Shown here piece after piece: positions 1 through 54,402 of a DNA stretch of 54,402 bases. Source of the DNA: a virus (lineage: Duplodnaviria; Caudoviricetes). Location of the stretch: the IMG/VR virus record IMGVR_UViG_3300036766_002274, positions 1 to 54,402 of that record. One strand, given 5' to 3'. The number at the start of each line of letters is the position of its first letter. Position 1 is the stretch's first letter. The notes under the pieces were generated by a model, which saw nothing but the letters and a program-made list of their open reading frames with translations, had not been told where the DNA came from and did no database searches. A program made the position numbers and the translations under genes.

Positions 1-948
1 ATGGCCCAGAACGAACACGACACACGCTCACTTGACCGTCTCCTAGAGACGGTGCATCCCGACCTCAAGGCCCAGCTCCTGCCGCTCAGGCGCGGCATGC
101 GTGCTGCCGGTAACGGCGTGCCTCACATCCGCAACACAATGTACTCCCTCATTCAGTTCGACCTGTGGCTGCCCCACCACGACATCAGCATCGCCACCCG
201 AGCTGACATCGAGAACTGGCTGGGCGAGTGCATGGACAAGTACAGCGTGCCCACGGTGACCCGTCACCGTGCTGGGCTACGCATCTACTACAAGCGACTG
301 AAAGACCTTGGCCTGCGAGCGGACACGCCGATGGACGGCGTGCGGCTGGCAGAGGCACCGGAGTCCGACAAGGACATCGTGCCACTCGCGGACATCCAGC
401 GAGTCTTGGCCGGTGAGGACAAGGCGAAGCGCTACGGGCCAGCAGCCATCCTCTCTACGCTGCTGGACACGGGCATGCGCTCTAGCGAGCTTTGCTCCAC
501 GTTACTGACCAACGTGGACTTCGATGAGCAGACCGTCTTCATACCAGCGATGAACTCCAAGACCAAGAAGGACAGGCTGGTCGGCTACACCGACCAGACC
601 GCCGACAGGCTGGACAGGTGGGTCGCCCTACGTAAGGACAAGAGCAGCCCATGGCTGTTCACGGGCCAGCCCGACAACGGCAGGGCCATGCCCTACACGC
701 GGAGCGGCTTGCTCCAGCTCGTCAAGAGGGTCTTTAAACGCTACGGGCTTGAGGGGATAGGCACACACGACCTGCGGCATACGTGGACAACGCACAGCCT
801 GAACCACCCTGATGCCCGTGAGACAGATATCATGGCACAGGGCGGCTGGAGTTCAACGAGAATGCTCGGGGTGTACGGGCGCAAAGGGAAAGAGCAGCGA
901 GCCGCGCGGGCTAACCGCACGACTTCACCGTTGGCCCAACTCCAGTAG
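1..948 (+). CDS. int: Tyrosine recombinase / phage integrase
   Basis: Catalytic residues in order: R (DTGMRSSEL), K (SKTKKDR), HxxR (HDLRHT), W (GGW), Y (GVY); N-terminal SAM-like region; tRNA directly downstream. Confidence 0.93.
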   Translation: MAQNEHDTRSLDRLLETVHPDLKAQLLPLRRGMRAAGNGVPHIRNTMYSLIQFDLWLPHHDISIATRADIENWLGECMDKYSVPTVTRHRAGLRIYYKRLKDLGLRADTPMDGVRLAEAPESDKDIVPLADIQRVLAGEDKAKRYGPAAILSTLLDTGMRSSELCSTLLTNVDFDEQTVFIPAMNSKTKKDRLVGYTDQTADRLDRWVALRKDKSSPWLFTGQPDNGRAMPYTRSGLLQLVKRVFKRYGLEGIGTHDLRHTWTTHSLNHPDARETDIMAQGGWSSTRMLGVYGRKGKEQRAARANRTTSPLAQLQ

Positions 949-961
949 ACTAAGAGACCGT

Positions 962-1037
962 GGGGCTATAGCTCAGTTGGGAGAGCACCTGCATGGCATG
1001 CAGGGGGTCGTCGGTTCGAGTCCGTCTAGCTCCACCA
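962..1037 (+). tRNA. tRNA-Ala(GGC), CCA encoded
   Basis: 76-nt cloverleaf; acceptor GGGGCTA/TAGCTCC with G3:U70; anticodon arm CCTGC-ATGGCAT-GCAGG; T loop TTCGAGT; ends ACCA. Confidence 0.97.
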
Positions 1038-1067
1038 CCTACCCAGTGCGGATGAACGGAGAGACAA

Positions 1068-1307
1068 GTGAACGACAAGCAAAAGGAACTCCTCTTGAAG
1101 GAGTTCAGGGCCATGGCTTTTGACCGCTACACGTTCAACGTGGAGCGTGAGACCATCCAGCCGGGGTTGACGTTCTCCGCCGAGGCTATGGATGAGGTGA
1201 CGGAGCTGCTCCGCATCTTCGTCGGCGCTCGCGTCCTCCATCGATGGGACACATCGAAAGAGCCTCCAACCGCACTGTCGATTACAGTGGAGGTCGAGGC
1301 TCGGTAG
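1068..1307 (+). CDS. Hypothetical protein (79 aa)
   Basis: GGAGAG upstream of GTG; normal composition. Confidence 0.6.
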   Translation: MNDKQKELLLKEFRAMAFDRYTFNVERETIQPGLTFSAEAMDEVTELLRIFVGARVLHRWDTSKEPPTALSITVEVEAR

Positions 1308-1351
1308 ATAGCCGTAGCAGGGTAGCGCAGACGGCTAGAGCGCATCGCTCA

Positions 1352-1363
1352 TAGCTCCACCAC
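1352..1363 (+). repeat. 12-bp copy of tRNA-Ala 3' end (TAGCTCCACCAC), att-core-like
   Basis: Identical to 1027-1038. Confidence 0.55.
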
Positions 1364-1364
1364 T

Positions 1365-2105
1365 TCATCGCGGCACCCATCTCAATGATGCCTCATCCCA
1401 GTCGAGCGTCACGCCTTGGCCCCAGATAGGTGAGGCATACGTTGACACGGTAGTATAGCCGCTGTATGGCAGGTTCGTCGGCAACGACGGGCTATTGGCA
1501 AAGGGATACGAGTAGCCACTGTACTGAACTGGTAGCGAGATTGGCGTTCTGCTTGTATCAGGCCACGCTGGCCTCTGCTTCTTCGGAGCTACGTGAGCGT
1601 AGCTGTCGATAGGCTTGATGGTGAGACCGGCCAGCTTCTTCTCAGCAATCTCCTGAGCCATCTTCTGGCAGACCGCGTGGTGCCACGCGAGCGTCATGCG
1701 CCAAGCGTCACAGCCGTTGCCGCCAGCGGCGTCACGCAGGTTGATGTCGTCCATGTAGGGGTCTTCCATCCACTGCGTGTCGTGATAGGTCTTGCCGTTG
1801 CTCCAACCGAAGGTGTGGTCACAGCCAGCAGTAAGTAGCTCGCGCTTCAGGCGCGATTCACGTCCTGCCTCCGTGCGAGGCGACAGCGCTGAGTCATCCT
1901 CGTAGGTGATGCCACGCATCATCGCTTCCCTGCCGAACATCGCCTGCGGACTTAGAAGGCGCTCCCTGATAATCCTGTCTGCCTGCTCGTGCATCATCGC
2001 CATAGAGAACTCTTTGTGAGCCTGCTTGCCAGCCCACTGATTGGCGTTAGTGACCGCCTGCTGTAGCAGTTGCTCAACCCAGTCGTATGCTTCGGCGGTT
2101 GTCAT
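1365..2105 (-). CDS. Hypothetical protein (246 aa)
   Basis: Long ORF; ATGA overlap with upstream gene. Confidence 0.7.
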   Translation of the reverse strand: MTTAEAYDWVEQLLQQAVTNANQWAGKQAHKEFSMAMMHEQADRIIRERLLSPQAMFGREAMMRGITYEDDSALSPRTEAGRESRLKRELLTAGCDHTFGWSNGKTYHDTQWMEDPYMDDINLRDAAGGNGCDAWRMTLAWHHAVCQKMAQEIAEKKLAGLTIKPIDSYAHVAPKKQRPAWPDTSRTPISLPVQYSGYSYPFANSPSLPTNLPYSGYTTVSTYASPIWGQGVTLDWDEASLRWVPR

Positions 2106-2290
2106 TCACCGCCACCTGTGGGGTCATCTGCCTTCTTGCGCGCTTCCTCGCCGTGCAGTGGGCAGTCCCAGTTCATGACGAACTGGCCGGGCATGCCCAT
2201 GTAGCCGCGACCATAGCCGTTGTCTATCACTGGGCACTCACAGCCAGCGTCGAGCGCCTCGTTGCTGCCGGGCTTAGGTGGTGTGGTCAC
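2102..2290 (-). CDS. Small Cys-containing phage protein
   Basis: PGSNEALDAGCECPVIDNGYGRG...CPLHG, a motif I recall from small phage proteins; GTG overlaps upstream TGA. Confidence 0.65.
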   Translation of the reverse strand: MTTPPKPGSNEALDAGCECPVIDNGYGRGYMGMPGQFVMNWDCPLHGEEARKKADDPTGGGE

Positions 2291-2619
2291 GACTTCACCA
2301 CAATCTCTGCCGGATTGATGCTGCCGTCTTCCTCGAAGACGAGCCTCAACACAGGGAGTAGTGCACGAAGCGTCGGGCTTTCCGCACCACCGTTGGCGAT
2401 TGTCCACCGTGTAACGAGCTGTTCGAAGGCGGCTCGTGGCGTGCCGCCAGCACCGAACAGGTCGGCAACGACCTGTTCGTCAGCGACGTAGTAGGCCAGC
2501 CAGATGCCTTCGTCGTAGTCGAAGTGGCACCACCAGTGCGTGCGCTCGATGCCGCCCTTCTCGTGGTACACGTCATCGTATCCCCCTATCTCTGTTCCTG
2601 CCGGGAATGGCTTTGTCAT
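2287..2619 (-). CDS. Hypothetical protein (110 aa)
   Basis: ORF coupled to neighbours by 4-bp overlaps. Confidence 0.6.
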   Translation of the reverse strand: MTKPFPAGTEIGGYDDVYHEKGGIERTHWWCHFDYDEGIWLAYYVADEQVVADLFGAGGTPRAAFEQLVTRWTIANGGAESPTLRALLPVLRLVFEEDGSINPAEIVVKS

Positions 2620-2845
2620 AGCGTGAACATGTCCTCTTCTTTGGCTGGCTCAGGGAACTCGAAGTAGAGCTTCCCGTCTTTTGCTTCATCGCTCTTGCAG
2701 CCGGTGCTTACCCAGCCCCAGAGCTGCCCTGCCTTCTTGGCAGACTCACCGTTTGGATGACGCTTGTCGTAGCTCGCACGCGAACGTGTGCCGATACATC
2801 TAAACGCGTGCTCAATTTTGCAGGAGGGGCACTGCGTGAACAGTA
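2616..2845 (-). CDS. Zn-ribbon-like hypothetical protein (start uncertain)
   Basis: CPSC..C..C motif; GGGAGG near 2850. Confidence 0.45.
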
Positions 2846-2865
2846 CCCCTCCCGGCTTGATGGAC

Positions 2866-3099
2866 TTAGCTGCCAACGGCAGGGTTGGCTGGCTCTTCAG
2901 CCGGGAGCCCGGTCTTCTCGCGGATGTACTTGTCAGCCGCGAGTATGGCAGTAGTAAGGCCACCAGCGAACACAAGGAAGGGCGTGCCTTCGAGTGCAAT
3001 CGGTGTCTGGGCAATGATGCTGGTGACGAGCGCGCTGGCTGTCAGCGCAGCGACAGTGCGGAGTGCGCGGATAAGTGCGCCCTTTGTGGGGTAGTTCAT
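2866..3099 (-). CDS. Putative holin
   Basis: 77 aa with two hydrophobic segments and a charged C-terminus; in lysis cassette. Confidence 0.65.
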   Translation of the reverse strand: MNYPTKGALIRALRTVAALTASALVTSIIAQTPIALEGTPFLVFAGGLTTAILAADKYIREKTGLPAEEPANPAVGS

Positions 3100-4124
3100 G
3101 AGCCGTACTTCTCTTTCAGATAGTTCATGGAAACTTCCATGATGTCGTAGTTGCCACCGGCAACCTCGTGCTTGACAATCAAGCCCCGCCATTCGCCGCT
3201 TGCCTGCGGCCCTCGGTAGGTCTCGTTGTGCTGGTAGAAGGAGCCGACGACCAAGCCGCGCTGGGTCTGTCCATTGCCAAGCTCGCGGCTCCCGATACGC
3301 TTGCCCTGCTGGTGCCCCATTGTGAACGTGTAGCCGATATTTCTGAGCATGTTGTCCACGCTTCCGGCATAGGCACGTCCGGTGTTGGGGTGGTAGAAGT
3401 AGTGACAGTACGCCACGCCATCGATGGTGACCGGGGTCAGGTAGTCGATAACTTCCCAGCCCAATTCTTTGTCGATGAAGTCCTCGAACCCGATGACACC
3501 TTCGAGCTTCGGGTCGGCGTTGACGGCACGCGTGATGCGGTCTTCGTGGTTGCCGCGAAGCAATACCTTGCGCTTCGGCTTCCAGCCCCCCAGTCCGAAC
3601 TCGAACCGAAGCAAGCCGTCGTTGCCTGCGACAATGTCGTCCTTGTAGCGCTTGCCCTCGAAGTACTTGCTGCCCGGCTTCTCATAGGACGAAAGGCTGG
3701 GCATGTCCCAGTGGTCACCGAGATGAACGATGACATCGGGCTTGCGCTCCGCCGCGTACCGGCCAGCCCAGTACATGTGCTCAAGGTCAACACCGGGCTT
3801 GCACTGGGTGTCGGGGATGATGAGGTGGCTGACGGGGGTCGCCGTCACCGGCTGCCCAATATGCTTGGCAGCGTTCTCGAAGACGCGCCCCCACGCCTCG
3901 GACTTGGCGGTCTGAGATGCGACCTTGGCCGCGTCTTCTGCCTTCATGGCTTCAACCTGAGCGTTGTACCACCGGGCGTTCTCTCCGTGCTTGACCTTGG
4001 CATCAGACGCCATACGGCGCACTGAGTGAGGGTTCACCCCGTAGTAGTCAGCGATGTGCTTGGTGGGCAAGCCAGCCGCGTAGTCAACGAGGATGGAGTC
4101 GAGGTGCGTGTTGTTCAATCCCAT
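3096..4124 (-). CDS. Calcineurin-like metallophosphoesterase with N-terminal HTH-like region
   Basis: IIPDTQ, LGDHWD, GNHE, CHY and MGHQQ motifs. Confidence 0.85.
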   Translation of the reverse strand: MGLNNTHLDSILVDYAAGLPTKHIADYYGVNPHSVRRMASDAKVKHGENARWYNAQVEAMKAEDAAKVASQTAKSEAWGRVFENAAKHIGQPVTATPVSHLIIPDTQCKPGVDLEHMYWAGRYAAERKPDVIVHLGDHWDMPSLSSYEKPGSKYFEGKRYKDDIVAGNDGLLRFEFGLGGWKPKRKVLLRGNHEDRITRAVNADPKLEGVIGFEDFIDKELGWEVIDYLTPVTIDGVAYCHYFYHPNTGRAYAGSVDNMLRNIGYTFTMGHQQGKRIGSRELGNGQTQRGLVVGSFYQHNETYRGPQASGEWRGLIVKHEVAGGNYDIMEVSMNYLKEKYGS

Positions 4125-4130
4125 AGTGAG

Positions 4131-4136
4131 ATTGTA
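4131..4136 (-). promoter_or_regulatory. -10 box TACAAT 6 nt before the ATG (leaderless-type promoter)
   Basis: Minus strand GTTACAATctcactATG; no Shine-Dalgarno. Confidence 0.5.
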
Positions 4137-4151
4137 ACTCTCACATGCAGG

Positions 4152-5030
4152 CTAAACTAGAGCCTTCGTCAGTGCGTCACGCACGGCCTTCACACACTCC
4201 CCGGAGTGGTCAATGGCATTGATGGTCGCGTCCTGTAGCCACGGCTTATAAGGGAAGTCCATGCCGATGTCCGGCCTGTCCCCGAACGCGCCTTCCACGT
4301 TCTCGAAGGCGTCCTTCAGGAAGAGCGGGAGCCAGCGGCTCATCGCGTCGGTGAAGAGGTTGTCGAATTGTTCCTGCGTGAGTGCCATGTCTGTCTCCGT
4401 GCCAAGGTTCTTGGCGTAGTTGAGGTCAACCGATTGCCCGGCGACCGTTGTTGTTCCGTTGTACTGCTCAATGGCCGAGTGTTCCCAGCCGCCGTAGTTA
4501 ATGCCGTCTTCATCTGGGTCGCCGTCGTAGTAGCTGTTCCAGAGGGGAAGGTGGCTGAAGCCGGTGTAGCCGGGGAGGTAGCTCCTCCACCACCAGCCAC
4601 CGCTGTACATGCCGGTGACGAGATTGAGCGCGTAGCACGCGTCTTCGCACTGCTGCAAGAAGCGCGTCCTGCCACTGGGCGACATAGCCTGACACGCCGG
4701 GTCTACGTCCTCGGCGTCGAGCCACCACATCCTGATGGGCAGCCCCTTTAAAGCGTCTACGCCTTGGCGTACCTGCACAGAAGCTTCGCCAGCAAAGTAA
4801 AGGTAGATGTACGCATCCGCCGTTCCGCCACGCGTGGCGTTCACCTCGAACCACATCGCCGCCTGCTGCCGTGCCCAGAGGCCAGCGCCACCGGGGTTCC
4901 CGGTGCCGACGATGATGTGCCTGATGCCGAGAGCCCACATCTCTTCCGCTTCAGACCGTGTGAGTTCGCCACCCCACCTCGACATGTCAACGCAGTTGAG
5001 AGACGGGAAGCCTGCTCCGAGCCCTGCCAT
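4152..5030 (-). CDS. Endolysin, GH25 muramidase-like
   Basis: VDMSRW, WLDAED, GMYSG..WW, PLWNSYY, EQY..T, VDLN motifs; TAATG coupling at 5030. Confidence 0.85.
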   Translation of the reverse strand: MAGLGAGFPSLNCVDMSRWGGELTRSEAEEMWALGIRHIIVGTGNPGGAGLWARQQAAMWFEVNATRGGTADAYIYLYFAGEASVQVRQGVDALKGLPIRMWWLDAEDVDPACQAMSPSGRTRFLQQCEDACYALNLVTGMYSGGWWWRSYLPGYTGFSHLPLWNSYYDGDPDEDGINYGGWEHSAIEQYNGTTTVAGQSVDLNYAKNLGTETDMALTQEQFDNLFTDAMSRWLPLFLKDAFENVEGAFGDRPDIGMDFPYKPWLQDATINAIDHSGECVKAVRDALTKALV

Positions 5031-5287
5031 TACTTCATCAACCCGAGGAGGGCGAGCGCCAGCCCCGGAGGGAGCGCTCCTATGAGCGCCCACACGGCTC
5101 GCTGGCCTGCGCTGTAGCCAGAGCTGGTATCGCTCTTGGTCTTGAGTAGGTCAACTTCTTTCCAGAGTTCGCCGAACTTCACGTCTGCCTCCCGCTTGTA
5201 GTCCTTGTGTTGGTCGATGTAGATGTCCAGCTTGGTTTCAATCTTCGCAATTGCTACGAGCACTGGTGTGATGGAATCGTCGGTCAT
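5030..5287 (-). CDS. Small coiled-coil membrane protein (lysis accessory / holin-like)
   Basis: Coiled coil plus C-terminal transmembrane segment, coupled to endolysin. Confidence 0.6.
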   Translation of the reverse strand: MTDDSITPVLVAIAKIETKLDIYIDQHKDYKREADVKFGELWKEVDLLKTKSDTSSGYSAGQRAVWALIGALPPGLALALLGLMK

Positions 5288-5311
5288 GGTGTCTGCCTTG
5301 TTCTTGATTGT

Positions 5312-6595
5312 TTACGGGTTGTAGTAAGGGATGTAGCGGAGGTTGCCGCCGACGTACCACGGGATGCGCCCTGCGTAGGTGCCAAGCGCAGTAGCGTCAG
5401 CATCCGGCGACGTGAACGCGCCGTTTGACGTGACCGAGAACTGTACCTGCGATGCGTTGTCCAGTACCTGAAACGAGTTAGACCCGGCCGCGTCGTTGAG
5501 GTTGATGGACAGGACAGTGCCTGTGCATTGGATCGAGTTGGTTTGGTTGCCTATGTTTGTTGAGTAGCCGGGGAAGAACTTTCCGTAGGCCGAGACGCCC
5601 AGTGAGTCACAGACGACACTCCCGCCGTTACCCCCGCGACCATACAGGGTGGCATCTTTCCCAGAAGGGGCCCCGAAGAAAATCCCAGTGGAAGTGGCCC
5701 AAATAGACCCTACATCGACGCCGCCCACCTTCCACTTGATGCTGTCTCCGAACGACCCCGCGCTAACAAGCGTGATGCCAGTGCTGTCCCAAAAACTGCC
5801 GTCAGCGTCGATAATCTTCCCACCAGCCCCGAGTGTAATTGTTCCAGAGACAGTAAGCGCACCCAAGTTCATCGTGCCGCCAGAGTTACCGAGTGTGCCA
5901 GAAATGGAAGCGCCATTAACTGTGCCAGCAGCCGAAAATGTAAGCGCGCCAGTAGTTATCGAAGAAGCGGAGAAGTTCGACACAGTGATACTTGCACAGT
6001 TCAGTGTGCCCGACGTGATACTAGCAGCACTAAGCGTGCCAGCGAAGGTTCCCGTCGCAGCACTCAGTGAACCTGCGAATGTACCAGAGGCAGCAGACAG
6101 TGCGCCACTGAAGGTGCCGCCACCGTTGACGCTGAGTGCAGCGCCACCGGCTGCGCTTGCAGCCGCGTAGGGGATACCCGCCGTCGTCGGGTTACTGATG
6201 GTCACACTGCCCTTGATGGTCAGTGTCGTGCCGTCCCACGTCAGGCCAGACGTACTGCCCGCGTTGCCAATCCTGAACTTCGGCGTGCCACTGTCGTTGC
6301 CCAGCCAGAAGCCATCGTGGGCCACGTCCGCGAAGGTGGTCATACCCTCTTTGATGTTGCCGCCTGTACCGATGGTGATGCCCGACGTGACACTCATGGC
6401 TCCGGTCACGGTCAGGGCACCAGTGTTGGCCGAGACAGCCGCCAGCTCGCTCACGTCAATCATGGATGACGTGATGCTCTTCGCCTTTAACAGTGCAGGG
6501 GAGATAGTCCCCGGCCCGAGCGCGCTCCTCTGGGGGAACGCGCCGTCGAGGAAGTCGTTCTTGAAGTCGATGAGTTCCTGAAGAATCCTGTCCAT
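5312..6595 (-). CDS. Tail fibre / host-specificity protein
   Basis: G/S/T-rich with GTFSGALSAA-type repeats and GFWLG..GTPKFRIG..LTWDGTTL motif. Confidence 0.75.
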   Translation of the reverse strand: MDRILQELIDFKNDFLDGAFPQRSALGPGTISPALLKAKSITSSMIDVSELAAVSANTGALTVTGAMSVTSGITIGTGGNIKEGMTTFADVAHDGFWLGNDSGTPKFRIGNAGSTSGLTWDGTTLTIKGSVTISNPTTAGIPYAAASAAGGAALSVNGGGTFSGALSAASGTFAGSLSAATGTFAGTLSAASITSGTLNCASITVSNFSASSITTGALTFSAAGTVNGASISGTLGNSGGTMNLGALTVSGTITLGAGGKIIDADGSFWDSTGITLVSAGSFGDSIKWKVGGVDVGSIWATSTGIFFGAPSGKDATLYGRGGNGGSVVCDSLGVSAYGKFFPGYSTNIGNQTNSIQCTGTVLSINLNDAAGSNSFQVLDNASQVQFSVTSNGAFTSPDADATALGTYAGRIPWYVGGNLRYIPYYNP

Positions 6596-6599
6596 TGTT

Positions 6600-8606
6600 T
6601 TAGGCTCCCGAGTCCGCTCTGTCGAAGACCACGCTGGCTTCCATCTCTGCACCGCCAGCCACGACACCGGGCCGCTCATGCCGCGTCGGCCTGTACTTGA
6701 GTGTGCTCATCGAGACGTAGAAGCTGTTGCCCAAGAAGTCCTCGTAGAGCATCTGGCCCTCTTCGCTGCGCATGTTTTCGAGCTGCGTCTTGATGACAGG
6801 AGCTTTAAACGCAGACGGCTTGCCAGCGTTGTTCTCAACGTGGTCAGCCACGCGGATGCCAGCCCCGATGGTCGGAAGATACTTGAACCGCACACGCTGA
6901 TGATGGTCGAACACGCGCAGTACGGGCGTGCTCGCGCCGGTACTGGTCAGCCGCCAGCGCAGCACGATGCTGCGCGACGACACGTTGGCGTAGTCGAGCT
7001 TGGACAAAAGCACACCTGAGCCACCGGAGCCGGTGTCTCCCAGCGCAGTGAACGTCGCGCCGTTATCAAGGGAGTACGCGACCGCGACCTTGAAGGACGC
7101 ACCTGTCGTGCCTTCGGTCTGGAACGCCACCCAGAGGTGCCTCTTGCTCAGGCCGGGGAAGGCGGCGCGCGTGATGGAGGTGTATAGGTCGCCAGTCGTT
7201 GCGAAGCTTGTGCCGGTAGACTCATTGAAGTCGGCGGGAATCTCCATGATGTACGTGCTGGTGACACTGGAGATGGTCGTGCCCCAGTAGAGGCGTGTGC
7301 CCACGCCGTTCGGCGCTGCGGTGAGGCCGTAGTAGGTGCGACTGTTAGCGATGTATGTGTTGTCTTCCCATAGGCACTCGAACGCATATCGAGCCCCGGA
7401 GAGCTTGGTGCCCCGGAGAAGAACCACAGAGGCCACGGTGCGGAGGGTGGGGACACGTACCTGAGCAAGTACATAGACATACTGGTTGTCTGCTCCCAGT
7501 CCAAGGATGGACTGCACTGAGAACCCTGACTGCTTGGAGAGCTTCAGAGCCGGGTTGGCACCGGTGCCGGGGTCATAGGCGTAGACCTCGGGGCCGACCG
7601 AGTAGTAGAGGAGGTCGCCACCAGAGGTGACGAACTTGAAGTTCTCTGGGCTGGGCTTGTCCTTCCACTGCCAGAACGTCTCGGTGACGTTCTGCTGGGA
7701 ATCGATGGCGTAGCCCGCGCTCTGTTTAAAGGCGTAGAGGTAGTCGTTTGCGGCGAAGAGCTTCGTAAACGGGTAGGTACTGTCGCCCACCTCGGGGGCC
7801 GTGATGCTACCCACTGTTGCCGTGATGGGGCCAGCAGCGCCGTCAGTGGTCTGGTCAACCGTGTAGAAAATCTTCTGGGTATCCACTGCCGTGAAGAGCG
7901 TGCCACGCACGGGCACGGCAAACTTCGGCCTGCCGAGTGCATCCGAGTACGGAGAGTGGTCACGCTTCGTCGGTGACCACGTCGCGCCTGCCGTCACGTC
8001 AGCCTGCGTCCAGAAGTCCACCACGTTGGCGGCGACCTCGGTCGGCGTGCATATCACACCGATGCCATTGAAGACACAGAAGTCCGTGATTGGCTTCGCG
8101 TTCGGCTCAGTCCAGACCAGCACCCATGCCGTGGTACTGTCCGTGGTGATGCGCCTGTAGAGGTAGACGCTCGACCAGCAGAAGTCGTAGCGCGTCAGCG
8201 TGGCGTAGTTATAGTAGGTGTAGAACCCGACGATGGCCGTGCCTGCCGAGCTGGGCAGTGCTAGTGGCGTCAGCGCCGGTGGCGCAAGGTACGCGTGGCC
8301 GTCGATGTGTGTGACCACGCCTGAGCCCCACCAATAGCCAGAGCCGTTCTTGTAGTCGTACTCAAGCTGGCCGAGACCGGCAGTCCAGTCGCCCTGAGCG
8401 AATGGTGTGTCCTTCTCGACCTCGAACTCCTGATGAGACTGGAACTCATCAGAGCCGTCACGCCCACCGTAGAGCCGTGGCCCGCCGACCTCATCAATGG
8501 TGAGCTGCTTGGACTGCCCCTCTGGCGAGACCAGCATGAAGCCGTACGTGCCCGCATTGGCACCAGAAGCGATGGTGACCTGAACGTCCCAAGGGAATGC
8601 CGCCAC
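6600..8606 (-). CDS. Podovirus tail nozzle / tail tubular B-like beta-rich protein
   Basis: 668 aa, beta-propeller-like composition, SLDNGATF Asp-box; position between adaptor and fibre. Confidence 0.6.
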   Translation of the reverse strand: MAAFPWDVQVTIASGANAGTYGFMLVSPEGQSKQLTIDEVGGPRLYGGRDGSDEFQSHQEFEVEKDTPFAQGDWTAGLGQLEYDYKNGSGYWWGSGVVTHIDGHAYLAPPALTPLALPSSAGTAIVGFYTYYNYATLTRYDFCWSSVYLYRRITTDSTTAWVLVWTEPNAKPITDFCVFNGIGVICTPTEVAANVVDFWTQADVTAGATWSPTKRDHSPYSDALGRPKFAVPVRGTLFTAVDTQKIFYTVDQTTDGAAGPITATVGSITAPEVGDSTYPFTKLFAANDYLYAFKQSAGYAIDSQQNVTETFWQWKDKPSPENFKFVTSGGDLLYYSVGPEVYAYDPGTGANPALKLSKQSGFSVQSILGLGADNQYVYVLAQVRVPTLRTVASVVLLRGTKLSGARYAFECLWEDNTYIANSRTYYGLTAAPNGVGTRLYWGTTISSVTSTYIMEIPADFNESTGTSFATTGDLYTSITRAAFPGLSKRHLWVAFQTEGTTGASFKVAVAYSLDNGATFTALGDTGSGGSGVLLSKLDYANVSSRSIVLRWRLTSTGASTPVLRVFDHHQRVRFKYLPTIGAGIRVADHVENNAGKPSAFKAPVIKTQLENMRSEEGQMLYEDFLGNSFYVSMSTLKYRPTRHERPGVVAGGAEMEASVVFDRADSGA

Positions 8607-9779
8607 TTAGCGTGCGCCCCGGCCCCAGCGTGCTGGCTGCTGCCACATCCGCCGAGCTGGCCGTCCCGAGGAGAACGTGCCCTTGTAGTTCTCGAACATG
8701 CTCATATAGAACTTGGCCTGCTTCTCGTAGAACTCCCTGTCGGTCGAGGCAGCACGCGCAGGCATGCGCGCGTAGAGGTACTGAGCGGCCATGAAGATGA
8801 TGAGTTCGACCTGTGGGTCGAGCACCTCGACGCTGTCGCTGTCGTTGTAGAGCTGACTGAGCATCCCTGTGCCGCGAATCCTGATGCGGCGCACCGGCAG
8901 TGTCACCGGCGTGGTCGTGGTTGTAGCCGCCACGTAGGGGAGCTGGCGCTTGAACTCGATGGTGTGCTGGAGGCCATCTTTGATAGGCTCGAAGGCGACC
9001 TCGCGCCACGGCTGGCCCAGCCTGTCCGGGTACGTGGCCCGGTCTGCCGACTCCATCTCCACCTTGTCCACGGCTTTGATGTCGTTGGGCACGGCATAGC
9101 TGAAGATGTCTTCAGCGCTCAGGAAGCCCGTGTTGACGATGCTCTTGGAGAGCCTCGGGTAGCACGCTGCGATTGCCCAGTTGATAGCCTCGCGGTACTC
9201 GCCCGGTGTCCAGCGCTGTGTGACCTCGAAGGCCACGCCGCTGCCGACAGACGTGATAGCCGGGAAGAGCGTGAACACGCCACCAGCCTTGACGAATGCA
9301 GTGACCTCGGTCACCTCACCCAGTGCTGTGGAGTTGAAGTACTGGCCGACGAAGTAGCTGGTCGGGTTCTTGTAGATGTCAATCTGGTTGCAGTTAGCCG
9401 TGACGGTGTTCCCGGCAGAGGTCGTAGTCCCAGAGACAAGGTCGTTCGTCAGCTTGCCCAGCTTCTGACGAAGCGTGGCAAGTGTCGTGCCGCCACCGAA
9501 GTGGAACGGGGACGCGTCATTTAAAGCTGAGTAGGTGCTGCCGTTGTACGCACGAATCTTGCCCCACTGCCCGGCGTTGCCAGCAGCGTAGGAGAACGTA
9601 AAGCTGTAGACGGCTGTGCTGAGCGAGAGCGCCAGCGTAGTCGGAGACGAAGCCACGGCACTGTTGGCGTACACGCCGTCAGGAGTGTTGGACACCCAGA
9701 GCGTGACACTCGTGTAGCCCTGAGCTACGAGGTCTGTGACTTGAAGTTGGTCGATTGGGACGCGAACTGTGACTGACAC
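8607..9779 (-). CDS. Putative head-tail adaptor
   Basis: TLATLRQ..EAINWAI..YAVPNDI pattern; position in tail module. Confidence 0.55.
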   Translation of the reverse strand: MSVTVRVPIDQLQVTDLVAQGYTSVTLWVSNTPDGVYANSAVASSPTTLALSLSTAVYSFTFSYAAGNAGQWGKIRAYNGSTYSALNDASPFHFGGGTTLATLRQKLGKLTNDLVSGTTTSAGNTVTANCNQIDIYKNPTSYFVGQYFNSTALGEVTEVTAFVKAGGVFTLFPAITSVGSGVAFEVTQRWTPGEYREAINWAIAACYPRLSKSIVNTGFLSAEDIFSYAVPNDIKAVDKVEMESADRATYPDRLGQPWREVAFEPIKDGLQHTIEFKRQLPYVAATTTTTPVTLPVRRIRIRGTGMLSQLYNDSDSVEVLDPQVELIIFMAAQYLYARMPARAASTDREFYEKQAKFYMSMFENYKGTFSSGRPARRMWQQPARWGRGAR

Positions 9780-10846
9780 TAAGAAGCACTACCTGCATTC
9801 ATTCTATCACGAATGACGCTTCCTACGATTGGCTTCGACGGCGTTACCGTCGCACCTTGAGTGCGCGTAAACGTCGCTGACCCAGCCACCGGACGTGTGG
9901 ATGTCGCGCTAGCACCGCGTGTCATAGTGAACGTCACAGCACCACCGTGCAGGATTGCACGGAGATAGAGGATGGCGAGTTCGGTAATCTGCGCCGTGCT
10001 CATGCCTGAAGCATTTAAAGCGAGGAATGTCGGTGACGCGACCCTAATGGAGGTGGTGGCGATACCGCTCGCGCTCACCGTGAGCAAGCTCGGTGCGCCG
10101 ACTATTGCTGACGCAAGCCCCACGCCTGCCACACTGGACGGCACAAGGAACGCACGCGCTGGAGCCGTGAGCGTGGCTGCTGCCGTTGCCACACCGGTTG
10201 CGCTGATGGTCAGGAAGCCAAGCGCAGGAGACCAGACCACAACTGATGCCGTGGCTGTGCCATCAGCATTGAGCGTCAAGAGCGCTGGAGAGCGCACCGA
10301 GACTGAAGCTGTCGAGATGCCAGCGGCTGCGTTGGGAACAAGGAAGCCAGCCGTGCTCACCGCGAGAGCACCGGTGGCTACACCACCAGATGCCAGCGAG
10401 AGCAGTGCTGGGGCATTCACGCCAAGCGTAGCCGTGGCTGAGCCAGCCACGCCTTGCAGGGTGAGGATGCCGCCGACAGCGGTAACCGTGGCGGTAGCAG
10501 TCGCCACGCCTGCGGCAGTCATCGAGAGCAGGGCACGAGCGATGACAGTCGCGGCTGCCGTGGAAAGCCCGGCAGCCGTCATGTTGAGTAGGGCTGGTGA
10601 CCTCACGAGAGCACTTGCTGTCGCCGCGCCAGCGGGCGCACTGAGCGTGAGGAAGCCCTGAGACCGCACAAGCGCTGCTGCCGTGGCTACGCCAGCCGCT
10701 GTACCGGGAACAACAAGTGCTTTACTTGCGACGACAGCGGTTGCTGTCGCCACTCCTGCCGACACGCCAAACACAAGCGATGCTGGTGCTCTACCGGGTC
10801 GCCAAGTGTTCCGCCTGCTCGGGAAGCCACGTCCTGCGCGTGCCAT
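9779..10846 (-). CDS. Ala-rich ~20-aa repeat virion protein
   Basis: Repeated (A/S)GxATAxAxVxxPAxLx units. Confidence 0.65.
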   Translation of the reverse strand: MARAGRGFPSRRNTWRPGRAPASLVFGVSAGVATATAVVASKALVVPGTAAGVATAAALVRSQGFLTLSAPAGAATASALVRSPALLNMTAAGLSTAAATVIARALLSMTAAGVATATATVTAVGGILTLQGVAGSATATLGVNAPALLSLASGGVATGALAVSTAGFLVPNAAAGISTASVSVRSPALLTLNADGTATASVVVWSPALGFLTISATGVATAAATLTAPARAFLVPSSVAGVGLASAIVGAPSLLTVSASGIATTSIRVASPTFLALNASGMSTAQITELAILYLRAILHGGAVTFTMTRGASATSTRPVAGSATFTRTQGATVTPSKPIVGSVIRDRMNAGSAS

Positions 10847-10852
10847 CTGGCC

Positions 10853-11176
10853 TTACCAGTTCGCCGCGCGCATAGCGGCCACAACTGAACGCCTACGGAC
10901 GAACATCCCCGACAGGGTGTACGTGGCCGTAAAACTCGTGTCCGTCCAGTTGGCCGCACCGTCGCGCGTCCTCACATAGCGAGTGTTCGCGCCGCTCGCC
11001 AGCCCAGCATCGTTGAATGTCGCTGTGGTAACCGGTGTGCCGCTTGTGCAGGTACCGCTCGTGAGCAGCGTCCCGCCGCCACTCGCAGCCGTGCGAATCT
11101 CGTAGCCCATCTCTGACGCGCCAGTTGAAGCCGCGTCGTTCGGGGTGAAGGTGACTGAGTAATCCTTGGTAGCCAC
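10853..11176 (-). CDS. Small Ig/Fn3-like virion protein
   Basis: Paralogous to the C-terminal domain of the upstream 299-aa protein. Confidence 0.6.
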   Translation of the reverse strand: MATKDYSVTFTPNDAASTGASEMGYEIRTAASGGGTLLTSGTCTSGTPVTTATFNDAGLASGANTRYVRTRDGAANWTDTSFTATYTLSGMFVRRRSVVAAMRAANW

Positions 11177-12076
11177 TTAGACCACCGGGCTCGGCGTCGT
11201 GCTGATGGTGGTTGACGCGGTAGGCGCGGTGTCGTCGCGCAGCAACGTAAACGATACATCGGAGCCCCACACTGGCGTTGCATTCGCGCAACGCACGTAG
11301 AGTGTCTGGGTACCGTCAACGAGACCTGATGCGTTGTAGGCTATCGTCTTTGCATTTGCACCACTTGCAGCGGCACCGGATGCAACGAGCGTACCGCCGC
11401 CGCTTGGCGCGGTACGCACCTCATATTGTGTGACATCTGCGCCTCCGGTAAAGTTCGCAGTCCATGGCGTGTTATTCACGCTTGTGCGCGTGAAACTACC
11501 ATAGCTGACAGAAACCCCGGATACACCATTGAGTAGTGGTTTGAGAGCAACAGACCAAGCGCCTACCGGGCCAGAAGTAGAGCCCCATGTCTTTGTGCCA
11601 GTTGCTCCAGTGGAGGGAAGGGCTAACTCGGCGATATAGGTCTGTGAAACAACCGACCTTTTGGTCATGCCGGATGGCGTGGTAGCAGACGTGACATTTG
11701 TGTCTGCATATGCGCACACCATCAGCGTATTGACTACGGTGGTGGTAAGTGACGGAGCAATCGCGCTAGCGTCCGTGCCGTCTGCGGAAACATTTATCGG
11801 ACTACTTGGGTTGCATCCGCTGTAAGTGACGGTATCTACGTAGTTCCCGGTGCTCCATGTATACGACGGCGCAGATGCCCCTCTCACAATGTACCAAAAA
11901 CTAGCCCACCACACGAACGTGTGCGTGGTGCCAACCTGCGTCCAGCCTGCTGGCCCGGTAGGCGCAGAGGCGATGGACATGATGCAGGCAACCACAACGT
12001 CGCCCTCTACGGTTCCGGCAGGCTCTGCGCCGATGTTGGAAGAACGGGAATCGGCACTCCGAAATGCAATCGCCAT
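11177..12076 (-). CDS. Virion surface / carbohydrate-binding-like protein
   Basis: GDVVVA..PAGWT..YSG..APSLTT..TPSGMT pattern; T/S/G rich. Confidence 0.65.
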   Translation of the reverse strand: MAIAFRSADSRSSNIGAEPAGTVEGDVVVACIMSIASAPTGPAGWTQVGTTHTFVWWASFWYIVRGASAPSYTWSTGNYVDTVTYSGCNPSSPINVSADGTDASAIAPSLTTTVVNTLMVCAYADTNVTSATTPSGMTKRSVVSQTYIAELALPSTGATGTKTWGSTSGPVGAWSVALKPLLNGVSGVSVSYGSFTRTSVNNTPWTANFTGGADVTQYEVRTAPSGGGTLVASGAAASGANAKTIAYNASGLVDGTQTLYVRCANATPVWGSDVSFTLLRDDTAPTASTTISTTPSPVV

Positions 12077-12080
12077 CTAG

Positions 12081-12374
12081 TTAGACCTTCGCGGGATAAC
12101 GCATCCCGACGAGCGCTGTCGTAAGCGGTGCAATGTCCGCGTCGCCAGCCGTGGCCTTATCGATGTCCAGCTTGAAGTGGTCAAGCAACTGCTGCCGTAG
12201 CGCGAGCCGACGTACGACAGGGGCCTGCACTGGGTCGAAGTCGATTCCGAGGTTGCCCGTTGAAACGACAGTGATAGTCGCAGGCTCAGTCGCGTCGTCA
12301 CGTAGCTCGTAGGCGACGTTCATCAGCCCCGGACTCATCCGTGTGACTGCGGTTATCTGGCAGTAGTAGGCCAC
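12081..12374 (-). CDS. Hypothetical protein (97 aa)
   Basis: ORF in structural operon. Confidence 0.6.
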   Translation of the reverse strand: MAYYCQITAVTRMSPGLMNVAYELRDDATEPATITVVSTGNLGIDFDPVQAPVVRRLALRQQLLDHFKLDIDKATAGDADIAPLTTALVGMRYPAKV

Positions 12375-12376
12375 CT

Positions 12377-12886
12377 TTAAACCTCGACCAGCATGTAGGC
12401 GATGGCATTCACCGCCGCAGCAGCCTTCACACGGATGCGCGCAAAGTCGCCGGGCTTCAGGTAGGGGCGTGTGCCCAGTGGGAACTGGAGCACATAGTTC
12501 GCAGCCGGGTCGATGAGCTGGCAGTCGAACATGCGGACTGCCGTGATAGTGCCCTCTGCACTGGCTGTGTAGCCCGTGGTGGCAGTTCCTACCTGAATCA
12601 GGTTGGTGGTAGGGTCGCCGCCCTGCACCGCCGCCTCGTCAAACTTGGTGATGCCAGCAAGAACATGAGCGGTCACAGTTGCGGCCACGTCTGTTGCCAG
12701 CAGCTCGCACTCGATGCCAGCAGCCATCGCTGCACCATCGAAGGAGATGCCCCACTCAACGATGTGGATGCCAAGCGTGGCGCTCGGCACCACCTGAAGT
12801 AGCGTCTTGATGCCAGTGCCTGTGGTGACTGCGACCTGCGATGCCGTGGTCGGCATCGGGCCGTTGTAAATCTTGTACTGGGCCAT
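12377..12886 (-). CDS. Putative virion structural protein (169 aa)
   Basis: TAATG coupling; beta-rich composition. Confidence 0.65.
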   Translation of the reverse strand: MAQYKIYNGPMPTTASQVAVTTGTGIKTLLQVVPSATLGIHIVEWGISFDGAAMAAGIECELLATDVAATVTAHVLAGITKFDEAAVQGGDPTTNLIQVGTATTGYTASAEGTITAVRMFDCQLIDPAANYVLQFPLGTRPYLKPGDFARIRVKAAAAVNAIAYMLVEV

Positions 12887-13227
12887 TACACGCTCTCAGT
12901 GAGAGCTGTGGCATAGATGTTCAGGACGTAGTCAGCCGGGTACACGTACTCGTAGCACTCCGGGTTGAGCTGCGACGTGAGGCCCGAGACATTGGCCCAC
13001 TTGGCCGCAATCGTGTACGGGACTTTGTCCCACTTGCCGTCATTGCGCGTGAAGCGCAAGAAGCCCGAGCCCCTGAGTGCGGGTACCCACTTGTCCCGTG
13101 GCGTGCCCGCCTTTGAGCGGACAAAGCTGCCGTCTTCCTGTGGCTCGTAGCCGTACTCGGCCAGTGCGGAACTGGCGAGGACAAAGTCGTTCTGTGTGGT
13201 AGGCGTTGCTGGTTCTTCTGTGGTCAT
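12886..13227 (-). CDS. Hypothetical protein (113 aa)
   Basis: ORF in structural operon. Confidence 0.6.
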   Translation of the reverse strand: MTTEEPATPTTQNDFVLASSALAEYGYEPQEDGSFVRSKAGTPRDKWVPALRGSGFLRFTRNDGKWDKVPYTIAAKWANVSGLTSQLNPECYEYVYPADYVLNIYATALTESV

Positions 13228-13230
13228 GGG

Positions 13231-13641
13231 TTAGTCCTCGGTTACGACGAGCGCACCGATTGCCACGGTCGCCGGAGTGTTGGATGTGTCGATGACCTTG
13301 CTCGTGACAGTGCCCCAGTAGAGGATGTTGCCGCCGCCAGTCGTGATGAGGTCGCAGATAGCGAAGCCGATGACGGTACTGGTGCCGCCAGAGCAACCTG
13401 CAAAGGTGATAGCATTGCTGTTGGTCTTGGAACCAGCCGCAGCGGCAGATAGGTCAGCAGCGTTGATGATGATGCGGGCGTAACCGGTGTAGGTTGCCTC
13501 AGTGAGGGTGGCACCGGTGCTGGCGTCAGTCGGCACAGCCGTGCAGAGCGCGAGGTAGATGTTCGTCGGCATCGTGAACGCGCCGTCGCTCAGGCAGTGG
13601 TCGAGAACCTTGAGTTCGAGATAGTCGCTCTTCGAGGCCAT
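13231..13641 (-). CDS. Conserved phage tail/virion protein (136 aa)
   Basis: SDYLE..LDH..YLAL.T..P.D..GYAR..N.NAITF..GGNIL.WG signature, recalled from widespread phage virion proteins. Confidence 0.75.
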   Translation of the reverse strand: MASKSDYLELKVLDHCLSDGAFTMPTNIYLALCTAVPTDASTGATLTEATYTGYARIIINAADLSAAAAGSKTNSNAITFAGCSGGTSTVIGFAICDLITTGGGNILYWGTVTSKVIDTSNTPATVAIGALVVTED

Positions 13642-13666
13642 TTAAAGGTGGGCTTTCTGTGTGTGG

Positions 13667-13702
13667 CGCAGTGGGGGACGAGTTCCGTCATCCCCCACTG
13701 CG
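13667..13702. terminator. Intergenic stem-loop with 12-bp arms, no U tail
   Basis: CGCAGTGGGGGA / TCCCCCACTGCG. Confidence 0.55.
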
Positions 13703-13733
13703 TGGGCGGGGTGGACGCCTTCTGTAGAAAGGC

Positions 13734-14231
13734 TTAGGTGACCGTTAGAACGGCATAGCCGATGTTGGACAGGTACCACTTCGCGCCATCGCAGATGACG
13801 CGGGCCGAGGCTCCAATCTTGTGCGATGCCGTGCTGAACGTACCGGTCGTGCCAGCGACAGTGGCCGTGGTGCCATCGTTGGAGACGAGTGTTCCAGCCG
13901 GGGCGGTGATTGCCATGTTGGCGTCAACGCCGTTGATGAACTCGAACCAGACGCCGTTGCTCGTCGCAACAGCCGGAAGGGTGAACGTCACCGCGCCGGT
14001 GTTCGTGGTGTAGAGCGCACCACACTCAGCCACAGGGCAGGTATAAGACGCAGCCTTGGCAATGGTGGGGCGCAGGAACGACGGGGACTGAGCGGCACCA
14101 TTCTTGGTGTAACTCACCTGACCGTTGCTGTTCGGCACGAACTGGGTGACGACGCCAGTGGCGTCTGTCAGTTCGAGATAGGACGCCGTATTCGCAATAC
14201 GGTTCGGGAGGACGCTGTCAACAGACGCCAT
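13734..14231 (-). CDS. Putative head decoration/fibre protein (165 aa)
   Basis: GAVTFTLPA..G.WFEF..CDGAKWY motif. Confidence 0.65.
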   Translation of the reverse strand: MASVDSVLPNRIANTASYLELTDATGVVTQFVPNSNGQVSYTKNGAAQSPSFLRPTIAKAASYTCPVAECGALYTTNTGAVTFTLPAVATSNGVWFEFINGVDANMAITAPAGTLVSNDGTTATVAGTTGTFSTASHKIGASARVICDGAKWYLSNIGYAVLTVT

Positions 14232-14247
14232 TTACTTCTTCGCTTTC

Positions 14248-14520
14248 TTATCCGTGCTCTTCTGGAGCCACGGCGGGAGTGTTTTGGTTCCGGGCTTTCC
14301 CGGTGCTGGCTTTGACTTGTTCGTCTTCGCGAACGGGTTCACCCGTTGGGGTGGCTTCGATGCCGCCATGGAGTTCCTCGATTGCCGCTTCGAGGCGGCG
14401 GATGTATTCACGAAGCTGGATGTTCTCGCTCACGAGATGAACCAGCGTGTTGTGTTCCTTGACGAGTGCTTCGAGCGTCATGTTCGCTGTCGGCTGCGAG
14501 CTGCCTTCTGAGCTACTCAC
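14248..14520 (-). CDS. Small coiled-coil protein (start uncertain)
   Basis: Heptad LEALVKEHNTLV..LEAAIEEL. Confidence 0.5.
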   Translation of the reverse strand: MSSSEGSSQPTANMTLEALVKEHNTLVHLVSENIQLREYIRRLEAAIEELHGGIEATPTGEPVREDEQVKASTGKARNQNTPAVAPEEHG

Positions 14521-14812
14521 TGTCTTCGTCACCCTCGTCATCGCTGTCGCCGTCTTCGTAGCCGACCTCGACACCGTGGACAATGCTGTTGCCCTGTGCG
14601 AGCTTCCACACGTTGTAGCCCTTGGGGAGCTGCACCTCGTAGCCGAACTCTTCATCGAAGCGCTTGGCGCGCTCCGGGTACTGGGTCTTGCCGACACCGT
14701 TGATGAACTCAACACCCATGAACTTCCGCGTCAGCGGGATGGGCGTGCGGACAATGAACAGCGGTTTGCCGTCGAGGCGTGTGCGGTCGTGGCGGGTCTT
14801 TGCGATGGACAT
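14513..14812 (-). CDS. Hypothetical protein, acidic C-terminus (99 aa)
   Basis: AGAGG upstream; ORF in head operon. Confidence 0.6.
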   Translation of the reverse strand: MSIAKTRHDRTRLDGKPLFIVRTPIPLTRKFMGVEFINGVGKTQYPERAKRFDEEFGYEVQLPKGYNVWKLAQGNSIVHGVEVGYEDGDSDDEGDEDSE

Positions 14813-14840
14813 GGGAGCGGAACCTCTTTAAAGGACTTGC

Positions 14841-14872
14841 GCGGGGAGGACACGTTGGTGCGCCCTCCCCGC
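14841..14872 (-). terminator. Stem-loop after capsid genes
   Basis: GCGGGGAGG / CCTCCCCGC. Confidence 0.55.
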
Positions 14873-14879
14873 TAGGGAG

Positions 14880-15356
14880 TTAACTCAGCACGCCGGTGTT
14901 GAAGGCTTCGGTGCCGTCAGAAATCCAGCCGTACAGGTTGATGGTCGCTGTGCCCTCAAGGTCACCCGAGGTGCAGACGATGCGGGCGTAGGGCTGGATG
15001 GTGCGGAGGCGACCACGCAGCTTGGAGCGGACAAGCGTGTGGGTTGCCCCAGCGACGGTGCCGTCCTTTGTCCACAGACCGGCAGCGGAGAACGCCATCG
15101 TTCCGATGGTGTCGCCGTCAGTCCAGTTCGTCCCGTCGGGGCTGACCTGAAACTTCCAGACGAGCGTCGCGCCGTCAGCGTCGGTGCCGATGACGAGGTT
15201 CTTCGCCATCAGCTCGACACCAAAGCCGTAGAGGCTGGTGCCGTACTTCCGGTCGCCCACATAGTCCGCAAGCAGACTGATGGTCGGGCCGGTGACGGTG
15301 CCCCCGACCGCAATGGCCGAGGGGTTGGTGAATACGGTTACACGGGAGTCGCGCAT
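14880..15356 (-). CDS. Putative capsid cement/decoration protein (158 aa)
   Basis: Directly after the MCP; FQVSPDGTNW..PYARI jelly-roll-like pattern. Confidence 0.6.
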   Translation of the reverse strand: MRDSRVTVFTNPSAIAVGGTVTGPTISLLADYVGDRKYGTSLYGFGVELMAKNLVIGTDADGATLVWKFQVSPDGTNWTDGDTIGTMAFSAAGLWTKDGTVAGATHTLVRSKLRGRLRTIQPYARIVCTSGDLEGTATINLYGWISDGTEAFNTGVLS

Positions 15357-15357
15357 G

Positions 15358-16368
15358 TTAGGAAACCTTGATTCCGCGCAGCGCCACGCCGAACTTGGGA
15401 TGAACGTGGCGGAGGCCAATGGGCCAGTCGATGACTGTGCGGTACGTGACGCCGTCATCGAGGAGGAACGGCTTGCCGACCTCCATCGAATACTGCTGGA
15501 TGCCGTGGATGTACGGCTCGCCAAGCTTCAGGAAGTACACCGGGAGGCAGGCCACCGAGTTGATGGTCTCGGTCGCAACGATGGCGGTGGACTGGTCGGC
15601 CTTGAAGCCCATGTCGTAGAAGTCCACGCCGTTGTAGTTCCAGATGGGCTTCTGGTTCGGGATGGCTGTGGAGCGGCGCATGTTGTCCGCCGTGATGCTC
15701 GGCTCCATCGCCGGGGTGTCCTTGTAGAGGTTCAAGCGCCGCAGGCAGCTCTTGAGCGTCCGCACGAACTGGGCATCCGTGAGCGCAACGTCAGCCGTGT
15801 GGCCGTCGCAGGCGTAGATGGCTTCATCGATTTTGTCGAGGAAGGTCTGCATGGTTGCAGTCGTGTTCGCGGCAACAGCCGCAGCCACGTCGAGCTTGGT
15901 CGAGGCGTCAACGCCGTAGACCATTTGTGCAGCCGGGGCATTCGCAAGGCGAACCTTGATGCCCTCAAAGCTGTCTTCGTCAACGCCGTGGTCACCGTTG
16001 ATGAACGCATCGTTGAACGTCCACGCAGCACCCTTGACGGCCTGCCGTGTACGTTCGGTCATGATGTCCACAACCGGGGACTTGTCCCGCATGTCGGTCT
16101 TGTCGATGTCGATGGTTGCGCCCATCGAGAACACCGCATCCGAGACAACGTCGGTGCCGCCACCCTTTACGGTGCCGTGCATCTCACCACGTCGGCGGAA
16201 GCCGATGGTGGGAATGGAGTTGGTGCGGCGTGTGCTGATTTCCAGCGTGCCGATGGTAGTCAGCGGAAGCTTCCGAGAGATGTCGCATTCGATTGCGAAC
16301 GTCTCTACGACAGCCGCCTCGAACTCATCTTTCTTGGCGCGCATAACGTCGAGGAGTGTGAGGGCCAT
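15358..16368 (-). CDS. Major capsid protein (HK97 fold)
   Basis: 336 aa; MALTLLD..AAVVETF..LP..PTIGFR..FINGD..FEGI..YNGV..YRTVIDWPIGL..LRGI. Confidence 0.88.
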   Translation of the reverse strand: MALTLLDVMRAKKDEFEAAVVETFAIECDISRKLPLTTIGTLEISTRRTNSIPTIGFRRRGEMHGTVKGGGTDVVSDAVFSMGATIDIDKTDMRDKSPVVDIMTERTRQAVKGAAWTFNDAFINGDHGVDEDSFEGIKVRLANAPAAQMVYGVDASTKLDVAAAVAANTTATMQTFLDKIDEAIYACDGHTADVALTDAQFVRTLKSCLRRLNLYKDTPAMEPSITADNMRRSTAIPNQKPIWNYNGVDFYDMGFKADQSTAIVATETINSVACLPVYFLKLGEPYIHGIQQYSMEVGKPFLLDDGVTYRTVIDWPIGLRHVHPKFGVALRGIKVS

Positions 16369-16400
16369 GTTGGTCTTTCTGTCTTACACAGTGCTTGTAA

Positions 16401-16428
16401 AGCGCAGTAAACTATGTATAACTGCGCT
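16401..16428 (-). terminator. Stem-loop between scaffold and MCP
   Basis: AGCGCAGT / ACTGCGCT. Confidence 0.4.
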
Positions 16429-16435
16429 CGGTTGT

Positions 16436-17296
16436 TTATCTGCCGAACGAGCCGCCACGGATTGCCTTAAGGCGTTCCTGACTGGCAAGTTCAAGGCGGG
16501 ACTTCCCGCTATTGTTGGCTACGGCTGGTACGCCGCCGCCAGACGAACGGGTGCCGACTGGTTCAGTGCGCTTACGCACACCTTCAATCCGCTGGTCATC
16601 ACCTTTGGCGAGGAGTTTCACGAGCGATTCATCGAACTTGTCCAGTCGCTCTACTAGGCCATCCTCATCGGTGCCGTAGTCGAGGTCTGGGTCATCGGCT
16701 TTCACGCCAGCTCTCACAGCCGCTGCTTGGCGACCTGTGACGAACTTGGCAATGCGCTCAGTGACCCAAGCTGGTTGTTCGGTGCTCTGTGATTCTTGTC
16801 GCTTCTCGGGAGCCGGGGCAGATGTCTTCTTCTCTAGCTGAGTGGTACGCAGCTTGACGCGCCGCTCCTGCAAAGCTAGTTTTGCAGACTTCTGGTCATC
16901 CTCGGGCAGGGCACCTAGAAGGGTTTCGCTAGACCAGTTAAGGCCCTCAACGATGTCTTCCATGTTGCCCTCGTAGCGGTCGAACCGGTCGAGTGCCTCT
17001 CGAAGCTGTCCCCTGAGGTCGTCAATCTCCCTGTCCTTCTTACCGATGGACTTCTGGAGACCCTTGTAGACACCATTCTTGGTGTCGCCAGACTCGATGG
17101 CTGCCGCAAGTTCTACCTCGCGGGCCTCCATGAGCTTCTGGAGTTTGGCGATGAGCTTCGGGTCAAGCTCTTCACCGTCTGAGTCACTGTCAGACCCTTT
17201 TTCGTTGCCAGTACCTTCGTCGTCTACGTTGTCGAGGTTGTCTTCCTCGTCTTCGTAGTTCCAAACCGAATCACTGACTTCGCGGGTTTCCGCCAA
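16436..17296 (-). CDS. Capsid scaffolding protein
   Basis: Acidic N-terminus, coiled coil, immediately upstream of MCP. Confidence 0.7.
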   Translation of the reverse strand: MAETREVSDSVWNYEDEEDNLDNVDDEGTGNEKGSDSDSDGEELDPKLIAKLQKLMEAREVELAAAIESGDTKNGVYKGLQKSIGKKDREIDDLRGQLREALDRFDRYEGNMEDIVEGLNWSSETLLGALPEDDQKSAKLALQERRVKLRTTQLEKKTSAPAPEKRQESQSTEQPAWVTERIAKFVTGRQAAAVRAGVKADDPDLDYGTDEDGLVERLDKFDESLVKLLAKGDDQRIEGVRKRTEPVGTRSSGGGVPAVANNSGKSRLELASQERLKAIRGGSFGR

Positions 17297-17327
17297 TTAG
17301 ACGACCTCTTAGTTTCAAGTTGTAAAA

Positions 17328-17336
17328 AGTATAGCA
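17328..17336 (-). promoter_or_regulatory. Extended -10 promoter (TGCTATACT) for scaffold-capsid operon
   Basis: TGnTATACT in intergenic gap, followed by AGAGG RBS. Confidence 0.55.
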
Positions 17337-17365
17337 CATTTCGTGCGCGCCACTCTCAGCACGCA

Positions 17366-20300
17366 TTAACGTGTCTTGCTGGAGGAGTAGTCGAACAGTG
17401 GCTCAGAAGCCATCTGCAACTTGTTGTACTTGTTCTCGTAGTAGGCCATCGTTCCCTTGACAGGAGCCTTGTTGTAGAACTTTTGCAGGCTGCTGTCCAT
17501 GGCTGGGTTGTCGAGGCGCAGAAGCGTACGTTGCCCACTGAGCAGTTTCTGGAATGCCTTCATAGCCGGGTCACTAGAGAGTGAGTCCAGCATGTTTTGC
17601 ACAGGAATCCCGCGCTGCTGTGCCGCGTCCCGCACTGCTGTCTCGAACTCGCTGTATGTATTGAATCCATCGAAGACGCCAAGTCCCTTTACGTACTCAA
17701 AGGCAGTATCTGCCGCATCGTAGTAGGGCTTCGTCGCAGCCTTGGCTGCGTCGTAGTCCCTGCCGAACTGGGTGTCCTTGGGCTTGTCAAACGAGGCAAG
17801 GCGCTCGTCAAGGTACTTCGCGTACTCGGGTGCCGTCTTTGCTTTAAACGCGGTCTGGAGCGCGTCGAGCTTGTTGAAGTCCAGCTTGCCATCCTTGCCC
17901 GTGGCTTGGTCGAACAGCGCGTACCAGTCGTTGACAACCTTGTCCTCGGGCTTCATGTAGCGGCCAAGGTAGTCGAGCACGGTCTCATCAGTGCCCTTGC
18001 GCTGGGCGGCGAGCTTGCCGAGGTCTGTCTGGGCGTCGGTGATTTCCTGACGCCGCTGCCCCGCAAGGAACTGGTACTCAGCCTTCGCATCGAAGGCGCT
18101 CGTCTTGCCAGACTTGTAGCGCGTGTCCAAGTCCTGCATCTTTGTGGTGTAGCCCTTGTTGATGCCGTCGAGCCGGTTGAAGTAGGACTGCACCGGGCTG
18201 TCCTGCCCGGTGGCATTGTCTGCCAGCGTCTTCTTCAGTTCGGCGTAGCGTGTGTTCTTGTCGAGTGCGCCACGGATACCTGTCTGCTCACCAGAGTTCA
18301 GGTCGTTGTAGTCAACGACGCCGTCCTTGTTACCGTTGACGTTGGCCCGGTCTTGCAGGCCGGGGAACTGCTTGCTCACTTCTTCAGCTTTGATGCGCGT
18401 CATCTCGCGCCCAAGCGTCTCAGGGTTGTGGTTCAGGCCAACGAAGTTGCTGAACAGGCCAGCCGCACGCTCGCGTGGATTGCTGTAGTTCGGGTCTTCC
18501 TTGAGCCCCACGTTGTCAGTGAGTGGCTTGATAAACTTACCGATAGCCGTGTGGTTCTGGATGACGCCAGTATTGAACGCAGCCTTGGCCGTGAGGGGAA
18601 GCGGCGGCTGGAAGAGCCCGTTGTTGAAGCCGGTACTGTTGCCCGGTGCGCCGATGCCTGCATCGCTGAGGTGTGACTGAAGGCCGTTACCAATCTCTGT
18701 GGCGAGAGGGCGCGTGGCCGCTCCGATGACATCAGGTGTACGCGAGGAGTACCAGTCAGCCAGCCCCACCATCGGCACCCAGTCTTGCATGCGCCACTTG
18801 CGGACACCGTCAGGACTGTCGGTACGCATGAGCGCCTTCACAAGGCCAATGACAGGATTGGACGCAGAGAGCGTCCCGGTTGCCCCGCCCTGTGCCTTGA
18901 GGAAGTTCTGGCTCTTCGGGTTGAGGATGCTGTCCTCATCCATCGGGTTCATGCTGGGCATCGAACCGGTAGCGAGGTACTGCATGGCAGCCATGCCAGC
19001 ACCCATCAAGACTGCTGTCTTCACGAGGTAGTAGCGCGCCATCGCGCCCTCTGGGCCGAAGTCCGTGCTGGCCTTCTTGGCGAGGATGAACGTGTTCCTG
19101 AGCAACGCCGGTGAGCGCGCCCCGATGGTACGCTCCCACTGGGACTGCTGCGCGCTGATGCCGTAAAGCTGCCGGTTGAGTGTCCCAGAGGTGCGGTTAA
19201 TCTGCTTCGCCGCCTGCACGCTGGACTTGATATTCTCAGCCTTACTGAGCTTCTCACCCGCGTAGCGCGCCTCCGCTTTAAATGCAGCGCGCGTGCCGAC
19301 GTTCGTCGCCAGCCCCAGAGCCAGAGCGAACCCGGCCTCGTACTGGTCATCAACGCCGGGGATGTCTACGCCTGATGCTGCGATACCAGCGCCTGCGAGG
19401 AGTGGCCCGTTCTTGAGGAACTCAGCAGCAAGCCGCCCGCCGACTGGGAACTTACCCTTGGCTGGGCCAAAGCCCTTGATAAAGTTCTCCGTCTGGCGCT
19501 GCAAGTCCCACTGGAGCGCGCGGTGGATAGGCAGGTATGCCTCGAAGCCGTGCTGCTCAATCTGCTTGACACCGGGCATGTTGGAGAGTGAGAGCTTCCC
19601 CTCCTTCTCAATGCCTTCGTGCTCAAGACCGCCAATGCCGCCAGCCTTGGTGTATGCATTCCAGAGGTCTTGGTTCTTCGATACCCAGTGGTCGAAGTAG
19701 CGCTTGCCACCGAAGGACGCGCCGACGAGCGGGATAAAGTTACGCACCGCACCCATGGGGTCGTTGATTGCCAGCATGGCACCCTGCATCGTCCAAGCGC
19801 TGAGGTCACCGGTGAACATCGCCTGCCGCAGGATGTTCGTGATGCCGTCAGCCACAGCCAGTGGGCCAGTCTCATTCCCACGGGTGGGGATGAGCAGGCT
19901 ATCCACTGCCTTGACCATCTCGGGGTGAAAGAGGTGGTCATCGATACCGGGGAGCTGACGCCAGCCCCGCTGCTCCATGCCCTTCTGTTTCACCTTCAGG
20001 TCGAGCCTGTCCTGCTTGCTGAGCGCCTGACGCTCAGCATCACTGGGAATCTTCCACGCCCCGCCTGACTCCTTCAGGTTCTGCACCAGCATCGCGTTAG
20101 CGCGAATCTGGTCGTGCCGCTTCACTTCGAGCCTGAGCAGGGCCATCGGGTCTTTGATGATGTCGAGGCCGGGCTGTGCCCGCAGCGCCGACTCATAAGT
20201 CGGGCCGAGGTCACGGAGCATCTGTGGTGAGCGCAGCCGGTCGAAGCCCGGTGTCTGCATCCTGAACGCCTTTGCAGCGTCTTCGCCAAAGACGCGCCGC

Positions 20301-23300
20301 ACGCTGTCCTCGGTGAAGAACTGCAAGATGCCGTGCTGCTCAAGGAATGGGATGGTATCGGAACCAGATGCCTGCAACGCCGCATTAGTCTGGCGCACCA
20401 TCTCATTGTGCGCGGACTGGTACGCCTCGACAGCCGTGGACTGAGCAGCGCTCAGGTCGTAGCGCTCAGGGTTCTGGAGGATGTCGTAGAGCTTCCCCGG
20501 CCCAGAGCGAAGCTGCTCAGGGAGTCGCCGGTCATCAGCGAGGCCGTGGTAGCGGATGTTTTCCCAAGGGCGGTTGGCCCACTTCGCCTTGGCTTGGAAG
20601 CCGGATGTCGCGCCCAGTGCGCCAGCCCCAGCGATGATGCCAAGCTCCTTCAGCCTGTCGTCCCCGGTGAGTTCGCCGCCTACCCAGCCAGCGGCAACTG
20701 GCGTGGCACCGGCGGCAATCTGCTTGGCTGCATTCTGGAGATGGTTCTCTTTGCCCACGATTGGCGCGAGTTCATCGAGCAACTTACTCGCACGAATCGA
20801 CTGCGTACCCGCCGCCGAGCGCAAGTAGTCGGCGGACGCCATGGTGGCGGCGGCTACCTTCTTCGCCATGAAGGTGACCTTGTTCGAGCTGGGGTCGATG
20901 ATGCTGTTCACGGCATGGATGACCGGGGCGAGGCCCGGCACTTGCTGGAGCAACTGGTTCATGTAGTGCGGGTCTTCCATCGCGGACTCAGCGTGCGCGA
21001 GGTAGTCGCTGCTCTGGGCCTTAACGGCAGTCACCTGTTCCGGTGTCGCCATAGCCTCGACCTTGCGAGCGCTGACGGCAGCCATGCGCTTGTCGTTGAC
21101 CTTCTTCATGCGGTCAGCGGCTTCGGCCTTCGTGTCCTTTACAGGCTCCAGCATGGCCGAGAGCTTCTCAGCGCTCTGCTGGCTCTCTTTAAACGCATCA
21201 GCCAGCCCCGCTTCGCGGCTGGCCTGCGGCGGCTCGATACCGAACGCCTTACCTAGCTCAGCATCGCTACTGGCCGGGTCAGCGATGTACTTGCCTGTAG
21301 CGGCAACCTTGCCAGAGACGTGCTCCAGCAGGCGTGCGCCTGCGCCTGACCGGAGGCCAGAGGCAAGACCGTACTCAGCCGCCTGCTTGAGCTTGTCGCT
21401 CTGGTCGCCATCTGCCGTGGCATACCCATAGACAGCAGCGCCACCGGCCTGCAAAGCAGCCCGTGTCGCTGGGTCTTGTAGCTGCGAACCAGTGCCCTCT
21501 GTTAGCCCCGCAGCAACAGGTGTGGTGCCGCCAGTCCTTGCATCTCTTAAGCCGACTAGATAGTCATCAAACCCAGTGCTTGCACCCGGCGGAATCTCCA
21601 CAAGCGTTACCTTGCGGCCGGTGGCGTCGGTAAAGACGTTCTTCGTAATCTTGCTCGACGTAGACCCCATATGCAGGTAGGGCACCGCAGTCCCAGATGG
21701 AACATCTTGGCCGTTGCTGATAGTGCGGAGCAGCTTATCGCGCAGCTCGCGCGGCAAAGCACTGAGCAGCACTTGCCGGTGGCGCGAGGTATCTAGGAGC
21801 GCAGACACGCTGTATCCCGATACCTGTGGCTCTGGGATTAGCCCTGTGGCTGGCCCCCGCTGTCGCATCCGCGCTTCGGTGTACCTGAGGTCATCCCTTG
21901 CATTCGCAAGTGCCTCACGTAGCGCGCGAGTCTTCGGCCCCGAGTTCTGGGCATCTTCCCAGTCTATATCGAAGCCAAGCTCTTTTGCGGTGGAACTTTC
22001 AGGATAGCTGACTGCCTCTTGCAGTTTTCTAATCCTGTCTTGCAGGAACTGCCAATTCACATCTAGCTGGTCGATGCCGGAGGCTGCTTGCCCTTGGGGG
22101 ATTGATGTTCCCTCCACTCGTGGTGGCAAGTCTGGCGAACGACCAAACGCAACCTCGTCTGGGCTTACATCCCAGCCATTGTTGGTGGGTGCGTCGTGCC
22201 CCAATCCTCGTCCGGGGTTGTCAACCCCGATGCTTCCGCCCTCAGCCATTCGTTGTCCAGTGAGGTCTGGCGCTGGGTCACCCAGTCCTGTCCGTGCTCC
22301 GCCACCAACTCCTGTATCATGTGGGCTTTCTCTAGTGAGCTGCTTAGCTGCGTCCCAGTCGGTTGTGTATTTTCCGGGGTGTTCATATGGTGCAAAGGTT
22401 CCTATTCGCTCATGCAGTGTAGCGGGGTCGCCGCCTTCGTAACGCATGAAGATAATATCAGGTCGGCCATCGGCGGTGTAGTCCCAGCCAGCCGGGGCAT
22501 ACTCATCAGCGAACTTCATCGCCTCGGTTGGCTTGAAGCCGAACTTCGCGTACAGCTTTGGCAGAAAGTTGCCGTCGCCAGCGTAGGCATCGAGCGTCTT
22601 CCCGCCATTCTCAATCGCGTGCAGGAAAGCAGCCTGCCCAGCCTTGGGCGGGCCACCGTTATTGAACAAGTTCTGGATGTCACCTTCTGGCGACAGCATG
22701 TAGCCGGTCTTGCCGTCCGGTGACAGGAACGCCTTCGAGGCAGCGAACTCCTCGGCAGAGTGGGGCGAAAGGTTCCACGCACGCGAGTTCGCGGACTTTG
22801 CCGCCTCGAACACCTTCGGGTCTGTAACCGGGTGGAACTCTACGCTGGGGATGCCACGCTCTGCCGCGCCTCGCTCAGGTAGGTTCTCCACCATGCCAAG
22901 CCGTGCGCCGACTGCGCCTGTTGCGTCCTTGGCGAACCGGCCAACGCCGGTTGCCGCCGCCGCCGTCGCTGCCGCCCTGAGAGCTTCCTCATTATCGTGT
23001 CCGGTTGCGCGGGCTGCCGCATAAGTAGCAGAGCCAGCGAGTCCGGCCTGAACCACTGCGCGCCCACCGGGGACTTTTGCAGCAGCGTCACCGGCAGTGC
23101 GAAGCCCTTCGCTGAACCTCCCCACGCCAGCGCCAAGCGCTGGCTGCACAAGAGATGCAGCACCGGCAAACTTCGCCGTTTCGATGGCGGACTTTAAAGC
23201 CTCGTCGTGGCTTGCGCCTGAGACCCTCGCGCTCGTGTACGAGATGGCAACAGCAGAACCAGCATTGAGCGCAACTGTTTCAACCATCTTCGCGAACGGC

Positions 23301-24664
23301 TTGATGGCCTCACCCAGTGCAGCGCGTACAACAGGGCTGGCTGCGTCCATCCCGAGGCGCTCAGCAACCGGAAGTGTAAGTCGCATGACGCCATTGCCTA
23401 GTGCTTCTCCGGGGAGGAACAGCGCGGCAACGCCGATGCCAGTGTTGACTGCGTACCGCGCGGCCTCGCCTGCGCTCTGGAAGTGCGCAGCGTTGCCAGA
23501 CTCAGAGTCGAGCTTGTTGGCTGCGGCAGTGGCCGCGTCCCGCTGGTCATGGTTGAACCTGCCGACCGTGGCGGCTTGCAGCCGAAGCGGAATAGCAGCG
23601 GCGGCGGCGGCAGTGGACTCAACCGGCTGGGCAATGCCCTCAGCCAAACCGCCGAGCATGTTGCCAACCGCACCGGGGACTGCGCCACGCGCCATGTCAC
23701 CCAGCTTGTCCGAGAAGAACCCGCTCTGGTTCTGGCCGACAGCGGCACGCACTGCCTTCTCCTGATGGAAGAAGGCGTTCTTGTCTTCATACGTGGCATC
23801 TGCGGCTGGAGCCTGAAGGCCGCGCGCCTGCGCGATAAGCGCCTTCGTCGCTGGCGTCTGGATGGACTCGTGCCACTGCATTGGCCCCGTCGTGCCGATA
23901 CCCAGCGTCTCGTTGTCGAGGCTGGAGATACGTGGGTCAGCAGCGAACACACTGAGCGGGTCAGTGTCGAGCTTCTTCAGCACTGCGCGCCAGTCCGAGA
24001 ACTCCTGCCCACGGCCCGTGAGGTGCGCGAGTTCGCGGGCATAGCCCTGCTTCACGTCATCCGGCGTGCCACGCACTTGCGTCTTCAATAGCTGGATTGG
24101 GTCATAGCGCGCCGAAGCATCTCGCCGTACGCTGTCGGTCAAGCTCTGGCCGACAGCGTCAAAGTCCCACCCATCCTTGTTGGCCGCAACACGCATCGCC
24201 GCATTCACCGGTCGCAACAGCCGGTTCGAGCCCCCCGTCTTGAGGCCCTCGGCGCTCTGTGAGTAGCGCAGTACGCCAGCCTGACCACGGCTCTTTATTG
24301 AGGAGTTGCCAAAGTTTTGCCCCTCGGCATCATCGATGTACTTCTTGCGCTCATCAGCGCTGCGCTGCTCGTCAACAAGAACGCGGCTGCGTTGTGTGGC
24401 GGCGCGGTCATCTTCACGGCGAGTGAAGTCAGCACGCTGGTTGTCAGCCTGAGCCTGAGCGCGCTGGCGCTGGTCTTCCTCTTCACGCCTGCGCCGCTCT
24501 TCTTCATCGAGCTGGCGCTGGCGAGCCGCCGCCTCGTACTGGTCGAGACTGTTCCGTGTCCAGTCTTGGCTGCTATCTGCGGGCGCGGCGAAGAGCCCCG
24601 AGCCGGGGTTCACACGGTTGATGCGCGAGTCAACAATGTCACCGAGGTCGTCAAGCACTGCCAT
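17366..24664 (-). CDS. Giant internal virion/ejection protein with embedded GNAT-like domain
   Basis: Likely ATG at 24664 (TAATG coupling) within the 2457-aa ORF; Ala/Gly-rich helical blocks, hydrophobic stretches, enzymatic-looking insert. Confidence 0.75.
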   Translation of the reverse strand: MAVLDDLGDIVDSRINRVNPGSGLFAAPADSSQDWTRNSLDQYEAAARQRQLDEEERRRREEEDQRQRAQAQADNQRADFTRREDDRAATQRSRVLVDEQRSADERKKYIDDAEGQNFGNSSIKSRGQAGVLRYSQSAEGLKTGGSNRLLRPVNAAMRVAANKDGWDFDAVGQSLTDSVRRDASARYDPIQLLKTQVRGTPDDVKQGYARELAHLTGRGQEFSDWRAVLKKLDTDPLSVFAADPRISSLDNETLGIGTTGPMQWHESIQTPATKALIAQARGLQAPAADATYEDKNAFFHQEKAVRAAVGQNQSGFFSDKLGDMARGAVPGAVGNMLGGLAEGIAQPVESTAAAAAAIPLRLQAATVGRFNHDQRDAATAAANKLDSESGNAAHFQSAGEAARYAVNTGIGVAALFLPGEALGNGVMRLTLPVAERLGMDAASPVVRAALGEAIKPFAKMVETVALNAGSAVAISYTSARVSGASHDEALKSAIETAKFAGAASLVQPALGAGVGRFSEGLRTAGDAAAKVPGGRAVVQAGLAGSATYAAARATGHDNEEALRAAATAAAATGVGRFAKDATGAVGARLGMVENLPERGAAERGIPSVEFHPVTDPKVFEAAKSANSRAWNLSPHSAEEFAASKAFLSPDGKTGYMLSPEGDIQNLFNNGGPPKAGQAAFLHAIENGGKTLDAYAGDGNFLPKLYAKFGFKPTEAMKFADEYAPAGWDYTADGRPDIIFMRYEGGDPATLHERIGTFAPYEHPGKYTTDWDAAKQLTRESPHDTGVGGGARTGLGDPAPDLTGQRMAEGGSIGVDNPGRGLGHDAPTNNGWDVSPDEVAFGRSPDLPPRVEGTSIPQGQAASGIDQLDVNWQFLQDRIRKLQEAVSYPESSTAKELGFDIDWEDAQNSGPKTRALREALANARDDLRYTEARMRQRGPATGLIPEPQVSGYSVSALLDTSRHRQVLLSALPRELRDKLLRTISNGQDVPSGTAVPYLHMGSTSSKITKNVFTDATGRKVTLVEIPPGASTGFDDYLVGLRDARTGGTTPVAAGLTEGTGSQLQDPATRAALQAGGAAVYGYATADGDQSDKLKQAAEYGLASGLRSGAGARLLEHVSGKVAATGKYIADPASSDAELGKAFGIEPPQASREAGLADAFKESQQSAEKLSAMLEPVKDTKAEAADRMKKVNDKRMAAVSARKVEAMATPEQVTAVKAQSSDYLAHAESAMEDPHYMNQLLQQVPGLAPVIHAVNSIIDPSSNKVTFMAKKVAAATMASADYLRSAAGTQSIRASKLLDELAPIVGKENHLQNAAKQIAAGATPVAAGWVGGELTGDDRLKELGIIAGAGALGATSGFQAKAKWANRPWENIRYHGLADDRRLPEQLRSGPGKLYDILQNPERYDLSAAQSTAVEAYQSAHNEMVRQTNAALQASGSDTIPFLEQHGILQFFTEDSVRRVFGEDAAKAFRMQTPGFDRLRSPQMLRDLGPTYESALRAQPGLDIIKDPMALLRLEVKRHDQIRANAMLVQNLKESGGAWKIPSDAERQALSKQDRLDLKVKQKGMEQRGWRQLPGIDDHLFHPEMVKAVDSLLIPTRGNETGPLAVADGITNILRQAMFTGDLSAWTMQGAMLAINDPMGAVRNFIPLVGASFGGKRYFDHWVSKNQDLWNAYTKAGGIGGLEHEGIEKEGKLSLSNMPGVKQIEQHGFEAYLPIHRALQWDLQRQTENFIKGFGPAKGKFPVGGRLAAEFLKNGPLLAGAGIAASGVDIPGVDDQYEAGFALALGLATNVGTRAAFKAEARYAGEKLSKAENIKSSVQAAKQINRTSGTLNRQLYGISAQQSQWERTIGARSPALLRNTFILAKKASTDFGPEGAMARYYLVKTAVLMGAGMAAMQYLATGSMPSMNPMDEDSILNPKSQNFLKAQGGATGTLSASNPVIGLVKALMRTDSPDGVRKWRMQDWVPMVGLADWYSSRTPDVIGAATRPLATEIGNGLQSHLSDAGIGAPGNSTGFNNGLFQPPLPLTAKAAFNTGVIQNHTAIGKFIKPLTDNVGLKEDPNYSNPRERAAGLFSNFVGLNHNPETLGREMTRIKAEEVSKQFPGLQDRANVNGNKDGVVDYNDLNSGEQTGIRGALDKNTRYAELKKTLADNATGQDSPVQSYFNRLDGINKGYTTKMQDLDTRYKSGKTSAFDAKAEYQFLAGQRRQEITDAQTDLGKLAAQRKGTDETVLDYLGRYMKPEDKVVNDWYALFDQATGKDGKLDFNKLDALQTAFKAKTAPEYAKYLDERLASFDKPKDTQFGRDYDAAKAATKPYYDAADTAFEYVKGLGVFDGFNTYSEFETAVRDAAQQRGIPVQNMLDSLSSDPAMKAFQKLLSGQRTLLRLDNPAMDSSLQKFYNKAPVKGTMAYYENKYNKLQMASEPLFDYSSSKTR

Positions 24665-26652
24665 TAGGCAGCAGCCGAGCGCTGTGCGCCCTTCAGGAAC
24701 TCGGTCGGCTTCTGGAGCCAGTCCACATAGTCGGCCCACGGGATGCCGTTGTTGCCTTCAACAAAGCCACGATACAGCTCAGTCTCACCCTTGGTCTGGT
24801 TCCTCAGCGTCTGGAGTGATGCCGCCACACCGCCGCCTTTTTGCTGAAGCCCGCTGCCCATGTTGAGCGTCGGCGCGATGTCGCCGGTGGCGTTGGCTGC
24901 GAGCGACGGAGGGATAGGCGCACCATAGTCAATAAGGTTCTGGAGCCGCGTCGGCATCTCACCAGAGATGTGCTGATTCGTGGAGCTGGGCATGTAGTCA
25001 CTGCCCATGCCGTTTGCCTCGTAGTCACCCTGAGTGCCGAGCGCAAAGCGGTGGTACGCCTGCGGGAACTGCATGAGCGGGCGGGGCTGCATGACCTGAC
25101 CCTGAGCGTTACCCTGCCACTTCCATGGCTCAGCACGGAGCACGCTGGGGTCAACGCGATGGCCCCAGTCGGCCATCCGCTGCATCTGGTAGCGGCTGTC
25201 GCCCTGTGCCCAGTTGCGGCCAGCCGCTTGGTCGAGACGCTGGTTGTACATGTACGGCTGGTTTAAAGGCCGCGCCTCTTGGTTCACGGGGCGTTGCGGC
25301 ATCTGGAACATCGGCTGTGCGCCACCCCCTATGGGGGTGTTGTCAGGGTGGGGCGTGATAGCCAGCGGGGCATTGGTCGGATTAAAGATACCCTCAGGCT
25401 TCGCCCCGCCAGCACTCGGGTCGGGAGCGTTGGCGTCGCCAGCCATGATGTTCGTGGCGGTCGTGAAGCCGCCCGCAGCCATGCGGTTCTGGGTCGGGTC
25501 ACTGAGCGCTGCGTTGGTTGGCGTCCAGCCTTTGCTTGCCGGGACTTGCGGCGGAAGCGCGTTCCAGCTATTGCCGCCACCAGACATGTCGAAGTTCCGC
25601 ATGTCATCACCGATGGGAATCTGTGCCTGCTGCGGCACGGGAGGCGGAGGCGCGATGCTGCTCTGGCCGGGGTTGAATGTGGCGACAGAAGGCGGTGCGA
25701 ACGCCGGTGCCTGAGCCGGAGCCGAGAGCGGAGCCTGCGCGGGAGCCGGGCTGCCCGAGGACTGAGTGCCGAATACCGGCGCTGCCGTGGTAGGGTCATA
25801 CGCGTGCAAAACGCTGGTTGCCGAGAGCGGCGTCATCGAAGCGGGCGTGCCGCCCTTTGCCATCGTATCCCAGTCAGGCGTGATGCCGCGCTGCATGAAG
25901 TACAAAGAGAAAAGGTCACGCGGTGACCTTGCCTGTTCAGCGATGAACTTGTTGTTGTCGAGTGCGAGCTGCCCCATGCCGACAGCGCGGCTTGTCTCCG
26001 CGCTGAACTGCCCGGTCTGGTTAGACTGCTCACCAAGCAGCCGCTTGGTTGCGTCGTCCATGCGGGCGATGACAGCCTGCTCTTGGTTCCAGCGCTCAGT
26101 GACCCGGTTGCGCTCAGCGTCGTTGGCCGCGCCTGCCATGCCCACCTTGTAGTTGTTGTCCGAAGCGTAGCGTGACGCAGCAGCAGCCTCCGCAGATGCC
26201 TGCGCCTGAGCCTGCCGGTCAGCCGACTGAGAAGCGAGCTGGTCACGCCGGTAGGCGTCGTTGGCGGTATCACGCGTGGCGTTGTACGCGTCAGTGTGTG
26301 TGTCCCGCCCAGCTTGGTAGTCGAAATTGCGCTGGTCTTGTGCAATCTTCGCAGCATCGTTCGTAGTGTTACGCGCGTCATTCGCCGCATTCCTGTCCAT
26401 GTTGTACTGGTCAGTAGGCGAGACATCGAAGAAGTGGTCTGGGCCAGCATTGGAAGGCTGGCGTACACCGGGAGCAAGCCCAGCCGCGATAAGAGCCGCT
26501 TGGTGTGCTTGGTCAAGCGTTAGACCCGGATACTGAAGCATCAACATCCGGTCGGCTGTGGTCATATCGCCTGACGCAGTTGTAGGCATAACATTCGGCA
26601 CATACTCCGTGCCGTTCCAGTGCGTATTCGGGGGCTGGTCGTTGTAGGCCAT
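24664..26652 (-). CDS. Putative ejection/pilot protein (662 aa)
   Basis: Q/A/P-rich, low complexity, QRNFDYQAGRD-type segments. Confidence 0.6.
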   Translation of the reverse strand: MAYNDQPPNTHWNGTEYVPNVMPTTASGDMTTADRMLMLQYPGLTLDQAHQAALIAAGLAPGVRQPSNAGPDHFFDVSPTDQYNMDRNAANDARNTTNDAAKIAQDQRNFDYQAGRDTHTDAYNATRDTANDAYRRDQLASQSADRQAQAQASAEAAAASRYASDNNYKVGMAGAANDAERNRVTERWNQEQAVIARMDDATKRLLGEQSNQTGQFSAETSRAVGMGQLALDNNKFIAEQARSPRDLFSLYFMQRGITPDWDTMAKGGTPASMTPLSATSVLHAYDPTTAAPVFGTQSSGSPAPAQAPLSAPAQAPAFAPPSVATFNPGQSSIAPPPPVPQQAQIPIGDDMRNFDMSGGGNSWNALPPQVPASKGWTPTNAALSDPTQNRMAAGGFTTATNIMAGDANAPDPSAGGAKPEGIFNPTNAPLAITPHPDNTPIGGGAQPMFQMPQRPVNQEARPLNQPYMYNQRLDQAAGRNWAQGDSRYQMQRMADWGHRVDPSVLRAEPWKWQGNAQGQVMQPRPLMQFPQAYHRFALGTQGDYEANGMGSDYMPSSTNQHISGEMPTRLQNLIDYGAPIPPSLAANATGDIAPTLNMGSGLQQKGGGVAASLQTLRNQTKGETELYRGFVEGNNGIPWADYVDWLQKPTEFLKGAQRSAAA

Positions 26653-26942
26653 TACTTGCTAACCATTTCCTGTGCTTTAGACCCGAGATAACGGCAAAGC
26701 TCGCACATCTTCTGCTCACCATCTTGGTGCCCAGCACGCTCTGCCATTGCAACCATCATTGACTGGCGCTCTTCACGAGGAAGCGCACTAATGCGATTGA
26801 ATATCGCATTCTGTTCACGCTTGCCACGCTGACGCGTACCGGGCGTGTCACCCTGTAGGCTCGCCATTGCGCCGACTGTGCGGTTCATCTGTTCCTGTAG
26901 GTGCTTCGCTGTACCAGCGATAACCGAACGCTGGTCAGGCAT
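26652..26942 (-). CDS. Hypothetical protein (96 aa)
   Basis: TAATG coupling on both sides. Confidence 0.65.
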   Translation of the reverse strand: MPDQRSVIAGTAKHLQEQMNRTVGAMASLQGDTPGTRQRGKREQNAIFNRISALPREERQSMMVAMAERAGHQDGEQKMCELCRYLGSKAQEMVSK

Positions 26943-28918
26943 TACGCGTGCCCCAGCGACCGAATGTCGCGCATCATTCCAGCAACGGGAGCCTGCTGTG
27001 CCGCAGCCGGTGCGCCACCCGGCATGGCAAACATGCCCTGTCCGCCGTCGCCACCGCTCGGTGCGCCACCCGGTGCCCCCATCGGGGAAGGAGGCATGCC
27101 ACCAGCAGGAGGAGGTGGTGCGCCGCCGCCAAGCGCGGGAGGAACGCCATTGGCGTTCGCCGGGTCACCGTTCTGTGACATCGGGTCGCCGCCCGCTGGC
27201 GTGCCGACCTGCATCTGCTGGGCGACCTGCGATAGCGCCTGCTGGAGCTTGGCTTCTTCTATGCGCTCTTCGAGTTCGAGCTGGTCAGCGTCCTCACCCC
27301 ACGCCTTGAGTGCGCGCTTAGCCAGCGCGCGCTTAATCATGGGTTCCTGCATGAGGTCGTCAGCGTTCTTGCGCTCGATGAGTTCCCACGGGTTCTCGAA
27401 GCCAGCGAAGGTGTAGGCATCCCAGCGAGACAGGCCACCCTTGGCAATGGCGTCGTTCGCCAGAACGAGCTTGCGCTCCTTGATGGCATCCTCGTTGGGC
27501 TGGAACTGAATCGAGATGCCGTAGCGGCCACGGATGTTGGACGGGCCAATCCTGTAGCTGTCAGCGAGTTCCTCGCCGACGAAGACCGAGAGGTCTGCTT
27601 TAAAGACGAGGTCTGTGTACTTGAGCGCCAGCTCAGTCACGGTGCTCATCGCCTCTTCGCAAGCCTGCTTGGCCGACTCGATGCGGAGCTTCGCCTGTGC
27701 GCCAATCATTCCGTACTGGGCGGCGGAGTCCGTCCCCGGTACACCAGCACCACGCAGTGCGCGCTGGACGGTGCCGCGCTCAATCTGATTGCCAATCATC
27801 TGGAGCGAGCTGAGGTACTCAGCGTCGGGCAGCTTGGGCTTAATCCAGATTTTGTCAGTGACCGCCATGACATCGTCGCTCACGAAGTTCACGGCACCCG
27901 GAGAAAAGTCGATGTGCTCTTGGTCTACGGAGTCAGGCAGGAAGGCCACAGAGAACGCCGACTGCTGCATAATGGCGTCGAACTGCGTGTGACGCCGCAT
28001 CTCCGCGAGGAACATGCTCTTGTTCTGGCGAGTGTAGAAGCCAACGGCTTTAAACTCGGGACGGCCCTCGTAGGCTTCGCGCCCAAAGCCGCTGTACTTG
28101 ATGACGTAGGGCAACTCGTCGTAGGGGTTCTCCTCGTCGCGGACAACCTCCCAGTTGACAAACACCATGTGCTTGCCCTTCACGAGGTTGCCGTTCCAGT
28201 CGATGTACGTCGCCGTCCACACTTCGTGGATGGGAAACGTGCCGCTGTAGTAATCCCGCAACTCAGGCATGTCGATGGCGTAGGTGTTGCGAACCTCGGC
28301 AATAGAGCTGTGGTAGCGCTCAATAACCCAGAGCTTACGCACGCCTACAGTCGGGTCTTCCATGATGCAAGAAGGGCTAATGCTGCGGCAGAAGATAGGG
28401 AGGTTCTCGGAACGGATGCGCTCGATAGTCTTGACACGCTCAAGAACTTCCTCCTTGCCGCCCTTCTCCATCAGGGCTTGCTCGACCTTCTCATCTAGCT
28501 GCGGCCACAGATACCAGTCAGGGGCGACCTTGAAGCACGCCTTGCCAGACATGAACAGGTTCTTCAGGAAGTCACGGACGATGTCAATATCATTACCGCG
28601 CTTGCGCCAGTGCTTCCACAGTCCACGCGACCATCGGCGGATGGTGTCTGCATCTGTAGCTGCGGTCTGCGTCTTGTTGCGCGCCGGGTAGAAGACAATC
28701 ACGTCGGCAGGGTTGACGTTGTCAACCGCCTCATCCACCACCGCGCGTGCAGTGGTCGGGATGGTTACCTCGAAGCCCTCTGGCACCTCAATAAACTCGT
28801 CCAAAGTTCCCTCGTAAAAGGCAACATCTTCATCGAATCCAGCGAAGGCCGCAGAATAGTAGCCCTCCATGACCATAATTAGCTCATATGCGTCATCGGT
28901 ATCCTTAGGCGGCAACAT
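26942..28918 (-). CDS. Portal protein (podovirus type)
   Basis: 658 aa after TerL; NPYDELPYV, FSPGAVN motifs; Pro/Gly-rich tail. Confidence 0.85.
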   Translation of the reverse strand: MLPPKDTDDAYELIMVMEGYYSAAFAGFDEDVAFYEGTLDEFIEVPEGFEVTIPTTARAVVDEAVDNVNPADVIVFYPARNKTQTAATDADTIRRWSRGLWKHWRKRGNDIDIVRDFLKNLFMSGKACFKVAPDWYLWPQLDEKVEQALMEKGGKEEVLERVKTIERIRSENLPIFCRSISPSCIMEDPTVGVRKLWVIERYHSSIAEVRNTYAIDMPELRDYYSGTFPIHEVWTATYIDWNGNLVKGKHMVFVNWEVVRDEENPYDELPYVIKYSGFGREAYEGRPEFKAVGFYTRQNKSMFLAEMRRHTQFDAIMQQSAFSVAFLPDSVDQEHIDFSPGAVNFVSDDVMAVTDKIWIKPKLPDAEYLSSLQMIGNQIERGTVQRALRGAGVPGTDSAAQYGMIGAQAKLRIESAKQACEEAMSTVTELALKYTDLVFKADLSVFVGEELADSYRIGPSNIRGRYGISIQFQPNEDAIKERKLVLANDAIAKGGLSRWDAYTFAGFENPWELIERKNADDLMQEPMIKRALAKRALKAWGEDADQLELEERIEEAKLQQALSQVAQQMQVGTPAGGDPMSQNGDPANANGVPPALGGGAPPPPAGGMPPSPMGAPGGAPSGGDGGQGMFAMPGGAPAAAQQAPVAGMMRDIRSLGHA

Positions 28919-29340
28919 TAGTTGTCACCCAAGTATGTGATAGCTGCATACAGCAGGTCTGGGTTGTCCTTGGCGTTGCCTAGCATCATGTTGCAGTAAT
29001 GGCACAGTAGCCCGCGAACCTCTCCGGTGACGTGGTCATGGTCTACGAACAACGGAGTCCCCACTCGGTTAGTCATCTCGGCCTTGCGGCAAATTGCACA
29101 CACCCCGTCTTGTGCCAGAAGCATCTCATCATAATCGGAAACGCTTATTCCATATCGTTTGAGCAGATTGGCAGAGCGCGCATAGAGCAACCGGTCGGGA
29201 CGATATCTCGTGTCACTTTCTGCTTGGGCGCTCTTTACACACGCGCGACAACGCGGCATAACCCCGGCCTTGTAACGCTTGGCGCGAGGAAACTCTGATA
29301 GCGCCTTGGTTGCCCCACACTTGGTGCAGTCTTTAGTCAT
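28918..29340 (-). CDS. Endonuclease VII-like HNH (probable homing endonuclease)
   Basis: CTKC..CRAC; YGIS..Y..ML..Q.GVCAIC..VDHDH.TG.VRGLLC..CN..LG. Confidence 0.9.
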   Translation of the reverse strand: MTKDCTKCGATKALSEFPRAKRYKAGVMPRCRACVKSAQAESDTRYRPDRLLYARSANLLKRYGISVSDYDEMLLAQDGVCAICRKAEMTNRVGTPLFVDHDHVTGEVRGLLCHYCNMMLGNAKDNPDLLYAAITYLGDN

Positions 29341-29351
29341 ACGTATGCCTC

Positions 29352-29360
29352 AGTGTAACA
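29352..29360 (-). promoter_or_regulatory. Extended -10 promoter (TGTTACACT) upstream of EndoVII gene
   Basis: TGnTACACT 11 nt before the ATG. Confidence 0.5.
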
Positions 29361-29383
29361 TATTCTGTCTGTCAGACTCTTGA

Positions 29384-30901
29384 CTAGTGAAGGAAGCGCC
29401 GACTGGTCTTTCCTAGCACTCTGCCCAGTGGTGCTTTCTTCTTCAGCCGGTTAATGTTCGTCGGTTTCCTCAGGTGCTCTACCTGCCCGAGGTGGTGCAG
29501 CAACCCGTAACCCAGCGCCTTCGCACTGTGGTTCCACTTATCGATTGGCTTCTCGCCAGCGATAGTGCCATCTCGCGTGAGCAGGTACTTCCACGGGTGC
29601 ATGTTGTCGAACACCGGCTCTCCCAGTCCTGCCTCAGCAATGAGGCCGACACACTTGGGGTCAATCGTGATGCGGTTCTGCTTGGCGCTGGAGCGGATGC
29701 GCTCGATAAGCGGGTCTTCGCGCCAATACTTCATGTTCCAGTTCAGGCTGGTCTTCTTCTTCCAGATTTCCAGCGCCGACTCACCAGCATCGCGGTGCCC
29801 CTTGCCCGCGATGTCGATGATGCCCTGCTTGACGCGGGGCCAGTAGCGGTTCTTCTTGCAGAGACTGATGATGTCGTTCGTGGTCAAGCCCTGCTCGTAC
29901 AGCTCATCGAAGACATGGAAGTGCTTACCGAGCAGCTCAGGCTTCCAGTCATCACCAGCGCCTCGCGGCTTCTTCGTGAACTCATCCCAGATAGCCACGA
30001 ACAACACGGCGTAGGCAGACTGGTAGCCGGGGTCAATCCAGACCTCTACAGCCATCTCAGGCGTCACCTTCATGGTCTGGATGTGTTCCTTACCAAGCTC
30101 CTTGAGGACACGCGACCTCGGTGGTCGCGGCTCAGCCAGTACGCGCATGGCGAAGATGTCATCCGGGTAGATGCCTTCGAGCCGCAGAATCTCCGGGTCA
30201 TTACGCCCGCCGGGAAACTCGTGCAGGTTCGAGAACGTGGGCAACGAGTACGAGACGATGCCAAGGTGGTTCTCCCGCTGGCCCATGAGCATCCAGTCCT
30301 GATACCACTGCTGACTGTCTTCCATCGTGCCCGAGTAGATGATGAAGCCCTTCTTCGCCGAGACACGCCCTTGGACGCGCTCGACACCCGAATACTGGCA
30401 GCGCCCCGCTTCGCAGATGGCAGCTCCCTCAAGGTCGAGTGAGCGCACAGAACCGGGGTCTTCCATCGACCACGTCTGGAGCACCACACCCGACTTGGTC
30501 ACGAGCCGCCATGCCCCCTCGGCTGGCTTGCTGGGCTTGTTGATGCCGCCCGCGAGCTGCCCGATGGAGCGCAGGAAGTCCTCGATGTACTTGAACTCCC
30601 AACGCGGCTCAGCGTACGTGGGGCCGAACAGCACGAAGTGCGCGTTGCGCGGCTTGTCGTTCACCTCATCGAACAGCAGCTCGCCGGTCTTCGTGAAGAA
30701 CACGTCGGGCCGGATACGTGGCAGCATGTAAATGTGGGCAGCCATCTCGACGGCTGTCCACCATGACTTGCCACCGCGCTCGCCGCCACCGATGACCGGG
30801 AAACGGTCATCGTGCGAGCTGGCCTCCTCCTGCTCAGCGGAGAGCTTGATGCCAACGGCGTTGAAGAAGATTTTCCGGGCAGCGTAGGGGAGTCTGTTCA
30901 T
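29384..30901 (-). CDS. terL: Terminase large subunit
   Basis: Walker A GGERGGKS, Walker B-like AAICEAG, SGT motif III, nuclease WIDPG, FDELY, NHSAKALGY. Confidence 0.9.
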   Translation of the reverse strand: MNRLPYAARKIFFNAVGIKLSAEQEEASSHDDRFPVIGGGERGGKSWWTAVEMAAHIYMLPRIRPDVFFTKTGELLFDEVNDKPRNAHFVLFGPTYAEPRWEFKYIEDFLRSIGQLAGGINKPSKPAEGAWRLVTKSGVVLQTWSMEDPGSVRSLDLEGAAICEAGRCQYSGVERVQGRVSAKKGFIIYSGTMEDSQQWYQDWMLMGQRENHLGIVSYSLPTFSNLHEFPGGRNDPEILRLEGIYPDDIFAMRVLAEPRPPRSRVLKELGKEHIQTMKVTPEMAVEVWIDPGYQSAYAVLFVAIWDEFTKKPRGAGDDWKPELLGKHFHVFDELYEQGLTTNDIISLCKKNRYWPRVKQGIIDIAGKGHRDAGESALEIWKKKTSLNWNMKYWREDPLIERIRSSAKQNRITIDPKCVGLIAEAGLGEPVFDNMHPWKYLLTRDGTIAGEKPIDKWNHSAKALGYGLLHHLGQVEHLRKPTNINRLKKKAPLGRVLGKTSRRFLH

Positions 30902-31401
30902 TAGGCCGAGATTTCTCGGAACTCCCCCTCGACCACTGGCTCGTTTAAAGCCTTCGCCATGTTCTTCGCGAGCTGGGCATGCAGGTCAGACAGGTCGGTG
31001 GATGAGTCTTCCTTGACTCCCCACTCGCCACGCTCGACAGCGATGGCCTGACACAGCTTCCTGTGCATGTCCATGAGCTTAATAAGCTCCTCGGATGGAA
31101 TGTCTGAGCCGTTCTGGATACGAAGCTGCAACTGCTGCGAGTTGACCTCCATCTCCGTGAGCCGTCGCTGTTTGTCCATCATTGAAACCTTCCTGAGTTT
31201 GGAAACACACATTGCGCGTTCGAGTTGGATAGCCGCGCGATGACGGTTCACCCAGTTGTGGAGATAGCGTCGGCTGTAGAGCTTCCAGCCAAGCTGCGTT
31301 GCGTAGGCAACGTACTTCTCGTAGTTCTCACCGTTCAACGCCACGTACGCTATGAGAGCTTGCTTCGCCTGTGGTGTGAGGTATGCGCGTATGCGTGACA
31401 C
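30901..31401 (-). CDS. Probable terminase small subunit
   Basis: Helical 166 aa coupled (TAATG) to terL; ends VVEGEFREI. Confidence 0.6.
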   Translation of the reverse strand: MSRIRAYLTPQAKQALIAYVALNGENYEKYVAYATQLGWKLYSRRYLHNWVNRHRAAIQLERAMCVSKLRKVSMMDKQRRLTEMEVNSQQLQLRIQNGSDIPSEELIKLMDMHRKLCQAIAVERGEWGVKEDSSTDLSDLHAQLAKNMAKALNEPVVEGEFREISA

Positions 31402-31410
31402 AAGTATACC

Positions 31411-31662
31411 CTACAGCCGTATCCCAACCGTGTAGGACTCCGGTGGAGCAACCTTGTTCAGGAACGGGTGGTCTTCCTCGAAGACCACAATGAAGTCCGT
31501 ATTGGGGTAGATGCACCGGTCTTCTTCGAGCATGGCCTGCTGGTGGTGAGCAGTGCAGTCGAAGCAGAAGTTCGGAACTGGCTCATCGAGTCGCACAGAC
31601 TCGATTGCTGCATGCCGGAAACGGGCATAGGACTCGGACGTAAAACAAGGGGGGAATGACAC
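31411..31662 (-). CDS. Small Cys-rich phage protein (83 aa)
   Basis: PPCF...FCFDCT...M....RC..P pattern. Confidence 0.6.
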   Translation of the reverse strand: MSFPPCFTSESYARFRHAAIESVRLDEPVPNFCFDCTAHHQQAMLEEDRCIYPNTDFIVVFEEDHPFLNKVAPPESYTVGIRL

Positions 31663-31688
31663 GCAGACTCCTGCGGCATCCCCCCTTC
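31646..31688 (-). terminator. Intrinsic terminator-like hairpin after helicase
   Basis: AAGGGGGGA..CGCAG-ACTC-CTGCG..TCCCCCCTT followed on minus strand by GTTTT. Confidence 0.5.
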
Positions 31689-31710
31689 AATTTCTCTTCT
31701 GTTGAAAAGC

Positions 31711-33222
31711 TTACTCTACTTCTGCGTCATGTTCCACTTCCTTCTCGTCGTGTACGCCGGTGCTCTCGTAGTCAGCTAATACTGGTGCAGTAATTGGCAA
31801 CTGGGCCTGCACCATTGTCCCGCCTCTGGTAAGCGGGCGCATCCGCCCGCCGTTTGTGAGGGAGATAACGAACGGCAGTTCGCCAATCTCGCCGTGCCTG
31901 TTCTTGGTGAACACGACCAGCACTGTCATCTGGCCGTCCTCGTGAATACGCTTCGCAATCTCCTCACGCAGCAGTCCGCGCCAGCCACCCGTCTCATGGT
32001 TGGGGGCGACGGGCATCAGTGAGATAGCGCAGTCAACATCCTGATACTTGGACGAGCTGCCCTTCATGTCCTCAACGTCCAGTGAGGACTTCTTATTCAT
32101 CGACTTCTCACCCTTGCTGACGTGCGTGATGAGAATGATGTGAACGTCACTGTTCTTGGCGATGCTCTTCATCGCCCGCATGATGGCTGACTGCTGAGCA
32201 ATCGTGTCGTCCTTGTACTTCTCGGTGCCGAGCATGTCCACGAGGTCAACGATGACGTACTTGATGTCATGCCACTTCTTGTACCGGGTGACCGCAGCAC
32301 GGAAAGCGCCCACGTCCACCTCGGACTTGTCCGAGATGTAGATGGGGAGGTCGCGCAGCTTCTCGATGCTGCGCTGAATCTCGTCCCGGTAGTGGTGGAT
32401 GGTGTGGTCGCGGCGCAGCCAACGGAAGTTCTTGGCGATGTCGAGCTGGACGATGCGCTCCTGCACTTGGAGCTTGGGCATCTCCGTCGTGTACCAGAGG
32501 CCACGGTGCCCACGGAGCGCCAGCCTGTAGCCGATGTTCGTGGCGAACATCGATTTAAAGCGGCTGGACGGCGCATAGATGATGGTCACGTTCCCCGGCT
32601 GGAACCCATCAAGGTAGCGGTCGAACAGCGTCCAGCCAGTCTCGATGCCAGTGATGGCATCAGGGTCATCGATGTACCGGTCGAAGCGCGCCTGCAAGGC
32701 GTCGAGGTCGTCACCCATCTTGGTGACATCCTTGCTGGCCGCGCCGGTCGTCTCGGTCTGGAGCGTACTCAGCCGCTCCTCAATCTGGGCGCGCACGGCA
32801 GCCAAGTCAGTCGGGGCTGAGCCAGCGAGCTTGCGTGCCCAGTCGGCAAAGCCGATGAGGTCGCGCTCGCCGCGCTTCTTCGTGACCACCGCCGTCCAGT
32901 AGGTCGTGTCCTGCGGCAGGACACCCTCCATGGAGCCCATCACGATGGAGCCGCCGCCCATCTCGCTCAGGATGTTGCCGCCGTCAGCGGTCTTCGTGTC
33001 GCTCAGCTTCCGCATCACGGTCTGGGCGTTCACCGGCTGGTTGGTGGCGACCATCTCACAGATGGCCGCGAAGGCGTTCCGGTACGGCTTGCAGTAGAAG
33101 TCATCCGGGGCGAGTGCTGTCATCGCCTCGGTGACACTGCTCCCCGAGAGCAGCATCCCGCCAATCACTTGGCGTTCAGCCTCGATGTCTGATGGCAGCT
33201 CGTCAACGTCAAGTGGTGGCAT
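31711..33222 (-). CDS. dnaB: Replicative DnaB-like helicase
   Basis: LPSDIEAERQVIG..L.PDDFY N-domain; GIETGW..D..L.GFQPG, TEMP, IVDLV, KNRHGE. Confidence 0.9.
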   Translation of the reverse strand: MPPLDVDELPSDIEAERQVIGGMLLSGSSVTEAMTALAPDDFYCKPYRNAFAAICEMVATNQPVNAQTVMRKLSDTKTADGGNILSEMGGGSIVMGSMEGVLPQDTTYWTAVVTKKRGERDLIGFADWARKLAGSAPTDLAAVRAQIEERLSTLQTETTGAASKDVTKMGDDLDALQARFDRYIDDPDAITGIETGWTLFDRYLDGFQPGNVTIIYAPSSRFKSMFATNIGYRLALRGHRGLWYTTEMPKLQVQERIVQLDIAKNFRWLRRDHTIHHYRDEIQRSIEKLRDLPIYISDKSEVDVGAFRAAVTRYKKWHDIKYVIVDLVDMLGTEKYKDDTIAQQSAIMRAMKSIAKNSDVHIILITHVSKGEKSMNKKSSLDVEDMKGSSSKYQDVDCAISLMPVAPNHETGGWRGLLREEIAKRIHEDGQMTVLVVFTKNRHGEIGELPFVISLTNGGRMRPLTRGGTMVQAQLPITAPVLADYESTGVHDEKEVEHDAEVE

Positions 33223-33490
33223 TCAGGAACTCCTCAATCTCACCCAGTAGCTCGGCATGCTCAGTGGCCCGCTCAATGCGCTGGGCACGCGTCTTGAACT
33301 TCTTGTGCGGCGTCTTGTTCGAGATAGCGAACGCGTCATCCGTGACGGACTGGAGCAGCCGCACGCACCAGCGGCAGACCGAGAACGACGGGAAGTGCTT
33401 GCCGTCCTCGCCGTATTCAGCCACGTACTCCGGGTTCTTCGTCAGGCAGAACCAGCACGACTTGGAGTCCCACACAGTCTTGCGTGACAC
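33209..33490 (-). CDS. Zn-finger protein (CWFC..CRWC)
   Basis: Two CxxC pairs; GAGGAGG RBS. Confidence 0.65.
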   Translation of the reverse strand: MSRKTVWDSKSCWFCLTKNPEYVAEYGEDGKHFPSFSVCRWCVRLLQSVTDDAFAISNKTPHKKFKTRAQRIERATEHAELLGEIEEFLNATT

Positions 33491-33596
33491 GGCTGCCTCC
33501 TCATGTTCAGGGGAAAGAGAGCCCCGGCAGAGCGTGCGTCACTCGTCTCAACGAGTGCCAATAGCACGAGTACCGGGGTGTGGATTGCGCCGGTCT

Positions 33597-34127
33597 TTAA
33601 ACCGGCAGGAGCGGGATGTAGTCCTTCAGCTCCCCGATGAAGGCAGCCAGCTCGGACTGGCTCTCGATACACAGGCTGGCCGCGAGGCTCCTGCCGTTCG
33701 CGTCGAATCCCTCGATGCTGACGCTGTCTTGGGTGAGGGCATCACCGAAGACGAACTCCCAGCTTGAGCCGTTCGGCACATCAATCACTGTGCGCCGTTC
33801 GCCACTGGAATAGTTGACCGTCTCGGACGAGACAGCCTTGGGCTGTTCGGCGAAGTCGCAGTCGCCGTCGCCGCAGTCCGGGGAGGATGAGGGGTCTGCG
33901 CAGGAATCCTCTGCCGTGTACCACTCCTCACTGAAGTCGTCGGGGGTGTTCTTGTTGCTCGGAACGTAGACATCCTCGGCGGTCTCGCCGAAGTCTTTGA
34001 AGTCGGCCGCGATACTGATGCCGAGCTTCTTCTCCTGCTTCAAGACGAACTTGTCGAAGCGCCGGGCGAGGATGTTGGCGCGCTCTTTGTAGGACGGGAG
34101 CGCATTGGGGTTGTTGGGCTTACTCAT
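33597..34127 (-). CDS. Hypothetical acidic protein
   Basis: ATG overlaps upstream stop region; coding-like composition. Confidence 0.6.
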   Translation of the reverse strand: MSKPNNPNALPSYKERANILARRFDKFVLKQEKKLGISIAADFKDFGETAEDVYVPSNKNTPDDFSEEWYTAEDSCADPSSSPDCGDGDCDFAEQPKAVSSETVNYSSGERRTVIDVPNGSSWEFVFGDALTQDSVSIEGFDANGRSLAASLCIESQSELAAFIGELKDYIPLLPV

Positions 34128-34599
34128 CGTTGAACTCTTCCTCTTCTTCTGTTTCGTCTGGCTCTTGGTTGGCAGAGAACTGCCATGGGTCAGTTGTATC
34201 GAACGCCGGGTTGTCTTCTGCCGCAGTGTCGCCAGCGAAAGGCTCTTCCCCGGCAGCGTCGAGGTCAGCATCGACCTCGGCCTGCATCTCGGCGATGGCC
34301 CGGTCGAACACCGCCGTGAGGTCGCTGAGTACAGCCTCGAAATGCTGGACAGGAATGGCGACGAAGCCTACCTGCCGGTCATCCACGTACTGCGCCATGA
34401 TGACCTGACCCTTGTGGAAGCCAGCGAGGATGCCTGAGTAGTCCTCGTCAGGGCTGAAAGCGGGCTCATTGGCTCGCAACTCCTTGAGGCCCACGTTGCT
34501 CGTCTTGCGCCACGCGCAAGCGATGCAGACATTGCCAACACTGCTGGATGCCGCAGTTCCGTTGACGAGCTGCCTGCGGGGTGGTGGTCGCTTGGACAT
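34120..34599 (-). CDS. Hypothetical protein (159 aa)
   Basis: GAGGAG RBS; acidic tail. Confidence 0.65.
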   Translation of the reverse strand: MSKRPPPRRQLVNGTAASSSVGNVCIACAWRKTSNVGLKELRANEPAFSPDEDYSGILAGFHKGQVIMAQYVDDRQVGFVAIPVQHFEAVLSDLTAVFDRAIAEMQAEVDADLDAAGEEPFAGDTAAEDNPAFDTTDPWQFSANQEPDETEEEEEFNDE

Positions 34600-34839
34600 C
34601 GGCGTCTCCTCACACGGCCTATGCCGTGATGGACGAAGCGGCTGGGGTAGTTAGAAGAACTTGGACTTGGGAATGCCGGTTCCCCAGCCACCTCGCGTGA
34701 TGTGTTTGCACCTCACACTCTTAGAGTAACCGTCTCATGCAACGCAGTCTATGTCCTTCGCGCGCACCGGGCGGCGCGGCGCAAAGACGAAGCGCCCAGT
34801 GGTGTGTGGGGTTTTTGTGCCCGCTGGACACGAAGTGTG

Positions 34840-35480
34840 GAAATAGTGTATACTAGTTAAACAGAAGCTTTAAGCCTTGCCGAACTGCCAAGTGAGGCAA
34901 GGCTTGGCATAGATAGAACAGCACTAAAGGCCAAAGCCGACAAGGCTTTGGCCTTGTCGGCTTTAAACAGCCAAGCTCCAGTCTTACCCTAAAAGCCAAA
35001 GCCAGCTCTTCGAGCCTTGTTTTGGCTTTGTCTTTTAGGCTAAGACTTACGCTTGGCTTTTAGCTTGGCTTTCTTGGTCGGGGAAGACGATGCCACACCC
35101 GCAGGTGGGGCATCGTGTAAGCCCCCGTGCCAAATACTCGTTTCACTCGTATGGTCGTCCATGGCGGAACAGAGTGGAGCCATGGCTTGCTTGAAGCTAA
35201 GCGAAGAAGCGAGATGTCCCCCTACGGGGCCATCTCGCGGTATGAAAGAGCTTAGCTGGCACAGCCAGCGTCCCCCCAGAAGTGGTCACCACGTGTCGTC
35301 TTTCCGCCGCAGGCATATTAGATAAGTATCTATAACATACCTGTTGTGTGTAGCCTTTAAAGCTCAGTTTGTATGTAATATAAACATCCACTTAGTTCAC
35401 ATAGGTTCATTAAGCGGGATTTAAAAATCGGAGGGGGTTCAAGGCAAACCCCATGACCCCTCAGATTCAAAGTGTTAAAT
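34840..35480. repeat. AT-rich inverted-repeat cluster, candidate origin or packaging region
   Basis: IRs at 34872-34905, 34933-34964 and 34980-35047; many AAGCC/GGCTT units; lies between divergent arms. Confidence 0.6.
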
Positions 35481-35929
35481 AGACGACGTGTTTTTACCCT
35501 TCAAGCCGGGTGGGGTAGTACTACCGTGCCTAGGCCGACCGCGACCGGCGATACCCCCACCCCCACCCCTGCCCAGCATCGCCTGCACGTCTGCGCCGTG
35601 CTCGCGGCTCGTCCTCGCTTGCTGGCATGCAAGCGCACTGCGCCGCCACGGGCGGACGACTAATCAGCACCGGCCTGACTACGTTCTCACTGAGAAGCAC
35701 GGCAACGGCACGGCACGGTTCCCTATACCCCTCCGGGGTATCACATCGGCGAGGTACACCACGCCACAAACCGCCGTGCTCACGGCCCGGCAGCGTGAGA
35801 CTTGCCAGCGCACGCCGAGACTGGCACGTCGAGGTTGTCACATGTAAATGTCCCAACCGCATACGCATGTGTTGTATGACACAGCACAGACTGTACCCCT
35901 GTATGTCGCATATCTGGCCCAAAATGTGC

Positions 35930-35958
35930 TTGACAGTCTCGCTCGGCAGGTTCAATCT
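35930..35958 (+). promoter_or_regulatory. Candidate sigma70 promoter
   Basis: TTGACA at 35930; weak -10 (TTCAAT or CAATCT). Confidence 0.4.
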
Positions 35959-35961
35959 GAG

Positions 35962-36540
35962 CACATCGAAGCCGAGACGCCCACCGCAAGGTGGTGCTCC
36001 ACTTCAGACATCGCCAGAGTTCACCCGCCAGCCGGAAACGAAAGAGCCGCCTATCAAGTGACACACCACCGGCAACCCAGCCGCACCGGAGAGGCCCAGA
36101 CAAGGCCCGGTGTGTAGAAGGGGAGCCGCAACGGTCAAGCCGCAACAATGCCGCCCCGATGTGCCTAGCACGCCTAACTCGACTAGATGGTATCAGTCGA
36201 GTGCTCCCCTTCTACCGGCGGTCGCGTAACCTGAGCGATTAGCAGAACAGGGAGCATGGACGCCAATCGGTACAATCCCGATGTGCGCTCCGCCGAACGT
36301 CAACGGTTAGGTTGACGTGCATCAGCGAGCGTAGTCGCTGACTAACCCGTGCCATTAACGCAGTATGGGCACATCTCTTACCCCGGAGCCTAGCAAGCCC
36401 CGGCCATCTACCGGAGCGCTCGATTCACAGTAGCGCAACCGGCAAACACATCTCTTAGGTGACTGGCGAGCATGGCAAGTAATCAAGCATGCGCCAGTCA
36501 CGTTGCAGTCACGTCGCACGGGTTGGCACCCGTGACATGA
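35962..36540 (+). ncRNA. Candidate large structured ncRNA (~580 nt, ends approximate)
   Basis: More than 10 helices, including 13-bp 36114-36126/36203-36215 and 10-bp 36459-36468/36492-36501; no credible ORF. Confidence 0.6.
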
Positions 36541-36613
36541 ATTAGGAGCTTCGAAACGTGAAGACCTTTATTGAGGATTCCATCTACGAAATCGACGCCA
36601 GCGACTACGCTTC

Positions 36614-36757
36614 GTGAATATCGACCGCAGCGAAGTATCGCGCCTACTGGCGAAAGCCATCGCATACAAGGAGTGCGGCAATCGCGCGAAAGCTGACGAC
36701 TACGCTCGCCAGCTTGTCTACGCCTTGCAGTGCGCCAATATCCTCAACAACTCTTAG
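36614..36757 (+). CDS. Small phage protein (47 aa, IDRSEVSRLLAKAIAYKECG)
   Basis: Translated by hand; GTGA overlap with upstream mini-ORF. Confidence 0.55.
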   Translation: MNIDRSEVSRLLAKAIAYKECGNRAKADDYARQLVYALQCANILNNS

Positions 36758-36790
36758 TGCATCCCGCCGCAGGCGGGTGGAGATTCTGTC

Positions 36791-36895
36791 ATGAGTGACC
36801 CGATTCTTGGCATCACCGAACGATGGGACACAGACGCTCTTATCGAGTTGTCACACGCCATCCTCACGCTCGTCGTCGTGAGGGATGCATCGTGA
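36791..36895 (+). CDS. 34-aa ORF duplicating the N-terminus of the 37475 gene
   Basis: GGAG RBS; 62/75 nt identical to 37475-37549. Confidence 0.5.
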   Translation: MSDPILGITERWDTDALIELSHAILTLVVVRDAS

Positions 36896-36980
36896 AGTGT
36901 GAGCGTTGCGGCCGTCCCGTCGTCGTCCTCACGGATATTGACCTTGCATGGTGCAAGGTCTGCCAGCATGGAAGCACATC

Positions 36981-37205
36981 ATGACATGCGAAGCGTGCGT
37001 GCAGCCGTCTAATCTTGTCGAGTTCACAGATGAGCAAACCTACGTGACCCATCTGTTCGATGGGAGCCAGACGTACAATACCAGCCCATTACGCGCCATT
37101 TGTGGCGCGTCCTTCCGTGATGCCGAGTATCTCAATCTCGGCATCGTCGATAGCGGCGGATACTGTTTCGCGTGTCTCTCCGCAGAAGAGGAAGCTATCT
37201 CATGA
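36981..37205 (+). CDS. Small Cys-rich protein
   Basis: CEAC..H..ICG..CFAC. Confidence 0.5.
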   Translation: MTCEACVQPSNLVEFTDEQTYVTHLFDGSQTYNTSPLRAICGASFRDAEYLNLGIVDSGGYCFACLSAEEEAIS

Positions 37206-37474
37206 CTCGTATTCACACGCTTTTGTTGGGAGCACTGGCGAAAGCCATCGCCAATGGCGATACCACCCGTGTGCGGTTCATCGTCGCCGAACTCTGCGAG
37301 GTTGCACGTCATGCATGACGTGCTTCTCCGCTTCGCTATCAAGAACGGCCTTAGTCCATGCAAACGGTGCAGCGTCGTTTACGGCGACGCTGACGATTGC
37401 GGCCCGTTCACTTGCGGTAACTGTCTGCGTGGCAGCAAGGCCCGCGACCGTGCCAATTTCACGGGAGGAACACT

Positions 37475-38197
37475 GTGAGCGACCCGATTCTAGGCATCAC
37501 CGAACGATGGGACACGGACGCGTTGATTGAGATATCCCATACCATCCTCGCCCCTGCCCAGTGCCCCGCACTGCCCAGCCCGTTGCGTATCCGCACCGGT
37601 GCTGTACCCGGCACAAAGGGCACGAGCCAGAAGGTGCTGGGCTACTACGTTGCGCCTGACAAGGCAGAGGACAAGGTGCCCAGCTTCTACATCTCGCCGC
37701 TTGTCGGCGACACGGTAGGCGCGCTCACTATCATGACGTGGCTTGCTACGTTTGCCGCCTACCCCGACGACGATTGGAAGAAACGCAGCAACCGGAGTCA
37801 CCTTGCCGAACGTCTCGGTTTTGCCGCTCCCTATAGCACGCCGGTGGCAGGCTCGAACTTGCGCGTGCTCCTCGATGAGGTTGCGCTCTCGCTCGTGAAA
37901 GAGCGCCCACACTCGTGCATCGACGTGTCTAAGAATCCCATTATCCGCACACAGGCCACGAGCCTGTTGACCGGCGAGTGCCAGCTTTGCCATGGCAAGC
38001 ACAGGCCCACGCTCGCCACACTGGCATCGGGCTGGCCCGAGTGCAGCGGCAACGGTGGACACCGCCGCGTGCTCATTAACTGCTGGTCTGGCACACGCAC
38101 GGCTGGCCTCACGCCAGTCTCGCCGCTTGGCTTGAACATTCCTTGCCGCCCGTACGCCACCGGTTCCGGTGGCGTGCCCATCTTTGAGCCCATCTAA
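37475..38197 (+). CDS. SprT-like protein with degenerate HExxH and C-terminal Zn ribbon
   Basis: FYISP..D....L....(TWLAT in place of HELVH)..LG..T.AG..PH..Q.T.LL..EC..C..P.C pattern; GGAGGA RBS. Confidence 0.5.
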   Translation: MSDPILGITERWDTDALIEISHTILAPAQCPALPSPLRIRTGAVPGTKGTSQKVLGYYVAPDKAEDKVPSFYISPLVGDTVGALTIMTWLATFAAYPDDDWKKRSNRSHLAERLGFAAPYSTPVAGSNLRVLLDEVALSLVKERPHSCIDVSKNPIIRTQATSLLTGECQLCHGKHRPTLATLASGWPECSGNGGHRRVLINCWSGTRTAGLTPVSPLGLNIPCRPYATGSGGVPIFEPI

Positions 38198-38219
38198 CGA
38201 GCTAGGACAGGAGAGAGAC

Positions 38220-39365
38220 ATGCACCCGACCATTAACCCCGACATCTTAGACAAGAGCGAACTTATCGAGCACCTTGTGCGCTTGACCGGCAAGTCTGGC
38301 GCATTCTTTGAAGCGGACAGCGTGCGCACACTGCGCGTGATGCTCGTCACCGCCATCGAAGCAAACCCTGACGGCGGAGTGGCGCGCAACCCTACCGCAG
38401 TAGGCGGTGGTGCGACGCTCACGCCCGAGGACATCGAGCGCCTCATCGAACAGGCTGCGACACGCGCTGAGCAGCGCGTTGTTCAGCGTATCCGGCAGGC
38501 CAGCATCAGCACCACCGAAGGTGCTGCACCAGCCAGCGATGGCGAGCCCGCCATCTCCGTCTCGTTCGGCGCTGACTCGCAGGGTATTCACGTCCCTGCC
38601 ATTCTCGCGGAATATCGCAACCCGTTTAAAGCGTTCTGCTCACGCATCGAAGCCGAGTCACGCGACACTGGCGTGCCCATCCACATCGGGCTCGTCGGCC
38701 CAACCGGCTCAGGCAAGACGACGTTCGCGGTGCAGTTCGCAGCCCAGACCAACCGACCCTGCTACATCCTGAACGTAGGCGCAGTGAGTGAGGCAGAGCA
38801 GCTTCTCTACACGTGGGAAGCGAAGGACGGCACGACATACCAGACACCGAGCGAACTCTCGCGTGCCATCCAAGTGGAGAACGCCGTCATCGTCTTGGAT
38901 GAACTCACACGTGGCGCCAACGCCAAGGTCACGAACGGCATCCTCGACATGCTCGACCACCGCGCGGTGCTTGGCAACGTGCCTGTCGCACCGGGCGTCG
39001 TGTTCTTCGCGACACTCAACGAGGGCGTCGGCTACACCGGCACCGACCTCATCGATGAGGCACTAGAGAACAGGCTCGCCTATTTCCTGCACATCCCGTA
39101 CTCCACCGAAGAAGAAGAGATTCTCATCGAGAAGTACGGCTGTGACCCGGTGCTCGCCAAGCACCTCGTCCTCCTCGCCCGCAACCTGCGCGGCGAGTAC
39201 GACCGCATCTCACTCCGCACACTGGGCGCGGCAGTGCGTCAAGTGAAGTACGGTGCGAGCATCGGCGAAGCGCTGTTCTGCACCTTCGCTCGCATCGTAC
39301 CGCCTGACGTGCTGGTATCGGCGGCAGCGTCAACCATTCCCAACATCACGTTCCCGAACTACTAA
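38220..39365 (+). CDS. MoxR/CbbQ/CobS-like AAA+ ATPase
   Basis: GPTGSGKT, IVLDELTR, FATLN.G.GY.GT..DEAL.NR, ISLR. Confidence 0.9.
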   Translation: MHPTINPDILDKSELIEHLVRLTGKSGAFFEADSVRTLRVMLVTAIEANPDGGVARNPTAVGGGATLTPEDIERLIEQAATRAEQRVVQRIRQASISTTEGAAPASDGEPAISVSFGADSQGIHVPAILAEYRNPFKAFCSRIEAESRDTGVPIHIGLVGPTGSGKTTFAVQFAAQTNRPCYILNVGAVSEAEQLLYTWEAKDGTTYQTPSELSRAIQVENAVIVLDELTRGANAKVTNGILDMLDHRAVLGNVPVAPGVVFFATLNEGVGYTGTDLIDEALENRLAYFLHIPYSTEEEEILIEKYGCDPVLAKHLVLLARNLRGEYDRISLRTLGAAVRQVKYGASIGEALFCTFARIVPPDVLVSAAASTIPNITFPNY

Positions 39366-39388
39366 CCCCGGAAGGGTGGAGGTCAGTC

Positions 39389-41404
39389 ATGACTAGCTTC
39401 ACAGAAGGCACGTTCAACTACACAGTGCAGCGACCCAGTGTGCCGGGTCTGTCCCGGTTTGCTGGCCGTGCGCTTGACACGGCGGAAGCGATGAAACTTC
39501 AACGCAACTTCGGGCTTCTCGCCAAGGGTCTGAACAAAAAGACCGTCACGCTTTGGGGGGTCGGCTCGATTGGGACAGACCACTCGTATCAGGATAAGCA
39601 CGGTAGGCACATCATCGTCGCTGACCCGCGCCGCCTGTCCCAGCCCGACCGTAACAGTGCGCCGCAGACCGGCCTGCCGAGACTCACTAACGCCAACGTG
39701 GCGAGTGTGACCGGCGCGGTTATCCACGAGGTAGCGCACACGCTCTACACTCCGAAGCTCGCACGCCTGTCAGGCAAAGAACTCGCAGTGTTCCGTGTCT
39801 ACGAGGATGCGTACATCAACGCTCTTATCCTCAACGAGCGCCTGCCCGGTGCCACGCCACTCATCCAGTACGCGTTCAATTGGAGCAACCCGCGACCGCA
39901 ACTGCTCCGTTCCATGGAGCAGGCAGTCACAGCGTGGGAAGAGCAGCCGACGTTTAAAGCTGCCATCGCAGTGCTTGGCAGCGCGGACTTCGTCGCTCGC
40001 CTGCTGAACGTCAACGCCAGCGTCAAGGTGCCGAACACCAGCCTTGTCGCGCTGCTCAACAAGGTGCAGCCCATCAGTGACACGCTCAGCGCAGGCGTTG
40101 TCATCGAGTGGGACGACCGGCTCAAGCTGTACCGCAAGATTGCCAAGGCAATCGACGCCTGCATCTCGCCGGATGCAGCGACCGAGCCGAGCCAGCCCGA
40201 GCCCAAGTCTGACAGCAACCTTCCGCAACCAGCCCAGCCTGACCCCTCAGGTGAGGACGACGGCGACGACACCGGCGACGACGACACACAGGACGAGGGC
40301 CAGCCATCACCCGAGTACGGTGACCCTGACCCCGACCAAGACGATAGCGACTGGGATGACGACGGCAACGCCGCACCCGGCGAAGAAGAAGAAGAGGACG
40401 AGGAGGGCACAGAAGAACACAGCCAGTACACAGCCAGTACGCAGCGGGGTAACCAGCCACCCCAACCAGACCAGACGCCAGAGCCTGAGGATGCTGGCGA
40501 TGACCTCACTGACACCTACGGCGACGATGCCGCCGACGTGCTCCTCACGTGTGAGGACACGACGCCCGAGCGGGGGCAGACCGGCGCCGCACTGAGCGAT
40601 GCACTGGCCCGCGCCAATCATGCCACTGTCGCCACCGAAGAGGACGGCGTGGTGCTTGGCGATGGCCTCTACGAGAAGGCCCAGCCGGGGCAGTACACGG
40701 TGAAGGGCATCGACCAGAAGCGCATCGACTCTCTCGCTAAGGTCTTCAAGGCGAAGAGCAACGTCCGCCGCGCGGTTGTGCATGGCTTGGACGAGGGCCG
40801 CATCAGCGGTCGCCGCCTTGGCAGGCTCGTCTCGGGTACCAGCAAGAACGTCTTCAAAGCACGGCCCAACTTCCGGCAGGAAAGCGCCGCTGTCCTCTTG
40901 CTCGTAGACGGCTCAGGCTCCATGGCCGGTGCCAACTACGACGGGGCCGCGCTCGCAGCCTATGAACTGTTTGCCAGCCTCAACGGCAACAACGATTACG
41001 CGGTCTACGCGTGGGTTTATACCGGCAGCACGACCCTCAACATCGTGGGCGCATCGCTCGATGGCAAAGTCCTGTCATGGCCCCGTGGCGGTGGCGGGTC
41101 AACGCCATCACACGAAGCCATGGTCGAAGCTGCCGCCTTTCTCAAGAAGCGGCACGGCGACGCTACGCGCCTCATCGTCCACTTCACCGACCTAGGCTAC
41201 ACCGACCGGCCCACGCCAGAGTTCAACGCCCTCGACCGGGAGCGCGGCCTTGCTTACATCTCCGTAAGCGTGGTCGAGAACCCGGACAACTTCGTCTATG
41301 CACTCGCTCAATCGCAGCGAGTGTCGCCACTCATGAAGGTCAGTGGCTACACCAGCACGCACCTCGTTCAGGCCGTGCAGGAACTGGTAGCCCGAACCTT
41401 CTAA
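39389..41404 (+). CDS. CobT-like VWA protein with N-terminal HExxH domain
   Basis: IHEVAH..YED; long acidic linker; MIDAS DGSGSM; GGGSTP; HFTD. Confidence 0.88.
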   Translation: MTSFTEGTFNYTVQRPSVPGLSRFAGRALDTAEAMKLQRNFGLLAKGLNKKTVTLWGVGSIGTDHSYQDKHGRHIIVADPRRLSQPDRNSAPQTGLPRLTNANVASVTGAVIHEVAHTLYTPKLARLSGKELAVFRVYEDAYINALILNERLPGATPLIQYAFNWSNPRPQLLRSMEQAVTAWEEQPTFKAAIAVLGSADFVARLLNVNASVKVPNTSLVALLNKVQPISDTLSAGVVIEWDDRLKLYRKIAKAIDACISPDAATEPSQPEPKSDSNLPQPAQPDPSGEDDGDDTGDDDTQDEGQPSPEYGDPDPDQDDSDWDDDGNAAPGEEEEEDEEGTEEHSQYTASTQRGNQPPQPDQTPEPEDAGDDLTDTYGDDAADVLLTCEDTTPERGQTGAALSDALARANHATVATEEDGVVLGDGLYEKAQPGQYTVKGIDQKRIDSLAKVFKAKSNVRRAVVHGLDEGRISGRRLGRLVSGTSKNVFKARPNFRQESAAVLLLVDGSGSMAGANYDGAALAAYELFASLNGNNDYAVYAWVYTGSTTLNIVGASLDGKVLSWPRGGGGSTPSHEAMVEAAAFLKKRHGDATRLIVHFTDLGYTDRPTPEFNALDRERGLAYISVSVVENPDNFVYALAQSQRVSPLMKVSGYTSTHLVQAVQELVARTF

Positions 41405-41697
41405 GCCATCCTTCGAGTGTCAGGGGTAAACCTCAGGAGGTGTTGCCGTGACGGCGATAGCGGGCACATGCCAGCCCGTAGCGAACAGGCCGGGAGGGCG
41501 CTTAGTGCGTGCTCCCGGCTCCACTTTACAGGAGTCGTCTCTTGAACATCCAGCTCTTCCCCTGTTTCCATTGCTCGCGCGAAGCGAACCAGCACGATAT
41601 CAAATGGTGCGCCGTGTGCGAGCGTGCCTACTGCTCGACTTGCTGGCCGAAGGAAAGCCACCGTGTCAGCACACACAGCCACACCGTGGCAGTCAAG

Positions 41698-41891
41698 TGA
41701 GCGCAACGCGTGGCCGCATCATCAACGTGTCGAACCACGGCACCATCATCACTGTCACACTCGCCACCGGGGGTGGCGAGTTGCGTGATGTCCACTTCGA
41801 CCACCGCTCTTTCAGCCACATGCTCGACGCCGAGGTCGAGGATGGCGGTACAATCCTCGGGCACACCATTACCGTTCAGGAGGGATACTAG
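41698..41891 (+). CDS. Hypothetical protein
   Basis: GTG overlaps upstream stop; RDVHFDHRSF. Confidence 0.5.
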
Positions 41892-41893
41892 CC

Positions 41894-42103
41894 ATGAAGC
41901 TGACATTTTCGCATCACGGTGCCACCATAGCAGTGCGACACACACCGGGCATTACCTGCACGCCTTATGGCCCACAAGGGGCAGACGTGGCCCTGCGTAA
42001 CTCACGCACTCGTCGCCTCATTGCATATAGCCACAATAGTTGGTGGCTAATCACGGGCACGAACTACGCTGTCGATAACCTCACCATCGAAGAGGGGCAC
42101 TGA
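41894..42103 (+). CDS. Hypothetical protein, paralog of 42606-42815
   Basis: AGGAGG RBS; shared MKL.FSH.G..RH.PGI..LRN..T.RLIA..HN.WW. Confidence 0.75.
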   Translation: MKLTFSHHGATIAVRHTPGITCTPYGPQGADVALRNSRTRRLIAYSHNSWWLITGTNYAVDNLTIEEGH

Positions 42104-42104
42104 C

Positions 42105-42446
42105 ATGCACGACTGGACGAAGCTGCCAAAGTGGGCACAGGATGAGATTTACACCTGCCAGCAACGCGTCGCGGACTTAGAGGACGCGCTCAGCTCTCGC
42201 GAGTATGCTTCGCAATACGAAGGCGATGAGCCACGCGTGTTCTTGCGTCAGCCAGTCGGCAATGAATCGCATGAGAAAGCGATTGGCGGCAGCTACACCA
42301 CAGTCGTTTTCCGCACCCCAACTGACTGTGTAGAAGTCAGCATGACAAGCTCGGGCGGTTTGTTTCATATCAGGGCGAGTGGTGGTGACATTGCTATCCA
42401 CCCGGTTGCGAGTAACGCAGTCTTCCTGACTGGCAAGGAGTGGTGA
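42105..42446 (+). CDS. Hypothetical phage protein (113 aa)
   Basis: KLPKWAQ..I N-terminus and I.P.ASN C-terminus; RBS. Confidence 0.7.
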   Translation: MHDWTKLPKWAQDEIYTCQQRVADLEDALSSREYASQYEGDEPRVFLRQPVGNESHEKAIGGSYTTVVFRTPTDCVEVSMTSSGGLFHIRASGGDIAIHPVASNAVFLTGKEW

Positions 42447-42605
42447 CATGGAAGGGCCAGAAGAGGCAGCGGAGCGCAAGCTCGCTGCTAAGCTGGCGGA
42501 AGCCAAGCTCTTTAAAGTGAGCCTCGACTTCAGTCAGACCGAAGAAGAGTACCGGGCATTCGTGCCACGGGACAACACCCAAGAGGGACAAGGGGAGCCA
42601 GAACC

Positions 42606-42815
42606 ATGAAGCTTGTATTCTCACACGATGGCGTCATTGTTGCCACGCGACACGTACCGGGCATCTTCGTTACTTATGACAAGCTCGGCGATGTCGAGCT
42701 TCGTAATCTCAAGACGAAGCGATTAATCGCGCGCAACCACAACCAGTGGTGGTTCGTCATGGGAACGCGCTATTCTGTCAGCGACCTAGTGGTTGAGACT
42801 GAGGCGGGCAAGTGA
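42606..42815 (+). CDS. Hypothetical protein, paralog of 41894-42103
   Basis: RBS; full-length paralogy. Confidence 0.75.
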   Translation: MKLVFSHDGVIVATRHVPGIFVTYDKLGDVELRNLKTKRLIARNHNQWWFVMGTRYSVSDLVVETEAGK

Positions 42816-43441
42816 CCACGGCGGCAAGTTACGCGAAGTACGTCAAGCGTCCGGTGCCCGTGACGTGCGACCTCGAAACCATCACGCTCTACTACAACGC
42901 CAACATGGGGACAGGCGTGAAGTTCACCGAGGAGGACATCAAGGCTGAGCCCATGCTCGTGCTCGACGCACTGCGCTACCTTGAGAGCTACCGGGGAAAG
43001 TTCATCTACCTCGTGAACATGCGCGACCAACTCGTCAGTCCTCACGCCTTTCATCCGACCAAGGCGCAGCTCGTCAGTATCCTCAACTGCTGGATGGCTG
43101 ACCACGAAATGAAGACCGGAACACGCGGCACGTCAGGCACCGGGCCGGTCTTTAAACACATCAAGAAGCTGGGCATGGGGCCACGCAAGGGCATCGCGGC
43201 TACTATCCCCTTCCCGGTCAAGGTTCACCCGGCTGGTGCAGCCAGCACCAACCCCGGTTGCTACTACGTCACCGATGGCGGCGACTTCGGCAACAACCAG
43301 TACTACGGGCGCATCACCCCGAACGGTGAGTTCGTCACGAGTAAAGACTTCGAGCACCTACCATCTCCGCATGCCGCAGCCATCCTGAAATGGCTGGAGG
43401 AACTCAACTACGCAGGCGAGCGCATCTTCGCCACAGCCTAG
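42812..43441 (+). CDS. Hypothetical phage protein (209 aa)
   Basis: C-terminal S.NPG..YV..YYGRI..G.F motif. Confidence 0.7.
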   Translation: MTTAASYAKYVKRPVPVTCDLETITLYYNANMGTGVKFTEEDIKAEPMLVLDALRYLESYRGKFIYLVNMRDQLVSPHAFHPTKAQLVSILNCWMADHEMKTGTRGTSGTGPVFKHIKKLGMGPRKGIAATIPFPVKVHPAGAASTNPGCYYVTDGGDFGNNQYYGRITPNGEFVTSKDFEHLPSPHAAAILKWLEELNYAGERIFATA

Positions 43442-43556
43442 CTTTGCCCACCAGTGTGCGGTACACTCTCATCCTACGCATCACACGCACACGAGTACGT
43501 GTGTGGTGTGGAGCCAGAAGCGACACGGATATCCACCCACGAAAGGAACACCAGAC

Positions 43557-43817
43557 ATGGCACTTCCACTCTTGAACCACACCCAGCTTGAGCGCATCAG
43601 CTTCCGCCTCTCCGAGAGCGCGCCGCCACCGGTGAAGCGCGAGAAGCGCATCGGTCAGCCGGGGGAGAAGTCAACCAAGGGCACATGGCTGGGCCGTGTC
43701 AACAAGACCGCCCAAGACCGCATCAAGCTGGTGAGCGACCGTCCGCGCTTTCAGGCGTGGGCCTCACGCATCGACACCGCGAAGGCCAGCCCCACCGGGG
43801 CGAGAAAGGCAGCGTAA
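43557..43817 (+). CDS. Small basic protein
   Basis: AAAGGA RBS before ATG. Confidence 0.6.
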   Translation: MALPLLNHTQLERISFRLSESAPPPVKREKRIGQPGEKSTKGTWLGRVNKTAQDRIKLVSDRPRFQAWASRIDTAKASPTGARKAA

Positions 43818-43818
43818 C

Positions 43819-44007
43819 ATGAGGCAGTGCGCCCGGTGCGGGGCCAGTGCCCCGCTCCACCGCTACCCTGTCGGCGACATCGCGCAAGAAATATGCACGA
43901 ACTGCTGGCAGGTCGTCACGCAACGCGGCTGGCACCACCAGCCGCCCATCAATCCAGCACAGAAGTTCATACCGGGCCTGCCCGGAGTCCAGCCGAGGTT
44001 GATTTAA
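43819..44007 (+). CDS. Zn-finger protein (CARC..CTNC)
   Basis: Two CxxC pairs. Confidence 0.55.
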   Translation: MRQCARCGASAPLHRYPVGDIAQEICTNCWQVVTQRGWHHQPPINPAQKFIPGLPGVQPRLI

Positions 44008-44008
44008 A

Positions 44009-44563
44009 GTGACCAAACTCTCCGAAGACCTTGAGTCCAACCTCTACATCATCGCTGACCTGAAAGGGCCGGGTGTCTCAGCCGAGCGCCTCGTCCTCGA
44101 AGAAGGCGGGCGGTGTGACACGCGGCCCTTCTCTAGGCACGAGCATGAGGTCATGCTCGACCTGTTCCGCGCAGCACGCACGCGCTTCCCCATTAAGCAG
44201 TGCTACAGGAACAGTCAACTCCTCCTCATCGCGTCACAATGCGTCCCTTACAGCGAGTGCTTCTACTATGCCGAGGGCTTCGCTTCCTACCCCGGCCTTG
44301 GCCTGCCGATTGAGCACGCAATCCTCACGCTCAACGGCAAGGCCGTTGACGTGACGTGGCGTGACTCTGCCGAGCGTGATGTCTGGAAGCCCGAGAAGCT
44401 GCTCGCACGCGTCATCAAGAACCAAGCCGAGAACCAGTATTGGATGCTGGAGTGGGCACACGCGGACTTCGTCGCCGGTAAGCGGCGCAACGGCATGTCA
44501 CTGCTCGACTGTCTCGTCAGGGACAGAATCATCACCGAGCGTGAGGAGAAGACTGGTGAATAA
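44009..44563 (+). CDS. Possible transglutaminase/papain-like fold protein
   Basis: KQCYRNS..YAEGFA..PIEHA..VDVTW gives a C-H-D order. Confidence 0.5.
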   Translation: MTKLSEDLESNLYIIADLKGPGVSAERLVLEEGGRCDTRPFSRHEHEVMLDLFRAARTRFPIKQCYRNSQLLLIASQCVPYSECFYYAEGFASYPGLGLPIEHAILTLNGKAVDVTWRDSAERDVWKPEKLLARVIKNQAENQYWMLEWAHADFVAGKRRNGMSLLDCLVRDRIITEREEKTGE

Positions 44564-45422
44564 GCACCTCGCTCTCTACGAGCGCCTCAAGTTCAACCTT
44601 ATCCCGCTCAAGCCCCGAGACAAGCGCCCGGCGCTTACGAGCTGGGCCGCGTACCAGCAGCGCATGAGTACCACGGAAGAGCGCTCCATGTGGTTCGAGT
44701 GGTGTGCCTGCACGCACCCGCTCGTCACTCACCCGCGCGGTATGTGTGATTATGCCGACCACGAAATGGGCCGGTGTTCATGCTCGGAGTATCGCCCACG
44801 GAACGTCGGTGTCGTCACCGGCGCGGTCTCGCACAACCTCGTTGTGCTGGACTTCGATGATGCTGTCGCCTACGACACAGCCTGCGACAAGCTCCCGTGG
44901 CTGGCCGAGACGCTCCACGTCTCAACTGGCCGAGGGCATCATGTCTACTTGAACTCCCAGCAAGACCCCGGCCCGACCTTCTCGATGAAGCTCGACGGTG
45001 CCGAGGGCGTCCACCACATCAAGGCCAACGGCGGCTACGTTGTCGCACCACCGAGCATCCACCCGAGCGGGGCGGTCTACAAGTGGGACAATCTCTACGA
45101 CCCCGAGATGGACGAACTACTGACCATCGACCTCAAGGAGTTAGTTCCAGCGCTGATGGCTGCTGGCTTTAAACGCAGCCAGCCCGAGGCAAGAGAAATC
45201 CCCGAGGGTTTCTGGGACGCGTTCGTCTCAGCCACACACGGGGAGGGCGAGCGCGCCAATGCGCTCGTCAAGCTGGTTGGGATTCTCCGTGCTGCTGTTG
45301 GCTCGCAGGCCATTGCCTACGAACTGGCTCGCGGCTGGAACCAACAGCACCTCGTGCCGCCGCTCACTGACGAAGAAGTACGCGGCTCCATACGTTCGTA
45401 CTGGAGCCGGTACAAGAACTAG
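44556..45422 (+). CDS. Bifunctional primase-polymerase (Prim-Pol) with PriCT-like C-terminus
   Basis: LIPL..KRP..W, NVGVVTG..LVVLDFD, TGRGHHVY, GGYVVAPPSIH.SG..Y.W, EGER...WN...PPL..EEV. Confidence 0.9.
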   Translation: MNKHLALYERLKFNLIPLKPRDKRPALTSWAAYQQRMSTTEERSMWFEWCACTHPLVTHPRGMCDYADHEMGRCSCSEYRPRNVGVVTGAVSHNLVVLDFDDAVAYDTACDKLPWLAETLHVSTGRGHHVYLNSQQDPGPTFSMKLDGAEGVHHIKANGGYVVAPPSIHPSGAVYKWDNLYDPEMDELLTIDLKELVPALMAAGFKRSQPEAREIPEGFWDAFVSATHGEGERANALVKLVGILRAAVGSQAIAYELARGWNQQHLVPPLTDEEVRGSIRSYWSRYKN

Positions 45423-45781
45423 CTGGCGACTGCCGTCGAGAACCGGAACGTGGCTTTGATAATCGCCGCCACGCCTTCCTGCTGCTCCGGCGTCAGCGCA
45501 CGTATCAGCGTGATGAGGCCGTCGTTGATGTCAGCCTCGTGTGCGTCCGTGGTGTAGCCCTCAGCTTCGAGTATCTCGAAGCCGGGGAAACGGTAGGCCC
45601 GCCGCAGGGCGTTAAACACTCCCGGATAGAGAACCTGAATCCGCCCAAGCTCGATAGACGAGATGTATTCACGTTTCACACCGCTCACGCGAGCGGCGTC
45701 TGTCTGTGTGAGCCCAGCCTTGACCCGGTAGTGCCGGAGCTTGTCGGCGAGGCGCGAGTTGTCATTGGTGATGCTTGGCAT
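45419..45781 (-). CDS. XRE-family HTH repressor
   Basis: LRHYR..GLTQ..AA..GV..YISSIELG. Confidence 0.88.
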   Translation of the reverse strand: MPSITNDNSRLADKLRHYRVKAGLTQTDAARVSGVKREYISSIELGRIQVLYPGVFNALRRAYRFPGFEILEAEGYTTDAHEADINDGLITLIRALTPEQQEGVAAIIKATFRFSTAVAS

Positions 45782-45953
45782 AGTGGTCTTCTTTCTTCCC
45801 TCTGGCAGTGGGATGTGTGCGCTCAATCCCATAATGGCGTGTCCCACACGCGCATGTCAAGCCTTTCTACGGCATTCTCCGATATTACCCATCCAAGTGA
45901 CACAGATGACTTGCGTCACGACAATTACCTGTCGTATTGTACGCCAGCGGACA

Positions 45954-45969
45954 CAAGGGTTAACCCTTG
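45954..45969. promoter_or_regulatory. Perfect 16-bp palindrome CAAGGGTTAACCCTTG, candidate operator
   Basis: In divergent gap next to repressor; TTGACA on minus strand at 45855-45860. Confidence 0.45.
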
Positions 45970-46192
45970 GAACCAGCGAGATTGAGAGGCACACCTTAAT
46001 GATTCAGTCCCTTGAGTCGGCAGTCCTGCGCGGTCTCGTCTTCAGCGCCACGGTCGTGGTGACCACTACCAGCAACGGCTGGCACATAGCTTCAACGTGT
46101 GGCGAGTTTCAGGCGAACATCCTGAAGCCTCACGCCAGCCGCATCGCCAACCCGGCAAAGTTTGCCGTGTGAGTGGTGGTCTTTCTAGTTAA

Positions 46193-46221
46193 TTGACAGG
46201 GTGTCTGTTAGACGCTATATT
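46193..46221 (+). promoter_or_regulatory. Sigma70 promoter TTGACA-17-TATATT
   Basis: Near-consensus boxes and spacing, upstream of GAGGGAG RBS. Confidence 0.75.
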
Positions 46222-46249
46222 AGTATCTCAGACAGAGGGAGTAAGCAGC

Positions 46250-47191
46250 ATGTACGGACACGGTCTTTCACGCCAGATGGAAGAGTGGCACAAGGAGTTC
46301 AACGGCGCCGCCGGGGAACCGGCATGGGATGCCTTCCTCGATGACTTCCAGACACTCCTCGCCAGCAAGGCTCGGGAGTTGTCTGAGGAGCACGACAACG
46401 ACGGCAAGTTCGGCATGAGCAAGGCTGGCGGCTGCACGCGAGCGGCTGGTTTAAAGCTTCTCGGCGCAGAAGGCTCGCCGTTCTCTGGCTCCACGCGGGT
46501 CACCTTCTTCATCGGCCACCTCGCTGAGTGCATAGGCATCGCCTCACTCAGGGCGCTGGGTTATGAGGTCGGGGGCTCGCAGCAGGCCGTCACGATTGGC
46601 GAGTTCATGCACTCGTACTCAGACGGCATCATTGCCGACTTCGACGGCGAGGAGACCATCCTCTCCGTTAAGAGCGCGGCCTACAAGAAGTCCGGGCAGG
46701 AACGGCGCGGTGCCAACCGCATCTGGGTGCGCCGTGGCTTCCCTGAGCTTCCCTTCATGGGAGTCAAGGCCAGCCAACCCGGTCACTGGGTGCAGGCACA
46801 GGCCGAGATGTTCGGAGCGAACATCAACCAAGCCCTCTACCTCGTGGTTGCGAAAGACATCATCAAGGCCATGGAGGAAGACCCCTATCTCGGGGATGGC
46901 GACGGCGAGGGTAACGGCTCGCTCACCTTCTACTCCGAACTCATCAAGTACGACGACCAGTTCTGCCAGAACACGTTGCTCCCAGTTTGGGAGCAACAGT
47001 GGGCAGACGTTCAGGCCGGACGCCCCGGCGCACCAATGTTCTACAACAAGGCAGGCGAGTTCGTTCGCCTGACCGCATCCAGCCAGTCATGGAAGCCCAA
47101 CGCGGACAAGACCGGCACCTACAACCCCTGCAACTACTGCGACTTTGTCGGTGCGTGTAAGACAGACCTTGTGTCTGGATTCCGCAAGTAG
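46250..47191 (+). CDS. Cas4-like PD-(D/E)XK exonuclease
   Basis: GCTR..F.IGH..E, SDG, SVKS, Q-rich helix, CNYCDF...C Fe-S staple. Confidence 0.75.
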   Translation: MYGHGLSRQMEEWHKEFNGAAGEPAWDAFLDDFQTLLASKARELSEEHDNDGKFGMSKAGGCTRAAGLKLLGAEGSPFSGSTRVTFFIGHLAECIGIASLRALGYEVGGSQQAVTIGEFMHSYSDGIIADFDGEETILSVKSAAYKKSGQERRGANRIWVRRGFPELPFMGVKASQPGHWVQAQAEMFGANINQALYLVVAKDIIKAMEEDPYLGDGDGEGNGSLTFYSELIKYDDQFCQNTLLPVWEQQWADVQAGRPGAPMFYNKAGEFVRLTASSQSWKPNADKTGTYNPCNYCDFVGACKTDLVSGFRK

Positions 47192-47625
47192 TGGCAGGCC
47201 ACCTCACTCAACTCATGGAGGAACTCATGACTCAGGACACCCTCGAACTCATCGGCAGTATCGGTAACTTCCCGGCGAAGCTCACGCTTCCCCTCTCACC
47301 GGAAGCCTTCAACGTCGATGGCGACTTCATCGCTGGCTTGCTCGCCAGCCTCGAAGTCCTCAACTTCCAGCCACCGCTTCCGGGGCAGGTTGCCACCAGT
47401 GCGCCGCAGGCGCAGGTTGCTGGCCCAGCACGCTACGCATCCGCACCCGGAGGCAGCACTGGCGGCGGTTGCCCGACGCACGGCACGACCAAGCAGAAGA
47501 CCGGCTTCCGTGGCGCTGGCTTCGAGTGCGGCGCGTGGTCGGAGAACAAAGAGCCGTGGTCGAAGGACGGCAAGCTGATGCAGGACGGTCGCACCGTCTA
47601 CTACTGCGCGAGCAAGTGGGGCTAA
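47191..47625 (+). CDS. Hypothetical protein with CP.HG..C..C motif
   Basis: Follows exonuclease; start may be 47228 (GGAGG). Confidence 0.6.
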   Translation: MAGHLTQLMEELMTQDTLELIGSIGNFPAKLTLPLSPEAFNVDGDFIAGLLASLEVLNFQPPLPGQVATSAPQAQVAGPARYASAPGGSTGGGCPTHGTTKQKTGFRGAGFECGAWSENKEPWSKDGKLMQDGRTVYYCASKWG

Positions 47626-47648
47626 CCCACACGCTCGCGTGACGCAAT

Positions 47649-47722
47649 GCCGGTGTCGTACAACGGTAGTACGCCTGTTTTGTAAACAGGAAGTGTAGGT
47701 TCAACTCCTGCCACCGGCTCCA
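47649..47722 (+). tRNA. tRNA-Thr(TGT)
   Basis: Acceptor GCCGGTG/CACCGGC; anticodon arm CCTGT-TTTGTAA-ACAGG; T loop TTCAACT; ends TCCA. Confidence 0.92.
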
Positions 47723-47725
47723 CAT

Positions 47726-47799
47726 GCCGCGCGTCGTCTAAGTAGGACACTCACCCTCGATGGTGAGAGATGAGGGTTCAATCCCCTCCGTTCGGCCCA
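47726..47799 (+). tRNA. Atypical tRNA, identity undetermined (8-nt anticodon loop)
   Basis: T arm GAGGG-TTCAATC-CCCTC; anticodon stem CTCAC/GTGAG around CCTCGATG; CCA end. Confidence 0.7.
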
Positions 47800-47824
47800 T
47801 TTAAAGCAAGACAGGAACACATCT

Positions 47825-48250
47825 ATGGCTGGAGCCTCACAACGCTGGAAAGAAGTCGAGCGCCAGCTCGCAAAGTGGATTGGTGGCGATGCCCACCGCA
47901 TCGCGTCGCGTGGTGTCGCAGAAGCTGATGTCCTCAGTGAGGACTACACCTTTGAGTCGAAGTCACGCGCAGTCGCTGGCTTCCCCAACTGGCTGCTCGG
48001 AGCGTTCGACCAGAGTGAAGTCCAGCACCGCATCTACCCGGACAAGGAGAACTTCGTCTTCCTCGCCGTCCACTATGGACGCGGGAATCCGATGCGGTTC
48101 TTCATAGCCCGTGAAGTTGATTTCAAAACCGACGAGGCCCCGAAGTTTTTGGGTTTAGTCCTAGAAGCCTCGGCCTTCGCGGCAAACGACCTCACACGTA
48201 TTGCAGCACTCGCTCAAGCGAGTGAGCCTGCGGAAAGTGAAGCAGCATGA
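47825..48250 (+). CDS. Holliday junction resolvase-like PD-(D/E)XK nuclease
   Basis: WK..ER..AK..GG..R..DV....FESK..P.WL..A..Q. Confidence 0.75.
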   Translation: MAGASQRWKEVERQLAKWIGGDAHRIASRGVAEADVLSEDYTFESKSRAVAGFPNWLLGAFDQSEVQHRIYPDKENFVFLAVHYGRGNPMRFFIAREVDFKTDEAPKFLGLVLEASAFAANDLTRIAALAQASEPAESEAA

Positions 48251-48371
48251 CACTCACAGAAGCCGAAACAGAAGTCGGTAAGAGCATCCTTTACGGGGTG
48301 CTTATCCTACTCAGCGGCTGGGCGTGCTTCGGCACCCTGCTCGCCATCGACATCACCCGGTGGGTGGTGTC

Positions 48372-48548
48372 GTGAGCCTCCCCAATCGCGGAGCCTACCG
48401 TACCAATAGCCGCACAAGCTACGAGCGCGACCTCGCCGATGCCAAAGCAACACTAGCCATTGGCTGCGGCACCATTATCGCCATGATGGCCTTCTGGCTG
48501 GCACTCGCAGCCGGTATCGCCTTCATCATCAAGGCGGTGCTCCTGTGA
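48372..48548 (+). CDS. Small membrane protein
   Basis: C-terminal hydrophobic helix. Confidence 0.45.
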   Translation: MSLPNRGAYRTNSRTSYERDLADAKATLAIGCGTIIAMMAFWLALAAGIAFIIKAVLL

Positions 48549-48871
48549 GCTACACGCAGGAGTTCAGTGCCGTGAACCTTGACGACGACAATGGCAATCC
48601 TGCCGGTGGCGTTGTCGCCGGTACCGGCCTGAGTATCCGGTGGCAGGATGGCCCACTCGGGAAGGGCGATGACAGGCAGGAGCCGAACGGCGTGTTCGTG
48701 GAGACCGTCCTTTCCGCCGCGCTCCAGCGGCTGAACTACTACCAGTCCGGCAAGTTTCAGTGCTGGCAGAATCACGACGCCATTCTGCACATCTCCCGCG
48801 CCATCGCTTGCTTGCGTGACCGCACGCAGCGCCGTGCGGCGCGTGGTGTAGAGGGGACACACACACCGTGA
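48545..48871 (+). CDS. Tad1/Acb2-like immune-signal sponge protein
   Basis: I.WQ.GP....NGV..E.VL...RL..YQ.G.F.C..N..A..HI..A..L..RT..R..RGVEGT. Confidence 0.72.
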   Translation: MSYTQEFSAVNLDDDNGNPAGGVVAGTGLSIRWQDGPLGKGDDRQEPNGVFVETVLSAALQRLNYYQSGKFQCWQNHDAILHISRAIACLRDRTQRRAARGVEGTHTP

Positions 48872-49039
48872 CCGCCACTTCTAAGTGGGTGCAGTTCATC
48901 ATTGAGTACCCCGTCAATGCTGCCGATGCCGCCATCCTAGAGGTACTTGAAATTGCACGCAGCACGGGCTATGCCCGCGTTGTCAGTGTCGCTGCTCCGG
49001 TGGCATCGCCGGATGACGACAAAGAATGGACAATCGACG

Positions 49040-49969
49040 ATGACTAGTTGGCACAGTTACCCAAGCATCTTCAACTTCGGCCACAAGGCCGTACGCGACA
49101 TCTTCTCCAAGCCGGTCATCGTAGAGGAGAAGGTAGACGGCAGTCAGTTCAGCTTCGGCCTCATCAATGGCGAGCTTCGGCTCAAGTCCAAGAAGCAGGA
49201 GTTCACCGTCGATACGGCACCGACCCTGTTCAGGCTCGCTGCCCAGACCGTCAAGAAGCTCAGTGATGACCTCGTCCCCGAGTACACGTACCGTGGCGAA
49301 TACCTGTCCAAGCCGCAGCACAACACGCTGGCCTACGACCGTGTGCCGGGGCAGCACATCATCATCTTCGACATCAACGATGCCGAGGAGTCCTACCTCA
49401 CTGTCAACGAGAAGCGGTTCGAGGCACTCCGCCTCGGGCTTGAGTGCGTGCCGATGTTCCTCGCTGGCGACAGCGTCACCTACCAAGACATCCTTGGTTT
49501 CCTCGAAACCACGAGTGTTCTCGGTGGTCAGAAAGTAGAAGGCGTGGTCGTCAAGTCCCTCTCTCTCTATGGAGAGGACAAGAAGCTCCTTATCGCCAAG
49601 CACGTCAGTGAGGCGTTTAAAGAGATTCACGGCGGCGAGTGGCGCAAGAACAACCCTGCGAAAAGTGACATCATCGCCGGGCTTATCGCTCGCTACGGTG
49701 GCCCTGCTCGCTACGCCAAGGCAGTCCAGCACCTTCGTGACGAAGGCGTCCTCGAAGACAGCCCGCGTGACATCGGCAAGCTCATCCCAGAACTCAAGCA
49801 AGACTGGGCGAAGGAGTGCGAAGACGACGTGAAGGCCATTCTCTGGACGCACTTCCGAGACCAGATTGAACGCGGCGTTCTTGCCGGGTTCCCGACGTGG
49901 TACAAGTCCGAGCTGCTCAAGCAGCAGTTCGGTGAGCCAGAACTTGAAGAGGAGCTGATAGCAGCATGA
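49040..49969 (+). CDS. ATP-dependent RNA ligase (Rnl2-like)
   Basis: YPSI, EEKVDGS (motif I), RGE, IFDI, EGVVVK, IAKHVSE.FKE. Confidence 0.85.
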   Translation: MTSWHSYPSIFNFGHKAVRDIFSKPVIVEEKVDGSQFSFGLINGELRLKSKKQEFTVDTAPTLFRLAAQTVKKLSDDLVPEYTYRGEYLSKPQHNTLAYDRVPGQHIIIFDINDAEESYLTVNEKRFEALRLGLECVPMFLAGDSVTYQDILGFLETTSVLGGQKVEGVVVKSLSLYGEDKKLLIAKHVSEAFKEIHGGEWRKNNPAKSDIIAGLIARYGGPARYAKAVQHLRDEGVLEDSPRDIGKLIPELKQDWAKECEDDVKAILWTHFRDQIERGVLAGFPTWYKSELLKQQFGEPELEEELIAA

Positions 49970-50208
49970 CCGCACCATACGCAGTCCGTGACCTCCCGCT
50001 CCGTAAGCAGCGGGTCAACGACAGCCCGCAGGCATACGTGGCACCGACAGGTGTCGTCCTCTGCGACCAGTCCAACAAGGTCTGCCATCTCACACAGGCC
50101 GAGGCCACTATGGTCATCACGAAGCTGGGGCGACCCAGTCTTCGCGCCTACCAACACACCGCCCCGAAGGGGTGTGGCTACTGGCATATCGGGCACGTTA
50201 TCTCATGA
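49966..50208 (+). CDS. Hypothetical protein (80 aa)
   Basis: K....EA..RAY..GCGYWHIG motif. Confidence 0.55.
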   Translation: MTAPYAVRDLPLRKQRVNDSPQAYVAPTGVVLCDQSNKVCHLTQAEATMVITKLGRPSLRAYQHTAPKGCGYWHIGHVIS

Positions 50209-50363
50209 GCACAACACTCACGAGCTTCTGTGTCGGTATGTCGCTGGGCATGTCGCTGATTGGCCTTGGTGCCATCCTCACATCGCCAATCACCGGCATC
50301 ATCTGCATGCTTGGTGGCGTCTGCTGGGGCATCATCGCCGCCGACCTCGGAGGTGGAAAGTGA
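50205..50363 (+). CDS. Small two-TM membrane protein
   Basis: Hydrophobic; ATGA overlap. Confidence 0.5.
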   Translation: MSTTLTSFCVGMSLGMSLIGLGAILTSPITGIICMLGGVCWGIIAADLGGGK

Positions 50364-51220
50364 CCGCTCTCGACATCACCTACACGCGTGGTTTGCCGGG
50401 CTCCGGCAAGACCACGTGGGCACGGGAGTTCCTCAAGAACAACCCCGGTTACAAGCGCGTCAACAATGACGAGCTGCGCCTGCTGCTCGATGGCGAACAG
50501 TTCAACCCGAAGAACGAGGGCTTTGTTCGCATTGCCCGCAAGGCACTTATCGCCGTTGCCCTCGGTGACCGCAAGAACGTCCTCGTGGACAACTGCAACC
50601 TGTCCCCGAAGGCCGTCGCTGAGCTGGAGAACATCGCCGCTGCGCACGGTGCCACCACCACCGTCAAGGACTTCACTGACGTGCCGTTCAGTGAGTGCAT
50701 CAGGCGTGATGCCCTCCGGCAGTGCCCCGTTGGCCGCAAGGTCATCAAGCGCATGCGCGATGACTTCCTCCGTGACCAGAAGGTCGTGTATGAGCACGAC
50801 AACAGCCTGCCCAAGTGCATCCTCGTAGATATGGATGGCACGCTCGCTATCCATGGTACGCGTGGAGTCTACGACTTCGAGCACGCTGGCGAAGACGCTT
50901 TAAACGAAGCGGTCGCTTGGCAGGTAGCACTCTGCCACGAAGCTGGCATGAGCGTCATCATCGTTACCGCTCGCGAGGCGAAGTACCGAGAAGTCACACG
51001 CGACTGGCTCAATAAGCACGAGGTGCCCTACAACGCCATCCACATGCGTGGCACCTTCGATGACCGCGAGGACAGTATTGTCAAGCGCGAGCTGTACGAG
51101 AACCACATCGATGGCAAGTACAACGTGCAGGCTGTCTTCGATGACCGCAACCGCGTCGTCAACATGTGGCGCGACCAGCTCGGCCTGACAGTCTTCCAAG
51201 TCGCTGAAGGCGACTTCTAG
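50360..51220 (+). CDS. pseT: Polynucleotide 5'-kinase/3'-phosphatase (T4 PseT-like)
   Basis: RGLPGSGKTTWA, N.D.LR, VDNCN; HAD DMDGT, TAR, D..VK, FDDR..VV.MWR. Confidence 0.92.
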   Translation: MTALDITYTRGLPGSGKTTWAREFLKNNPGYKRVNNDELRLLLDGEQFNPKNEGFVRIARKALIAVALGDRKNVLVDNCNLSPKAVAELENIAAAHGATTTVKDFTDVPFSECIRRDALRQCPVGRKVIKRMRDDFLRDQKVVYEHDNSLPKCILVDMDGTLAIHGTRGVYDFEHAGEDALNEAVAWQVALCHEAGMSVIIVTAREAKYREVTRDWLNKHEVPYNAIHMRGTFDDREDSIVKRELYENHIDGKYNVQAVFDDRNRVVNMWRDQLGLTVFQVAEGDF

Positions 51221-51222
51221 GG

Positions 51223-51555
51223 GTGACACGCAAGCCACCCGCGCAGAAGCGCGTGGTATCTCCTGCCCGTCTCGCGTACCTCAAGATGAGGCGCGAGAAG
51301 GCTCAGGCAAGGCTGGTGAACTGCGAGGTCAACGACTTCAAGCTCAGCCAGTGGGTGCCTATCCTCAAGCAGTTCGACTACACCTGTGTCTACTGCCTGA
51401 AGCGCACGGGACGCCTCACTAAAGACCACGTCGTGCCCCTCCACCGGGGCGGCAATCATACGAGTAGCAACCTTGTCCCGGCCTGCCGTTCCTGCAACAG
51501 CAGCAAGGGCAAGCTCAGTCTAGAGGAATGGTTTGGTCTTGCGGCGTGTGCTTGA
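51223..51555 (+). CDS. HNH endonuclease
   Basis: CVYC..DHVVP..GG.H...NLVPAC..CN..K. Confidence 0.9.
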   Translation: MTRKPPAQKRVVSPARLAYLKMRREKAQARLVNCEVNDFKLSQWVPILKQFDYTCVYCLKRTGRLTKDHVVPLHRGGNHTSSNLVPACRSCNSSKGKLSLEEWFGLAACA

Positions 51556-51581
51556 CACGCACGGTATACGTAAGCTAAGCT
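51552..51581 (+). promoter_or_regulatory. Sigma70-like promoter TTGACA-18-TAAGCT
   Basis: Upstream of the 51606 gene. Confidence 0.5.
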
Positions 51582-51605
51582 AACGGCAGTGAAAGAGAGA
51601 ATGCA

Positions 51606-52637
51606 GTGACAGGCTTTTTTGGGAGCATCCATACGGTGTATCTGGCTGGCCCGATGACGGGCTTCCCGGATTTCAACTACCCCAAGTTCCACGAACTCGC
51701 GGACAAGATTCGCGAGCATGGCTTCATCGTCCGTAACCCGGCCGAGAGCTTCAACGGTGACCAAGCGCAGTCACGCGCCACCTATGCGGTGCATGACGCC
51801 GAACTCGTCGCGACATGCGACGCCGTTGCCGTCATGGATGGCTGGGAGAACAGTGCTGGCTCACGCTTCGAGACGCACGAAGCCGCACTCATCGGCATCC
51901 CCGTCATCGACGCGGACATCCTCGCGCTGAGCGGTGTTGTCGTCGGTATTCCCGTTGACAAGCACGGAGGCCCGCTGCCAAGCGGTGTACCTGTGACACC
52001 GCCCGGCTGGTGGGATACCAAGCGCAACAACAAGCGTGAAGAGCGCGTCAAAAACACGCCATTCTCCATGTCGCTGGTGCCGGGAACGTCGGAGATTCTG
52101 GGCATCTCCCCGCAGGTCGGCACCACGAATGCGAACGGCACCTCGTTTAAAGCCGTCAATCTGGTTGACGAAGACGGCGACATCACGCCGCTCGTCTTCC
52201 GCGAGCGCGTCAAGTCCAAGGTACACGACTACCTCGGTGAGGTAGACGGCGGCGGGTACAAGTCCAGCATGGACAACCCGGAGAAGCTGCCGCTCTGGCT
52301 CATCCCCAACGCACTCGGGCAGGCCGCAGCACGCGCGCTCCAGCACGGTGCTGCCAAGTACGCACCGAACAACTGGCGGCGCGGCATGCCGTACAGCGAG
52401 GTCTACAGCGCACTCCAGCGCCACCTCACGGCGTGGCTCGAAGGCGAGAACTACGACGGCGAGTCCAGCCTCAACCATCTCGACCATGCGGCGGCATGCC
52501 TGTCGTTCCTCTGCGAGTACACGGCACAGCCGCACTACGCCAAGTTCGATGACCGCTTCAAGCGGAACACACCGCGCGTGCCAACCCCGCCGTCGCTGCC
52601 ATTTTCCAGCATCGGCACAGTTGAGTGTGCATCTTGA
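51606..52637 (+). CDS. DUF4406 (NDT-like) fused to DUF5664 dATP/dGTP diphosphohydrolase-like domain
   Basis: YLAGPMTG..NYP.F..NPAE..CDA..GWE.S.G..E; GA.KY..NNWR.G..S..RH..W..GE..D.ES...HL.HA. Confidence 0.82.
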   Translation: MTGFFGSIHTVYLAGPMTGFPDFNYPKFHELADKIREHGFIVRNPAESFNGDQAQSRATYAVHDAELVATCDAVAVMDGWENSAGSRFETHEAALIGIPVIDADILALSGVVVGIPVDKHGGPLPSGVPVTPPGWWDTKRNNKREERVKNTPFSMSLVPGTSEILGISPQVGTTNANGTSFKAVNLVDEDGDITPLVFRERVKSKVHDYLGEVDGGGYKSSMDNPEKLPLWLIPNALGQAAARALQHGAAKYAPNNWRRGMPYSEVYSALQRHLTAWLEGENYDGESSLNHLDHAAACLSFLCEYTAQPHYAKFDDRFKRNTPRVPTPPSLPFSSIGTVECAS

Positions 52638-52888
52638 GCCTCCAAGCCAAGGGCAACCTCATCGCCCTCGCTGTGTGGATAGCAGCCCTCCTCATACTCT
52701 GCGAAGTCCTGATGGGGCAGTGCGTCACACCGGCAAGGGCCGACGTGTCATCGCAGGATGACCCGGCCAACGTCATCGCCTTGACACCGCCGTCCGGCGC
52801 GTGTCCACTCAGCCCCGGCTGGAACCTCGTCACCCTTGAAGGCAACGCCACACTCACTGGCTGTGGCGTGGTTTGGATACTCAAGTGA
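52634..52888 (+). CDS. Small membrane-anchored/secreted protein
   Basis: N-terminal hydrophobic helix; L.PGWNLV. Confidence 0.45.
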   Translation: MSLQAKGNLIALAVWIAALLILCEVLMGQCVTPARADVSSQDDPANVIALTPPSGACPLSPGWNLVTLEGNATLTGCGVVWILK

Positions 52889-53036
52889 GAGCCAAAGACG
52901 AATACGTGCTCACCAAGGCCGACCTCAACACGCCAGTCGAGCACTGGTGTGGGCAGGGGCTACTCGTTGGCAAGCTCCACCGCCTGTTCATCATGTGCCC
53001 GTCCTACCCGCTATGCCAGCATATCGGTGGCGCGCT

Positions 53037-53426
53037 GTGACGCAAGGAACGGCAGACCAAGTGCCCGGTACGTGCTTCTTCTGCGATGCCGTAGCAACCG
53101 TCAACGTCTACTACGTGCAGCGCTCGCACGTAGGCGTGCGCACCTGTGCACCCTGCATCGGCAAAATCAACATTCTGGCCCACCACTTCGGCAACGAGCT
53201 GCGCTTCTGGGTAGCCATGGAAGACGAAGGCGTACCAGAGGCATTAGAGCCATCCACCATCACTGACAGCGATGTTGGTGATGCAGTCCTCGCCGCCATG
53301 GAGCTGCTCAAGCAGCGCTACGAAAACAAGGGAGCAGACAATGACATCACCGCTACCGCAGAACCCACCCCGGACACGCAAGCCAAGGACGCCCCGGACA
53401 TCGGCGGTGGCCCCGTCATCTTCTGA
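53037..53426 (+). CDS. Zn-finger protein (CFFC..CAPC), start uncertain
   Basis: CxxC pairs; GTGA overlap. Confidence 0.55.
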   Translation: MTQGTADQVPGTCFFCDAVATVNVYYVQRSHVGVRTCAPCIGKINILAHHFGNELRFWVAMEDEGVPEALEPSTITDSDVGDAVLAAMELLKQRYENKGADNDITATAEPTPDTQAKDAPDIGGGPVIF

Positions 53427-53552
53427 TGCCCTACCAGAGGTAGAGACGCGCACGCCATGCCGGGACTGCAACGCAACCGGCATCTACTGGGCGGACTTTA
53501 AATACTACAAGACGTGCAAGACCTGCCACGGGAACCGCTGGGAGCCAGCCGC

Positions 53553-53747
53553 ATGAAGTGGTGGAGCTTACTTAAGCTCCAGACCAAGTGGTTGGCTTGC
53601 CCCAACTGTAACAAGAGGATGCTCACCATCAGTGGTGGGCGTACCGCCAACTGTGGAGGATGCGGTCATAGCCACTCAAGCACGCAGCATTTTCAGGATA
53701 GTCGAAACAATCTACCCACGCCGGTACCGTTCGGCAACGGACGGTAA
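53553..53747 (+). CDS. Zn-ribbon protein (CPNC..CGGC)
   Basis: GGAG RBS, ATGA overlap. Confidence 0.5.
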   Translation: MKWWSLLKLQTKWLACPNCNKRMLTISGGRTANCGGCGHSHSSTQHFQDSRNNLPTPVPFGNGR

Positions 53748-54048
53748 CGGCCAAGGCGGCAGCAGGGCACTTGGGCCTGACGGCTTCTTTGATGACAACT
53801 TCATACCCATGTACGCAGACGCAGGCTGCGTCCTGCACGATGCGTGCCTGACGTGCCCGCTCACGTCCTGCCTGCAAGACGTGAAATCAGAGCCATCCGG
53901 CATGAACCACCGGTGGTCAGTGAACACGGCGCTGGAGCGCCACGTTGAGGCTGGCGGCATCGTCACCGCCTGCATGGCGTCCCACTACACCGGCAAGCAG
54001 GACATCGTGACGACATACGAGGAGGAACTCGAATGTGCAGCAGCGTAA
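53632..54048 (+). CDS. Cys-rich protein (Y.D.GC....CL.CP...C..D), start uncertain
   Basis: Four-Cys cluster. Confidence 0.5.
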   Translation: MVGVPPTVEDAVIATQARSIFRIVETIYPRRYRSATDGNGQGGSRALGPDGFFDDNFIPMYADAGCVLHDACLTCPLTSCLQDVKSEPSGMNHRWSVNTALERHVEAGGIVTACMASHYTGKQDIVTTYEEELECAAA

Positions 54049-54105
54049 CTGACATCCCAGAGGCCCACGAGCATAGGTGGATGTGTACGTGCTAGGAGAG
54101 CAACC

Positions 54106-54402
54106 ATGACCGTTGACTACACCGAGCTAGAGGCGCTGGCACAGGCGGCAGTGAAGGCAACACACGCACTCTTTTTGTGGGAGTGCTGCGACGTGTACCA
54201 AACCGATGAGGCACGAGACCTACAGCAGACAGTCATCAATGCGCGGCTTGCGTTGGGGACTCAGGCCGCTGCTATCCTCGCCCTGCTCGCCGAGCTGGAA
54301 GCGGCAGAAGCCAAACTAGCACGCGTGGGTAAGCACCTCTGTACAGGCGAGTGCTTCGACAAGCAGGGCATTGCCCTGCACTCAGCCTTTAAAGAGGCAT
54401 GA
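54106..54402 (+). CDS. Ead/Ea22-like hypothetical protein
   Basis: AGGAG RBS; EL.ALA.AA..AILALLAELEAAE. Confidence 0.6.
   Translation: MTVDYTELEALAQAAVKATHALFLWECCDVYQTDEARDLQQTVINARLALGTQAAAILALLAELEAAEAKLARVGKHLCTGECFDKQGIALHSAFKEA

Follow-up and report, generated by a model that had tools for sequence, protein, structure and literature searches.

A regularly spaced TTTAAA array under selection in a provirus, and its possible reading by a phage SprT-like protein

Why should a phage genome of 60.2% GC carry the AT-only palindrome TTTAAA from one end to the other? We analysed a window of 54,402 bases; this is the whole of a provirus record, because of which the initial annotation's term 'genome-wide' is accurate, although its GC estimate of about 62% was slightly high. 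An exact word search returned 35 copies between 733 and 54393, matching all 35 coordinates given there, and no others. A zero-order model expects 3.4 copies and an order-2 Markov model 0.54, and dinucleotide shuffles (n = 100) yielded a mean of 2.06 and a maximum of 7. We shuffled synonymous codons in 62 likely genes, which make up 91% of the window, and obtained a mean of 1.39 in-gene copies (sd 1.13, maximum 5 in 500 shuffles) versus 24 observed; codon-preserving shuffles were a refutation check named in the initial annotation, and its claim of DNA-level selection against codon bias stands. The remaining 63 AT-only hexamers, another refutation check named there, are not equally enriched: each has at most 7 copies, and the commonest, ATTTAA (7) and TTAAAT (3), both overlap TTTAAA. 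AAATTT, TTTTAA and TTTAAT are absent from the window, and one-mismatch variants of TTTAAA show no enrichment in it. Six-base palindromes have mostly been purged (343 observed versus 973 expected). The copies are listed below with gene strands in brackets; G001 is a complete uncultured relative and L003 a related lineage.

733-738: integrase gene 1-948 (+), Phe-Lys; Phe-Glu (TTCGAG) in the G001 homologue
4747-4752: GH25 lysozyme-like gene 4152-5093 (-), Ala-Leu(TTA)-Lys
6804-6809: gene 6600-8606 (-), Phe-Lys; Gln-Thr in G001
7725-7730: gene 6600-8606 (-), Phe-Lys; the same in G001 but spelled TTCAAG
9520-9525: gene 8607-9779 (-), Ala-Leu(TTA)-Asn
10014-10019: gene 9779-10846 (-), Ala-Leu(TTA)-Asn
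12376-12381: junction, over the stop codon of 12377-12886 (-) and 2 nt before the start of 12081-12374 (-)
13641-13646: junction, overlapping the start codon of 13231-13641 (-)
14827-14832: doubtful 40-residue ORF or intergenic DNA
17843-17848: 2457-residue gene 17366-24739 (-), Phe-Lys; Tyr-Leu in G001
19277-19282: gene 17366-24739 (-), Phe-Lys
21188-21193: gene 17366-24739 (-), Phe-Lys
23193-23198: gene 17366-24739 (-), Ala-Leu(TTA)-Lys
25262-25267: gene 24664-26652 (-), Pro-Leu(TTA)-Asn
27599-27604: portal-like gene 26942-28918 (-), Phe-Lys, common only to homologues P0002 (89% identical) and P0003 (67%); Leu-Gln in G001, Leu-Gly in L003
28049-28054: portal-like gene 26942-28918 (-), conserved Phe-Lys; TTCAAG in relatives
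30944-30949: gene 30901-31401 (-), Ala-Leu(TTA)-Asn
32554-32559: DnaB-like helicase gene 31711-33222 (-), conserved Phe-Lys; TTCAAA or TTCAAG in relatives
33596-33601: 3' edge of ORF 33597-34271 (-)
34962-34967: non-coding DNA or doubtful ORF; G+C-rich hairpin directly before
35356 and 35420 (35356-35425): closest pair, at a distance of 64 bp, in AT-rich DNA where the leftward and rightward arms diverge (ORF map)
38625-38630: AAA_5 ATPase gene 38169-39365 (+), Phe-Lys; Ile-Pro in G001
39953-39958: VWA-domain gene 39389-41404 (+), Phe-Lys
42511-42516: small ORF 42448-42609 (+), Phe-Lys
43151-43156: gene 42812-43441 (+), Phe-Lys
44003-44008: across the stop codon of 43819-44007 (+)
45168-45173: Prim-Pol gene 44361-45422 (+), Phe-Lys; Ile-Ser in G001
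46450-46455: Cas4-like exonuclease gene 46193-47191 (+), Gly-Leu(TTA)-Lys; Gly-Leu-Lys as GGCCTTAAA in G001
47800-47805: intergenic, downstream of tRNA-Thr
49616-49621: RNA ligase gene 48947-49969 (+), Phe-Lys
50899-50904: polynucleotide kinase gene 49988-51220 (+), Ala-Leu(TTA)-Asn
52146-52151: DUF4406 + dGTP_diPhyd_N gene 51606-52637 (+), Phe-Lys
53497-53502: intergenic
54388-54393: last ORF 54106-54402 (+), Phe-Lys

The array is costly in codons. The 24 copies in confident genes comprise 16 TTT-AAA Phe-Lys pairs and 8 of the form T-TTA-AAx; gene junctions, intergenic DNA and doubtful small ORFs hold the other 11. Nearly half of the Phe-Lys pairs (16 of 33) are spelled TTT-AAA, and TTT accounts for 95 of 532 Phe codons and AAA for 99 of 718 Lys codons; 8 of the 27 TTA codons fall inside the word. 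Position -1 is C at 20 sites, G at 8, A at 7 and never T, and position +1 is G at 21, C at 11, T at 2 and A at 1, in agreement with the flank preferences described previously. The flanks hold no information past these positions, and no second motif occurs within 60 bp of the sites. The word is read in two to three coding frames as well as at stop and start junctions and in non-coding DNA. Together, the strict palindrome, uninformative flanks and mixed contexts argue that it is read as duplex DNA, not as RNA or during translation. A tRNA CCA end had been placed immediately before 47800, but ARAGORN calls none that ends at 47799; its tRNA-Thr occupies 47649-47722.

The sites are also more evenly spaced than expected by chance. 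The mean gap is 1578 bp with a coefficient of variation (CV) of 0.55, versus 0.97 under random placement (P = 7e-5, 100,000 simulations), and the largest gap is 4014 (P = 0.03); the eight gaps quoted earlier from 44003 onward were arithmetically right, and with gaps that are not Poisson-like the reading of the spacing as regular is borne out. Within genes the sites are evenly distributed, at relative positions of 0.21 to 0.94 along the gene, and most large genes of the rightward arm have exactly one. These data support a regularly spaced DNA-level signal that is maintained by selection against codon preference.

In two related lineages the excess persists while its positions change. L017 has 7 copies in 20.9 kb and L003/L001 has 3 in 15.9 kb, each with 0.08 expected, at positions non-homologous to those of the window. 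G001 has only 2, and no dispersed word was found in it, its CTATAG copies forming one 300-bp cluster. Compared with relatives, 4 sites lie on a conserved Phe-Lys or Gly-Leu-Lys that is written here in rare codons, and at least 6 occupy places where relatives carry other residues (FE, QT, YL, LQ, IP, IS). The sites arose through substitution and not insertion, and they leave the reading frames unbroken. Selection would appear to maintain about one TTTAAA every 1.5 kb along the entire phage chromosome, with number and coverage as its target and not particular positions.

As a strict 6-bp site of two-fold symmetry, TTTAAA would be recognized in duplex form by a sequence-specific protein. One gene of the phage is a candidate for encoding this reader:

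37475-38197 (+): divergent SprT-like protein, 240 residues; first large gene of the rightward arm

This protein has a C-terminal Cys/His zinc-ribbon-like motif and, by alignment, lacks HExxH. Using tblastn, we matched it to 17 actinophage records; among the 15 matches listed, most are annotated 'SprT-like protease' (E 1e-5 to 6e-4). It aligns over the length of the fold with actinophage SprT-like proteins, and the C-terminal Cys motif is common to them. A profile built from it and its nearest relatives found 891 proteins, with HExxH in 5 of the 16 nearest versus 125 of 137 further ones. The Pfam SprT-like family matched 4 of 10 sampled relatives, one of them above the curated cut-off, and the protein itself had no Pfam match. 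AlphaFold models it with mediocre confidence (pLDDT 60.5), and with this model Foldseek retrieved nothing from the PDB at E <= 0.001. In L017 a SprT-like gene (37-40% identical) occurs together with the TTTAAA excess; G001 has no array but does have a homologue (27% identity, E 7.5e-14). A word site lies upstream of the SprT-like gene at 40 bp in KeAlii, 46 bp in Barnstormer and 147 bp in L017, and the window has no TTTAAA within 2 kb upstream of its own.

The actinophages Crosby, KeAlii and Barnstormer, whose hosts belong to three genera, were chosen solely for carrying a SprT-like gene. They contain 41, 23 and 23 copies of GTTTACAC, for which 0.05, 0.12 and 0.04 are expected, and Roseophage R5C has 17 copies of GTTTAAAC and 19 of TTTAAA. 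These arrays are likewise even: Crosby has a mean gap of 1319 with a CV of 0.55 (P = 1e-4), and the CV is 0.61 in KeAlii (P = 0.007) and 0.63 in R5C (P = 0.03). A TTTA[AC]A-core array was present in 4 of 9 cultured phages with a SprT-like gene versus 0 of 9 without (Fisher one-sided p = 0.041), in a small, non-random survey: the gene-positive phages were selected out of tblastn lists so as to diversify the hosts, and the gene-negative controls came from other tblastn lists. Bordetella FP1 (first 50 kb only), Psa21-HRN, ECO1230-10, Persinger and FlameThrower have the gene and no array. The SprT-like gene is the only ORF matched across all five array genomes, a result that is partly built in because these genomes were found through it. 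Phage Shrew has no SprT-like gene and carries a different dispersed word, GGTGTGGA, in 48 copies, so word arrays as such do not need a SprT-like protein. None of the 35 window sites is GTTTAAAC and their flanks are only coding-like; the window's word therefore differs from those of the other arrays. We found no published description of such a word array paired with a SprT-like gene.

We propose that TTTAAA is a docking word, most likely read by the SprT-like zinc-ribbon protein that the phage itself encodes, an assignment to which we give roughly an even chance. The window array would then be a form, with a short core, of the GTTTAAAC and GTTTACAC arrays found alongside SprT-like genes in unrelated phages. 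As to the effect of binding, we infer that, the HExxH metal site having been lost, the protein would act as a DNA-bound adaptor or roadblock and not as a protease; relatives with an intact HExxH may be DNA-tethered proteases that patrol the phage chromosome. It counts against this reader that a DNA-binding protein acting alone would usually need a site longer than 6 bp. The initial annotation recognized a selected DNA-level signal correctly, but the readers it proposed (a packaging, ejection or nucleoid protein, a nick or modification site, or a host self-mark) found no specific support; the evidence points to the SprT-like protein, which it did not name.

A reader encoded by the host, with the specificity of a restriction-modification system (for example an orphan adenine methyltransferase, or some other protein specific for 6 bp), seems unlikely to us, though it is the strongest rival. 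The prophage would keep TTTAAA, the DraI/AhaIII site, as a mark or handle that is rare in a G+C-rich host chromosome, where a provirus is resident. A strict 6-bp palindrome without flank information is a hallmark of Type II enzymes, and a six-frame search for four Pfam families of DNA methylases found none in the phage, consistent with the earlier remark that no methyltransferase is evident. The excess also tracks a probable host group: the window, L017, L003 and L016 all avoid CAGCTG, GAGCTC, CTGCAG and GACGTC, unlike G001, which lacks the array despite its SprT-like homologue. However, kindred words form equally even arrays in phages that infect Streptomyces, Arthrobacter, Microbacterium and Dinoroseobacter; these phages have one phage gene in common and no common host. 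Moreover, a phage that purges nearly all other 6-bp palindromes should avoid a restriction-type site too, yet TTTAAA is enriched 65-fold. We consider it improbable that another phage enzyme reads the word, either Prim-Pol, for lagging-strand priming, or an HNH-type nuclease, for nicks or packaging cuts. The window has two such nucleases:

28918-29340: Endonuclease VII-like (HNH-type nuclease)
51223-51555: HNH nuclease

Neither is found in G001, and the HNH gene 51223-51555 adjoins those for RNA ligase and polynucleotide kinase. Nicking specificities of 3-7 bp are known among small phage HNH enzymes, a mean gap of 1.6 kb resembles the length of bacterial Okazaki fragments, and a palindrome serves both strands. 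Nicking both strands of a palindrome would nevertheless cut the chromosome; the 20.9 kb of L017 analysed showed no Endonuclease VII-like gene despite the TTTAAA excess there, the G001 Prim-Pol homologue (36% identity) goes without any word array, and no gene of these kinds is common to all five array genomes. A signal in RNA or translation, with UUUAAA as a ribonuclease site, a rare-codon-pair ribosome pause or a slippery sequence, is very improbable. Being a palindrome, the word would be present in mRNA from either strand, the rare pair UUU-AAA accounts for 16 sites and the one-per-gene pattern of the rightward arm would fit, but the sites span several frames, junctions and non-coding DNA and are spread evenly within genes. 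An RNA signal needs no palindrome, a class that makes up only 1 in 64 hexamers, and Crosby's array runs in both orientations (20 and 21). A functionless by-product, whether of composition, codon usage, mutation bias or assembly, has in its favour only the usual warning that short words may drift, and we assign it almost no likelihood: all null models fail by more than an order of magnitude, the spacing is non-random, similar AT-only words are missing, the sites are substitutions in intact frames, and over the first 6 kb an independent Logan assembly of the run is identical to the window. The source contig has 59,970 bases, with flanks of about 5.5 kb around the provirus.

Each of the 35 copies of TTTAAA that the initial annotation had located between positions 733 and 54393 lies exactly where it was placed. 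A zero-order model of the window predicts 3.4 copies and an order-2 Markov model 0.54, and dinucleotide shuffles yielded 2.06 on average and at most 7 in 100 replicates. The earlier claim that the word exceeds what codon usage would produce was borne out: synonymous-codon shuffles of 62 likely genes failed to reproduce the 24 copies found within them (mean 1.39, maximum 5 of 500). TTT-AAA, in which both codons are rare, spells 16 of the window's 33 Phe-Lys pairs, and TTTAAA contains 8 of its 27 TTA codons. The excess is also specific to a single word; AAATTT, TTTTAA and TTTAAT are absent from the window, and the one-mismatch variants of TTTAAA are at or under expectation. The spacing, which had looked regular by eye, is regular by test (gap CV of 0.55 versus 0.97 for random placement, P = 7e-5). 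The closest pair of sites, at 35356 and 35420, is 64 bp apart and lies inside the divergent control region. Phe-Lys pairs that are not spelled as the word have a median distance of 400 bp to the nearest site, compared with 420 bp for random positions. The site at 47800 had been described as directly following the CCA of a tRNA; the preceding stretch (47726-47799) does end like a tRNA, with a T arm and CCA, but ARAGORN called no tRNA there.

We considered a longer or composite motif and rejected it. Beyond ±1 the flanks carry no information, a search of 60 bp around the sites gave no partner word, and flank G+C differs little (0.620 versus 0.602); the base preferences at ±1 are those expected from coding context. 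The 8-mer GTTTAAAC, an array word of another phage discussed below, occurs at 0 of the 35 sites, CTTTAAAC/GTTTAAAG at 19 and CTTTAAAG at 7.

Terminase searches found few relatives. Records L001 and L003 represent one phage with about 64% terminase identity to the window; the 4.8 kb of L001 has 2 copies of TTTAAA where 0.04 are expected, and the 15.9 kb of L003 has 3 versus 0.08. Another record, L017, comes from a metagenome contig of 54.6 kb and has 7 copies in 20.9 kb (expected 0.08). TTTAAA is the top or near-top hexamer in both L001/L003 and L017, and none of their sites is homologous in position to those of the window or to each other. An excess in related lineages at non-homologous positions marks a lineage trait with fast positional turnover, which fits selection on density and coverage, not on particular sites. 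In G001, a complete relative of 50.7 kb, TTTAAA occurs only twice, and L016 (7.6 kb) and L009 (6.3 kb) have none. The private word GGCCTATAGG of G001 was rejected as a candidate array, as its copies form a 300-bp cluster: seven CTATAG, several of them as GGCCTATAGGCC, lie at 23561-23860 of the G001 (L007) record and look like an operator or iterons of that relative's control region. In the low-G+C relatives L010, L011, L012 and L015 (42-46% G+C), the most over-represented hexamer is CCCGG[GT] (13 versus 1.1 in L015); we did not count it as a comparable signal, since its copies are strand-specific and correspond to Pro-Gly codon pairs.

Alignment of site-bearing proteins to their homologues in relatives showed that the sites arose as substitutions, not insertions. 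Four sites fall on conserved Phe-Lys or Gly-Leu-Lys, which relatives spell TTCAAG, TTCAAA or GGCCTTAAA, and at least six fall where relatives carry other residues, so that the phage pays for the array in rare codons and amino-acid changes. The Phe-Lys at 27599 is common only to portal homologues of 89% and 67% identity, a hint of short-range conservation. Other palindromes have gone the opposite way. All 6-bp palindromes together number 343 in the window versus 973 expected, and 17 of the 20 most depleted are at zero versus 7.6-45 expected; GATC occurs once versus 190. Words with zero copies include GCCGGC, CAGCTG, TGGCCA, CCGCGG, GAGCTC, CTGCAG, GTCGAC, CTCGAG, CGATCG, GACGTC and AGGCCT. This signature is partly common to L017, L003 and L016, and not to G001. 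The purge indicates strong pressure against short palindromes, while TTTAAA is kept at 65 times expectation. We consider it highly probable that the array is a selected set of places where a sequence-specific protein docks on duplex DNA.

The window (54,402 bases, 60.2% G+C) is a prophage and its phage is temperate, as it encodes an integrase and is classed as a provirus in IMG/VR; the CheckV completeness estimate is 100%. Its first base begins the ATG of the tyrosine integrase (1-948) and its last bases are a stop codon. Its portal protein is also recorded on a 59,970-base contig, and a Logan contig, from one sediment metagenome run that is the sole run with window DNA and probably the origin of the record, reaches 163 bases past its left end; the prophage was thus cut back to gene boundaries. 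The leftward genes extend from about 35.3 kb down to 1.3 kb, and the rightward genes start at 35.4 kb and continue to the end and then through the integrase.

Features of the window, by coordinates
962-1037 and 47649-47722: two tRNAs
3096-4124: metallophosphoesterase
4152-5093: GH25-like lysozyme
17366-24739: 2457-residue protein
26942-28918: portal-like gene
28918-29340: Endonuclease VII-like gene
29384-30901: large terminase
31711-33222: DnaB-like helicase
38169-41404: AAA_5 ATPase with VWA protein
44361-45422: Prim-Pol
46193-47191: Cas4-like exonuclease
48947-49969: RNA ligase
49988-51220: polynucleotide kinase
51223-51555: HNH
51606-52637: DUF4406 and dGTP_diPhyd_N fusion

Megablast of 25 kb of the window against 50,697 phage records gave no match. 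GTDB genome contigs held no terminase relative in a terminase alignment scan and no exact copy of the tRNA-Ala, and the listed holders of window DNA included no RNA dataset. Next to the divergent control region, the non-coding stretch 34840-35080 contains repeated words of the GGCTTTGG / CCAAAGCC type and a G+C-rich hairpin that ends in the site at 34962.

Pfam, PHROGs and NCBIfam searches of about 50 window ORFs revealed no methylase, restriction enzyme or helix-turn-helix protein. PDB sequence searches with three uncharacterised ORFs returned nothing usable, and in tblastn against phages 42812-43441 had one weak match and 34120-34599 none. The first large gene of the rightward arm, at 37475-38197 (+ strand, 240 residues), matched 17 actinophage records by tblastn (25-29% identity, E 1e-5 to 6e-4); among the best 15 of these 17, nearly all are annotated 'SprT-like protease'. 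Alignment revealed an N-terminal domain and a C-terminal cysteine pattern common to the window protein and the actinophage homologues. This pattern, C..C ... R.T ... W P.C, has invariant C169, R177, T179, P188 and C190 in A3, an alignment of the SprT-like homologues, and by it the window protein carries a C-terminal zinc-ribbon-like module that is putatively nucleic-acid-binding. The position of the HExxH protease motif reads TWLAT in the window, ARMAT in L017 and ARLLI in G001, unlike the actinophage proteins, which have HELIH or HELVH. A profile search with the window protein and five close relatives recovered 891 proteins at E <= 0.001, with HExxH in 5 of the 16 nearest relatives and in 125 of 137 further ones. 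Pfam SprT-like (PF10263) matched four of ten sampled profile relatives, one of them above the cut-off, and found no match for the window protein itself. An AlphaFold2 model of the protein had a pLDDT of 60.5, and with it Foldseek against the PDB gave a best match at E = 0.26 and none at E <= 0.001. From sequence, we read the gene product as a divergent and probably catalytically dead member of the SprT-like superfamily.

From the 17 tblastn matches we took phages Crosby, KeAlii and Barnstormer, of three host genera, solely because they carry the gene. TTTAAA is absent from all three. A single 8-mer, GTTTACAC, is present in each of them, mostly within genes and in either orientation. At least 166 sequenced phage records, of many hosts, hold a homologue of the KeAlii protein, and from these we drew six more gene-bearing phages with other hosts. 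Dinoroseobacter phage vB_DshS-R5C, described as lytic (PMC5454422), carries an array of GTTTAAAC and in addition 19 copies of TTTAAA.

Array words in four cultured phages with the SprT-like gene
Streptomyces phage Crosby (L018): GTTTACAC, 41 copies, expected 0.05; mean gap 1319, CV 0.55, P 1e-4
Arthrobacter phage KeAlii: GTTTACAC, 23 copies, expected 0.12; mean gap 1837, CV 0.61, P 0.007
Microbacterium phage Barnstormer: GTTTACAC, 23 copies, expected 0.04; mean gap 2096, CV 0.73, P 0.07
Dinoroseobacter phage vB_DshS-R5C: GTTTAAAC, 17 copies, expected 0.04; mean gap 4468, CV 0.63, P 0.03

No such array was found in the gene-bearing phages Bordetella FP1 (first 50 kb), Psa21-HRN, ECO1230-10, Persinger and FlameThrower. 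Phages Kalimba, Wollypog, Aesir, Nocardia P3.1, Fowlmouth, Papyrus, Shrew, Olliecat and Tunturi_3 have neither the gene nor an array with the core TTTA[AC]A; Kalimba serves well as a control, as its DNA polymerase is near-identical to that of KeAlii (E = 0.0). We excluded Didgeridoo, which has only a 47-residue C-terminal fragment of the gene and no array. In this hand-picked sample, TTTA[AC]A-core arrays are thus found in 4 of 9 phages with the gene versus 0 of 9 without (Fisher one-sided p = 0.041). All-against-all comparison of the five array genomes (the window, Crosby, KeAlii, Barnstormer and R5C), which were reached via the gene, matched a single ORF in all five, the SprT-like gene. An array word lies 40 bp upstream of this gene in KeAlii, 46 bp in Barnstormer and 147 bp in L017; no TTTAAA site is near it in the window. 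G001 carries a SprT-like homologue and no array.

Two further observations concern dispersed words in these cultured phages. Curtobacterium phage Shrew (PQ868981.1; L079-L082), which has no SprT-like gene, carries 48 copies of GGTGTGGA versus 1.55 expected, so dispersed words exist without the gene. In Crosby, GTTTACAC lies exactly between the ribosome-binding site and the start codon at 2656, 12816, 25023 and 37188, with the coding-strand pattern ...CGTGTAAACG-ATG, and copies so placed may have an additional effect on the start of translation or on transcription nearby.

We put the chance that the SprT-like protein encoded at 37475-38197 reads TTTAAA at about even. We go no higher because the sample is small and hand-picked, five gene-bearing phages and G001 lack an array, no site is near the gene in the window, the window word is only the core, Shrew has a different dispersed word and no gene, and we infer the binding. 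The broader proposal, a widespread and undescribed phage system in which a small SprT-like zinc-ribbon protein, active or dead, docks on a private AT-core word, is more tentative, and we think the balance lies somewhat against it.

Like the SprT-associated arrays of GTTTAAAC and GTTTACAC, the window array consists of a rare word with an AT core, the shared TTTA[AC]A, in a phage of high G+C content; copies number in the tens where fewer than one is expected, lie inside genes and are evenly spaced (CV 0.55-0.73), and the genome also has a SprT-like gene. It differs in that its word is the bare 6-bp core and not either 8-mer, and so falls outside the group by word; GTTTACAC is moreover not a palindrome, unlike TTTAAA, the window protein lacks HExxH, unlike its actinophage homologues, and R5C is described as lytic, whereas the window is a provirus.

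Genome-wide arrays of protein-binding sites are known in other phages, among them the stoperators of Cluster A mycobacteriophages (L5 gp71, Bxb1 gp69) and the conserved inverted repeats of Streptomyces phage phiC31. Both comprise tens of copies, about one per 1.5-2 kb, in a temperate genome and are read by a phage protein; their sites are 13-17 bp long, mostly intergenic and bound by the immunity repressor, and stoperators, which are asymmetric sites of 13-14 bp, are oriented with transcription. The window is likewise temperate, with tens of copies of one dispersed word at similar density. Its word, unlike theirs, is 6 bp long, symmetric and mostly inside genes, and a kindred array is also found in R5C, a phage described as lytic. 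As a palindrome without flank information, in a genome with no helix-turn-helix repressor among the scanned ORFs, TTTAAA does not behave as a stoperator. The HIP1 word (GCGATCGC) is a highly iterated palindrome of cyanobacterial chromosomes, 8 bp long, G+C-rich, cellular and tied to methylases. The window word is similarly a short palindrome, far over-represented, spread in coding DNA and kept by selection or drive; in contrast to HIP1, it is phage-borne and AT-only, and the element has no methylase of four Pfam families. For these families the initial annotation, which saw no methyltransferase, was right: a six-frame search gave no match to PF01555, PF02086, PF00145 or PF05063.

The same result bears on a restriction-modification target, as TTTAAA is a site of DraI/AhaIII-type specificity; no methylase of these families was matched, and TTTAAA is in excess in a genome that has purged other palindromes of 6 bp. 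Cresawn et al. are said to have described, in 2015, 17-bp dyad repeats in Cluster O mycobacteriophages. These share with the window array a dispersed, symmetric phage word without an identified reader, and differ in being longer and of different sequence; we know of no link between them and a SprT-like gene. What differs from known phage arrays is a 6-bp symmetric word mostly inside genes, the pairing with a SprT-like gene and the presence of kindred words across unrelated phages. We found no published description of a TTTAAA array or of the pairing of word and SprT-like gene, in a search confined to the main text of papers, and the available parts of bioRxiv 10.1101/2025.05.26.655371 and PMC5454422 do not mention a dispersed word.

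If SprT-like proteins do read these words, the phage would write a private AT-core word evenly over its whole chromosome and so station a protein every 1-4 kb; in the window, docking of the zinc-ribbon module on TTTAAA would place one about every 1.5 kb. The docked protein could clear or block host proteins on phage DNA, such as defence nucleases, silencers or covalent adducts, or could mark phage DNA apart from a G+C-rich host chromosome. The word would evolve with the protein, giving GTTTAAAC, GTTTACAC and, in the window lineage, TTTAAA. Spartan-type enzymes are DNA-dependent, and in HExxH-bearing relatives docking could make the protein a protease tethered to DNA; in the window lineage, the dead enzyme would serve as an adaptor or roadblock. 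The Cluster AZ preprint draws the same analogy to Spartan (bioRxiv 10.1101/2025.05.26.655371). The sites at 35356 and 35420 in the divergent control region leave room for a regulatory role as well. Since R5C, described as lytic, has a kindred array, prophage silencing alone cannot be the general function.

Were the pairing true, it would assign a role to a gene in at least 166 phage records that is now annotated only by analogy to the eukaryotic enzyme Spartan. It would likewise explain a sequence constraint that spans the genome and is paid for in rare codons and altered residues, and would represent a new way for a virus to address its own chromosome as a whole. Retention of the array after loss of the protease motif in the window lineage would make the docking function separable from the catalytic one. 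For annotation practice, it would mean that phage genomes can carry, in short words within their coding DNA, a further layer of information under selection. Because the same statistics hold in cultured, manipulable phages (Crosby, KeAlii, Barnstormer and R5C), the question is open to experiment, with the system accessible in phages of Streptomyces griseus, Arthrobacter globiformis, Microbacterium and Dinoroseobacter shibae.

Several other features of these genomes deserve mention. The Endonuclease VII-like gene of the window (28918-29340) has an N-terminal cysteine pair and sits between the terminase and portal genes. L003 has three Endonuclease VII-like paralogues (6136-6555, 8760-9221 and 11536-11745) dispersed among structural genes, a scatter that resembles free-standing homing endonucleases. 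The large terminase ORFs of L003 (3562-6090) and L017 (8228-10960) encode 842-910 residues. Between the residues that correspond to about 210 and 166 of the window terminase, each has about 0.9-1 kb of inserted in-frame sequence resembling an intein or another mobile insert of that kind; L001, despite 99.7-99.9% identity to L003, is without it. At 48947-52637 the window has successive genes for an RNA ligase, a polynucleotide kinase, a small HNH nuclease and the DUF4406 fusion, the first three of which are not in G001; in the fusion, DUF4406 (nucleoside deoxyribosyltransferase-like) is joined to a dATP/dGTP diphosphohydrolase N-terminal domain. Directly after the integrase lies a tRNA-Ala(GGC) (962-1037), at which Logan word depth rises from about 11 to about 100, indicating that part of this tRNA also occurs in other organisms of the sample.

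What the first reader, a model, noticed from the sequence alone, without database searches (positions are those of the whole stretch)
35962..36540. Candidate ~580-nt highly structured non-coding RNA heading the early arm
Seen: a stretch with no credible ORF, downstream of TTGACA (35930), tiled with helices. These include CCACC-GCAA-GGTGG (35981-35994); GCACCGG/CCGGTGT (36083-36113); a perfect 13-bp long-range pair GTAGAAGGGGAGC (36114-36126) / GCTCCCCTTCTAC (36203-36215) enclosing ACTCGACT/AGTCGAGT (36177-36202); GGAGC..ATCGG/CCGAT..GCTCC (36251-36291); ACGTCAAC/GTTGACGT (36297-36318); TCAGCGA/TCGCTGA (36322-36341); GTGACTGGCG/CGCCAGTCAC (36459-36501); and CACGGGT/ACCCGTG (36517-36534). The linker CACATCTCTTA occurs twice (~36370, ~36447). 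Known: phages carry large ornate ncRNAs (GOLLD, ROOL), but I do not recognise this as one of them. Inference: a new large phage RNA (scaffold, protein decoy or antitermination leader), or folded ssDNA.
Basis: partly seen in the sequence, partly recalled or inferred. Interest (0 to 1): 0.8.

Follow-up and report, generated by a model that had tools for sequence, protein, structure and literature searches.

The report
Hairpin-bearing non-coding leader in a prophage
This stretch is the right-hand quarter of a 2-kb gene-free control region between the two divergent gene arms of an uncultured temperate phage; its hairpins are real, but it is no more folded than much of the same genome and nothing shows that it is a new large structured RNA.

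Summary
It folds better than shuffles: z -3.85 on the + strand, -4.60 on the - strand, -5.30 with DNA energies. That is not exceptional for this genome. Coding windows of 579 nt average z -1.95 (sd 1.73), and 3 of 19 reach -3.85. Perfect-hairpin density is in the top ~5% of windows.

The helices are almost purely Watson-Crick, with 2 G.U in 172 pairs, so no strand is favoured. Rfam gives nothing.

The only syntenic relative I could reach is G001 (44% DnaB and AAA identity). It keeps a 1.84-kb gap with a palindrome array, but no alignable or structurally matching counterpart of this stretch.

The strongly structured element is elsewhere in the gap, at 34800-35380 (z -10.7).

Best reading: an untranslated leader or spacer of the rightward arm that carries DNA-level inverted repeats. 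Transcription is untested. Interest is low.

The parts
34600..36557 (.). Whole gene-free gap between the leftward arm (first gene 34599->34120) and the rightward arm (first start 36558)
   Evidence: No codon periodicity; only short overlapping ORFs; the relative G001 has a 1.84-kb gap at the same junction, L091:1073-2908
34860..35240 (.). Palindrome/iteron-like array, the truly strongly structured part of the gap (outside the finding)
   Evidence: 14-, 12-, 11- and 10-bp perfect inverted repeats; 120-nt z down to -9.6; 579-nt DNA-fold z -10.74 for 34804-35382; analogous array in G001 at L091:1160-1760
35310..35480 (.). AT-rich segment where the GC skew changes sign
   Evidence: GC 0.39-0.45; cumulative GC skew peaks at 35150-35449
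35480..35800 (+). GC-rich block, C-rich on the + strand
   Evidence: GC 0.64-0.69; GC skew -0.13 to -0.18; G001 has a GC-rich block in the same relative place, L091:2290-2700
35930..35958 (+). Promoter-like site: TTGACA, 17-nt spacer, CAATCT (weak -10)
   Evidence: Read from the sequence; TTGACA position verified; not reported by the consensus scan
35981..35994 (.). Hairpin CCACC-GCAA-GGTGG
   Evidence: kept in the centroid fold
36083..36113 (.). Hairpin GCACCGG / CCGGTGT with inner GCC/GGC pairs
36114..36215 (.). 13-bp perfect long-range helix; the nested 8-bp hairpin 36177-36202 abuts its 3' arm
   Evidence: (I19); second-longest perfect inverted repeat (loop <=100) in the window
36251..36291 (.). 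Two-tier hairpin GGAGC..ATCGG / CCGAT..GCTCC
36297..36341 (.). Two adjacent hairpins: ACGTCAAC/GTTGACGT and TCAGCGA/TCGCTGA
36370..36457 (+). Direct repeat CACATCTCTTA at 36370 and 36447
   Evidence: no further exact copy in the window; with up to 2 mismatches, 7 matches against 3.19 expected
36459..36534 (.). 10-bp hairpin 36459-36501; tandem CAGTCACGT at 36495 and 36506; 7-bp hairpin 36517-36534
36545..36757 (+). AGGAG, then a 19-aa ORF (36558-36617) whose stop overlaps (GTGA) the start of a 47-aa ORF (36614-36757): the start of the rightward arm
   Evidence: Sequence; ORF list; codon periodicity resumes here

Best explanation
The stretch is the promoter-distal part of a 1.96-kb non-coding control region between the two divergent arms of an uncultured temperate podovirus-like phage. 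That region reads, left to right: a palindrome/iteron array, an AT-rich switch point, a C-rich block, then this hairpin-bearing segment.

It most likely acts as the untranslated leader of the rightward operon, transcribed left to right from a start at or upstream of about 35965. On that reading its independent Watson-Crick stem-loops are ordinary leader elements: pausing or U-less termination sites, nuclease barriers or processing sites, and a 5'-proximal GNRA-capped hairpin. They would set how much transcript reaches the first rightward genes.

Shown: non-coding status, position, reality of the hairpins, and + arm-like base skew. Inferred: transcription, its direction, and any role of the hairpins. 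It is not a member of any known structured RNA family, and there is no evidence that it folds into one large ornate RNA.
For: - Non-coding, and ends 5 nt before the AGGAG of the first rightward ORF.
- Base skews of the + arm (C>G, A>T) begin at the AT-rich segment near 35300-35450 and run through the stretch.
- A perfect TTGACA with a 17-nt spacer lies at 35930.
- Nine or so separate stem-loops with unrelated stem sequences survive in the centroid fold. This fits selection for pairing rather than for one protein's binding site.
- Folding beats shuffles on either strand, and hairpin density is 2.4 times the coding density.
- A distant relative keeps a gap of similar size and layout at the same junction, so the gap as a whole is maintained.
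Against: - No transcript evidence of any kind.
- The -10 element is weak, and the consensus scan reports no promoter there.
- No hairpin has a U-tail: 0 terminator-like sites in the stretch.
- The fold z-score is within the genome's own spread.
- The helices are Watson-Crick only, 2 G.U of 172 pairs against 7.6% in shuffles, with 0 of 40 shuffles as low. This is what DNA-level inverted repeats look like, and it gives no + strand signal.
- In G001 the segment between the GC-rich block and the first gene is only about 200 nt, and its last 579 nt fold at z -1.78. The hairpin segment is therefore not conserved.
Confidence: 0.4

Rival explanations
1. DNA-level element. The inverted repeats belong to the replication-origin zone of the gap and act in single-stranded or supercoiled DNA, as hairpins or cruciforms that serve priming or helicase loading by the phage's DnaB and PrimPol, not in RNA.
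For: - The helices are Watson-Crick only and symmetric between strands.
- The z-score is stronger with DNA energies, -5.30 against -3.85.
- The same gap holds an iteron-like palindrome array and an AT-rich segment at the GC-skew switch.
- DnaB lies 1.4 kb to the left of the gap, and a PrimPol is on the right arm.
Against: - The stretch lies 500-1100 nt from the AT-rich switch and is far less structured than the array.
- The stems are all different, so there is no iteron logic.
- Coding controls reach similar DNA-fold z-scores, 2 of 16.
- G001 has no counterpart.
Confidence: 0.22
2. No specific function. This is a tolerated non-coding spacer in which short perfect inverted repeats arise by chance and by template-switch mutation. 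The apparent tiling with helices is within what this 60% GC genome shows elsewhere.
For: - 3 of 19 coding windows fold as well relative to shuffles.
- 43 perfect inverted repeats of 9 bp or more occur across the window, most of them in genes.
- 13-mer matches of the stretch to the rest of the genome occur at chance level, E 0.75 each.
- The stretch is absent from the relative.
Against: - Phage genomes rarely keep 580 nt of idle DNA.
- A 13-bp perfect pair at 76-nt spacing is expected about 0.1 times per genome (my estimate from base composition, not a tool result), and it coincides with a 10-bp pair and four 7-8-bp pairs.
- Hairpin count is in the top 4.9% of windows.
- 0 of 100 shuffles fold as well.
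Confidence: 0.28
3. A new large structured non-coding RNA that folds as a unit (scaffold, decoy or self-assembling RNA).
For: Length of about 580 nt, phage context, many helices including a long-range 13-bp closing helix, and folding better than all 100 shuffles.
Against: - No Rfam match even at E<=10.
- No conserved counterpart in the one syntenic relative.
- The z-score lies inside the genomic background.
- Almost no G.U pairs and no strand preference.
- Mostly local hairpins joined by unstructured linkers, with weak local z-scores.
Confidence: 0.08

Closest known systems
Long untranslated leaders of phage early operons carrying stem-loops (lambda nut/boxB, HK022 put, the P4 leader that yields CI RNA; all recalled, not from a call)
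   Same: Position between a promoter region and the first early gene; several discrete stem-loops; a short direct repeat (CACATCTCTTA x2) like the repeated target sites in the P4 leader.
   Different: No match to any Rfam family. No copy complementary to the repeated 11-mer anywhere in the window, so the P4/P1-type antisense logic is not met. No antiterminator protein recognised among the ORFs scanned. Transcription unshown.
GOLLD and ROOL, large ornate RNAs often found in prophages (Weinberg et al. 2017, PMC5737381; Kretsch et al., bioRxiv 10.1101/2024.12.08.627333; for both I saw only the search listing and the start of the abstract)
   Same: Size class (~600 nt), phage or prophage setting, non-coding.
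   Different: No covariance-model match. No conserved multi-stem core. No homologues. Helices are simple local hairpins with Watson-Crick pairs only.
Iteron-type replication origins of phages and plasmids (repeat array, AT-rich unwinding element, neighbouring replication genes; general knowledge, recalled)
   Same: The gap as a whole has a repeat/palindrome array, an AT-rich segment at the skew switch, and DnaB nearby.
   Different: Those features lie at 34860-35480, outside the finding. The finding's stems are all different and are not iterons. Origin activity is untested.
Hairpin signals that work in single-stranded DNA (N4 early promoters, plasmid ssi sites and leading-strand ssDNA promoters; recalled)
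   Same: Watson-Crick-only hairpins that read equally on either strand.
   Different: No virion RNA polymerase recognised: the 2457-aa protein matches only one PHROG of unknown function. Loops are 4-23 nt rather than the 3-nt loops of N4 promoters (recalled). No shared sequence motif among the hairpins.

Membership tests
GOLLD / ROOL and all other Rfam 15 families | Match to the family covariance model at its gathering score | tested here: not met
   The whole window at gathering thresholds gives only three tRNA-model matches, 2 clear tRNAs and 1 weak one. 34400-37000 at E<=10 gives five sub-threshold chance hits, none to a bacterial or phage large RNA.
Conserved structured ncRNA (any new class) | Homologues with conserved structure and compensatory base changes | tested here: inconclusive
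   Only 1 of 9 DnaB-anchored relative loci (G001) spans the junction. No sequence similarity. Single-sequence models R1 and R2 hit only themselves in 520,796 bases. No closer relative was reachable, so covariation could not be measured.
Intrinsic (rho-independent) terminators / attenuators | GC-rich hairpin followed by a U-run | tested here: not met
   The scan of 34000-38500 found 2 terminator-like sites (35012, 37144), none in 35962-36540; shuffles gave a mean of 4.0.
P4 CI / P1-P7 c4 type RNA immunity leaders | Repeated leader sites complementary to a sequence in a small stable RNA made from the same leader | tested here: not met
   The 11-mer occurs twice on the + strand, but its reverse complement occurs 0 times in the window. 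No Rfam C4-like hit.
Sigma-70-type promoter at 35930 | -35 and -10 hexamers with 16-18 nt spacing | tested here: inconclusive
   TTGACA is perfect with a 17-nt spacer, but the -10 CAATCT matches only A2 and T6. Not reported by the scan. Host unknown.
Iteron-type replication origin | Repeat array plus AT-rich unwinding element next to replication genes | tested here: inconclusive
   Present in the gap at 34860-35480 but outside the finding. Replication function is not testable with these tools.
N4-type ssDNA hairpin promoters | Virion-packaged giant RNA polymerase plus short hairpins with a shared motif | tested here: not met
   The 2457-aa protein has no polymerase family match in PHROGs. The hairpins share no motif.

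The most novel reading that the evidence does not exclude
The ~600-nt segment is transcribed from the TTGACA site as a dedicated hairpin-studded leader RNA that gates the whole rightward arm. Two routes are conceivable: protein-independent antitermination or processing, or cis pairing of its 36325-36340 hairpin with the 13-nt complementary sites at 36599-36611 and 36697-36709 in the first two ORFs. That would be an RNA-based early switch in a phage lineage with no recognisable repressor.
Probability: 0.1. Interest if true: 0.6.

Novelty: new member of a known kind. Interest (0 to 1): 0.2.

Why it matters
If the leader reading is right, this is one more example of a hairpin-bearing untranslated region ahead of a phage early operon. 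It is useful for annotating this uncultured lineage but is not a new principle.

The check itself has wider use. In a 60% GC phage genome, a z-score near -4 against shuffles and a run of perfect 7-13-bp hairpins do not single out a structured RNA, because coding windows of the same genome reach the same values. Candidate structured RNAs from high-GC phages should be tested against genomic background, not only against shuffles.

The more distinctive object is the conserved ~2-kb gene-free junction with its palindrome array. It probably holds the origin or the main switch of this lineage.

Tried and rejected
**Searches for relatives**
- Close relatives by protein patterns: none in viral contigs or genome contigs.
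- Cultured phages: no DNA match. Protein matches were distant only: AAA <=36%, DnaB <=26%, terminase <=23%.
- Plasmids: no match to P0153.
- The nearest AAA homologue (P0004/P0153, 46%; P0153 sits on a 54,621-nt contig from NCBI/Logan) could not be fetched as DNA.
- The Walker-A-based alignment scan gave only distant loci. The metagenome scan gave 80 loci at <=40% identity that share only the AAA-VWA pair.
- DnaB-anchored loci: 9 found. L098 and L105 start inside DnaB. L097 is coding up to its contig end. L099-L103 carry a ~730-aa ORF directly upstream of DnaB, a different layout. Only G001 was usable.

**Expression and population data**
- One run listed, DNA, probably the source sample; no RNA holder listed.
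- Laying that run gave only the source contig, with no variants.

**Closed or failed calls**

**Ideas dropped**
- DGR template/variable repeat for the 74-nt duplication: the differences are not adenine-specific, and both copies are N-termini of ORFs.
- Integron attC sites: no integron integrase, and a single GTTRRRY match is at chance level.
- A phage-wide promoter motif in CACATCTCTTA: 7 matches at <=2 mismatches against 3.19 expected, and the others lie inside genes.
- Decayed or duplicated genes: tblastx of the gap against all loci gave only a marginal hit (E 0.007) to an unrelated contig, and blastn against the window gave only chance 12-13-mers.
- A shared GGCYWWWRGCC unit for the arrays of both phages: 16 of 17 occurrences in L091 fall in its array, but only 2 of 4 in the window do, so it is not claimed.

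Full report
**Setting.** The window is a complete IMG/VR provirus record of 54,402 bases from a sediment metagenome.
- An integrase fragment (1-948) and a tRNA-Ala (962-1037) lie at the left end.
- A leftward arm runs from 34599 down to about 1365. It holds a small CxxC protein, DnaB, a 166-aa protein, a terminase-like protein, endonuclease VII, a 2457-aa protein, a podophage fibre protein and a GH25 lysin.
- A rightward arm starts at 36558. It holds small ORFs, an AAA_5 ATPase, a VWA protein, PrimPol, tRNA-Thr, RNA ligase, PNKP, HNH and a MazZ-like protein.
- Between the arms lies a gene-free gap, 34600-36557. The finding is its last 579 nt.

**The observation.**
- The ORFs in the stretch are short and mutually overlapping on both strands.
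- The three codon positions have nearly equal GC from 34600 to about 36440, whereas flanking genes differ by 0.2-0.5. The stretch is non-coding.
- Its end is set by AGGAG (36545-36549) and a GTG at 36558. That GTG opens a 19-codon ORF whose TGA overlaps the GTG of the next, 47-codon ORF.

**Is it more structured than chance?** Against dinucleotide shuffles, yes:

| Fold | z | Shuffles as stable |
|---|---|---|
| + strand, RNA energies | -3.85 | 0 of 100 |
| - strand, RNA energies | -4.60 | 0 of 100 |
| + strand, DNA energies | -5.30 | 0 of 100 |

Against the phage's own sequence, only mildly:
- With RNA energies, 19 coding windows of the same length (sense strand, 15 shuffles each) gave mean z -1.95, sd 1.73, minimum -5.82. 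Three of the 19 reached -3.85.
- With DNA energies, 16 controls gave mean -1.85, sd 1.80. Two of the 16 reached the finding's -4.32 and a third reached -4.20.
- The window holds 253 perfect hairpins (stem >=7, loop 3-40). The finding holds 6, against 2.55 +/- 1.74 per 579 nt; 4.9% of sliding windows hold as many. A rough gene map gives 2.5 per 579 nt in coding DNA.
- In 120-nt windows the z-scores inside the finding lie between +0.45 and -3.99.
- The part of the gap that really stands out is 34800-35380. There, 14-, 12-, 11- and 10-bp palindromes overlap, local z reaches -9.6, and the 579-nt DNA fold has z -10.74.

**Which strand, RNA or DNA?** The data give no answer, and what they show leans to DNA-level symmetry.
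- The + strand minimum-energy fold has 2 G.U among 172 pairs (1.2%). Shuffles give 7.6 +/- 1.7%, with 0 of 40 as low.
- The - strand fold has 23 G.U of 193 pairs (11.9%) against 17.2 +/- 2.1%, again with 0 of 40 as low.
- Forbidding G.U costs the + strand fold 1.5 kcal/mol. Coding controls lose on average 11% of their energy.
- The helices are therefore true inverted repeats that read equally on either strand.
- No hairpin has a U-tail.
- The base skews of the rightward arm (C>G, A>T) begin at the AT-rich segment 35310-35480, where the cumulative GC skew peaks, and run through the finding. This fits rightward transcription or a replication switch at that point. It does not discriminate between them.

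**Known families.** Rfam 15 gives only tRNA-model matches at gathering thresholds. In 34400-37000 at E<=10 it gives five sub-threshold chance hits. The relative's gap is likewise empty.

**Relatives.** This lineage is sparsely sampled.
- No DNA match among 50,697 phage records, and only distant protein matches.
- Pattern scans with single proteins found nothing.
- A full HMMER search with the AAA protein found one clear orthologue cluster (P0004/P0153, 46%), whose contig I could not reach.
- Alignment-based scans found G001, a 50,686-base complete virus record (L091/L104). Its identities to the window are AAA 44%, DnaB 43-44%, terminase 64% and the CxxC protein 30%.
- Eight further DnaB-anchored loci either stop short of the junction or have a different layout.

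**What G001 shows.** It keeps a gene-free gap of 1.84 kb at the same junction (L091:1073-2908) with the same order of parts:
- a palindrome/repeat array beside the CxxC gene (L091:1160-1760, local z to -9.65);
- a lower-GC segment;
- a GC-rich block (L091:2290-2700);
- about 200 nt before the first rightward gene.

It has nothing that corresponds to the finding:
- blastn between the gaps gives a best E of 0.078, and the genome search gives E 0.238;
- nhmmer finds nothing, and tblastx finds only a marginal hit to an unrelated contig;
- single-sequence covariance models of 36079-36220 and 36247-36345 hit only themselves in 520,796 bases of relatives' loci;
- the last 579 nt of G001's gap fold at z -1.78, with 5 of 100 shuffles as good.

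At 44% protein identity a fast-evolving leader would not be alignable. This argues against a conserved ornate RNA, but not against a lineage-specific leader.

**What it most likely is.** I read the gap as the control and origin region of the phage, and the finding as the untranslated leader or spacer of the rightward arm (confidence 0.4).
- A perfect TTGACA with a 17-nt spacer but a weak -10 (CAATCT) would start transcription near 35965. That would put a GCAA-capped hairpin about 17 nt from the 5' end and the last hairpin 11 nt before the AGGAG.
- A start further left, in the AT-rich segment, is equally possible.
- The stems have unrelated sequences. This favours pairing as the selected property over binding of a single protein to double-stranded sites.

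**Novelty and interest.** This is an ordinary kind of element in an unstudied phage lineage: a new member of a known kind, of low interest (0.2). The boldest reading not excluded is an RNA-based gate for the early arm (probability about 0.1). It draws on the 13-nt complementarity between the 36325-36340 hairpin and two sites in the first two ORFs (I20/I21; each is at chance level genome-wide).

**Papers.** For GOLLD and ROOL I saw only the search listing and the starts of the abstracts of bioRxiv 10.1101/2024.12.08.627333 and PMC5737381. Statements about lambda nut, HK022 put, P4 CI RNA, P1 c4, N4 promoters and plasmid ssDNA signals are recalled and rest on no call.

Noticed in passing
window 34860-35240 (and L091:1160-1760): Dense array of overlapping perfect palindromes and short repeats built from AAGCC/GGCTT words. 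It is the most structured DNA in the window (579-nt DNA-fold z -10.74) and lies beside a conserved small CxxC protein. The relative G001 has an analogous array of GGCCTATAGGCC-type units beside the homologous gene. Probable origin or operator array.
   Followed up: partly
window 35310-35480: AT-rich segment (GC 0.39-0.45) where the cumulative GC skew peaks and the sign changes. Candidate unwinding element or site of divergent promoters (a TTTAAA-17-TATAAA reading at 35356-35384 is by eye only).
   Followed up: partly
window 36325-36340 vs 36599-36611 and 36697-36709: The loop and 3' arm of one leader hairpin are 13/13 complementary to two sites in the first two rightward ORFs, both encoding D-Y-A. 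Each match is at chance level genome-wide (E 0.75), but both lie within 400 nt downstream.
   Followed up: partly
window 36495-36514 and 36459-36536: Tandem CAGTCACGT (period 11) gives alternative pairing partners for GTGACTG (36459) and CGTGAC (36531). The last two hairpins before the ribosome-binding site could therefore form mutually exclusive structures.
   Followed up: no
window 36558-36757: A 19-codon ORF with a strong AGGAG 8 nt upstream ends in a GTGA overlap with the start of a 47-codon ORF. This looks like translational coupling at the head of the rightward arm.
   Followed up: no
window 36792-36865 and 37476-37549: 74-nt direct duplication (84% identity) encoding the same N-terminus (MSDPILGITERWDTDALIE) on a 34-aa ORF and on the 240-aa protein, which is conserved in G001.
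   Followed up: partly
window 51606-52637, 48947-51220, 47649-47722: A DUF4406 + dATP/dGTP diphosphohydrolase (MazZ-like) fusion hints at modified DNA bases. An RNA ligase plus polynucleotide kinase-phosphatase pair sits next to a tRNA-Thr and looks like a tRNA-repair module.
   Followed up: no
L097:3562-6066 and L101:12460-15006: The terminase large-subunit genes of two relatives are split by inserts of about 1 kb (intein, intron or homing-endonuclease insertion). The window's terminase gene is uninterrupted.
   Followed up: no
window 17366-24739: A 2457-aa ORF on the structural arm whose only family match is to a PHROG of unknown function over residues 645-767. Probably an internal virion or ejection protein of a podovirus-like particle.
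   Followed up: no
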